This document shows, one piece after another, positions 1 through 64,000 of a stretch of 64,000 bases of DNA; positions within the stretch are counted from its first letter, which is position 1; the number at the start of each line of letters is the position of its first letter. The notes under the pieces are model-generated. The model had not been told where the DNA came from. It made no database searches and saw only the letters and a program-made list of their open reading frames with translations. The translations under genes were made by a program, and so were the position numbers. Origin of the DNA: Psammoneis japonica (taxonomy: Eukaryota); assembly GCA_008632985.1 (NCBI GenBank), contig QPGO01000021.1, positions 62,001-126,000 of the forward strand. Direction: 5' to 3'.

Positions 1-720
1 AGTAAATAAACATTATGCCACGATGCTTAATAACACGAAAGACAACGCATCAATTATGGAAATAAAGGCGAATCAAAACTACTGTATGCTGGTAAGCATT
101 GTAAAAAGTAAATAGAAGTATGAAATGGAATTATAAGAGCATGCCAGTAGTTAAAAATTTACATACTAAATTTAAATTTATAAATATATGCGCATAGTTT
201 TATTTACATAAAAGACTTAGTGAGGAGAGAGAGCTCTATCTCTACCGGTACTCTCTATTTTCATCAACTTCGAGGTAGCAGTAGAGAGGACCAACTAGTA
301 GCTAGCTACTCATAGCTACTAGAGTAGCTCTAGAGCTAGCTACCTACTATAGTCTACTCTCTAGTAGAGAGTAGTACTAGAGAGTAGAGAAGCTGTAGCT
401 CTTGAGCTAAGTACGGTAGTACGTAGAAGTAGGTAAGCTCCTCACTCTCTAATTCTTGGTGGGAAAGCTACATGCTGGTAGATGGACGAGGGGGGTTGGG
501 TGCGCGTACTTGGGTTGGCCGCTTAAGTGGCAGAAGAGAGAGAGAGAGAGTGCTGCACTTTAGAGATAATAACCAACACTACGTTTGCACGACAACGCAC
601 AAAAAGGCTCAAGAACATAGACAAAGTGGTCAATCTCTCCCTAAACTCTCTAGAGCCTTTCGTCTTTTCAAGTGGTGATATTTGGTTTTTACTGCTCTTG
701 AAATGATTGAGACGCCATTC

Positions 721-3700
721 CTACGGACGAGCTTTCTTTGCCAACCGCGCAGAACGCCTGTAACCTACTGAAGGGGCGTCCTTTGTGGACGGAGCATTGG
801 AGCGGTTCCTTTGACCTCTGGTTGACGCGGCAGGCTTTATTGACTCGCCATCACTTCCGCGTTTCGCTTTACCTGAAAACCCGGCCTTTCGTTTCTTGGG
901 TGACAATTCCTCTTCAGATTCTAGCGCACTACTCCTGAGTTTTGACGTTCGTTTTGTATCCTTTGGCGTTGGCTGCTTCGTGCTGACCTCGTCCTCTTTG
1001 ATTCTCGATCGTTTTGTAGCCCTCTGTTTTTTCCTTGGCTCGTTTTCCTCCTCTGAATCTGATGCATGCTCCGCACGATGTCGCGCTATGCTCGGTGTTC
1101 GCCTCGAAGTCGTTGATCTAGTGGATGTCGCCTTACGCTTCTTCGGGGAAGATGATTCTTTTTCGTCGGATGTTTGTTTCTTTTGCCGATGTCTTGGGAG
1201 CGGTGGCCTCGATGATTTGTCTTTGTTGTTTCGGTCATCTTCGTCAACTTCTCCTTTGTTTGATTGCTTCGCTGCAGGAGCCAGACGCCTGTTCAATCTT
1301 CGTGTAGGAATGCCTGACTCCTCATCCCCATCAACATCTTCGACAGCATCCAGCTTCCCCATCTTACCTAGATTCTTCGCGGTGGAACCCTGGGAAGCTT
1401 GCGACATGCGCGCACGTATACGAGCTGAACTACGGGTTTTCACTGACGATCCTGGATACACCGGTTTAGCTTTGCGGCCACTGGACCCGGTAGCGGAGGG
1501 TTCATTATTTTCTCTTGACGATTCTTCTTCGACTCTAGACAGATTACGTTCATCTTCCTCTCGTGGAGTTGATGTTCTCCTCGTCCTTCTCGTCGAGCCA
1601 ACACTCGATGCCACAGATGGAGCAATGGACGACAAGGCGGGAGACGCCCCAGTCGTTGATGGAATTTCGATAGACTTAACCTGTGGTGAAAACTTGTGGC
1701 GCTCGTCGCCACGATCTAGAGATGGAGTGCCTCGAGAAGGCTCATCAATAGAAGCTCTGTTGTCGTGTGACCGAGTGTGCATGGCAGGTGAATCGAGTAC
1801 ATTAGAATCATCAATGGATCGCGTGTGAGCGCTACGATCTTCTGATTGAGTGCCTTGAGAAGGCTTATCAATAGCACCTTTGTTGTCGTGAGACCGAGTG
1901 CGCATGGCAGGTGAATCTAATACATGAGGGTCATCATGGGATCGTGTGTGAACGCCACGATCTTGAGATTGAGTGCCTCGAGCAGGCTCAACAACAGCAG
2001 CTTTGTCGTGAGACCGAGTGTGCATGGCAGGTGACTGAGGATCATCATGGGATCGTGTGTGAGCAACACGATCTTCAAATTGAGTGCCTCGAGAAGGCTT
2101 ATCAATAGCAGCTTTGTCGTGAGACCGAGTGTGCATAGAAGGTGAATCGAGTACATGATGATCATCATGGGATACCTCGTTCTTGCTGTTGTCCTCCGCT
2201 TGCGATCCAGTGTCGCTTCTTTCAACTGAATCGGCAGCTTCACCTGCTTCCTGGTCATGTGATCGAGTGTGCATGGAAGGTGTGTCAATGACTCCCTGCT
2301 GCTCAATTTCATTCTTGGGATGAAATACACCAGATTTTGTTTCAATAACATCTGAATCGTCGTCTGCCTCGGGATCAGTACGAGACCGCATCTGCGTGGA
2401 TGACGAGTCCAAAACTAGTACTTCACCCTGTGGGGCTGCGCTCTGTATCGGTGATCCAGCATTGCCTCGCTCACCTTCATCTTTATCTTCCGCTGCGTCT
2501 GCACCATGAGACCTACTGTGCATGGAAGGTGAGTCGTCCAGGACTTTCTCATGCTTGGGTTCGCCCTGGGTAGGAGAGACACCCGCTTCTGTTTCGGCGC
2601 TGTCTCCACCTCCTGCTGCTTCTGGATCACGCGACGAATCAGAGGCTTCATCCTGTAGGGTCTCACTCTTCATTGGTGAGTCAGTATCGCTTCGTTCACT
2701 TATGTCTGTGTCGTCAGCTCTTGGGTCATGAGATCGAGTGTGCATGGCCATTGATTCAGAGGTTTTCTCCTGCATGGTTTCGTTCTGGGTGGGAGAGAGA
2801 AGCACTTCTGTTTCTGCTATTTCTGTATCGTCGGCTGATTCGGAGTCACAAGACCGAGACGGAATCTGAATGGCAAATGTGTCAGAGGCTTCATCCTGTT
2901 GCGTTTCGCTCTGTGTCGGCAAGACAGCATCGCTTCGTTCACTTCGGATCGCGTATTCAGCTTCTGCGTCATGAGATCGAGCGTGTCTGGAAGGTGCGTC
3001 GACAGCTCTCTCTTCCTTAGCTTCGTTATCGGTCGGTGACAGACCCGCTTCTGGTTCAACGCTACATCCACCTTCTCCTTCTTGATCACGAGACGGAGTA
3101 TTCGTAACAGGCCAGCCAGAGGCTTCATCCTCCTGGGTTTCGATCTGCATCGGCGATTCAACAACGCTTCTTTCGTCTACGCCTGTGTCTTCGGCTTCTG
3201 CACCATGAGTTCGAGCGTTCATGGAAGGTGTGTCAAGGACTTCATCCTCTATGATTCCATTCTGAGGTTCGGGACCCGCTTCTGTTTCAGCAACACCTGC
3301 ATCGTCGGCTGCTTCGGGATCGCCAGACACAGTCTTTAAAGGCGAGTCAGAGGCTTTTCCCCGTTGGGTTTCGCTATGCATCGGTGAGTCGCCAACGCAT
3401 CGTTCACTTCCTTCTGCGTCGCTGGCTGCTTCTGGCTTCGGTGAAAGATCCGCTTCGGTTTCACTATCTGTATCGTCAGCCACTTCTGGATCACGAGATT
3501 GAATACATTCGTAGGCGCGAGATACTCCGACTCTTTCTGCTTCGTCAAATCTGTTTGCGATCGACTAGCATCGTTTTCGACCATTCCCGGCAACGCCTTG
3601 CTGTCGTCAGATGAGACAGGAGGTTTTGGCGACGAATGAATAACACTTGTGTCACTGCGTCTCGTTCTCTCTTGGCTTGCCGTTTCAGATTCAGAAGTAT

Positions 3701-6700
3701 CGCTCCCTCCTTTACTCGACAATGACTCTGGTTCCCTTTCTGCTGTTTCCGAAGCGTTCAACCCGCCGACATGGGTACCAGCACCAATATCTAGTTCTTC
3801 ATCTCGGTTCGGTGCGCTGTCTCCGTCTGCTAGGAGAGAGGAGTTATCGACATCGGCTTCGACTGAGCGTCTCTGGTCAGCTGCCGGGCCATTTGGTGGG
3901 TCTTTTCAACAACTTTTGCATCCGGTTGACCGTCCATGATTGTGTCATCGGTTTTGCTGAAATCCTTATCATCAACTTGAGAATCCGCTTTACCGTCTTC
4001 TGCTTCTGGTCTCTCCTGTATCGCTTCTTCTACCTTGTCGATGACGTTGTTTGCCTTGCACAGTACAACTTCTTCATGGCCGTCGACGATCTCAGTCTTC
4101 CCTAGATCAGACTCTCCTTCCGCATTGTCGAGATCAGGTGACCGATAGCGGTCATTTCCAATGCTCGATTCACGAGTCTCCTCAAACGCCTCGATATCCA
4201 TGTCTTCTTTCGGTGATTCTCCGCCGTGTGCATGGACCGATGATCGACTCCACGCCACAGAAGTTGAAATCTCAGCTTCCGATTTGCATTCAGCCTCTTC
4301 TTGCATGACTTCACTGTCCACCACGGCCCCTTCTCTTATACTAGCATCTTCGGCATACTCGCTGAGATAGGCAATGGCGTCAGAAGTAGCGGTGGCCGCG
4401 TTCGTGGTATCATCGACGGTCTTCGTTTTTCGTTCTGACTCAGTCGGCACCTTGCTCACAATTGGCCTGGTTTCGGTGTCGCTCAATTCGACACTTGAAG
4501 GAGCAACAGAGACACTCGTGTTGTCTTCGTGGTGTGCAGCATCTTCATCAGGTACTTTGCTGACAATCGTAGCAACCAGGGAAGCTTCCTTGCGATCAGG
4601 GCTGGGTTCTTTCTCTCCTGGATCACTGAAACGCTCTCGCTGTCTACTGGCGCTTGGTGGAGGCATTTCGGGGTTGGATGCATCAGCAGAGTCGGCGGGC
4701 TTTCGAACCGAGGCGTTTGCTAGCGCCAGCAAAGCCGAGGTCCCGTCAACGGCAGAACTCTCCTCATCATGAACTTCTATTTCAGACGCCGTATATTCAT
4801 CAGCTTCGTCCATGTCATTTTCTGAATACGGCAAGCGAGGCGTTGGCCTAACCAGCGGTGTAAGGTGCTCTCCATCGGATTCCTCGTCTTCTTCCTCCTC
4901 CTCTTCGAGTGCACTGCCTCGGAGACTTCCTCTTCTGTGAAGCCATATGCAGTATCTGGTTCGTAGCCCTTTTCATCTCCAACCCGGTCCTCTTCTGTGT
5001 ATCGATAGGCGGAGTCTTGTTCGTAACCCCTTTCGTCACGGCCGGTCTGTTCCGTGTCTTCTTCTTCTTCGTCGTCGTCGTCCAAAACAATGGCCTCCAC
5101 CTCCTCTTCACTTTGAGTGTCTTCTTCTTCGTACTCTTTGACATCTCCAATCTGTTCTTGCTCTTCCTCCTCGCTTTCTTCACGAACAGTTTCCATAGTC
5201 TGGGCGTTCGCTCCCTGGTCAGAGTCGTCAAAGAGATCGACCACTTCCTGAGGGTCCGCCGTTTCGTCATCTTCTCTGACAGCTACTGCTTTTTCAGGCT
5301 CTTCCTGGACGAGAACCTCGGAAGACGCCTCCGACTCAATCTCTTCCTCCTCCTCCTCCGATGAAGAATCAACAATGATAATCTCCGTGGTATTCCGTCT
5401 AGATTCAGCCTCTGTTGGTTCCTCGCGCACCGCAGTTTCAACCGCTTCAGCAACTTGTTGTGGCTCAATTTGTTCTCTTTCAGCTTCAGCGTCTGGCGGT
5501 GCAACTTGCTCTACTTCAGCAGACCCTTTTCTATCGGCTCGTTCTCTCGATATACACGTTCCATCAACGCTCCAACCGCAGCGTGCCCGTCTTCCTTCAG
5601 GCTGGCAGGAATGGCCGGCGGCTTTCGTAAAAACTCAAGGGCCCACCGCTTCACGTCACCCAACCACAAGGATGCAGAAGGAAAGGTCTCTCGCAAATAA
5701 GCAATACCGCCGCTGGTCCCATACTTGGCCATCATGCACCGCAGCACGGTTTGTTGCGCAGCTAGCGTGACATAGTTAACCTCATCGGGCGTGCTCGTCG
5801 GAGCTTGTGAAACATCCTGCACGAATTGCTGATAATACTCCAAAAATACATCCCGTCCAGCATTGCCCATGCTAGAAACAATGCTGAGAAGTAGAGACCT
5901 TTTCTCTTGATAGAGCTTCGTATGGGTGGCGTTCCCGTCAAGAAACAAGAACGACTTGCACTTGAGGAACTCCAAAATGCAACTCCAAGCCTTCATCTGC
6001 TCCTCCTCCGACAATATCCCCGGAGCGCGTTCCATGCGATTCGCAATTTCAATCGCTTGCTCCTCTCGTCCCAAGCAACAATTCAGAGTGATTTCCACCA
6101 AGAGTGGAAACCCTGGTGACAGAAGCTCCTCTTTCATACCACAACTCTCGTTGAATGGCACAATCGTCATTTGACTGTCTGTCGATTTGCGCTTGCGGGA
6201 AACCTTATTGAGCGGTGTTTCACTTGTCTTGCTCTGGACAAGACTATCCAGATGGGCAAATGCACCAGGCTTGAAATTGTTGCCCTCAATCATTAGCTTC
6301 AGAGCGGTGTGAGCTGTTTCTTCTTGTCCTTTTGTTTCGAGCTGGTAGGAATAGTCAAGCAAGACTTCAACAAACTTGGCAACCAAAGGATATCTAGGCA
6401 CACCCACTGCCGATTGGAGTAAGTGCAAAACGCTTTACAACACGAGAAAAGAGAAAACAATGAGTTAGAGAGTGCTTGATGGTTCCAATCCCACACAGGT
6501 TGTCGTAGCGAGAAGACTTACTTTGGAATTAGCAAGAGCTGAACTAGATTCTCAGGATCAAGCCCATCGAGAATAAGGGCACCACCATCAAGAAAGCATA
6601 TCCGCGGCGTACGTTCTCCCATTTGAGATGCATTCATCAAGATCTGCAAGCCATACAGCGCTACGCCTGCTTGAAAGTCCGATAAGAGCAAAGTTGGGAA

Positions 6701-7382
6701 AGACCTGGACAACAACTCCATCACGGTCGGTACGATTTGCTTGCCCCAATCCAAATTGTCCCTTTGTCCCAAAGCATGCATACGGAATGGGTCAACATGT
6801 AGGAAAGCGGAACCATCCATTCGGTGTGTACGGCTTGACGGTTCTTCCGCCAGGGTCGTTTCCACGCAGGTCCCTCGTCTTGCTGAGAAGAAAGCGCAGA
6901 CATAAGTGTGCAAGGCAAGTTCTGAACCAGCAGCGCTTCGTCCTGATTCTCTTTCATAATGTCAAACGAAAGTACCAGCTCTCTCAATAGACGTGCCCAT
7001 CACTACTGCTACAGTCCGCAATACACGGAACAAGGCTTTCCTGCAAAAAGCTCGAGCTATACTTTGAAACCAACTCCACCACGAGCGACACCATGCACGC
7101 TTGATACAAGTCCCACTGCGTACACTCATCCTCCCAAAGCCGCCGCTGCATATCATCTCGTATACGCGGCGCTTGTACTTGTAGTTGTTCCATCAACACA
7201 ATATCCTGCTCATTTTCCATCATCAAGGTCGTCACAGCCGCGCTTGCTGTATCCAAGGTCCAGTTCTTTTTGGGATTGACAAGAGCTCGTTTCTTCGAAT
7301 TGCGGTTTACCGTGTTTACAGCGTTCACCGCCGTCATGTCATTCTCTTCGTCGTCATTCATAATCGAAAACGACGACGACAT
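721..7382 (-). CDS. Very large protein of unknown function: helical N-terminal region plus long acidic/basic disordered C-terminus with SPxMHTRSH repeats (probably nuclear/chromatin-associated)
   Basis: Consecutive same-strand ORFs (6984-7382, 6721-6987, 6518-6913, 5511-6428, 4777-5430, 3830-4834, 3336-3761, 721-3483) read as one continuous protein across frame changes. There is one clear GTAAGT intron at ~6430-6520. The C-terminus is K/R-rich and ends RRSARLAKKARP. The frame changes are probably indel errors; two genes cannot be excluded. Confidence 0.6.
1727..2173. repeat. Coding tandem repeat, ~110-123 bp unit x ~3.7 (encodes DSPAMHTRSHD...PSRGTQ units)
   Basis: Units begin GTGCCT(C/T)GAG at ~1727, ~1850, ~1973 and ~2084 and share the core GACCGAGTG(T/C)GCAT. 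Confidence 0.9.
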
Positions 7383-7819
7383 GGCGACAATCAATGGAGA
7401 GAGAGAGTGACAGCGCCGCAACTATTGTTTTAACAGGGCAACGTCAATCCTCAAAATCCCCACGTTCAAAGTGCTGTTTGTCCGTTGTTTTGGAGTTTTG
7501 AGTCTGCACGCAGTTGCTGGACCGCGCGAGATCCGATTTTGCCGTACAACCCAGTATATATTTTACATACGTATTTTCACGGTATAATTTTATGTACGTA
7601 GTCATGACATTTCTCGCCCAAATGGGCACTCAGTCATGCTCCTAATCCATAAAATAGATAGTTAAGTCCCGCACTTTTTGGTCCTCACTCTCGGAGTTGG
7701 AACATAGCTACAGTGCCAAGGAAACTGCGCATCGTACAACACGATTACAGTGTAAAACACTACACTCGCCGTATCACTGTTTTTTCCCTATATCTTATTT
7801 ACAAGTGCTACACTCCTCA

Positions 7820-9848
7820 TCAATCCTCCTCACTCATGAGCTCTGACATGGCGCCGAGCCAAGCTTCGCCACCATCGTCTTGATCCAAGTAATCTTGCAT
7901 GGCCCGCTCCGCTGCTTGGGCACGTTCTTCTTGACGAGTTTGGAATTCAGGAATCTCAATAGGAGAGTTTTCCATCAATTCTTCCAAGGCGAGAAATTCG
8001 GGCGGTGTGGATGCCAATAAGTCGTGTGTAGACGACTCCTGGTCTTGCTGTTGTGCCGTTGTCGGTGTTGCAATGTCTTCTACTTTGACAGCTGCAGTCT
8101 CCTCCTTGCCCACGTCAAGAGAGTCTAATGACAAGGTCTCGTTATTGACGACAACATCCTTCACCTCGTCCTTAGAGTCGGCCTGCTCCACCTTTTTCGG
8201 TGCTTCCTTTACCCGTTCATTCCCACTCGTGGCAACACCGTAGTCTTGCTTCTCGTCGCGTGGCTGTAGCCCAATTGCGCCAAGAGATACCAACCCAAGG
8301 CACCAAGCGCCACAGCTCCCACGGGACGATCATTGCTTGTGGGTTGTCTCGCCACATTGGCTTCTTGTTGCTTTTGCTGTCGATCGGCTTCTTCTTGCCT
8401 TTTCCGCTCACGCCTTGATGCTTCCACCTCGTCTCTCCTCTTTTGCAGGGCCAATTGTTTTTCTTGTTCCGCAAGCTTTTTAATTTCTTGGAGTCTCGCC
8501 TCTTTTTGTTGTAAAGCAAGCGCTTCTGCCTCGTATTGTTGATCACGCACGTTGGTAATCTCTTGTGGATCTTGTGCTCGCAAATTGGCCAATTGCACAC
8601 GGCCACGCTCAATGGCATTTGCATAGTCCAGCGACGGCGTGGCTGGCATGGCGGCACGGACACTCTTGTACGTAATATCCAGTCGCAATTCACCGGGACG
8701 AAATTCCATTTCGTGTGCTCGATCCAACGGAATTCCGGCAATGAGACAACTCAGCACGGCGGGCCCCGTCCCGTCGGGAAAGACCAACATGATTTCATCG
8801 CCCGATAAAGACGTTTCCAACACTAATAACAAGAGAATGTACAGAGAAGAGAGCGTAAGAAGATTCTGTAAAGATCCATTCTTGCTTCAACCGTTGTACT
8901 TACGAGATATAAGTTGCCGAAGTCGGGTCACTTGGTTCCCCAATGTTTCGTTGGGCGTTCCATCTTCGTGCGCCGGTGGTCGACCGCCCTGGTTGAAAGA
9001 CGAAAACATTTATAGGTTCACATTGCTATGCTCGTTACTTGCACAACGATACGGATTAGCAACTCACCAATCCCTCTTTTCCTGCTTCTTGTACATCCAT
9101 GGCCCATACGGCTTCTTGCGTCGACTGGAGAGGAAGTCCATCCCATCGTCCAACACCTCGTTGATCCTGCGCGTGAGTAAGGAGCACAAGAATAACTTGA
9201 GCTATCAAAAACCAACAGAGTTATTGTCTTTTCACATCATTTTCAATCACTAGTACTACGTACCAAATAAGTATATTCCGGAACAAGTCGATTACGCCCA
9301 ACTTGCAGCTCGTTGGAAATCATGTCGGCCGTATCCATAGCGTTGGCCGCCAAACTGAATTTCAAGACACTCGGATTGATGTTGTGGAGTTCCATGAGTC
9401 GACACGCGTCTTGCACTTGGACCCGTCCCGTATCCGACAAGGCGTTTTCACGATTGGTTAAAAAGAGGGGATTGGTCGACAAGATGCCCTGCTCTTCCAA
9501 CAAGCTCTCGCCGGCACGCATGAAATGATAGGTATTCATGAGTCCCGATTTGCATGGGAATTGAACGAGACTTGCTCGAGCCGGAAGGGTGTTTCCCAAC
9601 AGAGCAAGCGGAAGAATGGATGTTGCCATAAATTTTCTTCTGGAAGGAAACGATTCGTCGTGTTCGTTCATTGTACCGAAGTTCATTACAAGGTTTGTTC
9701 GAAAAGTCAATCCAGACGAAATCTTTGCATGTAATGACCTCGTCGGCTTCAGAGCCATAAAGCTCGAGGAAACTGACACGTTCAGTGCCAGCAGCGCATA
9801 GCATAGTAATGGCTTTGAATACATTGTTTGTTGAATTGTAAATGCCAT
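7820..9848 (-). CDS. Plastid (thylakoid lumen)-targeted phosphoglycerate-mutase-like / histidine phosphatase superfamily protein
   Basis: N-terminus has a signal peptide ending VSSS-F, a transit peptide, and a twin-arginine RRKF...LPARA signal. Motifs YHFMRAGES, LVPEYTYL/DQRGVGRWDG, DGTPNET and LETSLSGDEIMLVFPD span four exons (~9260-9848, ~9060-9167, ~8905-8990, ~8823-7820, with a frame change near 8290). These match the plant chloroplast PGM-family type as I recall it. Confidence 0.8.
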
Positions 9849-10464
9849 CAATGTTCTTTCAAGCCAATCTCATGCTTTTCTCATCGGCAGAAGAATTCAG
9901 AATGAAACGAGAAACGAGAAAGCGACATCACAAAGAAAAGATCGAAGATATCGCAAGATAAAAATATAATACTGTATAAAATTCATATAAGCCGTTAAAG
10001 TTTAACGCCTCAAATTTTCTGGGCTGGCAACTTTTTCTGAAACATTGATACATCGGAAATAGCGCTTGCTGCAATGGCTTTTGGGTAAACCACACCGCTA
10101 CCTACTGTTCCCTCAAACGGAACCTGATGACATTGTAAATGAAGCTTCAGGATGAGGAAGTCGACATCGCAAGAAGAAGAGGCGCAACGAAAGCTCTTGT
10201 GTTGTAAAGCATGATGCAATTTTCGTTTGTGTGTATGCAGTCGCATGCTTGGTTCGTTGTGGGAGGAGTCGCAGTCATAATTCCATTCATAAAATGTGTT
10301 ACACATGATAGCATTCCATAGAAAAAAAGACGGTTGACATATTTTTGAATTCAAACGGGAGTTCAAAGTAAAATCTGAAGCAAGAGAATGGAAAATTCAA
10401 ACGATTGATTTCTCGTCTCACAGTTTCTCAAAAGAAGAAGAAGACTCGATCCAACAACAACAAT

Positions 10465-12160
10465 ATGACGGCTGGGCAATCCAAGTTGAGCATTGCGCAC
10501 GACCATTTTGTTCAATCCAAACGGCTTCTCAGTGGTAAGGTACCATTATTGTTCTGGTTGTATAGTACTCCGGCGGTGCAGTACTTTAGAGAAGTATTCT
10601 AATCTATCACTTATTCGCTCTTGGTTTTCAGGATTGGAAGTTGCGTCGAATCATCAACAACGACAGAGTGTCCTTCGGATTGCTACCCTTTCATTTGATC
10701 ACCATGCTATTGGCGTACACGATGAAGAGATTCGAGCCGGTGCACCCGCCGTTCTCTATCGCTCTCTTGAGATTGAGTTGAAGCAGCACAATGATGATGT
10801 GATGGAGGCGGTTCGTATCTGCAAGATTTTGAGCATGATTTATCGATGCTCCAACCCGCTTGCCACCAGTTCCATGCGTGACATTGGTTCTCCACTCGTA
10901 CGGACACTACTCGAGACGGGACATGCGCACGCAAGCTTTCGCATCGCAGCAGAAGATTTGATGGAACGATTTTCGTCCTTGGATTTGCCTCTTGAGCAGC
11001 TAAAAGAGCACGAGGAGCTACTCTCGTACCTTGTCGCAACGATGGAAAAACACAAGGATAAAGACAAGCAGTGGATCGTTTTGCACGCGACTCGCGTCTT
11101 GGCGGGTCTCACCAGGCACGCCGACAGCAAGCGCATGGCGTTTGCCTTTCCCGACCTTGTTCCGTTTGTCATTGAAATGGCACGAGACTCGGAGGATGCC
11201 GAACTGCGCCACGAAGCTGCGTTGGTGCTCCAGAATTTGGCGTGGGACGCCAAGAACAAGACCAAAATGGCTCGCATCCACAAGCAAACCTGTATTGGGG
11301 TCTTGGTGAAACTGTGTCGCGATGACTGGGACGAAACCCGTCTTGCCGCATTAAAGGCGTTAAAGTACCTGTCTGTCGAAGCCAGAAACAAGCCGCGGCT
11401 AGTCTTTCATGAGAATGGACAAGTTATTCGTGTCCTGATGGATACCATTCTCGACAAAACGGGTCCGCTCCTGCGCCGAACGTGTGCGTTTAGCACCTTG
11501 TCGAATTTGGTAACCCGAGAAACCTCCCACCGTATCGGACGTCAACCGGAACTCTTGATTCATTTAGCCAACATTGCTACTCAAGAAGACGAAGAAGAAT
11601 CGCTCTCCTTGATGGCAGCTCAAGTCATGACAAAACTGGCGACTCACGTCAATGTGCATTTTCGTTGTCACGTGTCGCTGTTTCAAGCCTTGGCAATCAT
11701 GTCCGAGAGCCAGTGTTTTGAAACCTTGTTGTGGACGTGCAAGGGTTACGTTCAGCAATCGCTCTTGCCGAGTTGTAACTTTTTCATGGCTCGTTGTCCT
11801 GCCGTGTTGGAGATTTTGGCGCGTCTTGTTTCCGTCAAGGACCACCACGTCCGGAGCACAGCACTCGAGGCATTAAAGAATCTTGCCAACGAGACGGCCA
11901 ATTGCAAAAAACTCGCAAACCATGCCAATATACTCGAGGCCTTGGTGGACGGCGCTACGGCTGAAGAACCGCAGCTCGGACGCCGACATGCCGTCCAGGC
12001 CCTTTTGAATCTCGCCAAGCATCGTGGCACGTGCAAACGGGTTGCAAAACAATTTGGGCTTTGCGCGGCTTTGGCAAGCTTTGGAGTGTCCCAAGATGCG
12101 GATAAAGACTTGAAGCGAGGTGCTTTAGAGGGAGTCTTGTTGCTTGCACCCTTTTTGTAG
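10465..12160 (+). CDS. Armadillo-repeat protein
   Basis: Exon 1 is 10465-10534; the GT..AG intron at 10535-10631 restores frame. Repeated ARM-like helices: AALVLQNLA, ALKALKYLS, ALEALKNLA, AVQALLNLA. Confidence 0.8.
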
Positions 12161-13789
12161 ATGTAAAACCATAAAGATAGCTGAAAGAATAATCTCCTGC
12201 CACACTCGTGCCTCTCGCTAGCGCAACACGAAACTTTTTGTGAGAGTGGCTAGAGAAAAAAGGCCATTGCATTGTCATTCATTCAGACTCCAGTTGAAGA
12301 AGAAAAAGGAAAGGAGAGAGTCTGGAGGGCCAGTCAGTGGAGGTCAATCCATCCAGAAGCCTGTGGAGACCTGACGTCACCACACTCTCTCTCTCTGCTT
12401 TCTGCACCTGGCATGTCACAACAATGTCACCAATGACCTCCACATCAATGAACTTGAGGGTGCCCATTCCCACACCAGTGGTCAAGGTGGATGAGACAGT
12501 GGTTTGTTGATGAGTGCAAGTTGGGTCATGGGCTGGGAGAACCGGGGGTTGGGAAGAATTGCAAATCAATGTTTTGGTTGGAAAACCAAAACACAACAAT
12601 GCAAAACAAGCCAAACACTGTCTTTGTGTGTGGCACCAAATTGTTGACAATCTTGTTGGCTGGTGTGTTGTTTTGCTTTATTCTGACTTTTGCTCTCATT
12701 CAAACACAGGCAGATCTTGTGGAAACTCAAAAAAAGGATGAGAGTTCTTCTCAAAGGCTTCTCAGTGGGTGACCTTCATTTCTGAGCACAGCAGTCAGAA
12801 AAGGCACAAAATGTGGGGCATGCATGGCAAGAAGGAGCTTTGCTTGCCATTGCACTGGTGCATGGGGAGTCAAGTGTGGCTGTGACACCAGATGCACTCA
12901 GAGAAAACTGCTCTTGACTGGAGAAAAATCAATTGGCACAACATGTGGAGCAAGTGTGACCACTCTTGTTTGCTGTGCGGCATGCCCAGGAAATTCACAC
13001 AAGCATTCAAGAAGCTTCCAAGCATGGAGCAACAGCCTCCAAGTGCAGCTCATCAAGAGCTGTTTGGGCTCACATTTTTCTTTGTGCAGCAGCAATCAGA
13101 GCACACAGGGTCACAGCAATGAAAGGCAGCAACTTGCAAGTCACACACAACACAAAAAAGATCATGGCTGTGAAAGCAGCAAGTGCCAGCTCATGACAAC
13201 AGCAGGTGGGTTTTTGCTGCAGAGCACAAAGCACATGCCAGCTGTTCTTGCTGTTGTCACTCTTGCTGCCTAAATTGCCTGTGTTTTTGACTCTGTGCAA
13301 AGGCAACAACTCAGTTTTCAAAAGTGCACACCCAACTGGCACAACACAGGTTTAGAGTGAAGAGTGCAGCCACTGTGATCTGTGAGGAGTTTGGGGGTGC
13401 ATGCAGCAGCACACCTGCTGTGCAGTTGTGTGAGAGGCATTTGCCAGCATCTGCAGCTTGCTTGGTTGCTGTTGTTGGCTTTGTTTTGTTCAGGTCTTTT
13501 CACCAGCCAGCTGATTTTGAAAATTGGGCTGCAGTTCACACACAAGCAAACTGTCAAAGAAGAGTTTTTTCAATGGTTGCTTGTGGCATCAACCAAAAAT
13601 GATGCATCAACAAAGCAGCAAAGTTGGGCCAAAAAGCACTCTGCCTTTGTGTCCAGCATTGAAAGCCCAGCTGCTGCAGCAATGTGCACAATTCTGTGCC
13701 CACACTTTTTGACAAGTCCAAGAGTGTGCCACCTGCTGCACAGGTGCAAATGACTTGAATCAAGCTGTGATTTGTGATTTCTCTTCTTC

Positions 13790-15600
13790 AGAAGGAAAGC
13801 ACACTCATGGCTGACAGCTTCCCCCATGGTCCATCAGCAGATGTGTGAAATCCTGCTTTTCCCAGCAGCTCAACAGCTGTCTTCCAACTCACCTCCTGCC
13901 ATGCACCAAATTTGCCTTTGATGCTTTGGTTGAAGCCATGCCATGGCACGGTGCTCCTGAGCAAAGGGGAGCAAGGTTGTGCTCTTTTTGTTGGTGACCA
14001 TTTCTTGGCTTTTTCCCTGAAGTGCACAGAGGCATGATGTGCCAACAGGAGGCAGCTGTAAAAACCCATCATCACTTCTTTGTTGCACACAGCACAGGTC
14101 CAATCAATTAAAACAAAAAGCTTCTTCATCTTTGTGCAGAGCACAATGCCAGCCAGATGTGCTGGTTCAAGGTGGAACATGTTTTGGTGGCAACCAAAGT
14201 CTGGCACAGCTTCAATGTTCTTCCACACACATGCTGTGCAATTTTCTTCTTGCTTGATTGAAAATGAGTCAGACAGGAGGGTGTTTGAAGCCAGGGTGCC
14301 CCTTGGTGAAATCAAGAGGGCAGGGTCATCTGTGCCACCACTTTTTGGATTTCACAAACAAGTTTCTTCTTTCCATCAAGGTGTGGGTGAACTTTGGCCA
14401 AGTGTTCAAGGTGAGGAGCACACATGCCTTGTGTTTGATGTGTCACATCTCACCAACACAGGATGCTTTGGTGCAGCAGTTGGAATCATTGCTGACATTG
14501 TGAACCACACCATGGGCCCCGGCTCCAATCATTGTGCTGACAAACCATTTTTTCCTCCTGTCAAATGACTGCAATGAAGGCCTTTTTGATGCTTGGAAGA
14601 AAGCAGGTTTCACCACCTTCACACCCAAAGTTCCAATGTTTGTCAGCTGGAGCTTTCGTCAATTCCCCACACTGCCAAGTTCAAATGTTTTGCCTCAGCA
14701 TGCTGACAATGCACCTCCTCCATCAGAAGCATTTTGGCTTTGTGTGGGTGTGGGAATGCCCAGTGCCTGATCTCAAAGTCAATTTTTCAATGGGTGTTTG
14801 TGAGATGAACAACACTTGTGTGTTTGTGTTCTCAATGAATGTCTTCTCTTCCATGTTCTTGGCAAGCTTTCTTTTCAATGCTGTCACCCATTGGAACAAG
14901 TGCCAGCAGCACTCTGAGAATGGCACACACTGTTGGTGGGACTGAGCCTCTTTCCTGATCCTTGTCATTCGGAAACATGAAAGATGCCGCCACTTCAGAC
15001 TCACCTCCTTGCCAGGACAGAACCCCACCAGCCACCTCTTTCATGCCAGCTTTGCAATCTTCTGATGTTGATTTTGAGTTGTTGCAAGTCAGTGGCTTTT
15101 GAGTTTCAGCTTTGCAAATTGACTGATTCCAAAACCCAGTGTGACTTGCCCCAAGTCCTCACTGGGATCAGTGTCACCTTTGACTTTCCTCTCAACTGCA
15201 TCAAAACACACCATCTGTTCTTTGCATGGGCTTGGAATTGTGGCTCCTTGTTCCACAAATTCCTTGACTTCTGAGGCTGCAAAAAACCTCCTTGCATTTT
15301 GTTCACCAAGTGACAAAGGTCAAGTGCTTGCTGAGATGTTTTTCTCATCTTTTCAAGATTTTCTGTCAAGTGCTTTGCTCAATCCCTTGTCAGCCACTTG
15401 ACTGCAACCAAGGACTTTTTTGAAAACCCAACTGCCAGCAGATTTTGTGGGCAGCTTCTGACAACAAGCCAAAGCAGGGTCCATTTTGACCAACACAGGT
15501 CTGGTTCTGTCATGTTGACATCAGTTGTGGTTTCTTGTTGTTTCAGGTTTGATGCCAGCATTGGTGCCATTTGCAACTTTCTTTCTTCAAATGTTGCTTT
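13790..15600 (-). pseudogene. Degenerate protein kinase-like gene
   Basis: IGAGAHGVVH (G-loop, expected GxGAYGVVY) at ~14500-14530 is followed by CCTKAS and HIKHKACVL (subdomain II/III-like), with VLIDWTCA (subdomain VII-like) further on. Interrupted by stops and frameshifts. Confidence 0.5.
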
Positions 15601-15965
15601 TCACATCAGCAGCTGTTCTCTCAAGACCCTCACATGCACAGAAAGGAGCTGATTTTTTTTTCTGACCCTGGGCTCTCTTTCCAACAATTGTCAGTGCCTT
15701 TTAAAGCAATTGGAAAGTGAGAGGAAAGGAAGTGTCTCATAGTTTGTCTGTGCAATTTGGTGAGGACAATGGGCAGAACAACACTTTGGTCATTGCTCTT
15801 TTCACATGTGTCTGGGGATTGTTTTTGCCAGGGAAGGGTGCCCAGCCAGCCATTCTCTGGCACATTTTCCTGTTTTCATTTTGTGGTTCATGCACCTTGT
15901 CATGAGCTGCTTCACACTGACAAGCATTGCAACAAAAAGTGACAGATGGCTTGTGCCATTGTTGG

Positions 15966-16173
15966 CATCCAGGTGTGGGCCATGGCGGTTGGTGTCATTG
16001 TCCATTGTCACAGTGCATCAAGATTGCTTGTGGGCAACCAAGCTGTTTCAGGGTTCTTAAATCACATCCAGGTGCGGGCCGTGGCGGCAGGTGTCATTGT
16101 CCATTGTTGCGGTGCATCAAGCACAAGGGGAAGATTGCTTGTGGGCAACCAAGCTGTTTCAGGGTTCTTAAAT
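15966..16173. repeat. Tandem duplication of ~100 bp
   Basis: CATCCAGGTG...GGGTTCTTAAAT occurs at 15966-16062 and 16065-16173. Confidence 0.9.
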
Positions 16174-17899
16174 TGCCAAGAATGATCACAAAATTGATTG
16201 CAGTTGATCACAAGTTCCCAGCACAAATGGTGATTGCAACAGGCATTTTTGCCACACATGGTCATGATTGCAATTGTTTGTGATCAGACTGCTTTCAAAG
16301 CACATGTCATTGTCATGATGGGCTCCATTTTGCTTCACCTGTGGTCTGCAGTTTGCCTGCTGTCTTGCCCGGGTGGTGCTCCTGCATGAAGAGTGGCCCT
16401 GCAAAGTGCGCCCCTGCCAGGGAGGCATCAACATGGCTGTGATTTGATTGCAGAGTTGGTGCAATCACTTGCCATTGTGATGAGGCAATTGTGCATTCAT
16501 GGTGATGCAATGTCTTGTTGTAAACTGACCATGACTCAGAACTTTGTTGTGAGTCTCATTTTCATTCACAAGTGTTCAGTCATGAGCAACAGGACAACCC
16601 CTGCTCATCACCCAACTCTGCTTTGCTCTCCATTGTGAGTGTCTGCACAACAACCATTGCACAGGCACTTTGCACACCCTGCCTTGGGGTGCATGCAAGT
16701 GTGCATGAAGAACAGTCGGTGCATGCCTCACAATGAAGAGTGGTCCATGACAGCAAATCTGGCTCCACTTCCAGAAGATGACCTCATGATGTCAAGTGGG
16801 CATTTCTGAGATCTCTCAAGTTGGGAGTGGGTGGGCACTGCTTGTGGGGACATGCATGTGGCACAGTCAATGGCGCCAGCCAGAAATTGATGAGGCAAAG
16901 CTTGCTTTTGTTGGCCCCTGACCCCCAGCCCAAGGCCAAAATGCAAGGCAGCAATTCTCAGCTGTGACAAGCTTGGAGGCTCAAGCCCGGGGTCTTGACC
17001 AAGTGCTCTTTAAGAAAACAACATGCCTGGTGATTGTCTTGCTCATGCACTGGTCCTTCCAGCAGTGGCAGCTGAAGGGGTCATGCTCTTTGTTGTTTGC
17101 AAACTCACCTCATTGACCTCTTAGGTCCAGCAGAGGCTTTTTTGCTGCCAAGCTGCTCTGGTTTCTTCAGATCATCTTGAAAATGACAACTCTGATTCTG
17201 AAGTGCATTTCCTTGGAAGACATGAGTCAAGAGACGCTTGAGGTGCTTTTCAATGGTTCCTTCTTGTTTTCCAGACTCGAGGCTCATTGATTTGGTCTCT
17301 AAATTGATTCCAGCAGAACTGGTGTGATTGATTCTTGCTCATGGAAGAATTTACAAAGGCGCGCCAGTTGAAACTTTCATTTTCCACATTTTTGGTGCCT
17401 TCTGTGGTGTGTGTGCACAATGCACTGTGCTCAAAGAACAGTTGCAAAGGAAAGCAGAATGAAGTGCAAAATGTGGAAATTGTGAGATCAAATGCTCTGT
17501 GATTTTTGGCTTCTCTGAATGAGTTCTCAATGGGCCAAAGCTTCTGCACTGCTTCTGCAGACAAAAGGCCTTTTGGAGAATGCAATTGTGAGACAACAGA
17601 TTGTCTGGACATGATTGCTGTTGACACGGAAGATGTCAACATCGTCAATTGATTGCATTTGCAATTTTTGACTTCCGATCAACTCTGTGTGATCGTTCTG
17701 TCCTTTGTGTGCATCCACGACTGTGGTGCGATTGACACACAAATGACATGTGATCACAGACATGCATGTGACAGTCGCACACTGCACCCGGTCAAATGCA
17801 CAGCGCCTGCCCCGCGACTGACCCAACCCACCCACAAGTTTGAAATGGCCATTGTCAAGCAACGCTTCTTGCCCCAAACTGACCCACTCAAGGGAAGCT

Positions 17900-19860
17900 G
17901 ATGCTTCAAGTCCATGACTGAAAAGAAGCATGACTTTCATTTGACATTTTCACAATGTGGGCTCCAGCCAAGTTGCGCCACCGACCAAGGTTTGAAATGT
18001 GTGCAAAAGCAAACAAAGCAAACTCAAGAGCACACAACGAGTCAAAACAAAAGCCCAGAATCACCATGGCAACACGAGTTCTGGTCCCCTTCTCACACAG
18101 CAACCATTGCTTTGACTGCACTCATGCTGACAATGACAGCAGTCATTTCAAAATCAAGCATGGAGCACCACTTCTGAGTGCTGCTGCCATGGCAATGGCA
18201 AAGGAAAAGACAGTCGAGGCAGCTGAAAAGTTGGGGCTGACAATGTCCAACAAGACAGATTACATTGCCAGCCCACACAGTGGCAAACACGCTCCACGAG
18301 ATTCATGGTCAGTGTGGCAAACTCCCCAGAATCATTGCGCTTGCTGCATCCATCTTCCAGCACCAGAGGGCCGAGATTCAAGGGCTGCAATGCACACTCG
18401 GGTCATCCAAAGCTTTGCTGCAAAGGAAGTCCTGTGCACTCTGAGGTGTGGAACAATTTTTGCCCGTAAAATGAGAAGGACGGGGTGAAGTGCAAGAGCC
18501 ATGGCTGCAAACAATTCTTGCCTGAGGATGCATGCCTGCTCTGAAACCACCTCCTCTCAAGCAACACAGCACAGGGCCTCCAGTTGTTCATGACAATGCT
18601 CGCTGCCACCTGCCTCTTCTTCCATCAAGATGAGTTCAGCAAGACAGAGACATCCAATTTCCTCACAACTCTGACATTTTGACGGCAATTGCCCACTTTG
18701 TCATTTGTGGATTTATCTCCATGTGAGAGTAGCACAAAGGGTGGGTGTCTGTTTCCAAGTGAAAAAGAGCTGGCCAACATGCCAGAGGACGGGGTGAGCA
18801 AAACCAAGATTGAACATTGGAAAGTGATGGATGCTCTCTAGAAAATGTTTCGCACAGTGTTGAACAAGCCCAATGTCAAGCTTGGAACACACAGCTTTTG
18901 CAAGATGGCTTGCCTTTTCTGTGCATGGGCTGACACAACAATGGCAGATGTCATGAAGAGTGCTTGCCACAAGACCTTGGCGCAAGCAGAAAAATGCCGC
19001 ATGGATGCGTTGCCGCTGAAGGACATCGGCGCTGTTCATGATGATCCTGTGGAGTGTGTCCCTTCAAAGTGGAAGTGTGTCCTGCAAGAAAGCGAAGGCA
19101 ACATTGAGTCAGATGAACGCCCCTGCAGTTCCATGCCAAAAATTGATCGGCCAACTCACCTGTGATTTCATTTTTCGAAAGTCAATGACATCTCCAAATC
19201 ATCCAGGCGCAATGGACACATTGCTTTTTTGGTTGATCAAGCAATGAAGTGGTGCAGGGCTGGAGACTCCAATGCCATGCTGGAAGATGTTCTCTTGACA
19301 CTGCCAATCAAACAAGCCTCTCAAGTGCGGCAAGCCTGGAAAATGAAACTGCTCAATGAAATTGCAAGTGTGAGCGAGTGCATTGTTGCACCTGCAGCTG
19401 CCAGTGTGCTCACTGGTGACAGCTTGCTTGTCAAATCAAAGTCATTGAACAAAAAAAGAGAGGATCTGATGGCAATGACCTTGAAGACCGCCACAAGCTG
19501 AAGAAGAGCAAAATGGAGATGGCAGAAAAGCTGGACATTGTTGTCAAGATTTGGGAGCAGCACCATGAGCAAGGCCAGCCATCAGTGACAGAGGGAGCCC
19601 AAAAATTCATCCAGCAGCAGGCTCCACCAATTGTTGGTTGCTTCCAAAACCACTGTAACTCTGACGCGGAACGGTTCTGCCACAAGTGGAAAACACTCCA
19701 ACACACCAAGTTCCCTTGCAAGGGAAAGGCCAATGAACCCTGTGCCGGATCGTCTGGGGATTGGGAAACTGCACATGCAGTGAGCACGACAGGTGATAAA
19801 TGTGAAGTGCTTTGCATGCACAATTTGTCGTGCACATTACTTGCTTCTCTTTTGCCGATG
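17900..19860 (+). mobile_element. Tyrosine-recombinase transposon remnant (Crypton-like)
   Basis: ORF 18845-19165 reads GTHSFCKMACLF...VMKSACHKTLAQAEKCR. This reverts by single CG>TG or TA>TG changes to GTHSFRKTAYLF...SARHKT...EKYR, the HxxR, H and catalytic Y motifs of tyrosine recombinases. No RT is visible nearby. Boundaries are approximate. Confidence 0.65.
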
Positions 19861-20287
19861 TACAACCCATTGCAAAGAGTAAATCAGCAGCAATGATACG
19901 ATGTTCGTCTCGCGGTGCCGACGCCGCTGAATGAGGCGAGTGAGCCCTTGGTACGTAATAAATTGTACCAGCTGCTACATCCATTTTATTTAGGACACAC
20001 CTTGAAGTAGAAGGTTACAGTCGCGCGATGAACGTTCCTAGAGGATCCTACACAAGATATGTGTAGCTCTAATACTGCAGTATAATCTCACGGGATCTGT
20101 CCGTAGCTTGGTCACTGACCCACGCTGACCCACGACCTACAAGCACTGATCGGCGCCAAACGTGGACCATGATGGAAGGATCGATAAGCAATATGCAGAC
20201 TTACCAAAGGTTCGACCACCATCAAACATCATCAGCATTAACGCACAAAAACACAATCAACAACCACAACAGAACACCGAAATAAAA

Positions 20288-21262
20288 ATGGGGGACTCGA
20301 TAGAAAGAGCCAAACTCCGAAATTATGTAATCCAAAACGCTCTTGGATGCAAATACCAAAGCCGGCCAGAGGTCGAGACAAGCTATGTCGAACCAACTTT
20401 GTTTGGACAGGCACATGAGGTCTATCAACTCAAGACGACAAATAACAAAATCTATCTGGGACCGCTATCTTCGGCCAGTGAAGAAGCGTTGGATGCCCTA
20501 GAAAAATCAAACATGGTGGCCATTTGCAACTGTACAGCTCGAAGCCCAAGATTTCACCCCGACATATTCAAGTACTGCCAGGTCAACGTTCACGACAACA
20601 GTGCAGCTGATATTCTTCGGTATTTGGAGGGAGCGGCACTCTTTATACATTCTATGCTTTCGAAAGGATCTGTATTAGTGCACTGTGAATACGGAGTCTC
20701 CCGATCTGCGACGGTAGTGATCGCCTACCTCATAAGACATCAGGGCATGACTCGTGATGAAGCCTATGTCTTGGTCAAGAGCCGACGGCCCAAGATCAAT
20801 CCGAATCAAGGCTTCTGGGATCAGCTCGCTACCTATGAGCAAACGGTTAAAGAACTACGGGCAAACAAATCAACTATGGATCCTGGTGTAAAGGAGAGCG
20901 AACTGGATCATCGCACATGGATTGAAATGACTCAAGCATTACACGCCACATGTTACAACATTGAAGGCGTTCTTGCTTCTCACCAATGCTGGAAACCCCT
21001 CGCTGCTATCAGCACAAGCCGAGAAAAGTTATATAGTTTTCTTTTTGCCTGTCTGGACTATGTGTGGGGTCGTGGGCTGAGAGATGTCGATCTGGAGTGG
21101 TTCGACTATGTGCTGAAGCAATTTCCACCAGAATCAAATGCAGAGGTACAAGCGCTACTGCATAGTCTCATTGAAGATCCCAAGTCCGAGTTTCGAGATG
21201 CTTGGACTGGGGAGATTCGCCAATCACAAATCGAAAAGATTTCAAAAGCTGTGCTGAAATAA
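20288..21262 (+). CDS. Dual-specificity protein phosphatase
   Basis: Motifs IYLG, VLVHCEYGVSRSATVVIAYL (HCx5R) and VKSRRPKINPNQGFWDQL. Confidence 0.92.
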   Translation: MGDSIERAKLRNYVIQNALGCKYQSRPEVETSYVEPTLFGQAHEVYQLKTTNNKIYLGPLSSASEEALDALEKSNMVAICNCTARSPRFHPDIFKYCQVNVHDNSAADILRYLEGAALFIHSMLSKGSVLVHCEYGVSRSATVVIAYLIRHQGMTRDEAYVLVKSRRPKINPNQGFWDQLATYEQTVKELRANKSTMDPGVKESELDHRTWIEMTQALHATCYNIEGVLASHQCWKPLAAISTSREKLYSFLFACLDYVWGRGLRDVDLEWFDYVLKQFPPESNAEVQALLHSLIEDPKSEFRDAWTGEIRQSQIEKISKAVLK

Positions 21263-21338
21263 TTTCGAAATTCGATAGAGAATTTGATAGTTTGATAAAT
21301 AATCATAGACATGATATTATCACTATTTTACCCTCCTT

Positions 21339-22214
21339 TCAAACAATATCTGCAAAGTCAATTGGTGCCGACTTTTGCGTGTTGGCAGCATCCACGGTTG
21401 AGCTGCTTTCACGCGTTCTATCACCCGCTCTAATGGGTTCACATCGGCGCCAAGACTGATCATAGCAAGCATGTGGACCGATTGGATGAGTGCATTTTCG
21501 AACATGACGAACGTTTTCAGCCTGTTCAAGCTCGAGTATCAAGTTTTTCAGGCGGTCAAATATAGGTACCCTGTCGGATTCTGTTTCGTATCCTTGATAT
21601 GTGGGAACATAGATCGCATTCGAATAGTTCATAATACATTGCTGTGGAGTGTTTTCCACAATCAAACAACGTTCCATTAGAAAATGCTCTTTCGGCAGGT
21701 CCTTGTCGTTCCAAACCTTGCGAAGTTCTTTGACTTTGCGACATGGGCAATGCCAGCTGTATTGAGCACAGTAGCATCGGGTACAAGAATGACTGTAGGG
21801 GCCACACCACAGGCAGCCGCCATCTGAGACTTGATGGCTATATTTTTGCGGGATTTCCTTTCTTGCTCGTAGTTTGGATCCTCCCCATGCAAAGGAAAAC
21901 GTCTTGTGACACTCTTGGTGATGACCATGAGATCCATCTTCCCAACAATTCTCGTGTTCTCCACAGACTCGTTGGCAAATTCGATAGGCATTGGTCATGG
22001 CCCAGCCATCATATGTAGCTGTCCATAAGGCGAGTTTGTGTCCTCGTTCCAAGAGCCACTGTAAGAATTCCACTGTTCCTGGTCTCAGTCGACATTGAAT
22101 TAGATGCTCACTCTCTCCTGCTAACGTTCCATCAATGTCAAACACAATTCCAAGCTTGTGAGATTGTGGCGGCGATGAGGGGTTGTCTGTTGTTGGCGTT
22201 GATAATTCCTCCAT
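21339..22214 (-). CDS. HAD-superfamily FCP1/NIF-like phosphatase with Cys/His-rich inserts
   Basis: VFDIDGTL (DxDxT), LRPGTVEFLQWL, LWTAT and LIVENTP motifs in an intact 291-aa ORF. Confidence 0.8.
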   Translation of the reverse strand: MEELSTPTTDNPSSPPQSHKLGIVFDIDGTLAGESEHLIQCRLRPGTVEFLQWLLERGHKLALWTATYDGWAMTNAYRICQRVCGEHENCWEDGSHGHHQECHKTFSFAWGGSKLRARKEIPQKYSHQVSDGGCLWCGPYSHSCTRCYCAQYSWHCPCRKVKELRKVWNDKDLPKEHFLMERCLIVENTPQQCIMNYSNAIYVPTYQGYETESDRVPIFDRLKNLILELEQAENVRHVRKCTHPIGPHACYDQSWRRCEPIRAGDRTRESSSTVDAANTQKSAPIDFADIV

Positions 22215-23916
22215 GATTGTTTTGATGCGTGCTTTGAATGATGTTTTGGTTGTATATTGGAAATTCGAAATTCTCAGACGTGCACCTTCAATCTTGCTTC
22301 AATCAATCATCACGCAGAGATTTGAATCGACTGGTTGGACCAAAAATTCAAACGAAGAACAGAGTTCTGATCTTTTTTTCCGACGTCACGTGCTTCTCCT
22401 TCTGCCTTTTGTTGCAACGATCAGAAGTGGAACAATCACGATGACTTCAGCCTTCAGCTGGTCATCAAGCACAACTGCACAAGCAGGTGAACTCAAGACC
22501 AAAAGATCAGCTGCAGACTGCAGAGCACTCTTCAAAAAGAACGGAGAATCAGCAAGAGAGAGAATTGAAAATGAGTCGAGCATCAGCTTCTCTTCTGCTG
22601 CAATCATGTTGCTGCTTCTTGCTCATTCTACCCAATGGACATGTGTTTGTGCCGAGAACCAGTCGAAATTGCAGTTTCTCTCCAGCTGCATCACCAACTG
22701 TGTCAGCGATGATTCACAGTGTTCAGCGCTCTTTTACAATCCATTGGAGTTTGAATCGGCAGAAGCCAAGGAGGCACACATGGAATTGGCACAAGAACCC
22801 CAAAAGTCTCACTGTGTCAATGAACCTGGAATTGGACCCATGCAGCATGGTGTGTTGTCCAGTTTACCTCTGTGGATGGAAGATTGTGTGAGTTGTTCGA
22901 AATGCCAGACTTGCAAAGTTGGTTGTCAAATCTTTGTTAAGACTTGTCGGTCGTCACTGTGTTTTGGTCATTTTCAACTTTATTTTCCTGACAGCATTTT
23001 GTTTGACCCACCAAAACACAATGCAGATGGAACTTCCTGGACTGCAGCATGTCATGGAGGTTGAAGATCCCCAACTGGTGAATCTGGCATTGAAGATTGT
23101 GGCTGGGCCTCGCCCTTGGCACCGTGGGCACATCAACAGAAAAGACAGTGATTGTGATGAAAATTTAGAGACCACAGATTCGCCATTGGAATGCCAACAC
23201 AAACATCAGATCATCCACTGGACAAAGAAAGCGGATCTTTGGAGATTGGAGTTCAAGCACTGGGACGCTTCAGCGTGGTTGAAGGCTTGTCAGCATTGGC
23301 AGGGCTGGGCAAGCAGCCATGGATGCTGGGGAAGTGCTGGCACTGTTGGTGCTGAGCCTGACATCACAAGAGATGGGTGACAGGTTTGACAGATGCTGCA
23401 GATCCTTTCCATTGCCAGCACATTTTGCCTGTGTTGTCTGCATGGTGGAGAGAACAAGGGGGGTTCTTTCTCAGGCATCAAAGCACTCATCACCACCAGC
23501 GTGGGGTTGGATGATGCTGCCCATGAGCTCCAAGTCAGCATTTGTGGTTGGGCCATGTGGGGGTTGGTGCAGGTGGCAGGCAGGATGATGAAAGTCATTC
23601 AATCGCAGCAGAGTGTGTGCCAGGAGTGTGGCAGACTCACAAGTCCTGCAAGGTTTGTCAGAGATTTTCTTGCAGCTTGGGAACACAAGCCCATGGGAGA
23701 TGCAGCAGGCAGCCTGAAACTCCAAGTGAGTGGAGCTCTCCTGTTGGCAGCTTTTGAAACCCATCGTCGATGGCACATTTTCTTGTGCAGGGGAAGTCCT
23801 GGTGTGCAACAGTTTGGTGCTGGGGGGTGTCTGCAGTCTGGCCCAAGTCAAGACTTCCTTCTGCATTTGAGTGTGCTGTGAGTGCACAAAGCTGCCAGTC
23901 AAGTGTGCTCTGCATC

Positions 23917-24161
23917 TGACAGAAAATGAAGATGACTGGGTGGAAGAAAACAATGGCTCCTTGCTGCTGTCTAAACAGCAGATGAGTCTCCGTGCAGAGA
24001 CCGTCACAGGAGCCAAAAGACTGGTGTCGTGACATCGGCACTGCTGTCATCATTCTTGTGAGCCATGTGGCTCAAAAGCAAACTACATCGCATGACGCAC
24101 GTGGAACTAAGAGCACACACAATCATGTGTGACAAACTAAAATCTTGTTCAAATCCTGTCA
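23917..24161 (-). repeat. 3' LTR of copia element
   Basis: Gapless match to 30892-31136; adjacent to the PPT. Confidence 0.95.
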
Positions 24162-24268
24162 CTCCCCAGTTTGCTTGAGGGGTCAACAGCGATGGATTCG
24201 AAGTCGGATTGGTTGAAAGCCTTGGGGTCGAAGTTCCAAAACATTAGAGGACAAAGGAGGTTCCAGAC

Positions 24269-27200
24269 TCAGTGGCCCCAATGCTTGCTGAGGATGTCAG
24301 CCGGGTTGCGAGAGCCTTTGATAAAATGAAACTCGAGGAATCCGGAGGCAATCGCCTCACGCACACGATGGAACGAGAGGGTGGTGTGTCGCTTGTGCAA
24401 CTTGGAGTGCGGGATGGTGGCACTGTCCACAACCGACTTGTTGTCCCCAAACATGCAACATGTTTCACGAATGGGGATGCCAAGGTGACGCAAAGTGATG
24501 CGCAGATCAATGATCTGCTCAACACATGTCCTTGCGGCAACAAACTCTGATCCATGCGTGGCAGTCTCGACTGTTGCTTGTTTCTCAGAGAACCAATCAG
24601 CCAAGAAACTTGTTGAGGAAATGGAGGATGCCAGTGACAGAGCACCCAGTGAGCATGCAATGGAACAAGTTCACATCAACGTGGTGTGTGGTGGTGACGA
24701 ACTTGCCAAGTGGCTCGGGCGCATCTTGTGGGAGCAGCTCTTCTACCTCCCCACACACAGATTGAGCCCAGTCATGCACAGGCTTGGGGAGGTCCAAACA
24801 GTCGGGCTCCTCAGCGCGCACTCGGAGGGCACCATGATGCATCTTGGAAAGGAATCCACAGATGCATTTGGCACGGTCCAGGTGGCCTTGGCAGGGCACT
24901 GCACGGAAGCTGGACAGGGACATGACAGCCGCAGTGATGTCAATTCGACCCAGAGATGCGGCCCATTGCAGGGATCCAATCAAGGATTGGAATTGGTGGA
25001 TGCCATCCGGTTTGAGTAACTCGGAAGTGTCGAGCTCAGGGTGGTCACCCTTGTCAAGGGGTGAAAGCACATCAGTGCACGGCTTCTCCCCAAAGAGGCA
25101 CGCGCAGTTGTCAACCATGCGCTCAATGTGCTTGCGGGGAGCAAGGCACAGGGTGCCATCTGGGTCACGGGTGAAGTTGCAGCCAAGATGGAACTCCAAT
25201 GGTCCAGTGCCCTTGAGCTTGAACTTGCACTTCTCCGTGAGGGTGTCTGCAAAAGCCTGGGGGTCCTTCATGGCAAAGGCCAGGTCGTCCACATGCACTG
25301 CCACGCGTTTGCAGTGGTCACCATTCCTGCACAGCCAGATGTCGGGTTTGGCCTTGCATGGAAAGAAGCCTTCGGCACACAAGCAATCGGCAAAGCGTTC
25401 ATGCCATCTGAGTCCGGAGCTGCGGAGTCCACACAAAGCCTTGTGGATGACAAGGATGTGTCCTTCCAGGTCACCAAACTCGGGGCCTGCTGCCATGTGC
25501 AGTTTCTCCTTGGTCACAGCTTCAAGGCAGGTGCTCCCAATGTCAGTGGCCCAGGTCTCTAGTTTGTTGAGTTCGGCCAGGAAGATCATCATTCGCAGGC
25601 CACAAAGAGACACTGCTCCAGAATGGACACTGTCAACGGGCACGTCTCTGAGGTGTCCATTGGCAACAAGCCTTGCTTTGTGCCGTCCGTCATGTTTGAC
25701 GTCGTAGACGAGGTGCACCCGGATCTTCTTGTGTCCTGATGGAGCACTGGAATCCTTGTGGTGTCCGCAGTCATGGAAGACCTCGCACTCATCAAGCTGA
25801 GTCATCTCGAGGTCTGTTGTGTCTCCCCACTTGCAGTTGCGCTCATCAAGGGCCATGGCATGCTTGCAGTCCTGTGGCACTTCACACCCGCACTTGCATT
25901 GTGGCGTGGTGCGAAAGGAGCGTAACTTGGCTTGGTTGGCCATGCAGAGTGGCTTCTTCTGGCAAAGGGCCATCTTGCGAAAACGTCTCCATCCTTCGGT
26001 TTCTAGAAGGCCGTGCTCATGCATGTAGATGGCACAGGTTGCAGGGTCGTCCTTGGCAATGATGACAAGGGGTTCGGACGTGATCTCCCCATTCTCCCAT
26101 TCAAGCATGACGTTGCAGCTTGAGCCTTTCCAAGATGGATCATGGGGTTGCAATGGTCCTTCGTGTGACACAATGCATTGGAACTTCCAGAGGGTGGTGT
26201 CCTCGTCTTCTTGCTCAATGTGGTGCATGATGTCATTGCAGGCTGGGACTTCCTTGCATTCGTCATTGTTGATGGAGCAAATGAACTTGACCAGTTCAGG
26301 GTTGCCTCCGATTTTCCAGTCGTGGTCCTCAACGGCGTTGACAATGCGGGCTCTGTGGCGTTGGCCATCCTCTTGTGGCTTCATGAGGAAGGTGCATCCA
26401 ATGACATCCTTGGGGTCAAAGACTGGCATTTTGGGCATTCTGATCGCCTCCCCATCTGGTGAATCTGGCAAATCCTCGTAGTCGTGCCGGGATTTAATGA
26501 CAGGGTCAGCAGATTTCTTGTCAGGAGGATCAAGACACAGGTTTGGAGCAGACGGATCATGGGCAGAGCGCATGTTGGAATGGCAGAGAATCTTCTGAGT
26601 GTCGTCAGAAAGAATCTTGAACATCATTTGGTGACCAACGTGTTTGGCGATGCCAACGAAGCGACCACGCAATTCACGGGATTCAGACGGCCAGTTGGAA
26701 TCATCCAGGTGGCAGCACACGGGTTCCCACCATTGAAAGCGGAGGAGTGGGCTGATGTTGGGAGTGGAGCTGGACAGCACCTCGGTGGGGGTGCGCCAGT
26801 GGAGCTTGGCTGATGCCATGTGGTTGAGCACAAAGCACACGTGCATCAGGGCGAGCAGCCAGGTGTAAGCCGGGGACCCAAAGCGATCCATGATGGTGTT
26901 GGCCATGGTCTTCACAGTTTGGTGGCAGTGTTCAGCAAAATTCTGATGCTGGTGGTGAGGCTCGCTTTGCCAACTAGAGATGAAGAGGGTGCGGAGGATG
27001 CCAAGAACCTTGTTGCTGATTTCAACCTGAGCACGGTCGCTGATGAGCTTGGATGGGGCACCTCAGTTGCGAATGTTGTCCTCGAGGGTGTTGACAAATT
27101 CTTTGTCAGTTTTGGTGCCATGCACATCAGTGACGAGAGATTCCATGCCGACAAAGAGCTGGGCACTGGCGCAACCAGAGTCAACAGCAGGGGTGTTGGA

Positions 27201-28577
27201 GCAGACCGTGTCGGTGGCAACGGGCTCATTGCGTCGGTGGACATTGAGAGCCGGGTTGGGTGATTTGTGCGCCTTTTTCAGGTGCGTGCTGGCTGGCATG
27301 CGGGTGCACTGCGTCGTGCAATCAAAAGTGCGGCGGACAGTGTCCTTTGGGAGAAAGCCAAAGCAGGGGTGGAGGGACTCAAAGTTGGGATCCTTGGGAT
27401 TGAGTTGACGCGTTCCAGCCCCAGGTGGGACTCCGTGTGACATTGGGCCTGCAGAATTCTACGTACGAGCTCCGCAGTGCGAGAATTTAATTGATGGATG
27501 TGTTTGTCTTCAACATCAAATAAACGGCCAAGTTTGTGGTGCAATTGTGCCTCTTGCCACTCGACGTCTTTGCAAATGCGCCTGCCCTGCACAATTCTTA
27601 AGACATTGTAGAATCGCGCTGTAACAAAAAATGTCAAAAGTTGTTGGATGGATCGCTCAACAAGTGTGCCGTAAAAATGACACAAAATGTCGAAAAAATC
27701 ACGTGGAAATCTGCGTGCGCGACATGCGACATGATTCAAAAAACTGTCGATGTCACAGTTCAGTGGTGCGAGGTCCCACCCAGACCTGGAACACGTCAGT
27801 TCGCGCTCATGGCATTCACAGAAGAAATCAGATGTTGGGAGCAGGTGATCATCAAGGATGGAGTCTGCAAGCACGGCATTGTTGACGACATGGCGGTGAC
27901 GACAGTCACCAAACTCATCAAAGAGGTTGGTGGTCAAGTCGTCTTGGAGCTCAGACACGGCATCATGCCACTTTTCATCATCGGTGAACTGGCGGTCAAG
28001 GACAGATGGGTCCCATGTGTCATCACCAGTGAGAATGACATGCGGCAGAGTGTCCCATTCAGCATCGGTGTGCAGTCGCATGGCAACGCACGGGAGGCTG
28101 GCTTCAATGTTGATGGGAATGATGCATCCGTCAACAGTGGTGATGCACTGCAGACCATTGGGAACCTTGATGGACCGATCGTTGACATCGTGTTTTGCAC
28201 CGCTCGAGCTGGCCGCAAGAGTGCATCGTCTTCCCCTTTCCAGTGCAGGTGCACTGGTGAAGGATGGCAATGGCAGGGCCACATTGCGTGTGGATGACAC
28301 CACCGGCAGTGACAACAGGAATGTTGACCAGTTGATGATCGTCGACACCTTGGACACAAACATCATCACCAGCGACACCACCGTTTGCACCACGATCCAT
28401 GAGAGCACCTTTGCGAGTTGACTTGTGGGTCAAGGCAGAGCAGACGATGTTGTGGTTGTTGACGCGATGGCATTTGTGGCCGTTGATCTCAATGTCAATG
28501 TCAATGGGCTTCGCATCGGAGTGGACGGAAGGTGCGGATCCGGGTGGTTTCTCACCAGAACAGGCGGAAGGAGGCAT
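24269..28577 (-). pseudogene. copia pol (protease, integrase, RT, RNase H), frameshifted and MITE-interrupted
   Basis: Motifs LMDRGANGG, EPVATDTV, HKARLVA, KALCGLRSSG, VHVDD, VETATHGSEF, MFGDNKSV and NPADILSK. Confidence 0.92.
27407..27797. mobile_element. 391-bp MITE inserted in copia pol (4-bp TSD AGTT)
   Basis: Imperfect TIRs GACG(C/T)GTTCCAG....GGTGGGAC; AGTT at 27403-27406 and 27798-27801. Excising the element restores the pol frame (...HERELNPKDP...). Confidence 0.88.
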
Positions 28578-28894
28578 TCAGGTGCCAGGAGACATTGCAA
28601 GTTGCCTGGTGGCAGAGGCTTGCGCCTGGTGAGATGAGCCAGAATGGGGTTGCCATTGGCTGCATCGGCTGTGGCGTCAGATTGTGCGGAGGCTGACACA
28701 AGATTGTGAGTGTTGGCGGACAAGTTGACATCGCCATCGCTGCCAATGCGGAGGTCGTGCATGTTGACCGCCATCGAGTCGTGGCAGTTGGCAAGAATGA
28801 TGGCCTTGGTGGATTGGGGCAAGGTGTCCCAAATGCACTGATGGTCCGGCAGGATGCGACGCCATTGTTCCTTGGTGAGGGAATTGCCGCGAGT

Positions 28895-30079
28895 TCACGC
28901 AGCATGAGCTTGGATGATGTCAACATCACCGTCGATGTCGAAGGATGCATCATCATCAGGGTCGTCAGGGACCAGGTCATGTTCGTAGATGGCACGGCGT
29001 GGAGCGCGAGGAGCCGTCTTGGCGGTGAACGTGCTGTCGTGCTGTGCTGCAGCAGAAAGCAAAAGTCCACAGTGCTCCTCGCAAGAGAGTCCCTTGCCAT
29101 TCTGCATGTGGAGCTGATCGGCCTGATTCTTCACCGAACAGAGTTCCTCGACAGGATGTGCGGCGTTCTCAAGCATGACATGTTTCTGGCCAGCAGAAAA
29201 ATGGTCTGCACCTGGGACAAGAGCTTCATGCTTGCGGAGCTGGTCCTGCCAGTGGAGCATGAAGGCATGAGTGGAACCTTTCCAGGTGCCATCACCAAGG
29301 CGAGCAGTGGCAAGGTACGTGAGAAGGGTCGAGGACTCCAGGGATGCGCGAGTGGAAGCAAGGGCATGCTTGGAAAGGTCACGACACACCGCTTGAGCAT
29401 CAGAGGAGCTGACGTGTTGACGAACAAGAGCCTTGCCTTTGTCATTCTGCAAGATCCGTTCGAGTGCGGCGAACATGTGCTTCTGTTGTTCAGCAAACAA
29501 GGCCTTGTCCTCAGCTGTGGAGGGCTTGTGCGTCGGGTCAAGAATGCGTGCGACATCTTGGGAGCGGGCCTGTGCAATGATGGAGGTGTGCCACGTGTGC
29601 CACTGTTTGTCGGACTTGAGGAGTGCGAAGGTGAGTGGGTCACGTTTGATGCCTTGTTTAAAGTCATGCATGGGATCACGTGGTTTGGGTGGCAACAAGC
29701 CAGGAGTGGGAGCAGATGGTGCTTTGCCCATGGAGAGGGACGCCACATGCTCAGGACTAAGACGACAGTTGGTGAACTCCTCTTGTGTGAACAATTGAGG
29801 GTCATTGCTGACATCCGCGCTGCCACGCGCTTTTGCCATGTACCGGCTAATCAACGCAGCTGTCTGTGCTTTGTAACCACGTGGCAAAGGCATTTGATTG
29901 GTTCCGTTGTTGCACACAAGGGCATCCAATTGCATCGGAGTAAAAGTGACAAGGTCCTGATGCAAATCGATTCCATCAATGTTGAGAGCAGAGCACAATG
30001 GACTGTCTGCGGCTTGATTCAGAACAGTGCCTAGAATGTGCTCGAGGCCATCGATTTGTTGTTGCCTGGTGAGAACCAT
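28895..30079 (-). pseudogene. copia gag
   Basis: The 394-aa ORF contains FKQGIKRD...W..W, typical of diatom copia gag, and lies upstream of the protease. Confidence 0.8.
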
Positions 30080-30891
30080 GTTGCAACCAGGTGGATGTCG
30101 GAACTGGCTGGAGTCGGAGGGTGAGCTTGAGGTAACTTGAAACTTGACTTGAATCTTGACTTGATGTCTTGGACCACCTCAAGAGTCAGAAGCCGCCGGG
30201 CTGTGATGTCCCGTTCGCAGTTGAGTGCTGAGCTTCCTGTCTGGTCTGCAGAGTTGTGCCGGCATGTCCGAACCTGCAGCTGGCAACGCTTTTGGTTGCT
30301 TGAGAGCGGAGCAACGGGTTAAAAACCCCTGCTGACAAGCCAACTGGAGGTGGACAAGACCTCCGAACCATTCTCATTTTATGTCGGTTGGATGACCTGA
30401 TCAGGCCGGCCAAATTTGGCACTGTGGAGGGACGAACAAATGCAGGAAATGCACCCTTGCCCCAACGTGGGCTGTGGTCATGAATTGCTTCCTCTCACAG
30501 TTGTCCTCATGGACCTTGCAGGACTGTAGAAGACCAGCAATCTGGTGTGGATACGAGGCGGTAGACTTGGCGTGCGCAGAGCAGAGCCAGAGTCAGGGAT
30601 TTATGTCATGTGCGCGTGAACGCGTGCGGATGCATTGGTGGGATCCGCTGTGAGGAATCCGGAATCTCAGATGTCTGAGAATTCAGGAATTCCTGGCCAA
30701 ACAAATGTCTGTTGAACAAATGTGTCCAACGATGGGAGGTGTCGGATAAATCCAAACATGCAGATTTAATCCAGCATCCAGCAGTGAAGAAGGCAGACAC
30801 ATGCTTCCACCGCCAACAGTGCGCGTCGTCGAAAATTTCTCGATGACAATGATGAACACTCAGTGGACAACAAAGAGCAAGACTGTCAATC

Positions 30892-31136
30892 TGACAGAAA
30901 ATGAAGATGACTGGGTGGAAGAAAACAACAACTCCTCACTGCTGTCTAAATGGCAGATGAGTCTCCGTGCAGAGACTGTTGCAGGAGCCGAAAGACTGGT
31001 GTCGTGATGTTGGTGCCACTGTTGTCATTCTTGTGAGCCATGTGGCTCAAAAGCAAACTGCATCGCGCGACGAGCGTGGAACTAAGAGCACACACAATCA
31101 TGTGTGACAAACCAAAATCTTGTTCAAATCCTGTCA
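30892..31136 (-). repeat. 5' LTR of copia element
   Basis: Gapless match to 23917-24161; followed by the TSD GCATC. Confidence 0.95.
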
Positions 31137-32568
31137 GCATCACTGCCAGACAGTCAGTCTTTGGCACTCCACCAAGTTTGCCCAGATTGGAGGCAATGTG
31201 TCACTTCATCACACAACTTGCACTTGCGTGAGCTTGGTGTGGTTGCCCCAATTGCCTGTTTGCCTTTTTCATCATCTGGGTTGCTGTTGCTGTTTGGAGG
31301 TCATCTTCTGGACAACACCGCTGTCACTGGGTGGAGTTGCTGTGGGTTCTGCAGACCTTGTCCCAAGTGTCCTGGGATGTTGCATTCCACCTTGTGGTCA
31401 CAAAAAGAAGCAAGTTGGTGCCTCGTCAAGTGCAGACTGCAGCTCAGTGCTGGCTGCCTGTTGCACTGCACACCACTCACAAGAAATCATGAAGAGGTGT
31501 GCTGCTGGCTCTGGCTTTTTGGCCACTGTGGCTGCTCCACACGGTCATCAAGATTGCACCTCTTTGGGGTGTGGAGCTTGTGCAAGAAGCAGCATTGCGA
31601 ACGCACAGGGCGCACACAAAGCACTGTGAGTTTGTGCCTCTTGTGAGCCCCCACAGCACTTGCTCTTGCAGGTGTGAAGAAGGCATCCCAGAGTGGCCTT
31701 GAATGACCCAAGAGCACTTTTGGCAGGTGGGTGCTAAAGTGCCCTGGGGTGCCAACTGGAGGGAGACATCATCAAATTCCACCAGGGTGAGCTGCCCCCC
31801 AGTGAGGTCCCCTGTAACCTTGCAGGTGCTGTGACCCCAAAAGGCTGAGTGAGCTGGGCCCACTGCTGCAGCTGGGCAGGTGGGGGGGCACCTGGCACAG
31901 CACTTGCACCTGCCTTCATCTGCTGCATTTTGACCACAGCAGTGTGCAGTTCTGGCAATTGGCAAGTCACAACTTGACACCACTGCCACTTGCCCTTGTG
32001 GGGGCCCTGGGCCATTTTGCAGTTGTCTTTGCACCAGAACAAAAAAAATCCTGTGTTGGCTTGGCACACCCCCCTTGGTGCAGATCCCTTGCTGCTGCAG
32101 TGTGACAACTTCAATGTCTTTCCATGACTGGAGAGCTGCTTTGCTTGTGCTTTTCTGGCAGCAGGCAGAGAGGTGGCAGCGCCTGCTCCAGCTCCTCCTG
32201 GCACGCAGTCCTCAGTGGCGCTGGCAGCATGGGTGCTTTTGGGAGGTGGCAGGGGCATGCTTGTGCCATGGGTTCCAGCAGCAAGTTTTGCCCTGGCAGC
32301 ATCCAAGCACCAGCACCAGCCAGTGCAGCACTGAGATGAAGTGATGTGCTCCAGCCCCAGGTGGAACTCCACATGACACAGGCCCAAAGAATTCTGCACA
32401 CAAGCTGTGGACACATGAATGATCACCAACAAAAAAGAGGCAATTTTGTGGGTGCAACTCTCCTCTGCTCTTGAAGCACTTCATTTCTGGTTTGCCTAGG
32501 TGCATTTTTCAAACATTGAAAAATGTGCCCAGCCCATTTCAGCTTTCACAAATGAAGAAAATAAAAGC

Positions 32569-32813
32569 TTTTGGCTTTGCAAAACAGGGAGCATGAGGAA
32601 ACAATGTTGCAGACAAAGATCACATGCAGAAACACATGCGCGTGACACGCAGCGCCATCCAAAAACCTCTTGTGTCACAGCACAGTGGTGCCTTTTGGCT
32701 TTGCAAAACAGGGAGCATCAGGAAACAAAGCAGCAAACACAAAGATCACATGCAGAAACACAAGCGCATGACATGCAGTGCTGTCTAAAAACCTCTCGTG
32801 TCACAGCACAGTG
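32569..32813. repeat. Tandem duplication of ~120 bp
   Basis: TTTTGGCTTTGCAAAACAGGGAGCAT...GTGTCACAGCACAGTG occurs twice. Confidence 0.85.
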
Positions 32814-32957
32814 ACGCAAGGTCCTGCCTGGAGCCAGAGCACGTCAGGCATGCTTGTTTCCCCCTGGCCTGCTGCTGGCTGCTGCTGAGCATTCACACTG
32901 TGCAGGCAGCTTGTGAGAAGCAGCGGCCGTTGCTCTGGAGCTCGTGCAAGAGAGCGC

Positions 32958-33522
32958 TCAAATTGTTTGGGAGGTGAGAGTGACCTCAACGGTTGGACAG
33001 GGTGGGTCATTTTGATGACTCATCTGCTGCAGGTTGAGAGAGACTTCTCGTCAAATTGCGCGAGCTGGGTCATCGCACGTGCAAGCAACAAGCAAGCAAA
33101 ATCTCATGGCAAAAAGAAAAGTTGCTGCGAAACTCTGGCGAAACTGCGAACTGCGGCGAGAAATGTCATCCGCGAACTGCGAAGACGACTGATCAAAGCG
33201 ACATGTTTTCGTGCAAACTGCACTCAAAGCGCAAGCAAAAGAACAAAAATAAATCTACTCTAGAGTAGAGAGTGGCATTCAAATTGTTTGGGAGGTGAGA
33301 GTGACACCACCACGGTTGGACCATGGGTCACGATAGGTGGTCATCGCACGAGCGCGCAAGAACTACCAACTTGAAACAACTTGAAACTCGCGGGAAAAAA
33401 GAAGCTGCGAAATAATAACCGCGAACTGCTGCCAAATAACGGCGAACTGCAAAGACGACACTGATCAAAGCGACTTGTTTTCGTGCACACTGCACTCAAA
33501 GCAAAAGAACATGACAAATAAA
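32958..33522. repeat. Diverged tandem duplication (~250-300 bp unit) straddling the right edge of island 2
   Basis: TCAAATTGTTTGGGAGGTGAGAGTGAC at 32958 and 33279; both copies share GGTCATCGCACG and CTGATCAAAGCGAC...CTGCACTCAAAGC. Confidence 0.8.
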
Positions 33523-33724
33523 GTGGCTTTGGACAAGCATGATCTTCCAGCTTTACCTGCACTCGTAATGAAGAAAAACCGAACACAAGTACACAGCACC
33601 GCTGTGGCAAGTCCCCAGCGATGAAACTAAATCGTAGAACTTTGGCAATGTTCTACAAAAATCGTTCTCAGCTTGGTTTCAAAATCCTCTCATAAAAATC
33701 AAAGCGTGAAACGCACGAGACAAG

Positions 33725-34821
33725 ATGAAAATGAGTCGCAGTTGCCTCCTAGTCCTTTCCACTCTGCTTTGGATTGGAGCTGAGCGCGCTGTCGCGAACG
33801 AAGCGCCTACGTGTGGTGAACCATCATACAACAAGCGAAAGGACAGGGCTGTTTTCCTGTGGAGGAAGTGTTTTTCCGATCAGTGGTATTTGGAAGCGGC
33901 TGGTGGGAGACAGCCTGTGGCAGTCAATGCCAGCCTAGAGCGGATACATCCGACATTGCGATCAGCAAGAAGGCCGTTGGGATTGAGTTGAACAAGGACT
34001 TCATCATCAATGTCCCAAGGAAGAAGAAGGATGGATTCAATTTCCTTGTCAAGAATGACGGGAGTGGATGTTTGACCATCAAGTCGCCGGAAGACATTCC
34101 CCTCTACGTTGGAAAGAACCGCGTGGAGTTCTCTAAGTCCATCAGTGTCCCGGGCCTCAAGCCGTGCGATGGACCGCTGCTCGAATACCGCTTCGACACT
34201 TCAAGCACCCTTTACAAAGACTCAGGAGTGAAAGGATGGGATGGTGCGACAGCAGGGCGAGGCAGGATTTATTACACCAGTTTAGGTTACTCGAGATATG
34301 GCGCCTCCCTTGATGGGAGGGATGATCACATGATAATCCCAGAGTCGAAAGATTTGAATATGGAAAAGTACACCTTCATGACATGGGTTCGGTACTCGGA
34401 TAATTCGAGACCCGACGACCAGGTTTATGCTCTTATCCAGAAAACAGGAGCTCTTTGGTTCAGCATTCACAAGGAACAGCATACGCTCAGGGCGGGGGGT
34501 AAATTTGGTGGCTGCACCAAGGATGACAATTTCCAGTTGAAAGGGATCAATCCCATTCCAACTGACACGTGGACCCACGTTGCTGTAACCAATGACCGAA
34601 ATACGATGAAGGTTTATATCAATGGAGAGTTGGATGTAGAGGGAGACATCGCAAGCCCCGGAGACTATTGTAAAACTCAGGCGCCCTTTAACATAGGCTC
34701 CGGATTAGGAGAGACCCGGGCATCAGATATGCACTTCCTTAAAGGATACATGGACACGGTTCGCATCTATGACAAGGCTCTCCCTCAGGATGAAATCCGT
34801 GCCGAAATGCATCGCCATTAG
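33725..34821 (+). CDS. Secreted protein with C-terminal LamG/concanavalin A-like domain
   Basis: Signal peptide MKMSRSCLLVLSTLLWIG...; one frame change near 33945; YTFMTWVR, TWTHVAVT, VYINGEL and GYMDTVRIYDKAL are LamG_3-type motifs. Confidence 0.8.
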
Positions 34822-36747
34822 ACTTTGGAGGTATCCTGTAACGGACTACGGATCAAATTTAGTATCTTGTAAAATTTAATACTTTTACAGTCACCTCACG
34901 ATACTTCAAGTCCCTGCAATGACAAAGAGGTCTTACGCAAAGGCGGCATGGTCCAAATTGCGAGCTCACATTTTCGTGGCGACATGCCATGCGGCGAGCG
35001 TCTGTCACAATTTGGGGCGGTCTGCGGCGGCTTATGACGGCGGACTTGAAGACGAGCCGGATACGACGGGGCTACTTCAGAATTGAATTTCGGGTCTCTA
35101 TGTCCGTCTTGGTGTCGGAGGTGGCAGAACATAATCAAAAGAACCGGAAAAGTTGAAGACAGAGCATAAAATGATAAAAAAATTATGGTGAAATATCCAT
35201 GGCTAGGGCTACTTTGTCAACATTGCCAGGAATTTTCTTCAAATAATAGTCTGACTCGTCAATAGCCGGCACGACAAACACGGAAGGACAAGTTGTGGCT
35301 TTCCTTGAAACCGAGGAGTTTGTCAAAGTATGTATTGACATTGTAGGCGCCGTACTGTTCTTGAGGTCTCACGAACCGTAGCAATCGTCATTTGAAGAGC
35401 GTATATTCTGCCGTCTGTATGGAAACAGATACAGTCGAACGTTGGGAAGTTTGTTGCGGCCGGTCATGAAAGAAACACGGACAGCACTCTAGCAGGTGCA
35501 TTGGTAGTAGTAACTTTGTTTCATTTAATCACCAGAGGAACCCCCATGCGTAGAATATTCAACGGAGAGCTCGTATTGTTACACAAGCTTCGTACGGTAA
35601 AGGGTCCATCCGCCTGTAAAGTTAGAATGGCACACGCCTCAAGGAGAGCTTCAGCATGCCCTTCTGCGCCAGACCATGGAATCAAATTTTGCCTCGCGGC
35701 TTTCAACGCCGCTCCAGTCTACGGCACGTTTGCTGGCTACCAGGCGCTTGGCATGATGCGAGCTCGAATTGGGGGATGCCTTTTTTTATCCTTCGCCATT
35801 CCAATCTCCACTATCCAAAGAACAAGAACCATCTTTGTGATGGAGGAAGCGTCATCCTGGCTAACAGCGGGCTTAACTTCTTTTAAAACTGGTTGGAATA
35901 GATATCGCGCAACCATGTGCAGCAGGTTCGTTATTACACTCCCTTAGTCGACCCCAACCACAGAGTGGACTCTTGCAGTATCTGCGACGACCGATAATGA
36001 AAGCATCTTCGATATTCTCGATGTAACGATGAGTTATGAGTTCAAGAGTGCTGCTGTGCGTTGTGCGTGATCGATCTTTGAGTGTAATAGTTTCACCCCT
36101 CACCGGTGATCAAAGCCCATTATTTTATTAGGTGATTAAAAATTTCAATGAAGAATGAATATTATGTGCTGTGCACTAATATTGATATTGATACTCTATT
36201 ACGCACATACATAACATTGTTAAAAATGTCGAACCACGAACATGTACTGTATGTAGATAGACCACTGTACTGTAGGTACTTTATTTCCGTGTCACAGACC
36301 AATTTGAACTGATCAGAGGTGGAGCTCATCACGCGGCTCTGCGCTTTCGCTAGCTAGGCAATGACAACGCAGAACGCGGCAGCACAAAACATTGTTGGCT
36401 TTGCGACTCCAAAAGGCAACCAATCAATCATCCATAAGCGCGAAGGAGATAGACATCGCAGGATCTAGAAAGCGCGCTTTCGTGACTTGGAAACTTCCGC
36501 GATCAGGAGGTGCATATGCTTAACCTGTTGTTCCCAAGAAATTCTTGGCAGCTAGAGTCTAGAGTACGTGCGGGGTTACACATACAAGTACTGTGTTGAG
36601 TGTCGCAACTGACGACCTTTCAATCTGCAAATTCAAATTTGATTCGTGGAAGATCAGAACAACATTTTTCGGAAGACCGATCCTCACAAATAACAACTGC
36701 TCGTTATCCCAGCGTTGTCCTCGCATAATAACTACTCGTTCGATACC

Positions 36748-48097: not shown

Positions 48098-50316
48098 GCA
48101 CCCCTGTGGTAGGGGAGAATATGGTGATGTCATGGTTACGTGGCAGTTTATATCTTATTCATTATATTTTTATATAAATGCACTTACATTTATTTATGCA
48201 TTTGTACATAAATGCTAATAGTGGCAGGAAAAATCCTGAACCATATTTTTACTTATGGAATATACACATTCATGTGCATATTAACATTGAAACTCAACGC
48301 ACGGCGAAGCCGTGCGCGCGCAACCACGAACACACACACAGCTCCCCTGCCAAAGCACTGTGTACATTCCATAAGTAAAAATTCCTATTCCACAGCTCCC
48401 CTAAAACTCTAACCACCAAAAACCGAGGGGTCGGAAGCGCACTTTTTGGAAGACAGCGCACACACCAAAACATCACGCGTTTTGACGACTCGACCATGAT
48501 GTTGCCTCGTGGTTCTTCCCCATCGCCTTCCCAGGACGCCGATCCCACTGATGCCGTTGCCAACAACACTGATGCAACAGGCAATGTCATCATTCCAGTT
48601 CTCATGGGTGTGACACATGCAAAATAAGATGCCACAAACTCACACTGTTGTTTGCACGCTGCGCCGCCTCCCACAGATGCCATCACGAATTCCAACGCCG
48701 CACCTGCATTTCGGCCCCCTGGCATGCCCGATGCTGTTGCTCCCACCCTTGCTGCCACAGGCACTGTTGACACTGTCATTGTCTTTTGCCAACAACATCC
48801 ACAATGAAGTGCCAATGACTCACACTTCTTTCATTCTCACCCCACCGCCTCCCACAGACACTGTCACGAATTCCAACGCCGTGCCTGCATTTCGGCCCCC
48901 TGGCATGCTCGACACTGTCAATCCCACCCTTGCTGCTGCAGGTGCTGTTGATGCTGTCATTGTTTTTGCTTTGGAAGGAGCGTGATGGATGATGGCGGAC
49001 CAGGAAACTCACGCAACCACAACCGCAGCAACATGTGAAGGAGGATGTAGCTGATGGAATGCGGGCAGAGAAGGTGCCGGCATGCAAAGTGGCAGCATGG
49101 CTGTCGACATGGCACCAGTTTTGAAGGTCTGACAGTGATGAACATGGTGAGTGTTTGCCAAAAGCACGTTGCTGCCTGCCTCTGTTTTGGCAACTTACAA
49201 AAACAGTGTGTTGTGCATCATGTGTGGAACTCAAACGGCGAGAGTGGCCTCTTGTGGAGTTGTGCATGATGACCTGGTCCTGGAAAACAGAGCAGTGTCC
49301 AAGTCACATGCACCACTTGAAACCTTGCCAAGTCGCCTGCAAACAAATGCCAACTCACTGACCTCTCCAACTTGAAACTGAAAAACTGTGAAAGCATGCC
49401 TGCCAGCATCCAATTGTTGTCAGGTTTCTAATTTGTGGAGAGCCACATGATGTGTCTGTACATTCTAAAGATTAGACTGCACTCGAGCACCAACCAAGCG
49501 TCGCTGTTCATGTCCATTGATGTGTCGTCCATCAGCAGGCCGTGGTTGCCTGGGTTTCCTGGTCCGCCATCATCCACTGTGCTCCTTCCAAAGCAAAAAC
49601 AATGACAGTGTCAACAGCACCTGCGGCAGCAAGGGTGGGAGTGACAGTGTCGGGCATGCCAGGGGCCCGAAATGCAGGCACGGTGTTGGAATTCGTGACG
49701 GCATCTGTGGGAGGCAGCGGGGCGAGAATGAAAGAAGTGTGAGTTGTTGGCATTTCATTGTGCACGTCATTGGCAAAAGACAATGACAGCATCAACAGCA
49801 CCTGCGTCAGTGCGGGCAGGAGCAACAGTGTCGGGCATGCCAGGGGCCCGAAACGCAGGTGCGGCTTTGGAATTCGTGATGGCATCTGTGGGAGGCGGTG
49901 GAGCGTGCAAACAACAGTGTGAGTTTGTAGCATCTCATTTTGTGTGTGTCACACCCACGAGAACTGGAACAATGACATTGCCTGTTGCATCAGTGTCATC
50001 AGCAATGGCATCAGTGGGATTGGCATCCTGGGAAGGCGATGGGGAAGAACCACGAGGCATCATCATGGTCGAGTCGTCAAAACGCGTGTTTTTTATGTGG
50101 AGAAAAAGAGCTCCCAAAAGTGCGCTTCCGACCCCTCGGTTTTTGCTGGTCAGAGTTTTAGGGGAGAATGTGGTTCAGGATTTTTCCTGCTGCCATTGGC
50201 ATTTGTGCACAAATGCACAAACAAATGTGAGGACATTTGTGTGAAAATGCAATGAATGAGATGTAAACTGACACGTAACCATGACATCACCATGTTCTCC
50301 CCTGCCATGGGGGTGC
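48098..50316. mobile_element. ~2.2-kb non-autonomous foldback element with very long inverted arms
   Basis: 48098-48245 pairs with 50169-50316 and ~48396-49025 pairs with ~49537-50168. Each arm contains an internal ~180-bp direct duplication; the spacer is ~500 bp. Confidence 0.88.
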
Positions 50317-51315
50317 TGCCACAGGGGTGGATTGTGTGTGGAAAGCAAGTGAGATTGAAGATGGGCAGTCAGGCGCGCGCGGAACACATCATTTTCAGTT
50401 TGTGACAGGTTCTTTGGTTGTCACCTGTGTTTCTCACAAGTTGAGTCCATTGTCCTCTTGAGGCATGAGAGGAGCACAGAGGAGGTCTGTCCCAGGTGGC
50501 TCTGAGAAAAGAAATGTGCGCCACCATCAACTTTCCTGTTCTTGTGACAAGGAGCACTGACAAAAGAACTCCAAGAATCAACCAGAGGGTGCAGATGTCT
50601 CCATTCTTTCCAGCTTCATGCAACGTTGCAACAAGCATGCATCACAAGCTTCAGGGTGCATCTGGGGGACCCAAAGCTCAGGTCTGCCTCTTTTGGGCAG
50701 GAGCTGGGGGTTTGTCAAACAGCAACCAGGCTCCTTTGTGCATGGAGTCATGAACATTTCCACAAGAAAATTGTGTTTGTCCTTCTGAGTTGTCAAGTGA
50801 CCACAACAATTTTGCTTCACAGCTTCATGGTTGGTGTCTCCCGCACAAGGCCAATCTGTGCACAAATTTGTCAAGTTTGTGCAACCAAATTTGTGCACAG
50901 CATTTGGGTTGTGCCCATGCACAAAATTTGTCCCCAAACAGGAACACACCTCAGCAAGCAACAAACAGAAAACAGAGCACCTTGTCACAGTCATTTGAAA
51001 AAAATGTGCGGATGTGTCCAAAACAGAATGTCCAGTTTGTTGGCACATTTCGCAATCATCTGAAAAAAATATGCAATGAAGGTGTCCAAAACAGAAAATG
51101 TTCAATTGTCAGCAAATGAGAATTTGAGTTTTCCGCTGTGCCAAACACCTGTGATGACAACACAGGCATGGGAGAAAGTGATGTGTGGGGGTTGGGGGCA
51201 GCATCGAGAAGCATGGGAAAGGAAGGGGGCTGCTCGTGTGACTCCAGCATCAATGTGCCAAAGAGTTGTCAACATGATGAGTCACATTAGAATGATCTAA
51301 GCCAGAGGCAATGCA
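50317..51315. other. TpA/CpG-depleted degenerate sequence (remainder of island 3), unassigned
   Basis: Dinucleotide signature continues until ~51315; no confident domain. Confidence 0.6.
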
Positions 51316-51838
51316 TCAAGGGGGTCGTCGTTGGATCGGCTGCATTTGAATGCACGGACGACACCCTTCACTGTACTTGCGATCTGCTACGTATGCTGAT
51401 GCAATGCTTACGTCACAATGATGTCGTGGATCTAGAAGATGTGGTATCCGCGTTTCAATTTCAATTTTGGTCTTGTTTACGCGCAAGCGACGATCTTCTG
51501 TCCAATTTTGGAGAACAACAATTCGATTCGATCTTCTTTCCAATTTTGGAGAACAACACCAAACACTACTTTAGTCATAAAGTTCGCCGGATGCGTATTG
51601 AGACGTCTTGCACTCACCGAACTCAACTCCGTGGGTTGCGCATTTCAGACTAGAAAGAATCCAAACTCCAAACTCACCTTTTCTCACCATTCAACATTCA
51701 AGCCAACTGCAAAGAATCGGAAGAGTAAGAGTGAACCGTTGAACAAACAGTATTCATTGACATCGGAGATAGATGTGTTTCTTACATCAACAACGTGTCG
51801 TTTGTTTTGAAGGAACCTTTAGTTTGCAAAAGAGGGCA

Positions 51839-53442
51839 ATGGTAAAGTTTGTTCAACATTGGGGTCGTGTTGTGGCTCCCACGCTCTTAGCTTCCTCCTT
51901 GTTCCATCCAACCTTCGGGCATCAAGAACATCGCCGCACGGAGGGTGAGACGAGCATAGGATTTGAACGATGCGGCACGAGGACACCATCGCTTGAAGAA
52001 AGTCAAGCAATGGAAGAAGCAGCTCTGGAGTGGAAAACTGCAAACAATTTCAAAGCGGAAGATTCCAGTAGTATCACAATATGCACATATGTTCATGTCA
52101 TGGAGTATGCCGATGGAAGTGGTGGTGTTACTGATAAGCAGGTATCTGATCAAATTGAAGTCTTAAACAAACATTTTGCTGGTGAAGACACTACCGACTT
52201 TTGCGGCGAAACGTCTACCCGCCCAAACTCAGGTAGTGCCGCTACGCCCTTTCATTTCGAACTAAGCCTGGTTACCCGAACCCAGAACAACGAATGGGCA
52301 AATTGGACAAGAGCCAATGAAAGGGTGCCAAAATCCACAATTCGTCGAGGCGATCAAGCTACACTTAATCTCTACGTCGCACCCCAGCTTTTTGGTTTTT
52401 TCACCAATATCCTTGGATACGCCAAGTTTCCTTTCGAGTACGAGGTGGATCCTATTTTAGATGGTGTCGTCCTTCTGGCAGGCACTTTTCCTGGGGGGGA
52501 CAAATCGCCATATAATGAAGGTGATACCGCGACACATGAAGTAGGTGAGTATTTTCGACCCCAATCCCAACCACTTGGTACGATGTCGTCTAACACGCTT
52601 GCGTTTACTTTGTCGACTACTCGAAAATCTAATGGCACCAAGGTCATTGGCTGAACCTATTTCATACATTTCAGGATGGTTGTGAAGGTGGTGACTTGGT
52701 AGACGATACTGAGCCGGAGGAAACCGCAGCTTATGGGTGCAATGTTACTCGTAACTCGTGTGGTGACGAAGATTCTCCATTGGACCCCGTCACCAATTTC
52801 ATGGACTACTCGGATGACTGTTGTTTGTTCAGATTCTCGGAGGGTCAAAAAACAAGGATGGTGCAAGCCTGGAACATGTATCGCACAAGCGAGAGTGGAG
52901 ACGATTGTACAGTTGTACTTCTGCCGACGGCTTCAACGCCTGTGCCGTCAGCAACGCCAAACAATGAACCATCAATCTTTCCTTCGTCTGCGCCGTCGGA
53001 GCGTCCAAGCAACGAACCTTCTTCAAGCCCTTCCCCGCCATTGGACGCGACGACACCAATGCCAAGCGGCGAACCTTCAAGCTTTCCTTCGTCCACCGCA
53101 TCAGAAAGTCCAAGCAACTTACCTTCAAGCTCCCCTACGTCCATGCCATCAGCAAAGCCAACCAGTGAACCACCTAGTGTTGTCACTCGCAGGCCAACCC
53201 CACCGCGAGCTTCCGAGGAGCCACGTCCACCGACTCCACAACCTAATACTCCTCGACCGACGCGACCCTGGCGATGGGGGCCGGTCCCGGCAAGGCCTAC
53301 AAAGCCTTCTCCGTCCGACTGGTTGCCCTCTCGTCCAGGAACCGGTGGGGGCAAGCCAACCAAAGGAAGTCGCTGGTGGCTTCGCCCCAACAAGAGAAAT
53401 GGCAAATGGAGGAAGCGCCGCCGTCGCAAGGGCAAGAAATGA
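51839..53442 (+). CDS. Secreted zinc metalloprotease, peptidase M43 (pappalysin/ulilysin type), with PSxxPS stalk and basic tail
   Basis: Signal peptide, CGT cysteine switch, HEVG|HWLNLFHTF joined across intron 52545-52642, and NFMDYSDD Met-turn. Confidence 0.92.
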
Positions 53443-53859
53443 AAATACATTCGTCGCAAGCTCTTGTGCTCTTCTCGTTACATATCGTCGATCTCGACGG
53501 ATTGGACGGCTTACATGTTGTGTGTTTGCCTTTTAATTTCATGTTTGTTCCGCTCAGATAGTATAAGAAACGGGCCGTATTCATAGAAGCATTTTTGTTT
53601 CAGTCAACGTCGTGACTTGTCGATTCATACCCGACAAAGTTACAACATGAAGAGAAGTGTGCGTGAGCTTTGTCCCCCTTTTTGCTGACATCAAATATTA
53701 ATCTTTCTTATCGACGAAGTGATGGCAACAGAGAAGAGTCGTCTATGTAGCTACATAACATAGAAGAGCAACATGTGGTGTCGTTCTGTCGCCAGTCGCC
53801 ACTCGCTCTGGGGGACGTCTTCGGAAGTGAGAGCATCAAAAATCATTGACCACTTCAGT

Positions 53860-54110
53860 TCATCGTGGGACCCCACAAATACGGAGGGACCCGCAACCCG
53901 GAAATGTGTAGAGTTCTACGTGAATGTATGGGGACTGTTCACGTAGGTTTTGTACCAGAGCTATCTCGTGAACTAGGCGTTTTTTCGGATTTTTGTCGTA
54001 GAAACTGTACCAATTTTGCGTATGTAGGCTACATGTTTCAGTACCACATACAAAAATTCGCGTAGTGCTCTACAGGAGGGTCCCTCCGTATTTGTGGGGT
54101 CTCACGATGA
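53860..54110. mobile_element. 251-bp MITE with 33-bp near-perfect TIRs and 4-bp TSD CAGT
   Basis: TCATCGTG(G/A)GACCCCACAAATACGGAGGGACCC at both ends with one mismatch; CAGT at 53856-53859 and 54111-54114. Confidence 0.9.
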
Positions 54111-54496
54111 CAGTGGTTGGTGATTGCAGACTTTTTCGTGTCGGTCCGGCAGTCGGGGGGTCGGGCAGTGGGGCAGTCGGGCAGTCGGGTTGTCCGTCTG
54201 AATTTGAAAGTGTGTCCCTCGGATTTTAGAACGGGATGGGTTGTTTGGCACAGATGAATTCTTCGGATTCGCAGAATTGTCATTGAGGACCACTCCCCCG
54301 GATCGCAACACATTTTAACTGGCACACAGAAAATTTCTACGTGATTTCTACGCACCTCGCACAAATCACGTGCCTCTGGTACAAAACGTGTGCCCTCCAC
54401 CCCAATCCCGCAAAGGGACACCCACCGAGAGGTTCGCTTCGTGCACTTTTGAACTTCATTTAGCGCCACGCCCACTCACCACCAATCCAAAACAAC

Positions 54497-57400
54497 ATGG
54501 GTCCATCTCTTTCAACAGGAAAGTTGATTGACAGAAGAGACAAGAAAGGTCTCTTTCAGAGCTTTTGCTCTCTTGACACTGTTGTGAATTGCGGTGATTC
54601 GGGAAACTCGGTGCGAGTCGACACCGCAGGATTGAACTCAAAAGGAGGTCCAAAAGACAACAAAACAAACAAAGAGCTAAGACTGGTCTTAGATTGTCAT
54701 GACAAAACTGTGGAAAGGCTCTTTGGCTTTGGTGCGAATGATGGTTTCGCTGTCAAGAAACGACGACCCAAGAGAGCGAAGCAGACAGAGCGCGCCAAAC
54801 CCGAAGCACTGTTGCTGAGGAAGCGCCATCGCAGCAAGAAAGTCCTGCATCCAATCAAGGTAGCCAATGTGGCCATGCAACACCATTTGATGTGGGTGGG
54901 AATGCGAAGCAAATGAGACGTCTGCTGGCAGAAGAGATGTTCGCAAAGAAAGGGGGTGACGTCGTTTGGCTTGTCGGGATGGCCGACCATTGCTCTCCGT
55001 CAGATTTTGGTTTGCCAGAAACCGGAGATCATGCATTTTGGAGAGGGAACCAGAAGCACACTGCAATGCAATGCACTGTGGTGGCAAACATTGTCAGGCC
55101 AACGCTGTTAGACAAAGACGCGAGCAAGGACGATTTCGTAAAGAAATTCAGGACGCGGGGCGACGCACTTACCTTGTTGGTTACAAATGCCAAGACTTCA
55201 AAACGGCATCACTTGGAAGTGCACTTCTGCCATGCATTTGTGGGTGCATGCAAGTTGTGGGACATGCAGGGAGCCGCAAGTCGGGATTGCCAGCACTTGC
55301 TCCTGCGGCACGCTGAAGAGGGCTCCTTTGTGGGAACGAAAAGGGCAAACATGAGACGGGCAACTGCGTTGGCACAAATTCTGCCGCTCGTGCCACAGGT
55401 GGAGAAAGAGACACGGGGCGACTCGCACGAAATGGCAAAGCTTGCTTGGGCCGCCCAAGACACGAAGCAACGCTTTTCGCCCACCGACATCCCCAAATTG
55501 GCTTTGGAAGGCGAAAGCCCCACGATCCAACCCGATGACGTGCCTGTGTTCGTCGAAGACGAAATCAAAAGCAAAGGCATCGCATGGTGTAAGAAGCTTG
55601 ACAACGAGATGGAAAAAAGAATCACGAATGTGTTCAAGAACGGCTGGGATGACATGGAAGAACCGCCAATTTCCATGAACGAAATGGTCCAAGAGCTTGA
55701 GGAGAATTGCCCTTTGCTGTGGGCATTCACCAGCATTGAGAACGCACCGAACGCCATGTGTCGAGCCAAATGTAAGGAGATGAAGTGCACTCGCCGGCTC
55801 CTCACCTGCTTGTTGACATTGCGCACCAGGAACCCTCACAATCTTCAACACCTTGCCCTTGTGGTGTGACTCGGAGCCATGACTCGTGGAAATGGAGCAG
55901 ACGCAATGGGGTGGCACATTGGACTGATGGTTGACAAGTCAAAAGCCCGGAAATGGATGAAAGAGAATTGTGAGAAGCTCCGCAGCTTGCAGCGTGATGC
56001 CCTTGGCAAGGATGCTCACAATGGCTTGATCTTTGACAATTTTCAATTCTTCCAAACTCCTCTGTTCCAGCGAGGCAGGCGGTCCTCGATTCCTGTTCAT
56101 GCTGCAATGACAGCACACGTGAGATGGAGATTGCCCCAATGGAAAGCAGGTGACACTGTGGCGTACCTCAGTCTTGGAGCGAATCAAGGCACACACCGTT
56201 TCGACGTCGTTGCAAGCTCTCCGGTGACTGATGACTGCTGTCAAATTGCGTGCGCATTGAAGGCTCAGGTAGATTGCGAAGTGCCTCTTTCAAATTCAAG
56301 TGAAAAGACACAGGCAAAAGCAGGTGAGACCATGTCACTTGCGCTCCCAGTCGACGGATGGGAGCTGCACACATCGCCAACGCTCATGACGCACCCACCT
56401 CTTGCCCGTGATGGCAATCAAGAAACTCCCAAGATGCCGGGAATGGATTTGTCCAGCAGTGATTGCTGCGATCACGTAAAGGCATTGAACCAGTGCTTGT
56501 TTCTCAGACAAAACCTCGTCCAAGAACGAATCGCACGAGGAAGCCGCAACAGGGCAATGACCGAAGTGCAAAGTCTGACCGTTGACTGGTGGCGGTCGCT
56601 GATTGATCGCGTGGGAACCGAATTGGAAACGGAGCATGGCAGACTTGTGAGCACATGGAATCCACACGCAAAGAAGAAGTCCTTGTGGGTTTGGACTGAG
56701 CTGTCTCACCATGCGGAAACCAAGGCGGAAGGATTGAAAGATTGCATGCGTGAGATCTTTCTAGAGATGAAAGTGTTGGAAGAAAACAGCGAAGGCAAGT
56801 TGACAAAGACAGCGCGTCTGCCTTACCTCAAGACACACACGCACAGCAACTGGAAGACAATTGAAGGTGTTCACAAGCATGTCGCAGATTTGTACGAGCA
56901 CGCGATGCTGGACGGTGATTCTGAAAGTGACGAAGAGGCGCTTCTCGCAGCCTGTGACACTTTGACGCCGATCCACGGAGATCTTCACGTCGGATTTCAC
57001 ATGCTCGACGCGATCTACCACCTGGCGCATGAAAGCAGCTTAAATCCCATAAAGCAGATGCTTGGAATGAAACGAATCACAGCTGAGCCAATGAAGTCTG
57101 GCATCTTCGCCGCGACAGAGCTTCTCAAGATTTGCCATGGCCCGCTAAAATTGCTGTTCCTTGAACGTTTTATTGACGAACAAGGTGGGGCGGCTCTTGA
57201 CTCAGCAACAATGACAGCAGGTGACTCAGAACAGGCTCTCAATTTCGGGACACAATTTCAGTGTTTCCTTGATCTACAGTGCCTCTGTGACACAGACGCG
57301 GTGTTGCAGTTCCACGCTCTTCTGGTCAAAGCCACTGACCTTCTCTTTCTGCACGAAGCAAGTGTCAAGGAATCAGATGCAGTGACGCCACACAAACTGC

Positions 57401-58194
57401 TGATCGAGTTGATGCCTCTTTTCCAAACATCAGGGAAGGCAAAATGCGTCAATCTCTGTTTCTCTTGGATGGAGGTGGCAGCGGCAATGACCCCGGCAGA
57501 ATTGCTGGAGGAGTTTGTTGATCACACTGTCAAAATGAACGCAGACAAGAATGACATTGCGATGGATGACCTGTGTGAGAAGGGTGGTTGGTTTTTGAAA
57601 AGAGGGGACAAGCTGCCAACCGAACAAGATCCACTTGCTGTCAGGTCTTTCTTCTTGGGTCTTGTGCAGAAGAGTCTTGCAACATGCAGAGAACTGGCAG
57701 GGGGGGAGAAGCAAACCAAGCGAACAAAAGCTTCAGAACGCAACGAGCTCTTTGGCGCAGTGCATGAAATGTGCCGGGCCGCAGAGGTGGTGCACGACAA
57801 CGGTCGAATGAGCCTCGACATCACACCATTTGCAGAAGCCCACAAAATGGAGGCGCAAGACTTTCAAGATAAAAAGTCGCGCAAACAATCACTGATCCCC
57901 CCAAATGCAGCCACAATCGAAAACCTTCACATCATCGTGAACGAGGTGGAGTCCGACTCCGACTCGGACTGTTCGAAAACAGACAGCACTTCAAGCGAGG
58001 GCAGCACACAACAAGATGAAACAGCTTGTGAGCAGTTGTCACGGGCAAGCTCAAGCGAGAGTGGCTGGGGAGAAACGACTTGCTCTGGTCAACAGACCGA
58101 TGAAGATGGGCTGTCCGTAATGGTTGATGACGGTGAGTTCATGTTTTTGTCACATGAAGCCGGTTCTGTCCCCATTGAGGACTCAACCGACTGA
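54497..58194 (+). pseudogene. Academ/DUF6589-like transposase
   Basis: Motifs LIFDNFQF, HGDLHVGFHMLDAIY and NDIAMDDLCEK fit the D...(G.FH)...D..E layout as I recall it. ORFs 54892-55869 and 55879-58194 are in one frame, split by a TGA. Confidence 0.6.
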
Positions 58195-58242
58195 GACAAT
58201 GATGAATCCGTCACACTGGGTGACCGCAAACCAGCAACAAAG

Positions 58243-60365
58243 GTGCCAGTGCCAATTCCAGCCATCCCAACAACAATGGCCCATGGCAACTGGTTCACAC
58301 TGGGCAACAAGAGCATTGTCAGGAAGACAGAATCCCGAGAGACCAAAACCACTAAAATGGCCAGGAAAAAAGAGCGAGCAGCCCAAGCACTCTGTCACTT
58401 TGAAGGTTCCAATGCGACCTTGCCAGAGATCATTGAAATGGTCGAAATGGGATCCCTCCCTTGTCGAAAGGAGAGATGGAGCGACATTGCAAAGGGAGAC
58501 AGCTCAAGTCCGCCCAGAAAGCATCGGCGTCAAATCAGCGGGACTGGTGATGGCCCCACGACAACTGTGATCGAAGCAGAGAATGATTTGATTGGCAAAA
58601 TGAACAAAGAAGAGATCGATTCAATTCATGAACTGCACACGCACCAGACCGAGGCCATGCGCCGACTTGGATTTGAAAAGGAAAATCTGCTTCTAGTTCA
58701 GCCAACTGGAACAGGCAAGACACGGGCATTTGAGGCGACTGCAACACTGTTGGATGGAGTGAGCATTTTCATGTCACCCTTGGTGGCCACAAGCGCAAGC
58801 CACGCATCTGGAATCAACGAGAATGTGGAGATGAAGTGTTTGACCGCGGCCGTGTGCGATGCAGCCACCGAGGAACAAGAATCAAGACTCATGGCAGGTG
58901 TCTCTGCAATGCCAGCGGACAGTGATGCCGCCTTGGCTCTGACAATGTCACCAGCTGAGTTTGCGAGCAAGAAGTGGCAGGCATTCCTGTTGGTGGAAAT
59001 TCGGCGTGGCATCATCCGACTGTTGGGAGTCGACGAAATCCATCTCACAGCACTTGATTTCACATGTCGAGAGGAGTTCTTGAAGTTAAAGGCACCTCTC
59101 AAAATGACACAGGAAACAACCAATGCGCCGATCGTGGCCATGACTGCCACACTTGATGCCGAGCTGAAATCAAAGTTTGAAACAGTGACAGGAATGACAT
59201 TTGATTCCTGCATTTGGGACACGAACATCGGCAAAGTCAGACTCATTCGACATGCACGAAACAGGACTGCCAACATCATCAAAACAAAGCTGAAGTCGTG
59301 CCTTGCCGATGAGGGGCGAAATGCCATCGTGCGCTGCCTCGAGCGATGCCGCTGCGAACACACGCTACTTGCGACGGTCGAATCCTTGCTGCTGTCAATG
59401 GAAATCGATCAATGTGCTGTAGAGGCCTTCCATGGGAAGAGATCAACGAAGATGAAACTGTGCCCAATCCATCTCTTCAAAAACAACCCTGGCCTCCGAG
59501 TTCTTGTGTGCACAAAAGCGGGCAACGCTGGGATCGACTCGAAGCATTGTGGCGATGTCATCATGGATGGACCGCCATCCAACATTTGCGACTTCGTTCA
59601 AATGCTTGGAAGAACCGGAAGGCTTGGTTCGGTTGATTTTGGTGAACGGGGACCAGAGTGCCATGTGTTGTTAAGCGTGTCTCTGCTTGAAAAGGTTCTG
59701 AAACAAATTGAAAGGGAGGAAGATCGTGAGCAGCGAAGAACAGCGCGACGGCGCTTCTTCGAGTTGATGGAAATCTTGTCATTCTCAACCGTCTGCATCA
59801 ATGATCAGTTTCAAAGACGATTCGCTCACCCGACAATGCGCAACAAGCTCCTCATGCAGGGATCATGTCACCGGTGCCGTCACGTCCAGATGAAGACCAA
59901 ACGAGCCGTCCACGTCCAGTCACTCCCAACCACGACTTTCAAGATAGAGCTGCCAACTGCGACAAATGCTGGGCATGCTGCAAGGACAAACATGCAGGGG
60001 AGAATGAAATGTGGTTTGGCAAGACGGCCCTTACAATGACACTAGCGGGTGCCTTTGATGGCAAGCGAGCTTCTTTGAATGAAGTGCTTGCTCTCCTGAA
60101 AGAGAATGCCGAGACAATGTGGCCACGAGCGCACAACACCAGGTCATCCGGAACACAAGATGCTGAACTTTTGCTGCTTCAGCTGATTGTTTCTAAAGTT
60201 CTTCGACACCGCTGCCGACTAGATGCCTCCACAAAGAACACAGGAGCGCAAAGACAGAAGATTGAGATGTCGTGGAACACTGACAAAAGAGGAATGCCAA
60301 TGTGCCGGTTGGATGCCTCGTGGGACAAGTTCCAAAATGTGCTTGCTGAAAGTGGAGTAAATTAG
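58243..60365 (+). pseudogene. RecQ-like SF2 helicase of the transposon
   Basis: QPTGTGKT (I), SPLVA (Ia), VDEIH (II), MTATL (III), AFHG, CTKAGNAGID (V), QMLGRTGR (VI) and a C-terminal CDKCWAC after a frameshift; same frame as the upstream transposase. Confidence 0.88.
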
Positions 60366-60532
60366 GCCAAATGACCGACAACTCTCCGGAATCACAAAGC
60401 AAAAATGAGTTCTGCACAATTCAATGCCTCGTGGGACAAGTTCCAAAGTGTGCTCACTGAAAGTAGAGTAAATTAGCCCAACAAACCGACGACTCTCCAG
60501 AATCACGAAACAAAAATGAGTTCTGCACAATT
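60313..60532. repeat. Tandem duplication of ~110 bp covering the helicase stop codon
   Basis: ATGCCTCGTGGGACAAGTTCCAAA...GAGTTCTGCACAATT occurs twice. Confidence 0.88.
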
Positions 60533-61417
60533 GTGCCGTCAAAAGCGGTCTCCCATGTTCCAAGTCGGCAACACAGCACACAACAGAACAATCTCCACAA
60601 ACACCACTGCTTGCATCATCAACACATTCCACAAAGTAAATCATGAGGCCCTTTCGTGGGGAAGAATCTGCATGCGGACCGAGAAACAAACAGAAAAAGT
60701 GCCGGACCGCTGTCGTCGGTTGGAAACACACCAACCACGAGCCGCGACCTCCAGAGCTCGCCTCAAACACCCCAAAGGTGCCCCACACATCAGGTGAAAC
60801 GAATGAGGCACAGGCAAAGGGATGAGAGGAGGGAAACAACAACAAACTCGACGAAACATGCCGGAACGACGACAACAGCGGCAGACTCATGCACCGAAGG
60901 AATCGAAATCGACATTCTTGCGCGGAGTGGCACTTGTCAAAATTCAGCCAACATGCAATGGTGCCACAGACAAATGTCGACAACATCCTGAGTGACTCAC
61001 CTCGTGAAAACATGTGACAACGACGGTGGACGCGAAACAAATTCGCCATGGTGGCCATGCAAATTCTGCGTAGAATTTTTCGTTTTTGTGCCAGGAACCA
61101 AAAAAATCGCACGTTGCGATTTTTTTGAGCTGTGCCAGTTAGCCTGGCACAGTGACATGTTGCGATCCGTGGGAGGTCTTCTCTGTCTTCTTGCGTGCCA
61201 CTTGCAGACCTCCCAGTTGGGAGTGATTGAGGACATGAGAGGTTGTGGGGACATCCTAAAAAATCGACAAATTCCCTGCGACAGGTGCGTGGAACGGTTT
61301 TTCGGGAGAGCTCGAAAGTTCTGAAAAATTGGGATTGCCGGCATGGCATGTTCAAAAATGCACTCAGTTACACACAAAGACAATTTGTTGTGAATTCTAC
61401 ACGAAAAAGTCACACTG

Positions 61418-64000
61418 GGGAAAACATGTTGAACAATGAGTGAGTTTGTGCGATGCGCCATTGTGGCGATAAATTGGAAAAAAAAGAGTGTCCGTGCACC
61501 TCGCTGCAGCCCCAAAAATGGCATGAGACATCAAATGTGATGGTCATCCGCATCACCGGTGCGGTGGCCATGCCACTCAGCAGCCACAATGCCGGCCCCG
61601 ACGGCAGGGCCCTGCGCACGTACAGGCAACACAGCATGCAACGGCACACACCCACACCCACAAAGAAAGACAAGTGGTCAATGCTCCCCGCAGGCCTGGT
61701 TTTCTGTCCGTCCATCCAACTGGTGTGCTTTTGGCGCCACAATTTTGATGTTGTTGCCCGTCACCGCGTTCACCATTGGGAAGAAAACAGAAAATGGAAA
61801 CCGGTGCTTTTGCGATGTCGGGGGCACTCGTCACATGTGTGCTGCAGCCGAAACAACATGATGGCGCGGAGCCTGTGTCTTGTTGCCCTGGACTCACCCT
61901 CATCCAGCGGCACTCATTCTGGTGGTGTCAACATGTTGTTTGTGGGTTTGGTGCGATGCAAGTTGGTTTCGTTTGCGGTTGTTTCTGAGTCCAGTTCCCC
62001 AAGTGTCCATTCGAGAACACAAATGGTGAGTTCAGGCATGCAGCAAATCAGTCTTGTGATGCTCTGCACACTGGCAACAGGTGACAACGTCCAAGCTCTG
62101 TTGCTCCAATGCCAACCTGTCAAACGCAGCCCAAAGATGCCAAGGATGAAGAGTCTGATGACACAAGCTGTCCTCAGGCACAGCAAAAAAGCACTGCAAT
62201 TCATGTTGCCATGCCATTTTCATCACCTGTGTTTTTTGACACAAATCTGGCTCTGGTGTCTGGAAAAGGAGCCAGCCAACAGTGTTCTCTCTCCTGCATT
62301 GCCAGCGACAAAAATTTGAGGTTGGGTGTTGTTGGCGACATTCAAAAGCTGCCCATTGCAACTTGCCACCTTGGAATGATGCCAAGACGAGTCGTCTGTT
62401 GTCCTGCAGGACAATTGTTTGCCATCAGGTGTCTGGAGAGCAGAGTGTGGGATGGAGGGGCCATGGATGCGGGGGCAACTTTGGCAATTGCGCTCGATTC
62501 CTTGACAACACTTCTTTTGAGGACATTCATTGGTGAGACTTTTTGCAATGGAATGAGGACGCATGATGACTTGACACTTCCATTGCCCTTGATCTAACTT
62601 CAATCACCCTCACAGTGCAGGGTTGACTTGGGTCCTCATGAGTCAACAGTTTCCATGGCAAAGGCGAGCCTCACAGAATTGAGCACTTCCAAAATGCCAG
62701 GCATGATGCGACCAGCTCCACAGGCTCCAGCCGTTTCTCTTGGTCAGCATGGCATGAAGACCAACCTGCAAACAGATGGATCCTGGTGTGCTCACATTCC
62801 AATGACCAAGGCATTGTTGGCGGCACTGGGCCATGCGCCAAGGCAAACTTTTGGTGCATGGTGGTGTGCATTCTGTGTCAGCTTCACCAAGGAATGGCTC
62901 TTGCATCTGTCAATTCCAAGACACAGATTTGCCAATTTGTGGATGACGGCACAGGCACTCCAAAAATGAAGATTGTGGGGATTGGTTGTCATGATGCACT
63001 TGACTGTTGAGTCACATGGTTCCTCCTTTGAAACTCCTTCCATCACAGCAACCAGATCATGCCTCAAGGACAGACTCCATCTTTGTCCAATTGTGAGGTG
63101 CTGGGCATCAATCAATGTCCTGCTGGCCCCAAGTCCTTGGTTGAGGGTGACAGAAGAAAGAACCCACTGCCTGAACATGGAGGCCAACAGTCTCAATTGG
63201 AAGTCAGACACTGTTTGGAGCCATGGATGGGAGCTTGGGTGCAATTCTTGGACCAGACAGATGGACAGCTGTCTTTTTTGCAGCTTTGGAAAGAGCCATG
63301 GAATGGATCACTCTTGCTGCTGGAGACTTTCATTGTTTTGAATTCCAAATGTTTTGAGCAGAAAAGCACATTTGTCCCAGCCATGGGTTGTTGATGGAGA
63401 TCTCATTGAATCTTTTTGGAATTTTGAAAAGGCTGCAATGGAGGCACTGGTTCAAGAAATGAATCAAAAGTGGGAAAGTGAGGAAAACTTTGCCCCTTCT
63501 GGCAATGCAAGAGGTGGCAGAGTTTTGATTGATCTGGGAAACACAATGTCTGATGGAGAGGATGAGAACACTCCAGCCAGTGGTGCCGCATGCTGACTGC
63601 AGATGACGTGTTGGTGATGGCAGACGACAAGACAATGCTCCTCTAGAGTGGGCACCGATGAGCAATGGCAGTCAAAGTCCAAGCATTTGCTGGTCAAAGC
63701 AGCAGTGATGCACCCTTCTGATTTGGCTGAGCTTTGGTGCAAAGCTTCCAATGATGTTCTTGTGCATCTCTTCCTTCTTTGCCCAGTGCTTTTGGTTTGA
63801 GTTGGCATCCAAACATTCCCTTTGTTCACACTTGGCTGCAACTGCTGGTGTGCGCCGTCACTGCATCAGAGGCATTGGCACTGCAATGACGTGTGGAATT
63901 GTGTGACAAAGTTTTTGTGACACATTTGCAATGTGTCACTGCAATGTTGGAAAGTCAGTTTGCAGCCAGAGGTCTGTCCATCAAATGTCATGTGCAATTT
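61418..64000. other. TpA-depleted degenerate repeat sequence running to the window end, unassigned
   Basis: Almost no TA; CG loss increases towards the end; no confident domain. Confidence 0.6.

Follow-up and report, generated by a model that had tools for sequence, protein, structure and literature searches.

Islands of integrated transposon DNA in a diatom-like genome appear to have undergone TpA-specific hypermutation

The window analysed here, a stretch of 64 kb, contains four TA-poor islands with host genes of normal TA content between them. The island boundaries were drawn from TA positions, and together the islands make up 31,056 bp, almost half of the window. They consist of transposons and further non-genic sequence of a nuclear genome, which the host genes of the window assign to a diatom or a close relative. 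The features, given with observed/expected (o/e) dinucleotide ratios where these characterise them, are as follows.

12252..19655, no strand assigned: island 1, TA- and CG-stripped DNA without a recognisable protein domain (TA 0.04, CG 0.15, TG 1.77, CA 1.88)
22300..33249, no strand assigned: island 2, older stripped sequence with a Copia element inserted into it (TA 0.09, CG 0.52)
22300-23908 and 31142-33249: older stripped flanks of the Copia element (TA 0.06 and 0.04, CG 0.29 and 0.27)
23914..31136, minus strand: Copia LTR retrotransposon with RVT_2, an LTR pair and a target duplication (TA 0.11, CG 0.64)
23914-24161 and 30889-31136: Copia LTRs, 248 bp each, 90% identical
23909-23913 and 31137-31141: Copia target duplication GCATC, 5 bp, intact
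24600..27062, minus strand: Copia Pol remnant (RT/RNase H part), open over 821 aa, RVT_2 with E 1.7e-19
48098..50316, no strand assigned: foldback element with inverted arms 48098-49020 and 49542-50316 (repeats I1-I4)
48098-48399: spared outer 300 bp of the foldback left arm (TA 1.05); the rest of the element is stripped
48400..51200, no strand assigned: island 3, the stripped foldback part and about 900 bp rightward of it (TA 0.09, CG 0.47)
54100..64000, no strand assigned: island 4, TA-stripped over its whole length and extending past the window end (TA 0.09, CG 0.69)
54742..60036, plus strand: single DNA-transposon-like frame that encodes a DUF6589-type domain and, after it, a DEAD/Helicase_C helicase (TA 0.10, CG 0.80)

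Pooled over the islands, TA occurs 145 times in 31,056 bp, compared with 1,282 times in the remaining 32,944 bp (o/e 0.08 versus 0.57), and both TG (1.67 versus 1.16) and CA (1.68 versus 1.19) are enriched. The TA ratio per 1-kb window is 0.01-0.19 within islands and 0.35-1.1 over host genes, and the island edges are sharp at 100-bp resolution. The longest stretch without TA measures 1,593 bp, for which the host TA frequency gives a P of about 1e-27. Four TA-poor, TG/CA-rich islands with normal TA between them had been described in the initial annotation, with boundaries about 100-200 bp from those re-read here, and the sharp edges uphold the confinement to mobile-element islands that it proposed. 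Among the transposon classes named there, Copia, foldback and Academ-like (DUF6589 with a DEAD helicase) were recovered. The tyrosine recombinase was not: the 101 island ORFs scanned against Pfam, out of 141 of at least 90 aa, gave no match at E<=0.01 in island 1, island 3 or the Copia flanks. Island 2 begins directly at the 5′ end of the frame of a host gene, and the sparing of promoters is thus not a general rule.

CpG is likewise depleted in the islands (o/e 0.49 versus 0.99 in the remainder; 0.15, 0.52, 0.47 and 0.69 in islands 1 to 4), a feature absent from the initial annotation. Measured against host dinucleotide ratios, the islands have lost 1,918 TA+CG and gained 1,921 TG+CA; CpG decay thus accounts for about half of the excess of TG and CA. 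Decay of CpG through 5-methylcytosine is known for diatom transposons, and we read the CpG loss in these domains as this ordinary decay of methylated elements. It agrees with the change of CpG to TpG/CpA over the whole range of island CG values (0.15-0.69) and with Arg>Cys/His at 12 of the 31 conserved Arg of the Copia Pol. However, 5-methylcytosine decay is unable to remove TA, and the two losses are decoupled in the DUF6589 frame, where TA stands at 0.10 yet CG at 0.80. Within island 4, CpG is near intact as far as about 62 kb, whereas erosion has set in past that point (62001-64000: TA 0.02, CG 0.21), so the island holds at least two elements of different ages.

The Copia element belongs to a family that is highly repeated in the genome, with a summed contig depth of 8,600-114,000 over 23340-31343. 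Its Pol remnant has 708 homologues, and columns with at least 80% identity across 40 of them were taken as conserved. At these columns only 1 of 21 Tyr is kept (11 Cys, 4 His, 3 Phe, 1 Trp and 1 Arg replace the others), as compared with 19 of 31 Arg (10 Cys, 2 His) and 298 of the 331 remaining conserved residues; the overall Tyr content is 0.5% versus 3.7-5.0% in the homologues. The remnant is dead by missense, with YVDD changed to HVDD and ALYGLR to ALCGLR. The DUF6589-helicase frame is broken by just two TGA codons (55867-55869 and 58192-58194). Its relatives carry DUF6589, and one of them, P0247, combines DUF6589 with a helicase. The frame again holds 0.5% Tyr versus 1.2-3.5% in the relatives, and of 19 Tyr positions three are kept, while five have become Cys and four His.

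Two unrelated elements have Cys or His where their homologues conserve Tyr, and this comparison shows that the change runs TA>TG/CA, with A:T>G:C at one or the other of the two base pairs of the step, as the initial annotation had stated. The enrichment of A>G in TpA context could be checked at the codon level: at position 2 of conserved Copia Pol codons, A>G occurred at 11 of 21 TpA but at 2 of 97 CpA/ApA/GpA (Fisher P 2e-8), and at position 1, T>C occurred at 4 of the 21 sites followed by A, compared with 0 of 51 followed by another base. Within this alignment, A>G is thus shown to be specific to TpA. The two Copia LTRs differ at 26 positions. Of these, 23 are YpR-to-YpR sites, including 8 CA/TG doublets whose ancestor may be either TA or CG, and 3 lie elsewhere; in host tandem repeats used as controls the corresponding fractions are 14/46, 4/13, 13/52 and 7/19. 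Since the LTRs diverged almost solely at YpR sites, their comparison shows a chromosomal mutation that took place after insertion, in line with the earlier claim. The outer foldback arms differ at 24 positions, and at 17 of these the left arm has TA where the right has TG/CA. Elements of both classes, I and II, are affected, and so is non-coding DNA.

The base flanking the TA step matters strongly: ATA/TAT steps are nearly eradicated and TAA/TTA survive best. Relative to host DNA, which need not equal the ancestral sequence of the elements, TA survival falls from CTAA (0.45) through TTAA (0.35), GTAA (0.21), CTAG (0.19), CTAC (0.13), ATAA (0.08), GTAC (0.08), ATAG (0.014) and ATAT (0.011) to ATAC (0.006). 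In the Copia element, 20 of 21 Tyr-TA sites are lost versus 12 of 28 CGN-Arg, from which TpA loss is estimated to be roughly five times as fast as CpG decay.

Environmental (metagenomic) relatives of the Copia element have a TA o/e of 0.49-1.00 in 80 of 80 cases. Many of them are CpG-decayed (CG o/e down to 0.10), and those with CG o/e of 0.10-0.25 retain TA of at least 0.49. By this comparison TA-poverty is not native to the Copia family. The absence of the signature from all 80 suggests that their carriers do not share it as a rule, the two search patterns used (Tyr in one, Arg in both) being biased against mutated copies. In the public sequencing run X1, depth is 61-75 up to position 16669 and 64.2 over host genes; the region 12001-16669 therefore stands at about single-copy depth. 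With this, and with one foldback arm spared, the earlier term 'repeat-targeted' is not supported.

Taken together, we propose with a probability of about 0.8 that a local, dinucleotide-specific process has mutated integrated islands, and that it is enzymatic, aimed at chromatin and likely an adenine deamination. After integration of mobile DNA, this process would turn TpA into TpG or CpA. It would be directed to chromatin in a silent or methylated state and would not depend on sequence homology, as is suggested by the nearly single-copy region 12001-16669 being the most mutated and by the spared inverted-repeat arm. The most likely chemistry would be conversion of adenine to hypoxanthine in 5′-TA context, copied as G at replication. 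A role in genome defence and a DNA adenosine deaminase, both suggested in the initial annotation, remain putative. The 5-methylcytosine decay would run alongside as a second process, slower than the first, and mark the same chromatin. TpA>TpG/CpA creates no stop codons and raises GC; elements are inactivated by missense, which strikes every Tyr codon as well as Ile-ATA, Leu-TTA and others. AT-rich signals are erased, and long frames stay open but dead.

Since TA is its own complement, an adenine target and a thymine target are indistinguishable from sequence alone. A TET/JBP-type dioxygenase that oxidises the T of TpA in silent chromatin to 5-hydroxymethyl- or 5-formyluracil, which pairs with G at replication, would give T>C on one strand and thereby A>G on the other, an identical pattern. 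Oxidised thymines do mispair with G, and the 5-hydroxymethyluracil of dinoflagellate DNA lies preferentially at TpA and TpC. Nevertheless, we consider this route, the main rival, unlikely. Neither a TET/JBP nor a deaminase domain was found in the 47 host ORFs (14 + 33) scanned out of 86 listed at 100 aa or more, and the earlier statement that the window holds no candidate enzyme stands for these ORFs. For the same signature in Bigelowiella natans, adenine deamination is preferred in the text of a recent preprint (10.64898/2026.01.13.699255).

A passive origin is distinctly improbable. Here, silent chromatin would lack a repair pathway, and lesions arising spontaneously at TpA, such as a TA photoproduct of UV light or an adenine that has deaminated by itself, would pile up. 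The CpG decay of the same islands fits silent, poorly repaired DNA, and the organism is probably photosynthetic. However, TA loss outpaces methyl-CpG decay about fivefold in the Copia element and is near saturation, the dinucleotide balance has no dipyrimidine UV signature standing out, and the relatives in other carriers all keep their TA, many of them despite strong CpG decay. Moreover, the process in B. natans is described as active in just 11 of 15 lines (10.64898/2026.01.13.699255).

It is very improbable that TpA in silent DNA carries a modified base which sequencing or assembly misread as C or G. Modified bases do cause systematic miscalls, no sequencing platform is recorded for either the assembly or run X1, and the assembly may itself have been built from the X1 data. 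Strand-specific misreading predicts two half-depth versions, one all-CA and one all-TG. Instead, a single X1 contig (4,936 nt), in which TG and CA are interleaved, covers the island 1 region 12001-16049 with 4 differences at a depth of 60.9, close to the host-gene value, and this reproduction at full single-copy depth argues against an artefact. The two Copia LTRs offer identical context, yet have different outcomes. In the same run data, other copies hold TA at homologous sites: among 25 listed differences from 18568-19446, they have TA at 7 and CG at 8 where the window has TG/CA, and the reverse case for TA does not occur.

Two further readings have next to no probability. That the elements themselves evolved avoidance of TA (UpA) and CG, for instance against a nuclease or RNA sensor, as selection against UpA and CpG is described for RNA viruses (PMC3829696), is already contradicted by the ruined catalytic residues (HVDD; 20 of 21 conserved Tyr gone), the LTR divergence after insertion, the effect on both strands and non-coding DNA, and the normal TA of relatives. 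ADAR-like A-to-I editing of element RNA, fixed by reverse transcription, would suit the 5′ U preference of ADARs (10.64898/2026.01.13.699255) and the 11:4 ratio of Tyr>Cys (coding-strand A>G) to Tyr>His in Copia, but the bias does not reach significance (P 0.12; 16:8 when pooled, P 0.15), sites derived from TA or CG differ between the two LTRs, both strands are mutated, and for DNA elements the reading is already contradicted by the DNA transposon, the foldback element and the nearly single-copy region 12001-16669, which are stripped just as much. Reverse-transcription errors and RNA editing had been set aside on similar grounds in the initial annotation, rightly as it now appears.

Among known systems, RIP of ascomycete fungi likewise riddles integrated transposons with dinucleotide-specific transitions and leaves skewed islands beside normal genes. 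However, RIP runs CpA>TpA (C>T), makes stops and lowers GC, whereas the process described here runs TpA>CpA/TpG (A>G), makes no stops and raises GC. RIP also requires duplication and a sexual cycle, whereas here a nearly single-copy region was mutated and one repeat arm spared. APOBEC3 (C>U on cDNA) and ADAR (A>I on dsRNA) share the principle of disabling mobile elements by base-editing hypermutation, and ADAR also the 5′ U/T preference. In contrast to these enzymes, which edit one strand of replication intermediates before integration, the process described here mutates either strand of the copy that already sits in the chromosome, and its targets include DNA transposons and non-coding DNA.

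The initial annotation knew of no description of such a system. One exists in the preprint of Mettrop et al. 2026, whose text reports that giant-virus and virophage DNA integrated in B. natans is hypermutated from TpA to TpG/CpA (10.64898/2026.01.13.699255). Two viral inserts gained 231 mutations in mutation-accumulation lines, of which 230 were A>G or T>C, all of these on TpA; genome-wide, TpA-poor, CpA+TpG-rich clusters were enriched in reverse-transcriptase and DDE domains, and adenine deamination was proposed (10.64898/2026.01.13.699255). As far as the preprint's main text describes it, that system shares with ours the dinucleotide rule, the confinement to foreign or mobile DNA in local blocks with normal genes alongside, and the involvement of single-copy DNA. 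The hosts differ, a chlorarachniophyte there and a diatom-like stramenopile here, as does the end state (TA o/e 0.45 in the NCLDV region there versus 0.02-0.13 here). Here, the targets that stand out most clearly can be identified as Copia, foldback and DUF6589-helicase transposons, and the rate, directly measured there, is inferred here. We further see spatial coupling to CpG decay and a strong flanking-base effect; 'CpG', 'trinucleotide' and 'flanking' do not occur in the main text of the preprint, the supplementary tables of which may hold flanking contexts. Our search found no published report of TA-erasing hypermutation in diatoms. The signature has been reported once before, in an unrelated alga, and the present case is therefore a second lineage with this signature, near saturation and on transposons.

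The TA-stripped DNA forms four islands, whose limits (12252-19655, 22300-33249, 48400-51200 and 54100-64000, islands 1-4) were read off the individual TA positions. At each edge the TA density shifts within about 100 bp, so that the islands are sharp-edged at 100-bp resolution, and the adjoining genes have normal TA. In 1-kb windows, the observed/expected ratio (o/e) of TA is 0.01-0.19 in the islands and 0.35-1.1 in the remaining, host DNA. Pooled, 145 TA steps were counted in the islands (31,056 bp) against 1,282 in the remainder (32,944 bp), the o/e values being 0.08 vs 0.57 for TA, 1.67 vs 1.16 for TG and 1.68 vs 1.19 for CA. The longest TA-free run comprises 1,593 bp (P ~1e-27 at the host TA frequency), and the GC content of the islands (0.47-0.53) is not lowered. 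A parallel depletion of CpG, which is absent from the record of the initial annotation, accompanies the loss of TA: CG o/e is 0.49 in the islands and 0.99 outside (0.15, 0.52, 0.47 and 0.69 in islands 1-4, respectively). With the host dinucleotide ratios as expectation, the islands lack about 934 TA sites (145 observed vs 1,079 expected), and the joint deficit of TA and CG (1,918) matches the joint surplus of TG and CA (1,921), no other dinucleotide class showing a shift of comparable size between islands and host DNA. Thus, TA and CG steps have both been drained to TG/CA, in approximately equal numbers.

The elements that could be identified within the islands are the following:

23914-31136 (-), Copia LTR retrotransposon (RVT_2 with E 1.7e-19, LTRs, target site duplication)
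23914-24161 and 30889-31136, the two Copia LTRs of 248 bp, direct repeats (TGACAG...CTGTCA) ending TG..CA
48098-49020 and 49542-50316, inverted arms of the foldback element of island 3
54742-60036 (+), DUF6589-helicase reading frame of island 4, with only two breaks, both TGA

The element at 23914-31136 shows the features of Ty1/Copia elements, namely RVT_2, direct TG..CA LTRs and a 5-bp target duplication (GCATC), which is intact; no integrase was found by Pfam in 27281-28429. Its CG o/e of 0.64 compares with 0.27-0.29 in its flanks, and the element is inserted within older stripped sequence in island 2. The C-terminal part of the frame in island 4 is a DEAD/Helicase_C helicase, and relatives of its middle part bear DUF6589, in one case DUF6589 plus helicase. 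DUF6589 may be the Academ transposase. The designation Academ-like fits island 4 in its domain order, a DUF6589-type domain (assigned via relatives) followed by DEAD/Helicase_C, but the element ends, with the TIRs and target site duplication that serve as criteria of the superfamily, were not found. At 62001-64000 the CpG o/e drops abruptly from about 0.8 to 0.21 with TA still near zero, which suggests a junction of a young and an old element within island 4. Of the 141 ORFs of at least 90 aa in the islands, 101 were scanned with Pfam (E<=0.01), ORFs overlapping previously scanned frames being left out; there were just three sub-threshold chance hits, and islands 1 and 3 and the flanks of Copia gave no domain. 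A tyrosine recombinase, which the initial annotation named and which would mark a Crypton/DIRS element, was likewise not recovered among these 101 of 141 ORFs, in which heavy missense mutation could mask one.

The direction of the change can be read from the Pol remnant of the Copia element, an open frame of 821 aa with 708 homologues at E<=1e-10, the best of which, mostly from metagenomes, share 46-62% identity. We aligned 40 of 120 listed homologues (the top 30 and ten from further down) and regarded columns as conserved where at least 80% of these 40 agree. Tyr makes up 3.7-5.0% of the homologues and 0.5% of the query, which in turn contains 5.2% Cys and 6.1% His. Only one of 21 conserved Tyr residues is kept, its codon standing in the context CTAC, and the others are replaced by Cys (11), His (4), Phe (3), Trp (1) and Arg (1). 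Of 31 conserved Arg residues 19 persist (Cys 10, His 2), as do 298 of the 331 other conserved residues. The RT motif YVDD is altered to HVDD, and ALYGLR to ALCGLR. At codon position 2, A has become G at 11 of 21 TpA sites vs 2 of the 97 sites within codons for His, Gln, Asn, Lys, Asp and Glu (P 2e-8). At codon position 1, T preceding A has become C in 4 of 21 cases, and T of codons for Phe, Ser, Cys and Trp in 0 of 51 (P 0.006). A>G is thus enriched at TpA over other contexts, so that the third refuting condition named in the initial annotation, a lack of such enrichment, does not apply. A bias of Tyr>Cys over Tyr>His, i.e. between strands, was tested for and is not significant.

The DUF6589 frame, which belongs to an element without an RNA stage, points the same way in a test weaker than that of Copia. 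Tyr amounts to 0.5% here vs 1.2-3.5% in 15 relatives, and at 19 Tyr positions of the four closest relatives (35-42% identity) three are kept, five read Cys and four His; of 21 Phe positions, 16 are retained. A search for longer relatives of the helicase part (58195-60036) returned none, so that for DNA transposons the test of direction is confined to the DUF6589 part.

Decay of 5-methylcytosine explains the share of the signal that derives from CpG (CG o/e 0.49; Arg to Cys or His at 12 of 31 positions). It affects CpG only, however, and leaves the loss of about 934 TA sites unexplained. The two losses also differ in extent. Of the 21 conserved Tyr-TA sites in Copia Pol 20 are lost, vs 12 of 28 presumed CGN Arg codons, from which we infer that, per site, TA disappears about five times as fast as CpG in this DNA, and in 54742-60036 TA o/e is 0.10 and CG o/e 0.80. 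Such unequal losses imply differing clocks, and the loss of TA and the loss of CpG are probably separate processes marking one domain. Since A>G and T>C cannot create stop codons, the elements die by missense mutation with their frames remaining open; the two TGA stops in the 5.3-kb frame would stem from CGA decay.

Relatives of the Copia element allow the same distinction. All 80 metagenomic loci encoding relatives of the Copia Pol (48-64% identity) have a TA o/e of 0.49-1.00, though among them mutated copies are under-sampled because the search patterns contained Tyr (in one of two) and Arg (in both); the copy in the window still matches the first. The Copia family is therefore not TA-poor by nature. 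The CG o/e of these loci ranges from 0.10 to 1.19, and the CpG-decayed relatives with normal TA indicate that ordinary CpG decay does not entail loss of TA. Many of the relatives are strongly CpG-decayed, with values of 0.10-0.25, together with a surplus of TG/CA and normal TA, in loci L049, L060, L051, L005, L004, L007 and L033. Judged from these sequences, CpG methylation of this Copia clade seems to be widespread in nature, unlike TA stripping.

The survival of TA depends strongly on the flanking bases. Expressed as remaining TA steps per kb relative to host DNA, with strand-symmetric classes pooled, it is highest in CTAA (0.45), TTAA (0.35), GTAA (0.21), CTAG (0.19) and CTAC (0.13) and lowest in ATAA and GTAC (0.08 each), ATAG (0.014), ATAT (0.011) and ATAC (0.006). 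Accordingly, TA preceded by A or followed by T is almost wiped out, and TAA/TTA steps survive best. Arithmetic on these values shows that log survival is approximately additive across both sides. At the few polarised sites of the foldback arms, outcomes are mixed as to the role of the base 3' of the edited A vs the base two positions 5'.

The time of mutation follows from the two Copia LTRs, which differ at 26 of 248 positions, 25 of these being transitions. At 23 of the 26 differences the LTRs carry YpR steps (TA, CG, TG or CA) of differing kind, including eight CA/TG doublets, five cases of CG vs TG/CA and two of TA vs TG/CA; three differences lie elsewhere. A CA/TG doublet implies that one ancestral TA or CG was altered independently in each LTR, at opposite base pairs. 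In tandem repeats of host genes, used as four controls, YpR sites account for 14 of 46, 4 of 13, 13 of 52 and 7 of 19 differences, with no predominance of transitions. As LTRs are identical at insertion and now differ mostly at YpR steps, unlike the host repeats, the changes are chromosomal and took place after integration. RNA editing by an ADAR-like enzyme would act on an RNA strand, prior to integration and on retroelements only. The 23 YpR differences between the LTRs, the occurrence of both TG and CA outcomes and the presence of a DNA transposon and a foldback element among the targets are at odds with this, and, contrary to ADAR and APOBEC, which act before integration, it is the integrated copy that was mutated here.

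A control is available within the foldback element itself: TA o/e is 1.05 in the left outer arm (48098-48247, extending to 48399), whereas the inverted partner at 50167-50316 is stripped. Seventeen of the 24 differences between the outer arms read TA on the left and CA (12) or TG (5) on the right, none involving CG. With the left arm spared and its partner and the remainder stripped, the border of the mutated domain lies within the element, and the preserved part is turned towards the 5' side of a host gene on the minus strand (46297-48038). Fungal RIP depends on RID/DIM-2 in a fungus, is triggered by duplication and converts C to T at CpA/CpN with a surplus of TpA and AT enrichment; the islands show the reverse, with TA at 0.08, CA/TG at 1.68/1.67 and GC unlowered, in a diatom-like host and with one inverted-repeat arm spared.

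Two sequencing runs were compared with the window. One of them (X1), public and available as contigs, may derive from the same sample as the assembly. The most stripped stretch is 12001-16669 (TA o/e 0.03 and CG 0.04 over 12252-16049). A single X1 contig of 4,936 nt spans 12001-16049 with four differences at a word depth of 60.9, the host genes at 20119-23942 showing 64.2. It is the only X1 contig over 12001-16049 at a likeness of at least 85%, a limit below which older copies could lie. Depth over 12001-16669 is 61-75 vs 64 for host genes. Repeats as the target, as in the initial proposal, are not borne out by this nearly single-copy depth of 12001-16669, though copies of less than 85% likeness may exist, nor by the spared repeat arm of the foldback element. 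The Copia element, on the other hand, reaches a summed X1 depth of 8,600-114,000. One of the four differences over 12001-16049, at 15741, is TG in the X1 contig vs TA in the window, where seven TA steps are left in 12252-16049; this single case could point to mutation that continued from one data set to the other.

Over a 20-kb stretch, 14,675 X1 contigs match at a likeness of at least 85% and differ from the window at 960 transition and 126 transversion places. Among the 40 difference rows listed out of 1,126, 25 lie in 18568-19446. In these 25, the other copy has TA at seven and CG at eight places where the window has TG/CA; the window has CG vs CA at one and TA vs TG/CA at none, the others being nine. 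Less-mutated, TA-bearing paralogues are therefore present in the same genome. At 18285-19768 such a less-mutated paralogue was seen in X1 and also, at a depth of 172, in the second run (X2). Elsewhere X2 covers exon-like stretches only and may, as a guess, be a transcriptome; given this coverage, the paralogue may be transcribed.

A modified T or A at TpA that is misread in sequencing would make the TG/CA of the islands false. We consider this very improbable, since misreading would yield two half-depth versions, all-CA and all-TG, whereas X1 shows one version with CA and TG interleaved at full single-copy depth, since the two LTRs differ in outcome in like contexts, and since TA is present in other copies of the same data.

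TA ratios, Tyr loss, LTRs and foldback arms together uphold the initial annotation in that TpA>TpG/CpA hypermutation acts on the chromosome, after insertion and within mobile-element domains, and we assign a probability of about 0.8 to this process being real and as described. The view that no such system had been described was overtaken by a preprint reporting the signature in Bigelowiella natans (10.64898/2026.01.13.699255), the sole other description of TpA-directed hypermutation found in a full-text search. According to the main text of this preprint, 231 of 302 nuclear mutations in mutation-accumulation lines fell into giant-virus and virophage regions, and 230 of these 231 were A>G or T>C, all on TpA. 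Rates were around 6e-7 per site per generation, the de novo rate in the inserts being about 1000 times that of the genome, and 11 of 15 lines showed the active process. The NCLDV region is single copy, and the genome contains 124 TpA-poor, CpA+TpG-rich clusters and 324 TpA-poor CDS, enriched in reverse-transcriptase and DDE domains. As in B. natans, TpA is converted here to TpG or CpA (15 of 21 conserved Tyr to Cys or His, 17 foldback differences), in local blocks of mobile or foreign DNA beside normal genes. The words CpG, diatom, trinucleotide and flanking do not occur in the main text of Mettrop et al. (10.64898/2026.01.13.699255). To that text our study adds the saturation, the flank preference, the slower co-located CpG decay, domain edges cutting through an element and inactivation by missense mutation alone.

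The host DNA is of diatom type. A PPWD1-like protein (39204-41087) has 227 relatives at E<=1e-20; among the 120 listed matches, all those with an organism name are diatoms (Seminavis, Thalassiosira, Cylindrotheca, Nitzschia, Pseudo-nitzschia, Cyclotella, Skeletonema and Bacillariaceae bins) at 46-51% identity, and the best, without an organism name, reach 57-58%. None is near-identical, so that the source is neither B. natans nor a diatom contained in the database searched. For a QSOX-like protein, Bacillariophyta predominate in the two nearest atlas clusters. No report of the TpA>TpG/CpA signature in diatoms was found in our literature search, in which subscription journals were thinly covered. 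The window is hence a second, distant lineage of a very recently described hypermutation.

For annotation this is of practical importance. The islands contain 67 TAA, 41 TAG and 736 TGA triplets vs 266, 276 and 592 outside, and with TAA and TAG nearly absent, long and mostly spurious ORFs crowd all six frames. Five overlapping ORFs, each longer than 150 aa, occupy 28433-30178. The ORF at 60222-61367 (-), with a protein atlas recognition of 746 and a best score of 0.81, is probably spurious. Gene callers would over-predict in such DNA, and since genuine transposon proteins are deprived of every Tyr, both gene calling and domain searches are misled. Two host regions are also unusual. An open frame of 947 aa at 724-3564 (-), made of diverged tandem repeats with units of 111 to 243 bp, contains 0.4% Tyr, has no Pfam family and shows the lowest TA o/e among host regions (0.35-0.46). 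At 44646-45340 (+), an M17 aminopeptidase catalytic domain is divided between two overlapping frames by an intron or a frameshift.

Mettrop et al. (main text; 10.64898/2026.01.13.699255) suggest that an ADAT2-like enzyme deaminates adenine in DNA. In our case, the hypermutation would serve in defence and be brought about by an enzyme; to adenine deamination by a dedicated enzyme we give somewhat less than even odds. A second, distant host with a saturated TpA signature turns the search into a comparative problem, in which candidates are genes common to both hosts and absent from algae whose transposons retain TA. If the enzyme is a deaminase of chromosomal DNA, it would represent a naturally occurring editor of adenine in DNA, with a bearing on genome defence and base-editing technology. 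It is a speculative and rather doubtful extension that diatoms and chlorarachniophytes share an old enzymatic defence directed, in silent chromatin, at adenine in TpA of chromosomal double-stranded DNA. Should this hold, the defence would amount to a natural DNA adenine base editor able to inactivate transposons and integrated viruses with neither breaks nor stop codons, and the strong preference for ATA/TAT over TAA/TTA would be the enzyme's own signature.

Follow-up and report, generated by a model that had tools for sequence, protein, structure and literature searches.

RIP, as it operates in Neurospora and other ascomycetes, introduces C:G to T:A transitions, creates TpA and mutates both members of a duplication; a publication on RIP is RIPCAL (PMC2621366). 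A second system has been described in Bigelowiella natans, where integrated giant-virus and virophage DNA undergoes TpA-specific hypermutation (Mettrop et al., bioRxiv 10.64898/2026.01.13.699255); the accessible portion of that preprint reports de novo mutation at ~1000-fold background in a subset of lines, and TpA-poor genes that are enriched for reverse-transcriptase and DDE domains. In diatoms, according to the available sections of the sources cited, DNA methylation is predominantly CpG (PMC5124317) and transposons are CpG-methylated (PMC5124317, PMC6604790). Going by the accessible text, the TpA signature is in print for B. natans only (2026 preprint, 10.64898/2026.01.13.699255), and full-text literature searches returned no account of hypermutation directed at TpA in diatoms.

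The locus considered here lies on a diatom chromosome, in a 64-kb window of Psammoneis japonica (QPGO01000021.1:62001-126000), the window being the whole stretch of DNA that was analysed. It contains a dead Ty1/Copia retrotransposon, on the minus strand, within a TA-poor island. The features, in window coordinates, are as follows.

22251..23911, no strand: left flank of the insertion, an older island poor in TA and CG; TA O/E 0-0.15, CG O/E 0.87 falling to 0.06
23912..23916, no strand: target-site duplication GCATC, left copy
23917..24161, minus strand: 3' LTR (element orientation), 245 bp, TG...CA termini
24162..24175, minus strand: polypurine-tract-like run (AAACTGGGGAG, sense strand) adjoining the 3' LTR; run read directly, assignment probable
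24162..29572, minus strand: internal stretch matching homologues' polyproteins (tblastn, 120 homologues)
24597..26915, minus strand: 772-aa ORF with the Ty1/Copia reverse transcriptase (RVT_2, Pfam match)
30892..31136, minus strand: 5' LTR (element orientation), 245 bp
31137..31141, no strand: target-site duplication GCATC, right copy, the same 5-mer on the element's other outer side
31142..33250, no strand: right flank of the insertion, an older island poor in TA and CG; contains the fragment at 32194-32847

Direct TG...CA LTRs (inverted ends TGACAG/CTGTCA) with a 5-bp target-site duplication are as expected of Ty1/Copia, as is the reverse-transcriptase match (RVT_2, PF07727; 71 bits where the cut-off is 31.6, E=1.5e-19), and the closest proteins, at most 61% identical to the element, all carry PF07727. 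The catalytic YVDD motif now reads HVDD. Reading frames alternate along 24162..29572, and frameshifts are therefore placed near sense coordinates 2940-2970, 3286-3709 and ~6530; 34 ORFs of at least 80 aa overlap the 7.5-kb stretch 23800-31300. Even with the threshold relaxed to E<=0.1, the ORFs upstream in the element gave no Pfam match to gag, protease or integrase. The N-terminal parts of long homologues align upstream of the reverse transcriptase in the element, and in two of three long homologues the rve matches N-terminal to RVT_2 are sub-threshold only (E=0.003 and 0.0097).

The two LTRs had been described in an earlier note as an ungapped 245-bp pair with an intact target-site duplication, diverged at about 26 positions almost only at TA- or CG-derived dinucleotides, and alignment together with the flanking 5-mers bears this out: there are exactly 26 differences, comprising 25 transitions and one transversion. 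The eight reciprocal TG/CA swaps of that description lie at LTR positions 38, 46, 60, 89, 117, 123, 126 and 132; its "several" CG versus TG/CA differences number five (positions 86, 99, 120, 176 and 177); its direct TA versus TG (position 169) and TA versus CA (position 222) are both present; and its single transversion sits in a CA versus AG difference at positions 182-183. One additional G/A difference occurs at position 40. Counting as targets all LTR sites within a TA, CG, TG or CA dinucleotide of either copy, the 128 target sites hold 25 differences and the 117 non-target sites hold one (p=4e-7, Fisher exact test). The CG sites of the pair divide into five CG/CG and five in which one copy alone keeps CG. 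The differences cluster at positions 38-61 and 86-133.

At the swap sites one LTR has three TG and five CA, and the other five TG and three CA, so that both outcomes occur within each LTR, in agreement with the claim that the mutations arose on the chromosome and on both strands. Because the two LTRs separated after integration, the TA-erasing process acts on chromosomal DNA; the LTR pair shows TA erasure on both strands, and two copies separated by 7 kb were hit independently of each other.

Taken by themselves, the LTR counts do not separate TA from CG as the ancestral dinucleotide, P(>=8 swaps) being 0.035 under a homogeneous TA model versus 0.014 under a CG model, and the assignment of the swaps thus rests on rates elsewhere in the element and the window. 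These rates come from conserved codons of the element's pol. In the larger column set (63 longer homologues, 478 conserved columns) 21 of 22 conserved Tyr codons have changed, to 10 TGY, 1 TGG, 7 CAY, 1 CGC and 2 TTC, and the conserved Arg positions read 23 CGN, 4 AGR, 7 TGY and 3 CAY, with 10 of 33 CGN converted to TGY/CAY. The smaller set (60 homologues, 358 conserved columns) gives 20 of 21 Tyr codons changed (11 TGY, 4 CAY, 1 TGG, 1 CGC, 3 TTY) and, among 28 Arg columns, 15 CGN kept, 3 AGR, 9 TGY and 1 CAT, or 10 of 25 CGN lost. As a control, Tyr to Cys/His was found at 15 of 22 positions in the element, and none of the 60 homologues exceeds 1 of 22. From these codons, TA loss in the element is estimated at about 95% and CG loss at about 30-40%. 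By a reading of the codon table of the smaller set, CG-derived changes in pol (~22) match TA-derived ones (~22) in number, and the pattern is not one of TA alone; there is a CG component as well.

With q=0.30-0.40, ancestral CG is expected to yield 0.54-1.05 swaps versus the 8 observed, and the probability that all eight derive from CG is 7e-7 to 6e-5, climbing to 0.035 if q is put at its upper confidence limit of 0.61. Since CG explains only ~0.5-1 of the 8 swaps at the measured loss rates, the remainder would derive from TA. An origin of all the swaps from ancestral CG, the outcome that the earlier note had set against its own reading, was thus not found; its view that both ancestral dinucleotides contribute to the LTR divergence holds, given the loss rates of the element's pol. 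Two TA/TA sites persist in the LTR pair versus ~0.05 expected at p=0.95, from which it follows that mutability differs among sites, and surviving TA is over-represented in the contexts CTAA, TTAA and GTAA and under-represented in ATA and TAT.

The element lies in one of four islands of the window with TA O/E 0.02-0.2; the host genes recognised by Pfam sit where TA O/E is 0.4-0.8. One of the neighbouring genes encodes a WD40-cyclophilin, all of whose organism-named homologues are from diatoms. Island DNA holds 142 TA in 30750 bases versus 1286 in 33250 genic bases, and the island borders are sharp, being resolved within 250 bp. In the element itself TA O/E is 0.11, versus 0.45-0.73 in most genic kilobases, and CA and TG O/E reach 1.4-2.0. 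TA has been erased yet CG left intact at 22251-22500, 33001-33250 and 54501-64000. There are two further repeat pairs independent of the LTRs, the outer one serving as an internal control of polarity.

48098..48247, plus strand: outer inverted-repeat arm, outside the island; 19 TA kept
50167..50316, minus strand: partner outer arm, inside the island; 17 of 19 TA converted (12 CA, 5 TG), sole CG kept
48463..50099, no strand: inner inverted-repeat pair with 558-nt arms, both mutated (arm comparison)

The arms of the inner pair differ by 14 TG/CA swaps (versus 1.6-3.1 predicted from CG), 15 CG versus TG/CA and 2 TA versus TG/CA, and share 17 CG/CG and no TA/TA sites. Both repeat pairs have a spectrum like that of the LTRs. 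Together, these comparisons demonstrate the spectrum of the process, its direction, its post-integration timing, its action on both strands and its restriction to sharply bordered islands; the process appears to follow a chromatin domain rather than sequence homology.

One alternative is that all the changes began at ancestral CpG, through methylated-cytosine deamination or a CpG-directed RIP-like activity, the TA sites being double hits. CG decay is real here, as judged from the 10 of 25-33 CGN Arg codons now TGY/CAY, the five CG versus TG/CA differences between the LTRs and the CG O/E of 0-0.3 in the older flanks of the element. Decay of CpG alone, however, predicts a gain of TA, and the observed TA O/E comes to 0.11 for the element and to 0.02-0.2 for the islands; moreover, 18 of the 22 conserved Tyr (TAY) codons are now TGY/TGG/CAY, 17 of 19 TA were converted in one repeat arm while its sole CG stayed intact, and such an origin would require ~26 CG in 245 bp. 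The Tyr codons and the converted control arm identify the change as A-to-G/T-to-C on TpA, with an extra CpG component, and an exclusively CpG origin is contradicted by these data and regarded as highly improbable.

A second proposal is that the same TA-to-TG/CA change is a passive by-product of silenced chromatin, not the work of a dedicated deaminase or defence. Thymine modification chemistry of the 5-hydroxymethyluracil type in diatoms, putative here, supplies one candidate, a modified TpA thymine that mispairs with G; others are an unrepaired TpA lesion and error-prone patch repair restricted to heterochromatin. Because TA is palindromic, A-to-G and T-to-C are one event read from two strands, and the attacked base cannot be read from the sequence. 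In addition, the TA-poor domains largely coincide with CG-poor, presumably methylated, domains, and the repeat arm outside the domain escapes though its homologous partner is mutated, which fits a positional cause. Against this, ~95% conversion is near saturation, and the TA process is estimated indirectly, from TA loss versus the 1/117 non-target LTR differences, to run at ~700 times background (between 128 and 30000); a bias of this size would be extreme if it arose passively. TA is also lost in stretches where CG is intact, and TA erasure is therefore more than a simple accompaniment of CpG decay. A passive origin is judged unlikely.

The changes might instead have been made before integration, the RNA or cDNA of the element being edited in an ADAR-like or APOBEC-like manner. 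ADAR A-to-I editing prefers a 5' U/T (cited in bioRxiv 10.64898/2026.01.13.699255, accessible portion). The smaller column set also gave some sign of a bias towards the sense strand (21:5), which was dropped because the larger set gave 18:10, not significant. Both LTRs are copied from one template, and pre-integration editing hence cannot yield 26 differences between them; nor does it agree with the presence of both TG and CA outcomes within each LTR, or with the mutation of a non-retroelement inverted repeat (48098-50316) and of flanking island DNA. Such editing is contradicted for the LTR differences and, as an account of the whole pattern, has next to no likelihood; it could have contributed to changes common to both LTRs.

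Finally, the LTR differences might have been imported, through gene conversion from other mutated copies of the family, recombination between two elements or the joining of paralogues into a chimera during assembly. Copies of this family are very numerous, with 14697 contigs of run X1 aligning to the element at >=80% likeness and a summed depth of ~100000-129000 over the LTRs versus 39-75 in the flanks, and the LTR differences are clustered. The intact target-site duplication argues against a recombinant, and the LTR pair has no indels and one difference outside TA/CG/TG/CA sites, unlike the aligned paralogues, which differ from the element by many transversions and indels. A 3823-base contig of run X1 matches 23400-23942 with no differences; this check is limited to that interval, contigs from related copies piling onto the rest of the element, and the run is possibly the assembly's own source, all read data being from one sample. 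Imported differences would in any case have the same TA/CG spectrum, and import is given little credence.

The paralogues also indicate what the ancestral letters may have been. At 24683, 27907 and 24586, where the window has TG or CA, the letter that makes TA accounts for 97%, 100% and 85% of depth, respectively, and at 24319, 24644, 24673 and 25379 the majority of aligned paralogue depth has CG; these majorities come from 40 listed places among 1337 variable ones, none of the 40 within an LTR. No further copy was detected in the 64-kb window by tblastn with the 120 homologues (E<=1e-4), nothing being found outside the element. Ordinary blastn within the window gave one 71-bp match to the element, and purine/pyrimidine-reduced blastn gave four element-related fragments at 32194-32847, of the internal region and not the LTR, which are related to element positions 26312-27799 and differ almost solely by transitions.

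The reading preferred here, and considered probable, is insertion of a Copia element into an older island followed by fast TpA loss and slower CpG decay acting jointly. The Ty1/Copia element would have entered, on the minus strand, an older dead-transposon island of the diatom chromosome, after which two dinucleotide-specific transition processes, both yielding TG or CA, would have acted on the island. The fast process would convert TpA to TpG or CpA, by A:T-to-G:C change on either strand, and would have removed ~95% of the element's TA, its chemistry probably being deamination of the TpA adenine in DNA by a putative enzyme; the second, ordinary CpG to TpG/CpA decay, would be ~7-fold slower, would account for the ~30-40% of CG that is gone and would be expected from cytosine methylation of diatom transposons, putative at this locus. 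Since the LTRs were mutated independently, a TA gone to TG in one and to CA in the other appears as a reciprocal swap; ~7 of the 8 swaps would have arisen from TA and ~1 from CG.

Such a process distorts both dating and annotation. For this LTR pair, K2P is 0.119 versus a background of 1/117, and age is overstated ~14-fold, as had been anticipated from the dinucleotide bias. The accessible portion of a 2025 preprint dates diatom transposons by LTR or consensus identity with one constant substitution rate (10.1101/2025.10.24.684338); should the process prove general in this diatom, constant-rate dating would overstate age by the ~14-fold found for this pair. The disappearance of TAA and TAG leaves dead transposons with long ORFs on both strands, which, again if the process is general, can be mis-annotated as genes. 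A signature printed for one rhizarian alga would then extend to one of the major groups of primary producers in the sea, and the responsible putative enzyme would be a worthwhile target.

Among the known systems, methylated-CpG decay explains part of the pattern. Change of CG to TG/CA is found in the element, where methylation is putative, and accounts for the five CG versus TG/CA LTR differences and for Arg CGN to TGY/CAY; it fails for the TA loss, for Tyr to Cys/His and for most swaps, and is ~7-fold slower than the TA process. The likeness to RIP lies in a transition-only, dinucleotide-biased, chromosomal, transposon-killing hypermutation that leaves a dinucleotide-skewed island. The direction, however, is opposite: the diatom element loses TpA (O/E 0.11) through A:T to G:C change, its GC rises and stop codons are erased rather than created. 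Neither TpA enrichment nor duplication-triggered mutation of both copies, as in fungal RIP, was found, one arm of the 150-nt inverted repeat having escaped (19 TA kept) while its partner lost 17.

The closest match is B. natans, where, in the accessible portion of the preprint, nearly all changes are likewise A-to-G/T-to-C on TpA, yielding TpG or CpA, occur at a rate orders of magnitude over the rest of the genome, and are limited to foreign or selfish DNA, marked by clusters of TpA-poor, CpA- and TpG-rich 1-kb windows. In the diatom window, too, the signature is confined to foreign or selfish DNA and the neighbouring genes are of normal composition. The two cases differ in that the B. natans process was measured directly in mutation-accumulation lines, whereas that of the diatom is deduced from repeat pairs and codons, and in that the viral region of B. 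natans still has TpA at roughly half of the level in its genome, whereas the diatom element, with ~95% lost, is near saturation and has TpA loss superimposed on CpG decay. The host there is a rhizarian and not a diatom, and in the accessible preprint text "diatom", "stramenopile", "flanking", "trinucleotide" and "context" are absent and no LTR-pair analysis is described. It is conceivable, and is offered tentatively, that diatoms (stramenopiles) and chlorarachniophytes (rhizarians) have in common an ancient defence of the chromosome, spreading along with silenced chromatin and mutating TpA on both strands. If so, it would deaminate adenine or alter thymine at TpA at hundreds to thousands of times background, making dead transposons appear ORF-rich and ancient, and would stand as the A:T-to-G:C mirror of fungal RIP, with TAA and TAG erased and GC raised.

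Repeat search and pairwise alignment place the long terminal repeats of the minus-strand Copia element (23917-31136) in a single direct-repeat pair, 23917-24161 and 30892-31136. Both LTR copies are 245 bp long, align without gaps and have the ends TGACAG...CTGTCA, and the 5-mer GCATC lies directly outside either end of the pair. The copies differ at 26 positions, 25 by transition and one by transversion, and eight of the dinucleotide sites are swaps, with TG in one copy, CA in the other and an ancestral TA or CG; in these counts, as in its examples, the earlier note was exact. Sites that read TA, CG, TG or CA in either copy (n=128) account for 25 of the 26 differences, and the other 117 sites for one (Fisher p=4e-7). 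TG and CA outcomes occur in each LTR, and the changes affect both strands; they arose in chromosomal DNA after integration and hit the two LTRs independently.

Dinucleotide classes in the aligned LTR copies
TG/CA swaps: 8
CG versus TG: 3
CG versus CA: 2
TA versus TG: 1
TA versus CA: 1
CG/CG, shared: 5
TA/TA, shared: 2
TG/TG, shared: 23
CA/CA, shared: 18

A Ty1/Copia reverse transcriptase, RVT_2 (E=1.5e-19), is encoded by the element's longest ORF, of 772 aa on the minus strand (24597-26915); in a set of 5.8 billion protein clusters, the nearest relatives of this ORF are at most 61% identical and all carry PF07727. With these relatives, tblastn finds minus-strand pol homology across 24162-29572 in frames that alternate, so that pol is also broken by frameshifts. 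Pfam recognised no gag, protease or integrase family in the element, and two of three long homologues gave only sub-threshold integrase hits upstream of RT; the gene order is likely, as judged from sequence, to be of Copia type. On the sense strand, a GGGGAG purine run adjoins the 3' LTR. The dead element is rich in ORFs on both strands because TAA and TAG have been lost: 34 ORFs of at least 80 aa overlap the 7.5 kb of 23800-31300, among them an antisense ORF of 442 aa (28706-30034) with no Pfam family, and annotation could mistake such ORFs for genes. Copies of the element family, whole or partial, are extremely numerous in Psammoneis japonica. In sequencing run X1, 14697 contigs align to the element with at least 80% likeness, and summed contig depth peaks at 91000-186000 over 27236-27783 and 100000-129000 over the LTR bins, with 39-75 in the unique flanks.

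Since TG or CA can come from CG via C-to-T or from TA via A-to-G, the element's own coding sequence was used to decide the direction of change. In a first set of 358 columns, conserved at 80% or more among 60 homologues, Tyr was changed at 20 of 21 positions (TGY 11, CAY 4, TGG 1, CGC 1, TTY 3), the lone surviving Tyr codon being TAC in the context CTAC, and the 28 Arg positions comprised 15 CGN kept, 9 TGY, 3 AGR and 1 CAT. A second set of 478 columns, covering the whole of pol with 63 homologues of at least 1000 aa, had 21 of 22 Tyr changed (TGY 10, CAY 7, TTC 2, TGG 1, CGC 1), with Arg at 23 CGN, 7 TGY, 4 AGR and 3 CAY. TA loss in pol is thus 17/18 to 19/20, TTY codons being left out, and CG loss 10/25 to 10/33. 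As a control, conserved Tyr columns hold Cys or His at 15/22 in the element versus at most one in each of 60 homologues. Manual reading of the first-set codon table assigned about 22 changes to TpA to TpG/CpA (among them two V to A, GCA, and two I to M, ATG), about 22 to CpG to TpG/CpA (among them seven changes of E to K or D to N that follow a C), and about 16 to neither. Both the TA and the CG process are therefore real, with similar numbers of changes in this CpG-rich element.

The LTR counts alone are indecisive between TA and CG ancestry of the swaps: with flat priors, the probability of eight or more is 0.014 under a homogeneous CG-only model and 0.035 under a TA-only one, and neither model holds, mutability being uneven among sites. 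With q, the CG loss rate measured in pol, CG ancestry gives a probability of 0.02-0.10 for three or more swaps and of 7e-7 to 6e-5 for eight at q=0.30-0.40; at q=0.61, the upper confidence limit, that for eight is 0.035. The outcome that the earlier note had set against its own reading, derivation of all swaps from ancestral CG, fails, since the 5 CG/CG and 5 CG/x sites lead one to expect 0.54 (q=0.30) to 1.05 (q=0.40) CG-derived swaps versus 8. On the pol-measured loss rates, therefore, about 7 of the 8 are TA-derived. The 245 bp would then have held about 18 ancestral TA, a plausible number when compared with the 19 TA in 150 bp of an unmutated repeat arm.

TA loss in the element is about 7x faster than CG loss (ln 0.05 / ln 0.65). 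Per dinucleotide, TA changes at about 700x the per-site background (one difference among 117 non-target LTR sites), with a very wide interval of 128 to 30000. The naive LTR distance (p=0.106, K2P=0.119) compares with a non-target distance of 0.0085, about 14-fold less. At the rate given in the available text for Phaeodactylum, 4.77e-10 per site per generation (PMC6604790), these would correspond, as illustration only, to about 1.2e8 and about 9e6 generations. A 2025 preprint (10.1101/2025.10.24.684338), in its accessible text, dates diatom LTR elements by sequence identity with the same single constant rate, and that text holds no occurrence of 'dinucleotide', 'hypermutat', 'deaminat' or 'RIP'.

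The changes are confined to sharp-edged domains. With 45 TA in 7220 bp, the element has a TA O/E of 0.11, versus 0.37 in the remaining window; CA and TG O/E are 1.4-1.7. Four islands, at TA O/E 0.02-0.2, stand out in a 1-kb profile and are separated by genic stretches mostly at 0.45-0.73.

Islands poor in TA, and host genes recognised by Pfam
about 12251-19750: island
about 22251-33250: island, with the Copia element
about 48601-51350: island
about 54501-64000: island
10802-12160: host gene
20288-22214: host gene
37553-41090: host gene
46294-47421: host gene

The islands total 142 TA in 30750 bases versus 1286 in 33250 genic bases, and their borders are abrupt at 250-bp resolution (the drop across 12250 is 8 to 1 for TA and 12 to 1 for CG). 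All organism-named relatives of the WD40-cyclophilin gene are diatoms, with a top identity of 58%; the host is thus a diatom with no near relative sequenced. A minus-strand ORF (721-3381, 886 aa, no Pfam family), in surroundings of moderate TA O/E, 0.35-0.46, contains tandem repeats at 1707-3291, of about 111-123 bp and of about 240 bp.

CG O/E is 0.53-0.83 in the element versus 0-0.3 in its immediate flanks, so that a younger element has inserted in an older island depleted of both dinucleotides. At the island edges 22251-22500 and 33001-33250 there are 2 and 0 TA per 250 bp with normal CG (O/E 0.87 and 1.19), so that the TA-poor domain exceeds the CG-poor one by about 250 bp per side. The oldest-looking island, 12251-19750, has TA O/E 0.03, CG O/E 0.02-0.07 and CA and TG O/E each 1.6-2.1 between 13 and 16 kb of the window, and tblastn of element homologues over the window found no Copia pol homology in it. 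The 9.5-kb block 54501-64000, which reaches the window end, has TA O/E 0.01-0.17 and CG O/E 0.6-0.96 over most of its length but 0.13-0.28 over the final 2 kb. Its long plus-strand ORFs are of 318, 771 and 587 aa, the last a RecQ-like SF2 helicase (Pfam DEAD and Helicase_C; top solved relatives RecQ, RECQ5 and BLM, E=3e-9 and weaker); the block looks like a large selfish element, recently TA-erased, or a repeated helicase gene. TA erasure would not be simply coupled to CpG decay, given that 22251-22500, 33001-33250 and 54501-64000 lost TA and kept CG: either it would be much faster than CpG decay, or its domain slightly wider.

Independent support for the direction of change comes from other repeats. 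The outer inverted repeat has one arm outside an island (48098-48247) that retains 19 TA and a partner inside (50167-50316) in which 17 of the 19 are converted (CA 12, TG 5); the arms differ at 24 sites, 22 by transition, and their only CG is intact. Because one arm was spared, the change is polarised and homology by itself is no trigger. Both arms of the inner inverted repeat (48463-49020 and 49542-50099) lie within the island and differ at 63 sites, 49 by transition, with 14 swaps, 15 CG versus TG/CA, 2 TA versus TG/CA, 17 CG/CG and 0 TA/TA. Changes have spared the leftmost 250-500 bp of the inverted-repeat element (48098-50316), and 1 kb of older island to the right of this element is fully erased. 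Since one arm escapes and the domain 48601-51350 is shifted relative to the repeat, the trigger would be positional rather than homology-based; the domain runs into the older island on its right, which fits spreading from there.

An old fragment, 32194-32847, is related to element 26312-27799, and the element retains TA and CG where the fragment reads TG or CA. Over one segment the two are 73% identical in four letters and 96% in purine/pyrimidine code, so their differences are almost all transitions. In run X1, which may be the assembly's source, 85-100% of depth has the TA-making letter at 24586, 24683 and 27907, where the window reads TG/CA; the majority is CG at 24319, 24644, 24673 and 25379; and 57-86% of depth makes CA/TG at 24335, 24344, 24353 and 25307, where the window keeps CG. 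This comparison covers 40 of 1337 variable places, a non-random choice made for support.

Both TA/TA LTR sites, both half-converted LTR sites and the surviving Tyr codon share the context CTA. Counted on both strands as TA left in islands over TA in genic DNA, survival by 5' neighbour marks ATA/TAT as the preferred target and TTA/TAA as the poorest.

TA survival by 5' neighbour (islands/genic)
A: 23/721
G: 72/761
C: 79/557
T: 110/533

The simplest chemistry would be deamination of adenine to hypoxanthine at TpA, as also proposed, in the available text, by the authors of a preprint on Bigelowiella natans (bioRxiv 10.64898/2026.01.13.699255); alternatively, judging by the sequence outcome, the change at TpA may be on the thymine side. 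Fungal RIP runs in the opposite direction, and neither its direction nor its duplication criterion holds here. This 2026 preprint is the sole description of the TpA signature found in a literature search of the text available, and the present case belongs to a kind of process known from that one source. In its accessible part, integrated giant-virus and virophage DNA is reported to undergo TpA to TpG/CpA changes at a rate of about 6e-7 per site and generation; that part has no occurrence of 'context', 'flanking' or 'trinucleotide', and no preference for 5' neighbours was found in it. As far as that text goes, the sequence-level features of the B. natans process are seen here, but the host lineage differs (a diatom), it is retrotransposons and repeat islands that are targeted, saturation differs in degree, and CpG decay is superimposed. 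What the present case adds is a clean LTR-pair proof of post-integration, two-strand action, an apportioning of the LTR differences between TA and CG ancestry, and a measure of how far LTR dating errs.

Follow-up and report, generated by a model that had tools for sequence, protein, structure and literature searches.

Near-saturated loss of TpA dinucleotides in blocks of mobile or degenerate DNA of the diatom Psammoneis japonica, very probably through post-integration A:T to G:C change

The stretch analysed here, a 64,000-nucleotide piece of the Psammoneis japonica genome (contig QPGO01000021.1, positions 62,001 to 126,000; hereafter the window, in whose coordinates all positions are given), contains an LTR retrotransposon of the Ty1/copia type with the following features:

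23912–31141, minus strand: Ty1/copia LTR retrotransposon, whole element from target-site duplication (TSD) to TSD
23912–23916: left TSD copy GCATC, bases read directly; the identical five bases border the outer ends of both LTRs
23917–24161, minus strand: 3' LTR, 245 nt, direct repeat with exact ends read; plus-strand termini TGACAG...CTGTCA
24162–30891, minus strand: internal region, delimited by tblastn with the intact relative P0001; RVT_2 match, E = 1.7e-19
24269–24670, minus strand: C-terminal polyprotein frame with ETATHGSEF and KHWGH, from its translation
24597–27062, minus strand: 821-aa stop-to-stop frame with the putative end of the integrase, the reverse transcriptase and the putative start of RNase H; HVDD replaces YVDD
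30892–31136, minus strand: 5' LTR, 245 nt, differing from the 3' LTR in 26 columns
31137–31141: right TSD copy GCATC, by sequence reading

The element is identified as Ty1/copia by its RVT_2-type reverse transcriptase (PF07727, E = 1.7e-19), its 5-bp TSD GCATC and its two direct LTRs (23917–24161 and 30892–31136) with TG...CA ends. Adjoining the 3' LTR, positions 24162–24167 of the internal region resemble a polypurine tract, their sequence in the orientation of the element being GGGGAG. RVT_2 was the only Pfam match on the polyprotein, likewise in P0001, and this 1859-aa relative is colinear with the element along its whole length. In the tblastn comparison with P0001, the polyprotein is split over three frames (27833–30079, 24606–27431 and 24215–24607) by two frame changes, and all four in-frame stop codons, at 28897, 28432, 27065 and 24271, are TGA.

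The element lies in one of four TpA-depleted blocks of transposon or degenerate DNA, delimited from TA positions and, for the first, second and fourth, a 500-bp profile; the last holds a second mobile-type frame:

12252–19655: TpA-depleted, nearly CpG-free block in which no coding content was recognised
22256–33249: TpA-depleted block with copia and its flanks
48411–51287: TpA-depleted block whose first base lies some 40 nt into the left arm (arm start 48374) of an inverted repeat
54462–64000: TpA-depleted block reaching the window end
54742–60039, plus strand: 1766-aa frame broken by two TGA codons, with a DUF6589-like N-terminal part and DEAD/Helicase_C, from Pfam and homology to P0357

The observed/expected ratio of TpA is 0.0–0.2 in these blocks versus 0.5–0.7 in host genes, and CA and TG are enriched in the blocks (1.3–2.0). 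Only 136 TA were counted in 29,700 bp of depleted blocks, as against 1,097 in 29,500 bp of host DNA, and the longest run without TA extends over 1,593 bp. TA density shifts within tens of bases at 12251, 19656, 22255, 33250, 48410 and 51288; near 54089–54461 the shift is spread over a few hundred bases. Within the window, TpA loss is confined to discrete blocks and host genes are spared. Two of the host genes support a diatom as the host. The first-pass annotation had held that TAA and TAG stops and TATA boxes are removed by the same process, and the counts bear this out: per 1000 codon positions, TAA and TAG occur 1.8 and 1.3 times in depleted blocks versus 7.5 and 7.8 times in host DNA, and TATA is found 0 versus 35 times. 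The copia flanks at 22.3–23.9 kb and 31.1–33.2 kb are more CpG-poor than the element, and copia was inserted into these older flanks. The arms of the inverted repeat (48374–49020 and 49542–50188) share 87% identity. For 12–20 kb, 15 ORFs of 120 aa or more were listed, and none of the 10 submitted to Pfam gave a match, nor did ORFs at 31.5–32.5 kb and 60.2–62.3 kb. A host-type repetitive ORF at 721–3564 has 0.4% Tyr yet ordinary TpA.

The 821-aa copia frame contains 4 Tyr, 43 Cys and 50 His, and in its 120 listed long relatives the mean contents are 3.8% for Tyr, 0.9% for Cys and 3.5% for His, with a minimum of 2.9% Tyr and not one Tyr-poor protein among them. (The count of four Tyr had been noted before for a 772-aa ORF; the count stands, and the length was measured from an internal start.) Six motifs named in the first-pass annotation as having lost Tyr are all present, VHVDD, KALCGL, IGSTCLEA and EKLHMAAGPEFG in the minus-strand frame 24597–27062 and ETATHGSEF and KHWGH in the minus-strand frame 24269–24670. 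The majority of 60 intact relatives read VYVDD, KALYGL, IGNAYLEA, EKVYIIAGPEFG, ETATYGSEF and KHWGY at these places, with Tyr in 46–60 of the 60, and so do not natively carry His or Cys there. Using columns conserved in at least 80% of these 60 relatives, we found that the window copia keeps Tyr in 2 of 39 Tyr columns and has Cys in 18, His in 13, Phe in 3, Ala in 2 and Arg in 1. At the same cut-off, 556 of 672 columns of other residues are retained (Fisher p = 2e-24). Since the nearest relatives share only 52–65% protein identity with the window copia, ancestral codons were derived from amino-acid conservation; a metagenome scan yielded no relative above 65%. Given Tyr in intact relatives where the window copia has Cys or His, the change ran from TAY to TGY or CAY, the direction previously proposed.

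In the DUF6589-helicase frame, to both parts of which P0357 (DUF6589 plus helicase) is homologous, the 598-aa helicase frame at 58243–60039 indeed lacks Tyr altogether. When it was compared with 50 (P0247–P0296) of the 150 matches listed by HMMER, no column with as much as 60% Tyr was found, and the erasure was therefore checked against four closer fragments only. Together these contain 19 Tyr, and the residues facing them in the frame include 6 Cys and 4 His but 0 Tyr, which is no more than suggestive of Tyr erasure. Longer homologues were limited to 6 weak, uninformative matches of bacterial RecQ or Rad3 type.

The substitutions in the window copia are strictly TpA-specific A>G and T>C transitions. 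At codon position 2, A>G occurred at 18 of 37 sites after a 5' T, versus 2 of 49 after A, 0 of 44 after C and 1 of 84 after G; at codon position 1, T>C occurred at 12 of 37 sites before a 3' A, versus 0 of 28 before T and 0 of 27 before G. Any preference for a more extended context could be viewed in small counts only. The change is symmetric between strands, with both the TpG and the CpA reading occurring: Cys and His replace lost Tyr in a proportion of 18:13 in the window and, once three metagenome contigs are added, of 39:31 (p = 0.40).

These contigs, L031, L036 and L017, are among 49 related metagenome loci, and their TA observed/expected ratios are 0.13, 0.27 and 0.31. Tyr is kept in 1 of 17 conserved Tyr columns of L031 (7 Cys, 7 His), in 2 of 16 of L036 (7 Cys, 5 His) and in 11 of 24 of L017 (7 Cys, 6 His), whereas the other 46 loci have ordinary Tyr content and show Tyr>Cys and Tyr>His at 2 of 1097 sites each. 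L031 and L036 share 94.5% identity, and 66 of the 93 columns in which they differ hold CA/TG doubles or TA/YR singles. TA density along the three contigs showed no clear patches.

The timing of the change can be read from the LTR pair. Of the 26 mismatches between the 245-nt LTRs, 25 fall within the 128 columns at TA, CG, CA or TG steps and 1 within the other 117. Because both LTRs were identical at integration yet now differ at these steps, the TpA change happened after integration. The differences include 5 CG/YR, 2 TA/YR and 8 CA/TG doubles; a single double may have originated from CpG as well as from TpA, but from surviving CG counts we estimate that fewer than one of the 8 derived from CpG. 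The pair gives a rough estimate of about 200 for the ratio of TpA change to background.

A CpG component, absent from the first-pass annotation, was found in the same blocks. Among 51 conserved Arg columns of the window copia, 12 have changed to Cys and 3 to His, and Arg was replaced by Cys, Trp or stop in 13 of 50 columns, versus 0 of 45 in L031 and L036 together; several relatives have lost CpG with normal TA. The change of CpG to TpG or CpA is a second, slower process, separable from TpA loss, and is ordinary decay of methylated cytosine; we estimate that about 31% of CpG and about 85% of TpA sites have changed per LTR copy. The TGA at 27065 lies where all 60 relatives have Arg and thus arose from CGA by CpG decay. 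By contrast, TA to CA or TG cannot make TAA, TAG or a new TGA (TGA only from an existing TAA), and therefore acts by missense rather than nonsense. The earlier view that the element was inactivated in this way holds for the TpA process by this logic, all four stops being TGA, but not for the element as a whole, which also carries two frame changes and the CpG-derived TGA at 27065; copia was not inactivated by missense alone.

We propose that copia and other mobile or degenerate DNA would integrate first, and that a TpA process would act afterwards on the double-stranded chromosomal DNA, converting A:T to G:C at TpA, to be read as TpA to TpG or TpA to CpA depending on the strand. It would run at a rate some two orders of magnitude over background, limited to sharply bounded blocks and nearly saturated there. 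Such near-saturated conversion would turn TAY (Tyr) codons into Cys or His codons, eliminate TAA, TAG and TATA, and ruin YVDD and like catalytic motifs by missense with long open frames remaining, and CpG would be lost to TpG or CpA by the second, slower process on the same blocks. That block-wise, near-saturating A:T to G:C change at TpA steps took place in double-stranded chromosomal DNA after integration is, in our judgement, very probable. The process may be host-directed genome defence or a by-product of silencing, of the kind reported for the chlorarachniophyte Bigelowiella natans. As its chemistry we tentatively suggest that adenine is deaminated to hypoxanthine, with a TadA/ADAT2-type deaminase as a possible candidate; in the natural tRNA substrate of TadA/ADAT2, the A is preceded by U (U33-A34).

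As TA is its own complement, damage to adenine and to thymine looks the same in sequence, and all observations suit T>C as well as A>G. The same process might thus work through thymine, with a TET/JBP-type enzyme forming 5-hydroxymethyl- or 5-formyluracil at TpA, which would mispair with G and give T>C. Indeed, 5-formyluracil is mutagenic towards T>C, and T before A is preferentially modified in some protists. We nevertheless regard thymine chemistry as unlikely, because the only experimental precedent, as far as its accessible text extends, proposes adenine deamination, itself without proof (10.64898/2026.01.13.699255). An error-prone repair by a polymerase-eta-like enzyme, recruited to methylated or deaminated transposon DNA, would tie CpG deamination and A:T mutation together in the same blocks. 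Polymerase eta produces A>G at WA motifs, a hotspot that includes AA, yet A>G was found at 2 of 49 sites after a 5' A versus 18 of 37 after a 5' T (a ratio of more than 10 to 1), AA observed/expected is not reduced in depleted blocks, and L031 and L036 have lost TpA without CpG-type changes (0/45). The WA signature was rejected since AA is spared, and we give such repair very little credence.

Editing at the RNA or reverse-transcription stage, in which an ADAR-like enzyme would convert A to I on element RNA, or cDNA would be edited, and the result be fixed by retrotransposition, would suit an element that replicates via RNA, and ADARs favour a 5' U, as stated in the Discussion of the B. natans preprint (10.64898/2026.01.13.699255). 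It is hard to reconcile with LTRs that were identical at integration and differ (CA versus TG) at 8 sites, with an equal change of both strands (39 Cys to 31 His), or with equally affected non-retroelement blocks (12.3–19.7 kb, the inverted repeat at 48.4–50.2 kb and the DUF6589-helicase frame), and we consider it highly improbable. Pre-integration editing by APOBEC or ADAR was likewise discarded, the changes being symmetric between strands and specific to each LTR copy. An artefact of sequencing or assembly, for instance modified bases that are regularly miscalled, is just as improbable: the two LTRs have different calls in a common sequence context, host genes only tens of bases away are normal, and Tyr erasure with TA loss recurs in the three contigs of separate public metagenome assemblies, where its occurrence without CpG decay argues against such an artefact. 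Moreover, according to the accessible text of the same preprint, the signature arose de novo in lines of B. natans sequenced by Illumina (10.64898/2026.01.13.699255). Least probable of all, to the point of being negligible, is adaptive avoidance of TA or UpA by the elements themselves as an escape from a host nuclease or sensor. Viruses commonly avoid UpA, but here residues invariant in 60 of 60 relatives, such as the Tyr of YVDD and KALYGL, have been replaced, the changes are copy-specific and post-insertion, and Tyr content is ordinary in 46 of the 49 related loci. Native TA avoidance was rejected on the loss of invariant catalytic Tyr.

Among known systems, fungal RIP changes C to T at CpA and thereby creates TpA and stop codons. 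It resembles the process described here in being post-integration, at the DNA level and specific to a dinucleotide, with transitions that disable transposons and leave a visible dinucleotide skew; unlike in RIP, TpA is destroyed here, GC content goes up and no stops are made. RIP was therefore excluded as running in the wrong direction, with TpA lost rather than gained and AT changed to GC. APOBEC3, on retroelement cDNA, and ADAR, on double-stranded RNA and with a preference for a 5' U, are likewise deaminases driving hypermutation of selfish elements, but they act strand-specifically and before integration, whereas the change here is strand-symmetric and post-integration. The A-to-I mRNA editing of fungi is derived from the TadA/ADAT2-ADAT3 tRNA adenosine deaminases, and in both the target A is preceded by U or T, as at TpA here; their substrates are RNA loops, and DNA activity in a diatom would be hypothetical. 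Decay of methylated CpG also occurs in the blocks (Arg>Cys/His, CGA>TGA), but it leaves TpA untouched, is slower, and is absent from L031 and L036, which lost TpA. LTR retrotransposons of the diatom Phaeodactylum tricornutum are CpG-methylated, and the accessible part of that report mentions this methylation of diatom LTR elements but not a TpA effect (PMC2806351).

The closest counterpart is the TpA-specific hypermutation of integrated NCLDV and virophage DNA in B. natans described by Mettrop et al. (bioRxiv 10.64898/2026.01.13.699255). According to the accessible text of this preprint, two viral insertions had acquired 231 de novo mutations, of which 230 were A>G or T>C, all of those at TpA, the de novo rate was raised about 1000-fold in some lines, and reverse-transcriptase and DDE domains are enriched in TpA-poor coding sequences (10.64898/2026.01.13.699255). 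So far as this text goes, the two cases agree in being limited to A>G/T>C and to TpA, on both strands, in blocks of foreign DNA that are depleted in TpA and enriched in CpA and TpG. They differ in host and target, a rhizarian with viral insertions there and here a diatom (stramenopile) with an LTR retrotransposon, a DUF6589-helicase element and unclassifiable repeats. They also differ in extent, TA observed/expected being 0.45 in the NCLDV region reported for B. natans versus 0.0–0.2, near saturation, here, and in the basis of timing, mutation-accumulation lines there and an LTR pair here. Our literature search found no report of TpA hypermutation in diatoms; the one description so far of targeted AT-to-GC hypermutation at TpA is that of the 2026 preprint on B. 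natans.

It is conceivable, although we would put it at somewhat less than even, that a genome defence comparable to RIP exists in diatoms, dedicated to editing adenine (or thymine) at the TpA steps of silenced mobile DNA, and that this is the same system as in Bigelowiella, old and SAR-wide or older. If so, its victims would be recognisable in genomes and metagenomes as Tyr-free, Cys/His-rich, stop-poor frames with TpA observed/expected below about 0.2. The LTR-pair and neighbour-specificity tests offer a simple screen usable on any assembled genome. Because GC is raised and stops and TATA boxes are removed, long spurious ORFs arise in all six frames, which bears on how genes are predicted and transposons annotated in diatom genomes and on how Tyr-free 'proteins' of marine metagenomes are interpreted. 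Phaeodactylum and other diatoms are open to genetic work, and should the process also run in such a tractable species, its enzyme could be identified. Saturation in diatom transposons, together with the three environmental contigs, suggests that this way of disabling mobile DNA may be widespread in eukaryotes.

The TpA observed/expected ratio (O/E) of the entire window is 0.34, and its distribution is bimodal: host stretches lie at 0.5-0.7 with CpG near 1, and four blocks lie at 0.0-0.2 with CpA and TpG at 1.3-2.0. As delimited here, the depleted blocks (29.7 kb) contain 136 TA, and host DNA of similar length (29.5 kb) contains 1,097. Their edges are mostly sharp, resolved to tens of bases; that at 48410 falls ~40 nt inside an inverted repeat starting at 48374. 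The blocks are:

12252-19655, TpA-depleted block
22256-33249, TpA-depleted block
48411-51287, TpA-depleted block
54462 to window end, TpA-depleted block

Contrary to these blocks, positions 1-500 are TA-rich (69 TA, O/E 1.45).

The second block holds a minus-strand Ty1/copia LTR retrotransposon, complete yet dead, with the following parts:

23912-23916 and 31137-31141, perfect 5-bp target-site duplication GCATC, flanking both LTRs
23917-24161, minus strand, 3' LTR, 245 nt, direct repeat, plus-strand ends TGACAG...CTGTCA
30892-31136, minus strand, 5' LTR, 245 nt, direct repeat, plus-strand ends TGACAG...CTGTCA
27833-30079, 24606-27431 and 24215-24607, minus strand, polyprotein alignment segments in three frames

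Between the LTRs, an RVT_2 reverse transcriptase is recognised (E = 1.7e-19), and this region is colinear in the alignment with intact metagenome polyproteins of ~1,900 aa each. One such copia-type relative, P0104 (1886 aa), is labelled at source as part of a Bacteroidota MAG, most likely because a contig of eukaryotic origin was binned in a bacterial genome.

The three translated segments were aligned with 60 of the 120 relatives listed among 520 matches, and a column was called conserved when at least 80% of the 60 shared a residue. Conserved Tyr was retained in 2 of 39 columns, compared to 556 of 672 for all other conserved residues pooled (Fisher p = 2e-24), and the other 37 Tyr columns now read Cys (18), His (13), Phe (3), Ala (2) or Arg (1). 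The first-pass annotation had proposed that Tyr was erased at conserved motifs through TAY>TGY/CAY, which fixes the direction of mutation. Indeed, 46-60 of the 60 relatives have Tyr in the corresponding motifs (VYVDD, KALYGL, IGNAYLEA, EKVYIIAGPEFG, ETATYGSEF and KHWGY), and 31 of the 39 columns changed to Cys or His. The scarcity of Tyr that it reported was also borne out, with 4 Tyr, 43 Cys and 50 His in the 821-aa copia frame and no Tyr in the 598-aa helicase frame, while in the 120 listed relatives Tyr averages 3.8% and Cys 0.9%. Its observation is thus confirmed and its interpretation supported; three points described below go beyond it, namely the CpG changes, the timing after integration and the precedent in Bigelowiella natans.

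The conserved columns also served as an internal control for neighbour effects. At codon position 2, A>G occurred at 18/37 sites after T, and at 2/49, 0/44 and 1/84 after A, C and G, respectively; at codon position 1, T>C occurred at 12/37 sites followed by A and at none followed by T (0/28) or G (0/27). The Tyr loss is caused by a dinucleotide-level process. AA sites were almost unchanged, which argues against a polymerase-eta-type WA signature. With 42 TA-normal related loci (172.5 kb) as the baseline, ATA/TAT-containing tetranucleotides are nearly extinct in the element (ATAC, ATAG and ATAT at 0.00-0.01), and TTAA (0.34) and CTAA (0.28) survive best. The survival order is similar in two metagenome loci, L031 and L036, taken together; from these small counts, an extended-context preference around TpA is a lead.

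Of 49 related metagenome loci, three have a low TA O/E (0.13, 0.27 and 0.31). Tyr was kept at 1/17 positions in L031 (7 Cys, 7 His), 2/16 in L036 (7 Cys, 5 His) and 11/24 in L017 (7 Cys, 6 His), while the 46 other loci show Tyr>Cys and Tyr>His at 2/1097 each. L031 and L036 are 94.5% identical, and their 93 differing columns comprise 20 doubles with CA in one copy and TG in the other (40 columns), 26 TA/YR singles (YR, pyrimidine-purine step), 8 CG/YR, 12 other transitions and 7 transversions. Because these three loci share the Tyr fate of the window, and L031 and L036 differ mainly at CA/TG and TA/YR, the TpA loss is unlikely to be an assembly artefact.

At integration, an element's two LTRs have the same sequence. 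In this element 26 columns now differ, 25 among the 128 TA/CG/CA/TG-step columns and 1 among the remaining 117. The differences comprise 8 CA/TG doubles, 5 CG/YR, 2 TA/YR and 3 other columns, these last three coming from a 248-nt repeat count, with 2 of them falling in YR columns of the 245-nt count. A CA/TG double means that one ancestral step was altered on one strand in the first copy and on the other strand in the second, and the chromosomal DNA was therefore altered after insertion, each copy independently. From the shared, single and double classes, we estimated from small numbers that ~85% of ancestral LTR TpA sites, ~31% of CpG sites and ~0.4% of other bases changed per copy, a TpA excess of roughly 200-fold. 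Furthermore, both strand readings are equally frequent, the ratio of Cys (sense A>G) to His (sense T>C) being 18:13 for the window alone and 39:31 after pooling with the three metagenome loci (p = 0.40). LTR-specific changes and strand symmetry exclude editing of the RNA genome or cDNA.

TA>CA/TG can make no stop codon in any frame. In the depleted blocks TAA/TAG are down about five-fold and TGA slightly up, and TATA occurs 0 times compared to 35 in host DNA; the first-pass annotation had anticipated the loss of TAA/TAG and TATA. Many long overlapping six-frame ORFs exist for this reason, and the 821-aa frame survives although invariant Tyr, including that of YVDD, are replaced. The claim that inactivation was by missense, not nonsense, holds for the TpA process, but missense is not the sole cause of death: a TGA at 27065 stands where 60/60 relatives have Arg (CGA>TGA), and homology in three frames implies two frame changes. 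The frame ends after KHWGH in a minus-strand TGA at 24271, where 45/60 relatives have Gln; a possible route is CAA>TAA>TGA, in which C>T would make a stop that the TpA process then converts.

Conserved Arg became Cys/Trp/stop at 13/50 positions and His/Gln at 3/50, which is ordinary methylated-CpG decay; diatom LTR elements are described as CpG-methylated (PMC2806351). TpA loss and CpG decay are separable. The flanks hosting the insertion have CpG at 0.1-0.4, against 0.5-0.9 in the element, with equal TpA depletion; in one part of the helicase block CpG is near 0.95 and TpA at 0.07-0.10; and L031 and L036 lost TpA with CpG-type Arg changes at 0/45. Conversely, six copia relatives (L025, L046, L047, L048, L005 and L033) show CpG O/E of 0.13-0.27 with ordinary TpA, their hosts apparently methylating them without the TpA process.

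Among the other targets, the frame at 54742-60039 (plus strand, 1766 aa, broken only by two TGA codons) is likewise TpA-hypermutated. Its C-terminal part is a RecQ-like DEAD/Helicase_C helicase, whereas the N-terminal part shows homology (E = 1e-30) to P0357, which has 1677 aa and combines DUF6589 with the same helicase. DUF6589 proteins form Atlas clusters with multiple copies in Basidiomycota and Cnidaria. Probably this is a large selfish element whose kind is undescribed in diatoms. The 7.4-kb block 12252-19655 almost lacks TpA and CpG (several 500-bp windows have 0 of each), with CA/TG O/E near 1.9 and no Pfam match for 10 ORFs; presumably this is mobile DNA of great age, with all pyrimidine-purine steps driven to CA/TG. 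The inverted repeat (~647 nt, arms 48374-49020 and 49542-50188, 87% identity), in which no coding content was identified, differs between arms by 14 CA/TG doubles, 15 CG/YR, 4 TA/YR and 27 transversions. It may represent a DNA transposon bounded by long terminal inverted repeats, or else a palindromic duplication.

The window's host genes are long and, across conserved regions, apparently lack introns. A PPWD1-like gene (39204-41090) has only diatoms among its named relatives (43-51% identity), and for a sulfhydryl-oxidase gene (46294-47526) the nearest Atlas clusters occur most often in Bacillariophyta. The source is therefore taken as a diatom that lacks any closely related sequenced species, and is distinct from Bigelowiella. 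A 947-aa host-type ORF (721-3564, minus strand; tandem repeats of ~123 nt at 1707-2173) has 0.4% Tyr and 0.4% Cys at host-range TpA O/E (about 0.3-0.6), and low Tyr alone is therefore unsafe as a hypermutation marker.

Together, our data show a TpA-restricted A:T>G:C process that acts on double-stranded chromosomal DNA, is block-targeted and outpaces CpG decay. The host may direct targeting, perhaps via silencing chromatin or small RNA, and a TadA/ADAT2-type enzyme might deaminate adenine to hypoxanthine. The natural substrate of such enzymes is A after U. Thymine oxidation or modification that leads to T:G mispairing would fit the sequence equally well, since the complement of TA is again TA. 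Like repeat-induced point mutation (RIP) of fungi, the TpA process is post-integration and dinucleotide-specific and disables transposons, but it runs in the reverse direction and so does not share RIP's defining chemistry.

A preprint on B. natans (bioRxiv 10.64898/2026.01.13.699255) describes the same signature: only A>G and T>C, at TpA without exception, in discrete foreign-DNA blocks where TpA is scarce and CpA+TpG abundant; 230/231 de novo mutations of this type in two viral insertions; and reverse-transcriptase and DDE domains enriched among TpA-poor coding sequences. Its authors suggest, but do not prove, that an ADAT2-like adenine deaminase is responsible. Our case stands apart from that account by its host lineage, by near-saturated TpA loss, by post-integration action proven from LTRs and by what is hit, here an LTR retrotransposon, a DUF6589-helicase element and unclassified repeats. 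A literature search for TpA hypermutation in diatoms gave no report. The TpA hypermutation found here belongs to a very recently described kind, previously that of B. natans.

Follow-up and report, generated by a model that had tools for sequence, protein, structure and literature searches.

The window analysed here, by which we mean the whole 64-kb stretch of DNA, carries a non-autonomous transposon with long inverted arms beside a QSOX-like gene, whose putative first ATG (48020) lies 78 bp from the left end of the transposon. The features of this locus, together with a Copia element found elsewhere in the window, are listed in Table 1. The putative exon 1 of the QSOX-like gene is an ORF (47580–48038) that ends in the motif preceding the thioredoxin CxxC; it gave a weak PDB match (E 0.16) and no Pfam family. 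Likewise, no Pfam match was obtained for the ORFs of the right flank, those of the genes to the right and a 771-aa ORF. The left edge of a TA-poor domain, at about 48411, falls within the transposon, so that the left outer arm of the element lies outside and its right arm inside of this domain.

Table 1. Features discussed in the text, in window coordinates (o/e, observed/expected; TSD, target site duplication)
Feature	Position	Strand	Properties
Copia-type LTR retrotransposon	23886–31136	-	LTRs 23886–24161 and 30870–31136; RT ORF 24597–26915; RVT_2 match
QSOX-like gene (thioredoxin + Erv1/Alr)	46294–48020	-	Pfam on 46294–47514; ATG at 48020
Left TSD copy, GATTGTGTG	48090–48098		9 bp; identical 9-mer abutting both termini
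Non-autonomous foldback/TIR DNA transposon	48099–50329		2,231 bp; high-copy family; perfect 11-bp termini; 9-bp TSD
Left outer arm	48098–48245	+	TA-rich, spared; 19 TA; TA o/e 1.19; GC 0.34
Segment unique to left arm	48248–48395		148 bp; gap in arm alignment; own 24-bp inverted repeat
Left inner arm	48396–49023	+	TA-poor from ~48411; 3 TA in 628 bp; TA o/e 0.09
TA-poor, CA+TG-rich domain	48411–51287		13 TA in ~2.9 kb; TA o/e 0.08; CA+TG o/e 1.79; CG o/e 0.46
Central region without inverted-repeat partner	49024–49538		Arm alignment decays; TA o/e 0.18
Right inner arm	49539–50168	-	TA-poor; 3 TA in 630 bp; 87–89% alignment to left inner arm
Right outer arm	50169–50316	-	17/19 TpA converted; 2 TA; TA o/e 0.18; CA+TG o/e 2.15
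14-bp tandem duplication, right terminus	50302–50329	-	14-mer twice in reverse complement; copies differ by one TG/CA swap
Right TSD copy	50330–50338		9 bp; identical 9-mer abutting right terminus
Single-copy right flank, TA-poor	50648–51287		Depth 57; one 3,609-nt contig; 1 TA in 640 bp

The full pairing of the arms exceeds 148 bp and joins 48098–49023 with 49539–50316, and the termini of the element could be refined to 48099 and 50329. Since a 9-bp target duplication flanks the element, both arms came by one insertion, although a chance match of the 9-mer is not nil as it occurs 3 + 2 times in the window. We are thus dealing with one element and a single insertion. The 148-bp segment that is unique to the left arm (inverted repeat at 48245–48268 and 48359–48382) is depleted neither in TA nor in CpG (10 TA, CG o/e 1.22) and is multi-copy by read depth. 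The depth of run X1 contigs rises from ~58 in the flanks to 3,000–12,000 within the transposon, and a self-BLAST detected no further copy of the element in the window. None of its six internal ORFs contained a Pfam family. A 9-bp target duplication is associated with Mutator elements. In this feature, its very long inverted arms, its 181-bp internal tandem units and its lack of coding capacity, the carrier resembles non-autonomous TIR elements of the foldback/Mutator-like (MULE) type, but a transposase or an autonomous partner of the carrier was not identified.

The first-pass annotation had described a gapless match of 148 bp between the arm ends, with 19 TA dinucleotides in the left copy that read as 12 CA, 5 TG and 2 TA in the right. 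An ungapped alignment of 48098–48245 with the reverse complement of 50169–50316 (148 columns) confirmed the match, the example strings given at the time corresponding to columns 61–83, and our recount of the 19 sites agreed. The outer arms differ at 24 bases. While the 38 bases of the TA dinucleotides amount to 26% of the left outer arm, they account for 17 of these 24 differences (P = 4.6e-6 for at least 17, binomial). The remaining differences are indeed few and, as had been noted, include two TG/CA swaps (48105–6 and 48222–3), next to G/T at 48143 and CA/TC at 48181–2. The first of these swaps may be a product of the alignment because the right terminus bears a 14-bp tandem duplication. All 28 AA/TT steps and all 22 AT steps are unchanged between the outer arms, and the earlier description of the change as near-saturating and context-specific fits these numbers together with the 17 of 19 converted TpA. 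Overall, the left outer arm contains 10 CA and 13 TG and the right outer arm 23 CA and 16 TG. Since the CA and TG outcomes are intermixed along the right outer arm, both strands must have been mutated.

The right outer arm is part of a larger compositional domain, which HMM segmentation places at 48451–51250. Five sharp TA-poor domains of this kind occupy 47.7% of the window. They have a TA o/e of 0.04–0.09, a CA+TG o/e of 1.55–1.82 and a CG o/e of 0.16–0.68 and contain the Copia element, the TIR element and a RecQ-like ORF. Apart from the border within the transposon, edges of such domains lie at 12.25, 19.8, 22.26, 33.25, 51.29 and 54.4 kb. The TAs that survive show a strong bias in their four-base context, which would be typical of the site preference of an enzyme. 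The TA-poor state continues unbroken from the right arm into the single-copy flank, where the TA o/e is as low as 0.02 and the CG o/e 0.18, while the DNA on either side has a TA o/e of 0.45–0.50. At three Pfam-supported genes that point their 5′ ends towards a TA-poor domain, the upstream sequence stays TA-normal over ~365 to 600 bp.

To establish the direction of the change, we turned to the Copia element, which resides in another TA-poor domain, and compared its RT ORF with 120 homologues. At the 19 columns with at least 70% tyrosine, the ORF has no tyrosine and instead contains 10 Cys, 6 His, 2 Phe and 1 Arg. Other conserved columns are unchanged (His 13/13, Cys 3/3, Leu 30/30, Gly 28/28 and Pro 19/19), and conserved Arg is replaced by Cys at 6 of 20 columns. 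The two LTRs of one element are identical when it inserts. Those of the Copia element are now 89.5% identical and differ by 8 CA/TG swaps, 5 CG-versus-CA/TG and 2 TA-versus-CA/TG differences, 3 other transitions and 4 transversions. The loss of TA, which had been proposed as the direction, is hence supported for the process in this window by the tyrosine columns, 16 of 19 of which became Cys or His, and by the eight LTR swaps: the process removes TA after insertion and at the DNA level. For the outer-arm pair itself, we infer the same direction; its two surviving TA sites are too few for a direction test based on tetranucleotide context. ORFs in TA-poor domains encode 0–0.8% tyrosine, and four of six ORFs in TA-normal DNA 3.2–6.2%. 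The exceptions are the ORF at 721–3483 (no Pfam family; 0.3%) and an ARM-repeat ORF at 10493–12160 (1.4%); as these two are equally or nearly as poor in tyrosine, a low tyrosine content alone does not mark the domains. The RecQ-like ORF is free of tyrosine, and its PDB alignment, at ~25% identity, is too distant for scoring tyrosine replacements.

The inner arms differ by 14 CA/TG swaps, where ~2 would be expected under uniform CpG decay, and by 16 CG-versus-CA/TG differences. An origin of all these swaps from TpA was considered and dropped, as CG, CA and TG occur together in two columns when the four 181-bp units are compared. Some CA/TG swaps thus derive from CpG, and the excess between the inner arms is only indicative.

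Other copies of the family were surveyed via the contigs and depth of run X1, which may be the assembly's own source, with 40 of 186 variant rows listed. At 48185 and 48209, nearly all of them share the C of the right arm (768 of 807 and 1668 of 1725 in depth, respectively), and the words bearing T occur at about single-copy depth. The first-pass annotation had named a family consensus with CA/TG at the converted sites as a sign that the left arm had gained TA. Among the variants listed, this holds in part, namely for these 2 of the 17 sites, and C at both positions fits either an ancestral CA or the amplification of an already mutated subfamily. On the guess that the rows are ranked by share, the other 15 arm sites may be polymorphic among copies. 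In the same 40 rows, the opposite swap occurs in other family copies at many sites, e.g. 48744–5, 48859–60 and 49221–2, and 49225–6 and 49263–4 are TG in this copy and TA in most others. Two scans of metagenome contigs with conserved arm motifs yielded no locus each, and a protein search with a 72-aa ORF spanning the right arm, aimed at Tyr, His or Cys at the TA sites, gave no candidate. In the TA-poor flank, run X1 differs from the window at two positions (AGC>AAC and CpG>TpG), neither of them at TpA, and this comparison provided no evidence of current mutator activity.

We consider it likely that a mutator which turns TpA into TpG or CpA across domains of a probable diatom genome hit the right arm and spared the left outer arm. 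A 2.2-kb non-autonomous foldback transposon would have inserted once, beside an older TA-poor relic and upstream of the QSOX-like gene. Silenced, transposon-rich domains would be struck in the DNA itself, with A:T-to-G:C transitions affecting the TpA of either strand, for which the simplest chemistry would be that the adenine after T is deaminated to inosine and copied as G. CpG would be lost more slowly in these domains, as deamination of 5-methylcytosine would predict. From the right flank, the mutated domain would run through the right arm and the centre into the left arm, most of which it includes, and end between 48411 and ~48560; because it covers the right arm, the right outer arm would have lost its 17 TpA. 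The left outer arm lies within ~400 bp of the start codon of the neighbouring gene and would have kept its TpA, presumably protected by the promoter of this gene. That the right arm changed in situ, as claimed before, fits the course of the TA-poor domain through 640 bp of single-copy flank with one TA. Since the left outer arm was spared, the mutator appears to be guided by the domain of the chromosome, presumably through its chromatin state, and not by homology between repeats. The roles of a deaminase, of chromatin and of the promoter are what we infer from these patterns.

It seems unlikely to us that the arms diverged by a gain of TA, with CA/TG being ancestral and a RIP-like cytosine deamination (CpA/TpG to TpA) limited to the outermost 150–300 bp of the left arm. 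The C in nearly all other copies at 48185 and 48209 would agree with this, the data may equally be put as a conversion of 17 out of 39 CA/TG sites, and the left arm, with its TA o/e of 1.19 and a TA/AT of 0.86, comes near the usual RIP threshold. However, its CA+TG o/e of 1.38 and (CA+TG)/(AC+GT) of 1.53 are not RIP-like, and the sole directional test in the window, the RT tyrosine columns, gives TA loss. A gain would further require a TA-free ancestor, which only an earlier loss of TA could explain, and in addition a second process that was seen nowhere else, and it offers no reason for the change to end where the TA-poor domain starts. If the variant rows are ranked by share, 15 further ancestral CA/TG sites should also rank like the two listed. 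To a similar degree, we doubt that the same mutator acted elsewhere, so that the asymmetry already existed in the donor copy or gene conversion from an unmutated copy later replaced the left end. Conversion donors exist in a high-copy family, and the change in TA density (~48411) adjoins a structural discontinuity, the extra segment at 48248–48395. Against this, the unbroken TA-poor state into single-copy flank points to a local domain, the T-bearing depth of about a single copy at 48185 and 48209 reveals no abundant TA-rich donor, and the element shows the TSD and the intact termini that a simple insertion would leave.

A different chemistry, i.e. error-prone synthesis of the polymerase-eta type (WA motif) or aberrant thymine-glycosylase repair in methylated DNA, either of them fixing A:T-to-G:C changes without a deaminase, is improbable as well, if a little less so. 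The repair of G:T mismatches is expected to be frequent in domains as depleted of CpG as these, and the literature describes T-to-C changes that become fixed through aberrant TDG-initiated repair (PMC4041421). Yet a polymerase with WA preference should also alter AA, while the arms changed at 0 of 28 AA/TT and 17 of 19 TA steps, and the four-base bias of the surviving TAs would again be typical of an enzyme's site preference. As the loss of TA is close to saturation and that of CpG incomplete (inner arms, TA o/e 0.09 and CG o/e 0.7), the former is no proportional by-product of CpG decay. Finally, we regard as very improbable both a misjoining of repeat copies and an ADAR-like A-to-I editing of a hairpin transcript that was subsequently copied into DNA. 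High-copy repeats are prone to misassembly, but X1 contigs span both element/flank junctions with 0 differences, even if X1 may be the source of the assembly, and the T variants occur at single-copy depth, so that the asymmetry of the arms is no obvious assembly error; the TSD likewise argues for one element. As to editing, the transcript of a foldback element would provide an ideal double-stranded RNA, and a 5′ U is preferred by A-to-I editing (10.64898/2026.01.13.699255, Discussion). Editing of a hairpin RNA should nevertheless affect both arms equally, the element bears the hallmarks of a DNA transposon, and the single-copy flank and both LTRs of the retroelement show the same signature, acquired after insertion.

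The domain mutator that we favour may be compared to known processes with similar products. Like fungal RIP, it is a dinucleotide-specific transition hypermutation that wrecks transposons in DNA and involves TA, CA and TG. Its direction is the opposite, since RIP makes TpA from CpA and the process described here destroys TpA: the domains have a TA/AT of 0.01–0.2 and a CA+TG index of 1.5–2.2, and tyrosine codons are lost, not gained. RIP also depends on duplication and affects both copies of a duplicated sequence, whereas this window has a mutated single-copy flank and one spared repeat arm, and its host is not a fungus. The first-pass annotation had excluded RIP on the ground that the left copy keeps CA/TG sites. 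These sites are indeed kept, but the argument is weak on its own because RIP seldom goes to saturation. The decay of CpG that 5-methylcytosine deamination causes in methylated transposons takes place in the same domains and leads to the same end products, TpG and CpA. It is present in the window as a second process, slower than TA loss, but cannot yield TA-versus-CA/TG differences or Tyr-to-Cys/His changes and leaves the 17 arm sites unexplained. With hyper-editing of the ADAR type, the changes in the arm share the A-to-G direction and the preference for a 5′ U/T, and inverted repeats are its classic substrate. ADAR editing, however, targets RNA and is not passed on to offspring, while the changes in this window are genomic, post-insertion and arm-asymmetric and reach into non-repeat DNA.

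The closest precedent comes from mutation-accumulation lines of Bigelowiella natans, in which 230 of 231 mutations were A>G or T>C changes, every one of them at a TpA and within two integrated viral regions (Mettrop et al., bioRxiv preprint 2026, 10.64898/2026.01.13.699255). As reported there, and as in this window, the process turns TpA into TpG/CpA on both strands in discrete regions of foreign or mobile DNA and leaves TpA-depleted, CpA+TpG-enriched clusters; those of B. natans are enriched for reverse-transcriptase and DDE domains. The window follows the same rule, with 17 of the 24 arm mismatches being TA versus CA/TG and 16 of 19 conserved tyrosines replaced by Cys or His. In the figures of that report, TpA still accounts for 3.3% and 9.2% of dinucleotides in the hypermutable viral regions, whereas the domains described here are near-saturated and also CpG-depleted. 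De novo events were observed in cultured B. natans, at 1e-7 per site per generation, while the process in this window is known from its sequence alone. A border that splits one repeat and a spread into single-copy flank are features of the window that the Results and Discussion of the B. natans study do not describe. The hosts differ as well: B. natans is a chlorarachniophyte (Rhizaria), and the genes of the window match diatoms best. For the PPWD1-like ORF, the best named matches are all diatoms (47–51% identity, no match >58%), and the QSOX-like ORF has its nearest clusters among the Bacillariophyta. On the evidence of these two genes, the host is probably a diatom and not B. natans. TpA-directed DNA hypermutation was published only in 2026, in one alga and, as far as that account goes, without an enzyme or a targeting rule (10.64898/2026.01.13.699255). 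In full-text literature searches, we found no second report of directed A:T-to-G:C hypermutation of DNA at TpA.

A probable diatom thus appears to run a region-limited mutation process that was previously reported only from one unrelated alga, and if so, this process is not the curiosity of one lineage. Diatoms are a major and genetically tractable group of phytoplankton. Operation of the process in diatoms would explain why many of their transposon relics should be hard to annotate, as these would lack tyrosines, have an excess of Cys and His and contain long spurious ORFs, the latter because TAA and TAG stops are erased. The locus represents a natural experiment, with the same sequence present twice 2 kb apart, one copy mutated and the other not, and its border at 48.41–48.56 kb is directly comparable with chromatin maps. 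We further propose, with somewhat more doubt than confidence, that diatoms share with chlorarachniophytes an active, homology-independent defence which deaminates the adenine of TpA across whole silenced chromatin domains, erases nearly every TpA and halts a few hundred bases before active gene starts. If this is true, the defence would have a readable four-base preference, in which ATAB/VTAT are hit and CTAA, TTAA and TTAC are spared, and every tyrosine codon would be erased from transposons along with TpA within evolutionary time. TpA editing would then be a widespread counterpart of fungal RIP in the SAR clade.

The first-pass annotation had described an inverted repeat with one arm (48098-48245) keeping TpA dinucleotides that its partner (reverse complement of 50169-50316) has nearly all exchanged for CpA or TpG, and our recount found this description to be accurate. 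Pairwise alignment of both arms yields 148 ungapped columns with 24 mismatched bases. The left arm contains 19 TpA, at which the right arm carries CpA (12), TpG (5) or TpA (2), and the other differences comprise two TG/CA swaps, one G/T and one CA/TC. As 38 of the 148 arm positions lie in TA, the binomial probability that at least 17 of the 24 mismatches fall on TA bases by chance is P=4.6e-6. Both surviving TAs of the right arm are found in TTAC there, and one of them reads TTAT in the left arm.

The inverted repeat is much longer than these arms, with 48098-49023 pairing with 49539-50316 around a centre of 515 bp, and each arm harbors two tandem units of 181 bp. A further 148-bp segment of the left arm represents a small nested element or, alternatively, sequence that the right arm has lost by deletion. 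Judging from its termini, the flanking 9-mer duplication, the lack of Pfam families in its six internal ORFs and the sequencing depth in public-run contigs, which is about 58 in either flank and 3,000-12,000 within the element, we conclude that this is a non-autonomous foldback/TIR transposon of high copy number that inserted here once. Self-comparison of the 64-kb window revealed no further copies.

TpA is nearly missing between about 48411 and 51287 (13 TA over 2.9 kb), including 640 bp of right flank (50648-51287) with single-copy depth and only one TA (o/e 0.02); the DNA on both sides of this stretch has a TA o/e of 0.45-0.50. Two-state segmentation of the window called five TA-poor domains with sharp edges, which sum to 47.7% of its length and show TA o/e of 0.04-0.09, CA+TG o/e of 1.55-1.82 and CpG o/e of 0.16-0.68. 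Long ORFs overlap on both strands of these domains, a by-product of the erasure of TAA and TAG stops. In the last domain, 54892-62319 may be the decayed remains of a large insert of mobile or viral origin. A RecQ-like helicase ORF without any Tyr in its 598 aa (58243-60039; top PDB match E. coli RecQ, E 3e-9) is located there, as is a 771-aa ORF (55879-58194) that matches no Pfam family. The opposite extreme is a CTAG/TAG-rich low-complexity stretch in TA-normal DNA (240-470; TA o/e ~1.7, CA+TG o/e 0.4-0.7). A contig of the public run, possibly the window's own source, differs from the window over 50278-51400 only at 50977 (G>A in AGC) and 51134 (C>T in CpG), neither at TpA, and over ~530 bp of left flank there are no differences.

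Features of the foldback element, the TA-poor domains and the neighboring genes
Feature	Position	Strand	Remarks
Extra 148-bp segment, left arm only	48248-48395		Own 24-bp inverted repeat; multi-copy by depth; CpG o/e 1.22
True termini of the element	48099 and 50329		Perfect over 11 bp
Identical 9-mer flanking the termini	48090-48098 and 50330-50338		Interpreted as target-site duplication
14-bp tandem duplication	Right terminus of the element
Copia-type retrotransposon RT ORF	24597-26915	-	RVT_2; 772 aa; inside TA-poor domain
TA-poor domain 1	12301-19750
TA-poor domain 2	22301-27450
TA-poor domain 3	27701-33200
TA-poor domain 4	48451-51250
TA-poor domain 5	54401-64000
TA-normal gap, domain edge to DSP phosphatase ORF start	19797-20162		Pfam-supported gene, 5′ end facing domain
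TA-normal gap, domain edge to Laminin_G_3 ORF start	33250-33859		Pfam-supported gene, 5′ end facing domain
TA-normal gap, domain edge to QSOX-like ORF start	48021-48410		Pfam-supported gene, 5′ end facing domain

The direction of change within the domains is apparent from the RT ORF of the Copia element, which we aligned to 120 homologues and scored at the 19 columns with Tyr in at least 70% of them. At these columns the ORF possesses Cys (10), His (6), Phe (2), Arg (1) and no Tyr, while conserved His (13/13), Cys (3/3), Leu (30/30), Gly (28/28) and Pro (19/19) are unchanged. The replacement of Tyr by Cys or His (TAY-to-TGY/CAY) is TA loss, and the Cys found at 6 of 20 conserved Arg columns (CGY-to-TGY) is CpG decay alongside it. 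ORFs in TA-poor domains contain 0-0.8% Tyr and four of six sampled TA-normal ORFs 3.2-6.2%, the remaining two being an ARM-repeat ORF (1.4%) and the 920-aa ORF 721-3483 on the (-) strand (0.3%). The latter is Pfam-free, has internal tandem repeats at 1707-2173 and 2253-3410 (66-82% identity), and its product is a repetitive protein without recognised family.

The two LTRs of the Copia element were identical at the time of insertion and now differ by eight CA/TG swaps, five CG-versus-CA/TG, two TA-versus-CA/TG and seven other bases; hence, each LTR acquired its changes in the chromosome independently of the other, starting from ancestral self-complementary steps (TA or CG). The same pattern is seen between the inner foldback arms, whose 65 mismatches include 16 CG-versus-CA/TG and 14 CA/TG swaps, where uniform CpG decay would yield only about two swaps. 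Two columns of the four 181-bp units combine CG, CA and TG, and because some swaps descend from CpG, the swap excess serves as supporting evidence only. The observed changes took place in DNA after insertion; they are near-saturating, TpA-specific transitions that hit both strands and stay within the domains, and TA loss outpaces the accompanying CpG decay (TA o/e 0.09 versus CG o/e 0.7 in the inner arms).

For the arm pair itself, we infer that the right arm lost TpA, since TA loss is the documented process in the window, the right arm runs on into a TA-poor domain including single-copy DNA, and both arms arrived jointly, as the target duplication shows. A gain of TA by the left arm would require a TA-free ancestor and a second, C-to-T process that is seen nowhere else and ends by chance at the domain edge. 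We consider such a gain very improbable, even though nearly all other copies in the public run carry C, as in the right arm, at 48185 and 48209 (depth 768/807 and 1668/1725). Because all of the 40 listed variants, out of 186, have a share of at least 0.71, our guess is that copies of the family vary at the remaining 15 arm sites, as expected from independent TA decay. Many element sites show the opposite swap in other copies among the variants listed, and at 49225-6 and 49263-4 the window's copy has TG and most other copies TA. The C of other copies at 48185 and 48209 fits either an ancestral CA or the spread of a subfamily that was already mutated; motif scans of metagenome contigs and a protein search found no outgroup copy of the arm. 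Overall, the in situ loss of TpA proposed in the first-pass annotation is supported, and at the level of the arms its direction is likely correct.

As to the underlying process, WA-motif errors of a polymerase-eta-like enzyme are unlikely given that AA steps are unaltered between the arms (0 of 28 AA/TT steps changed), and editing of hairpin RNA is also unlikely as the two arms differ and non-repeat DNA is affected. The changes probably reflect adenine deamination at TpA, which would be aimed at silenced chromatin. The targeting does not proceed via repeat recognition, because one repeat arm is spared and the unique flank is mutated. No part of the element lies closer to the putative ATG (48020) of the minus-strand QSOX-like gene than the spared 313 bp, and each of the three Pfam-supported genes facing TA-poor domains has TA-normal sequence over ~365 to 600 bp upstream. 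Active promoter chromatin might protect this DNA, or selection might act on promoters (n=3). The four-base context is skewed between 131 surviving domain TAs and 1,299 TAs outside (chi-square P 6e-19), with depletion of ATAC/GTAT (0.05x), ATAT (0.10x) and ATAG/CTAT (0.13x) and enrichment of CTAA/TTAG (3.7x), TTAA (2.5x) and GTAA/TTAC (1.85x). This suggests an enzyme with site preference, albeit as a lead only because the control TAs stem mostly from coding DNA.

The only report of a TpA-to-CpA/TpG rule that we found in the full-text literature is a 2026 preprint on Bigelowiella natans (10.64898/2026.01.13.699255), and its signature is the same as in the window. There, two integrated viral regions took 231 of 302 new mutations in mutation-accumulation lines, 230 of the 231 being A>G or T>C and all 230 on TpA; the genome contains 124 TpA-poor, CpA+TpG-rich clusters enriched in reverse-transcriptase and DDE domains, and an ADAT2-like DNA adenine deaminase was proposed (10.64898/2026.01.13.699255). 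A description of TpA loss in diatoms was not found in the full-text literature. Among the best 120 matches of the PPWD1-like ORF, all named ones are diatoms (47-51% identity) and none exceeds 58%, and the two closest atlas clusters of the QSOX-like ORF are mostly Bacillariophyta, so that B. natans is an improbable host of this DNA. The window thus seemingly adds a second, unrelated algal lineage to a kind of process described only months ago, and the arm pair provides a natural control for how this process is aimed.
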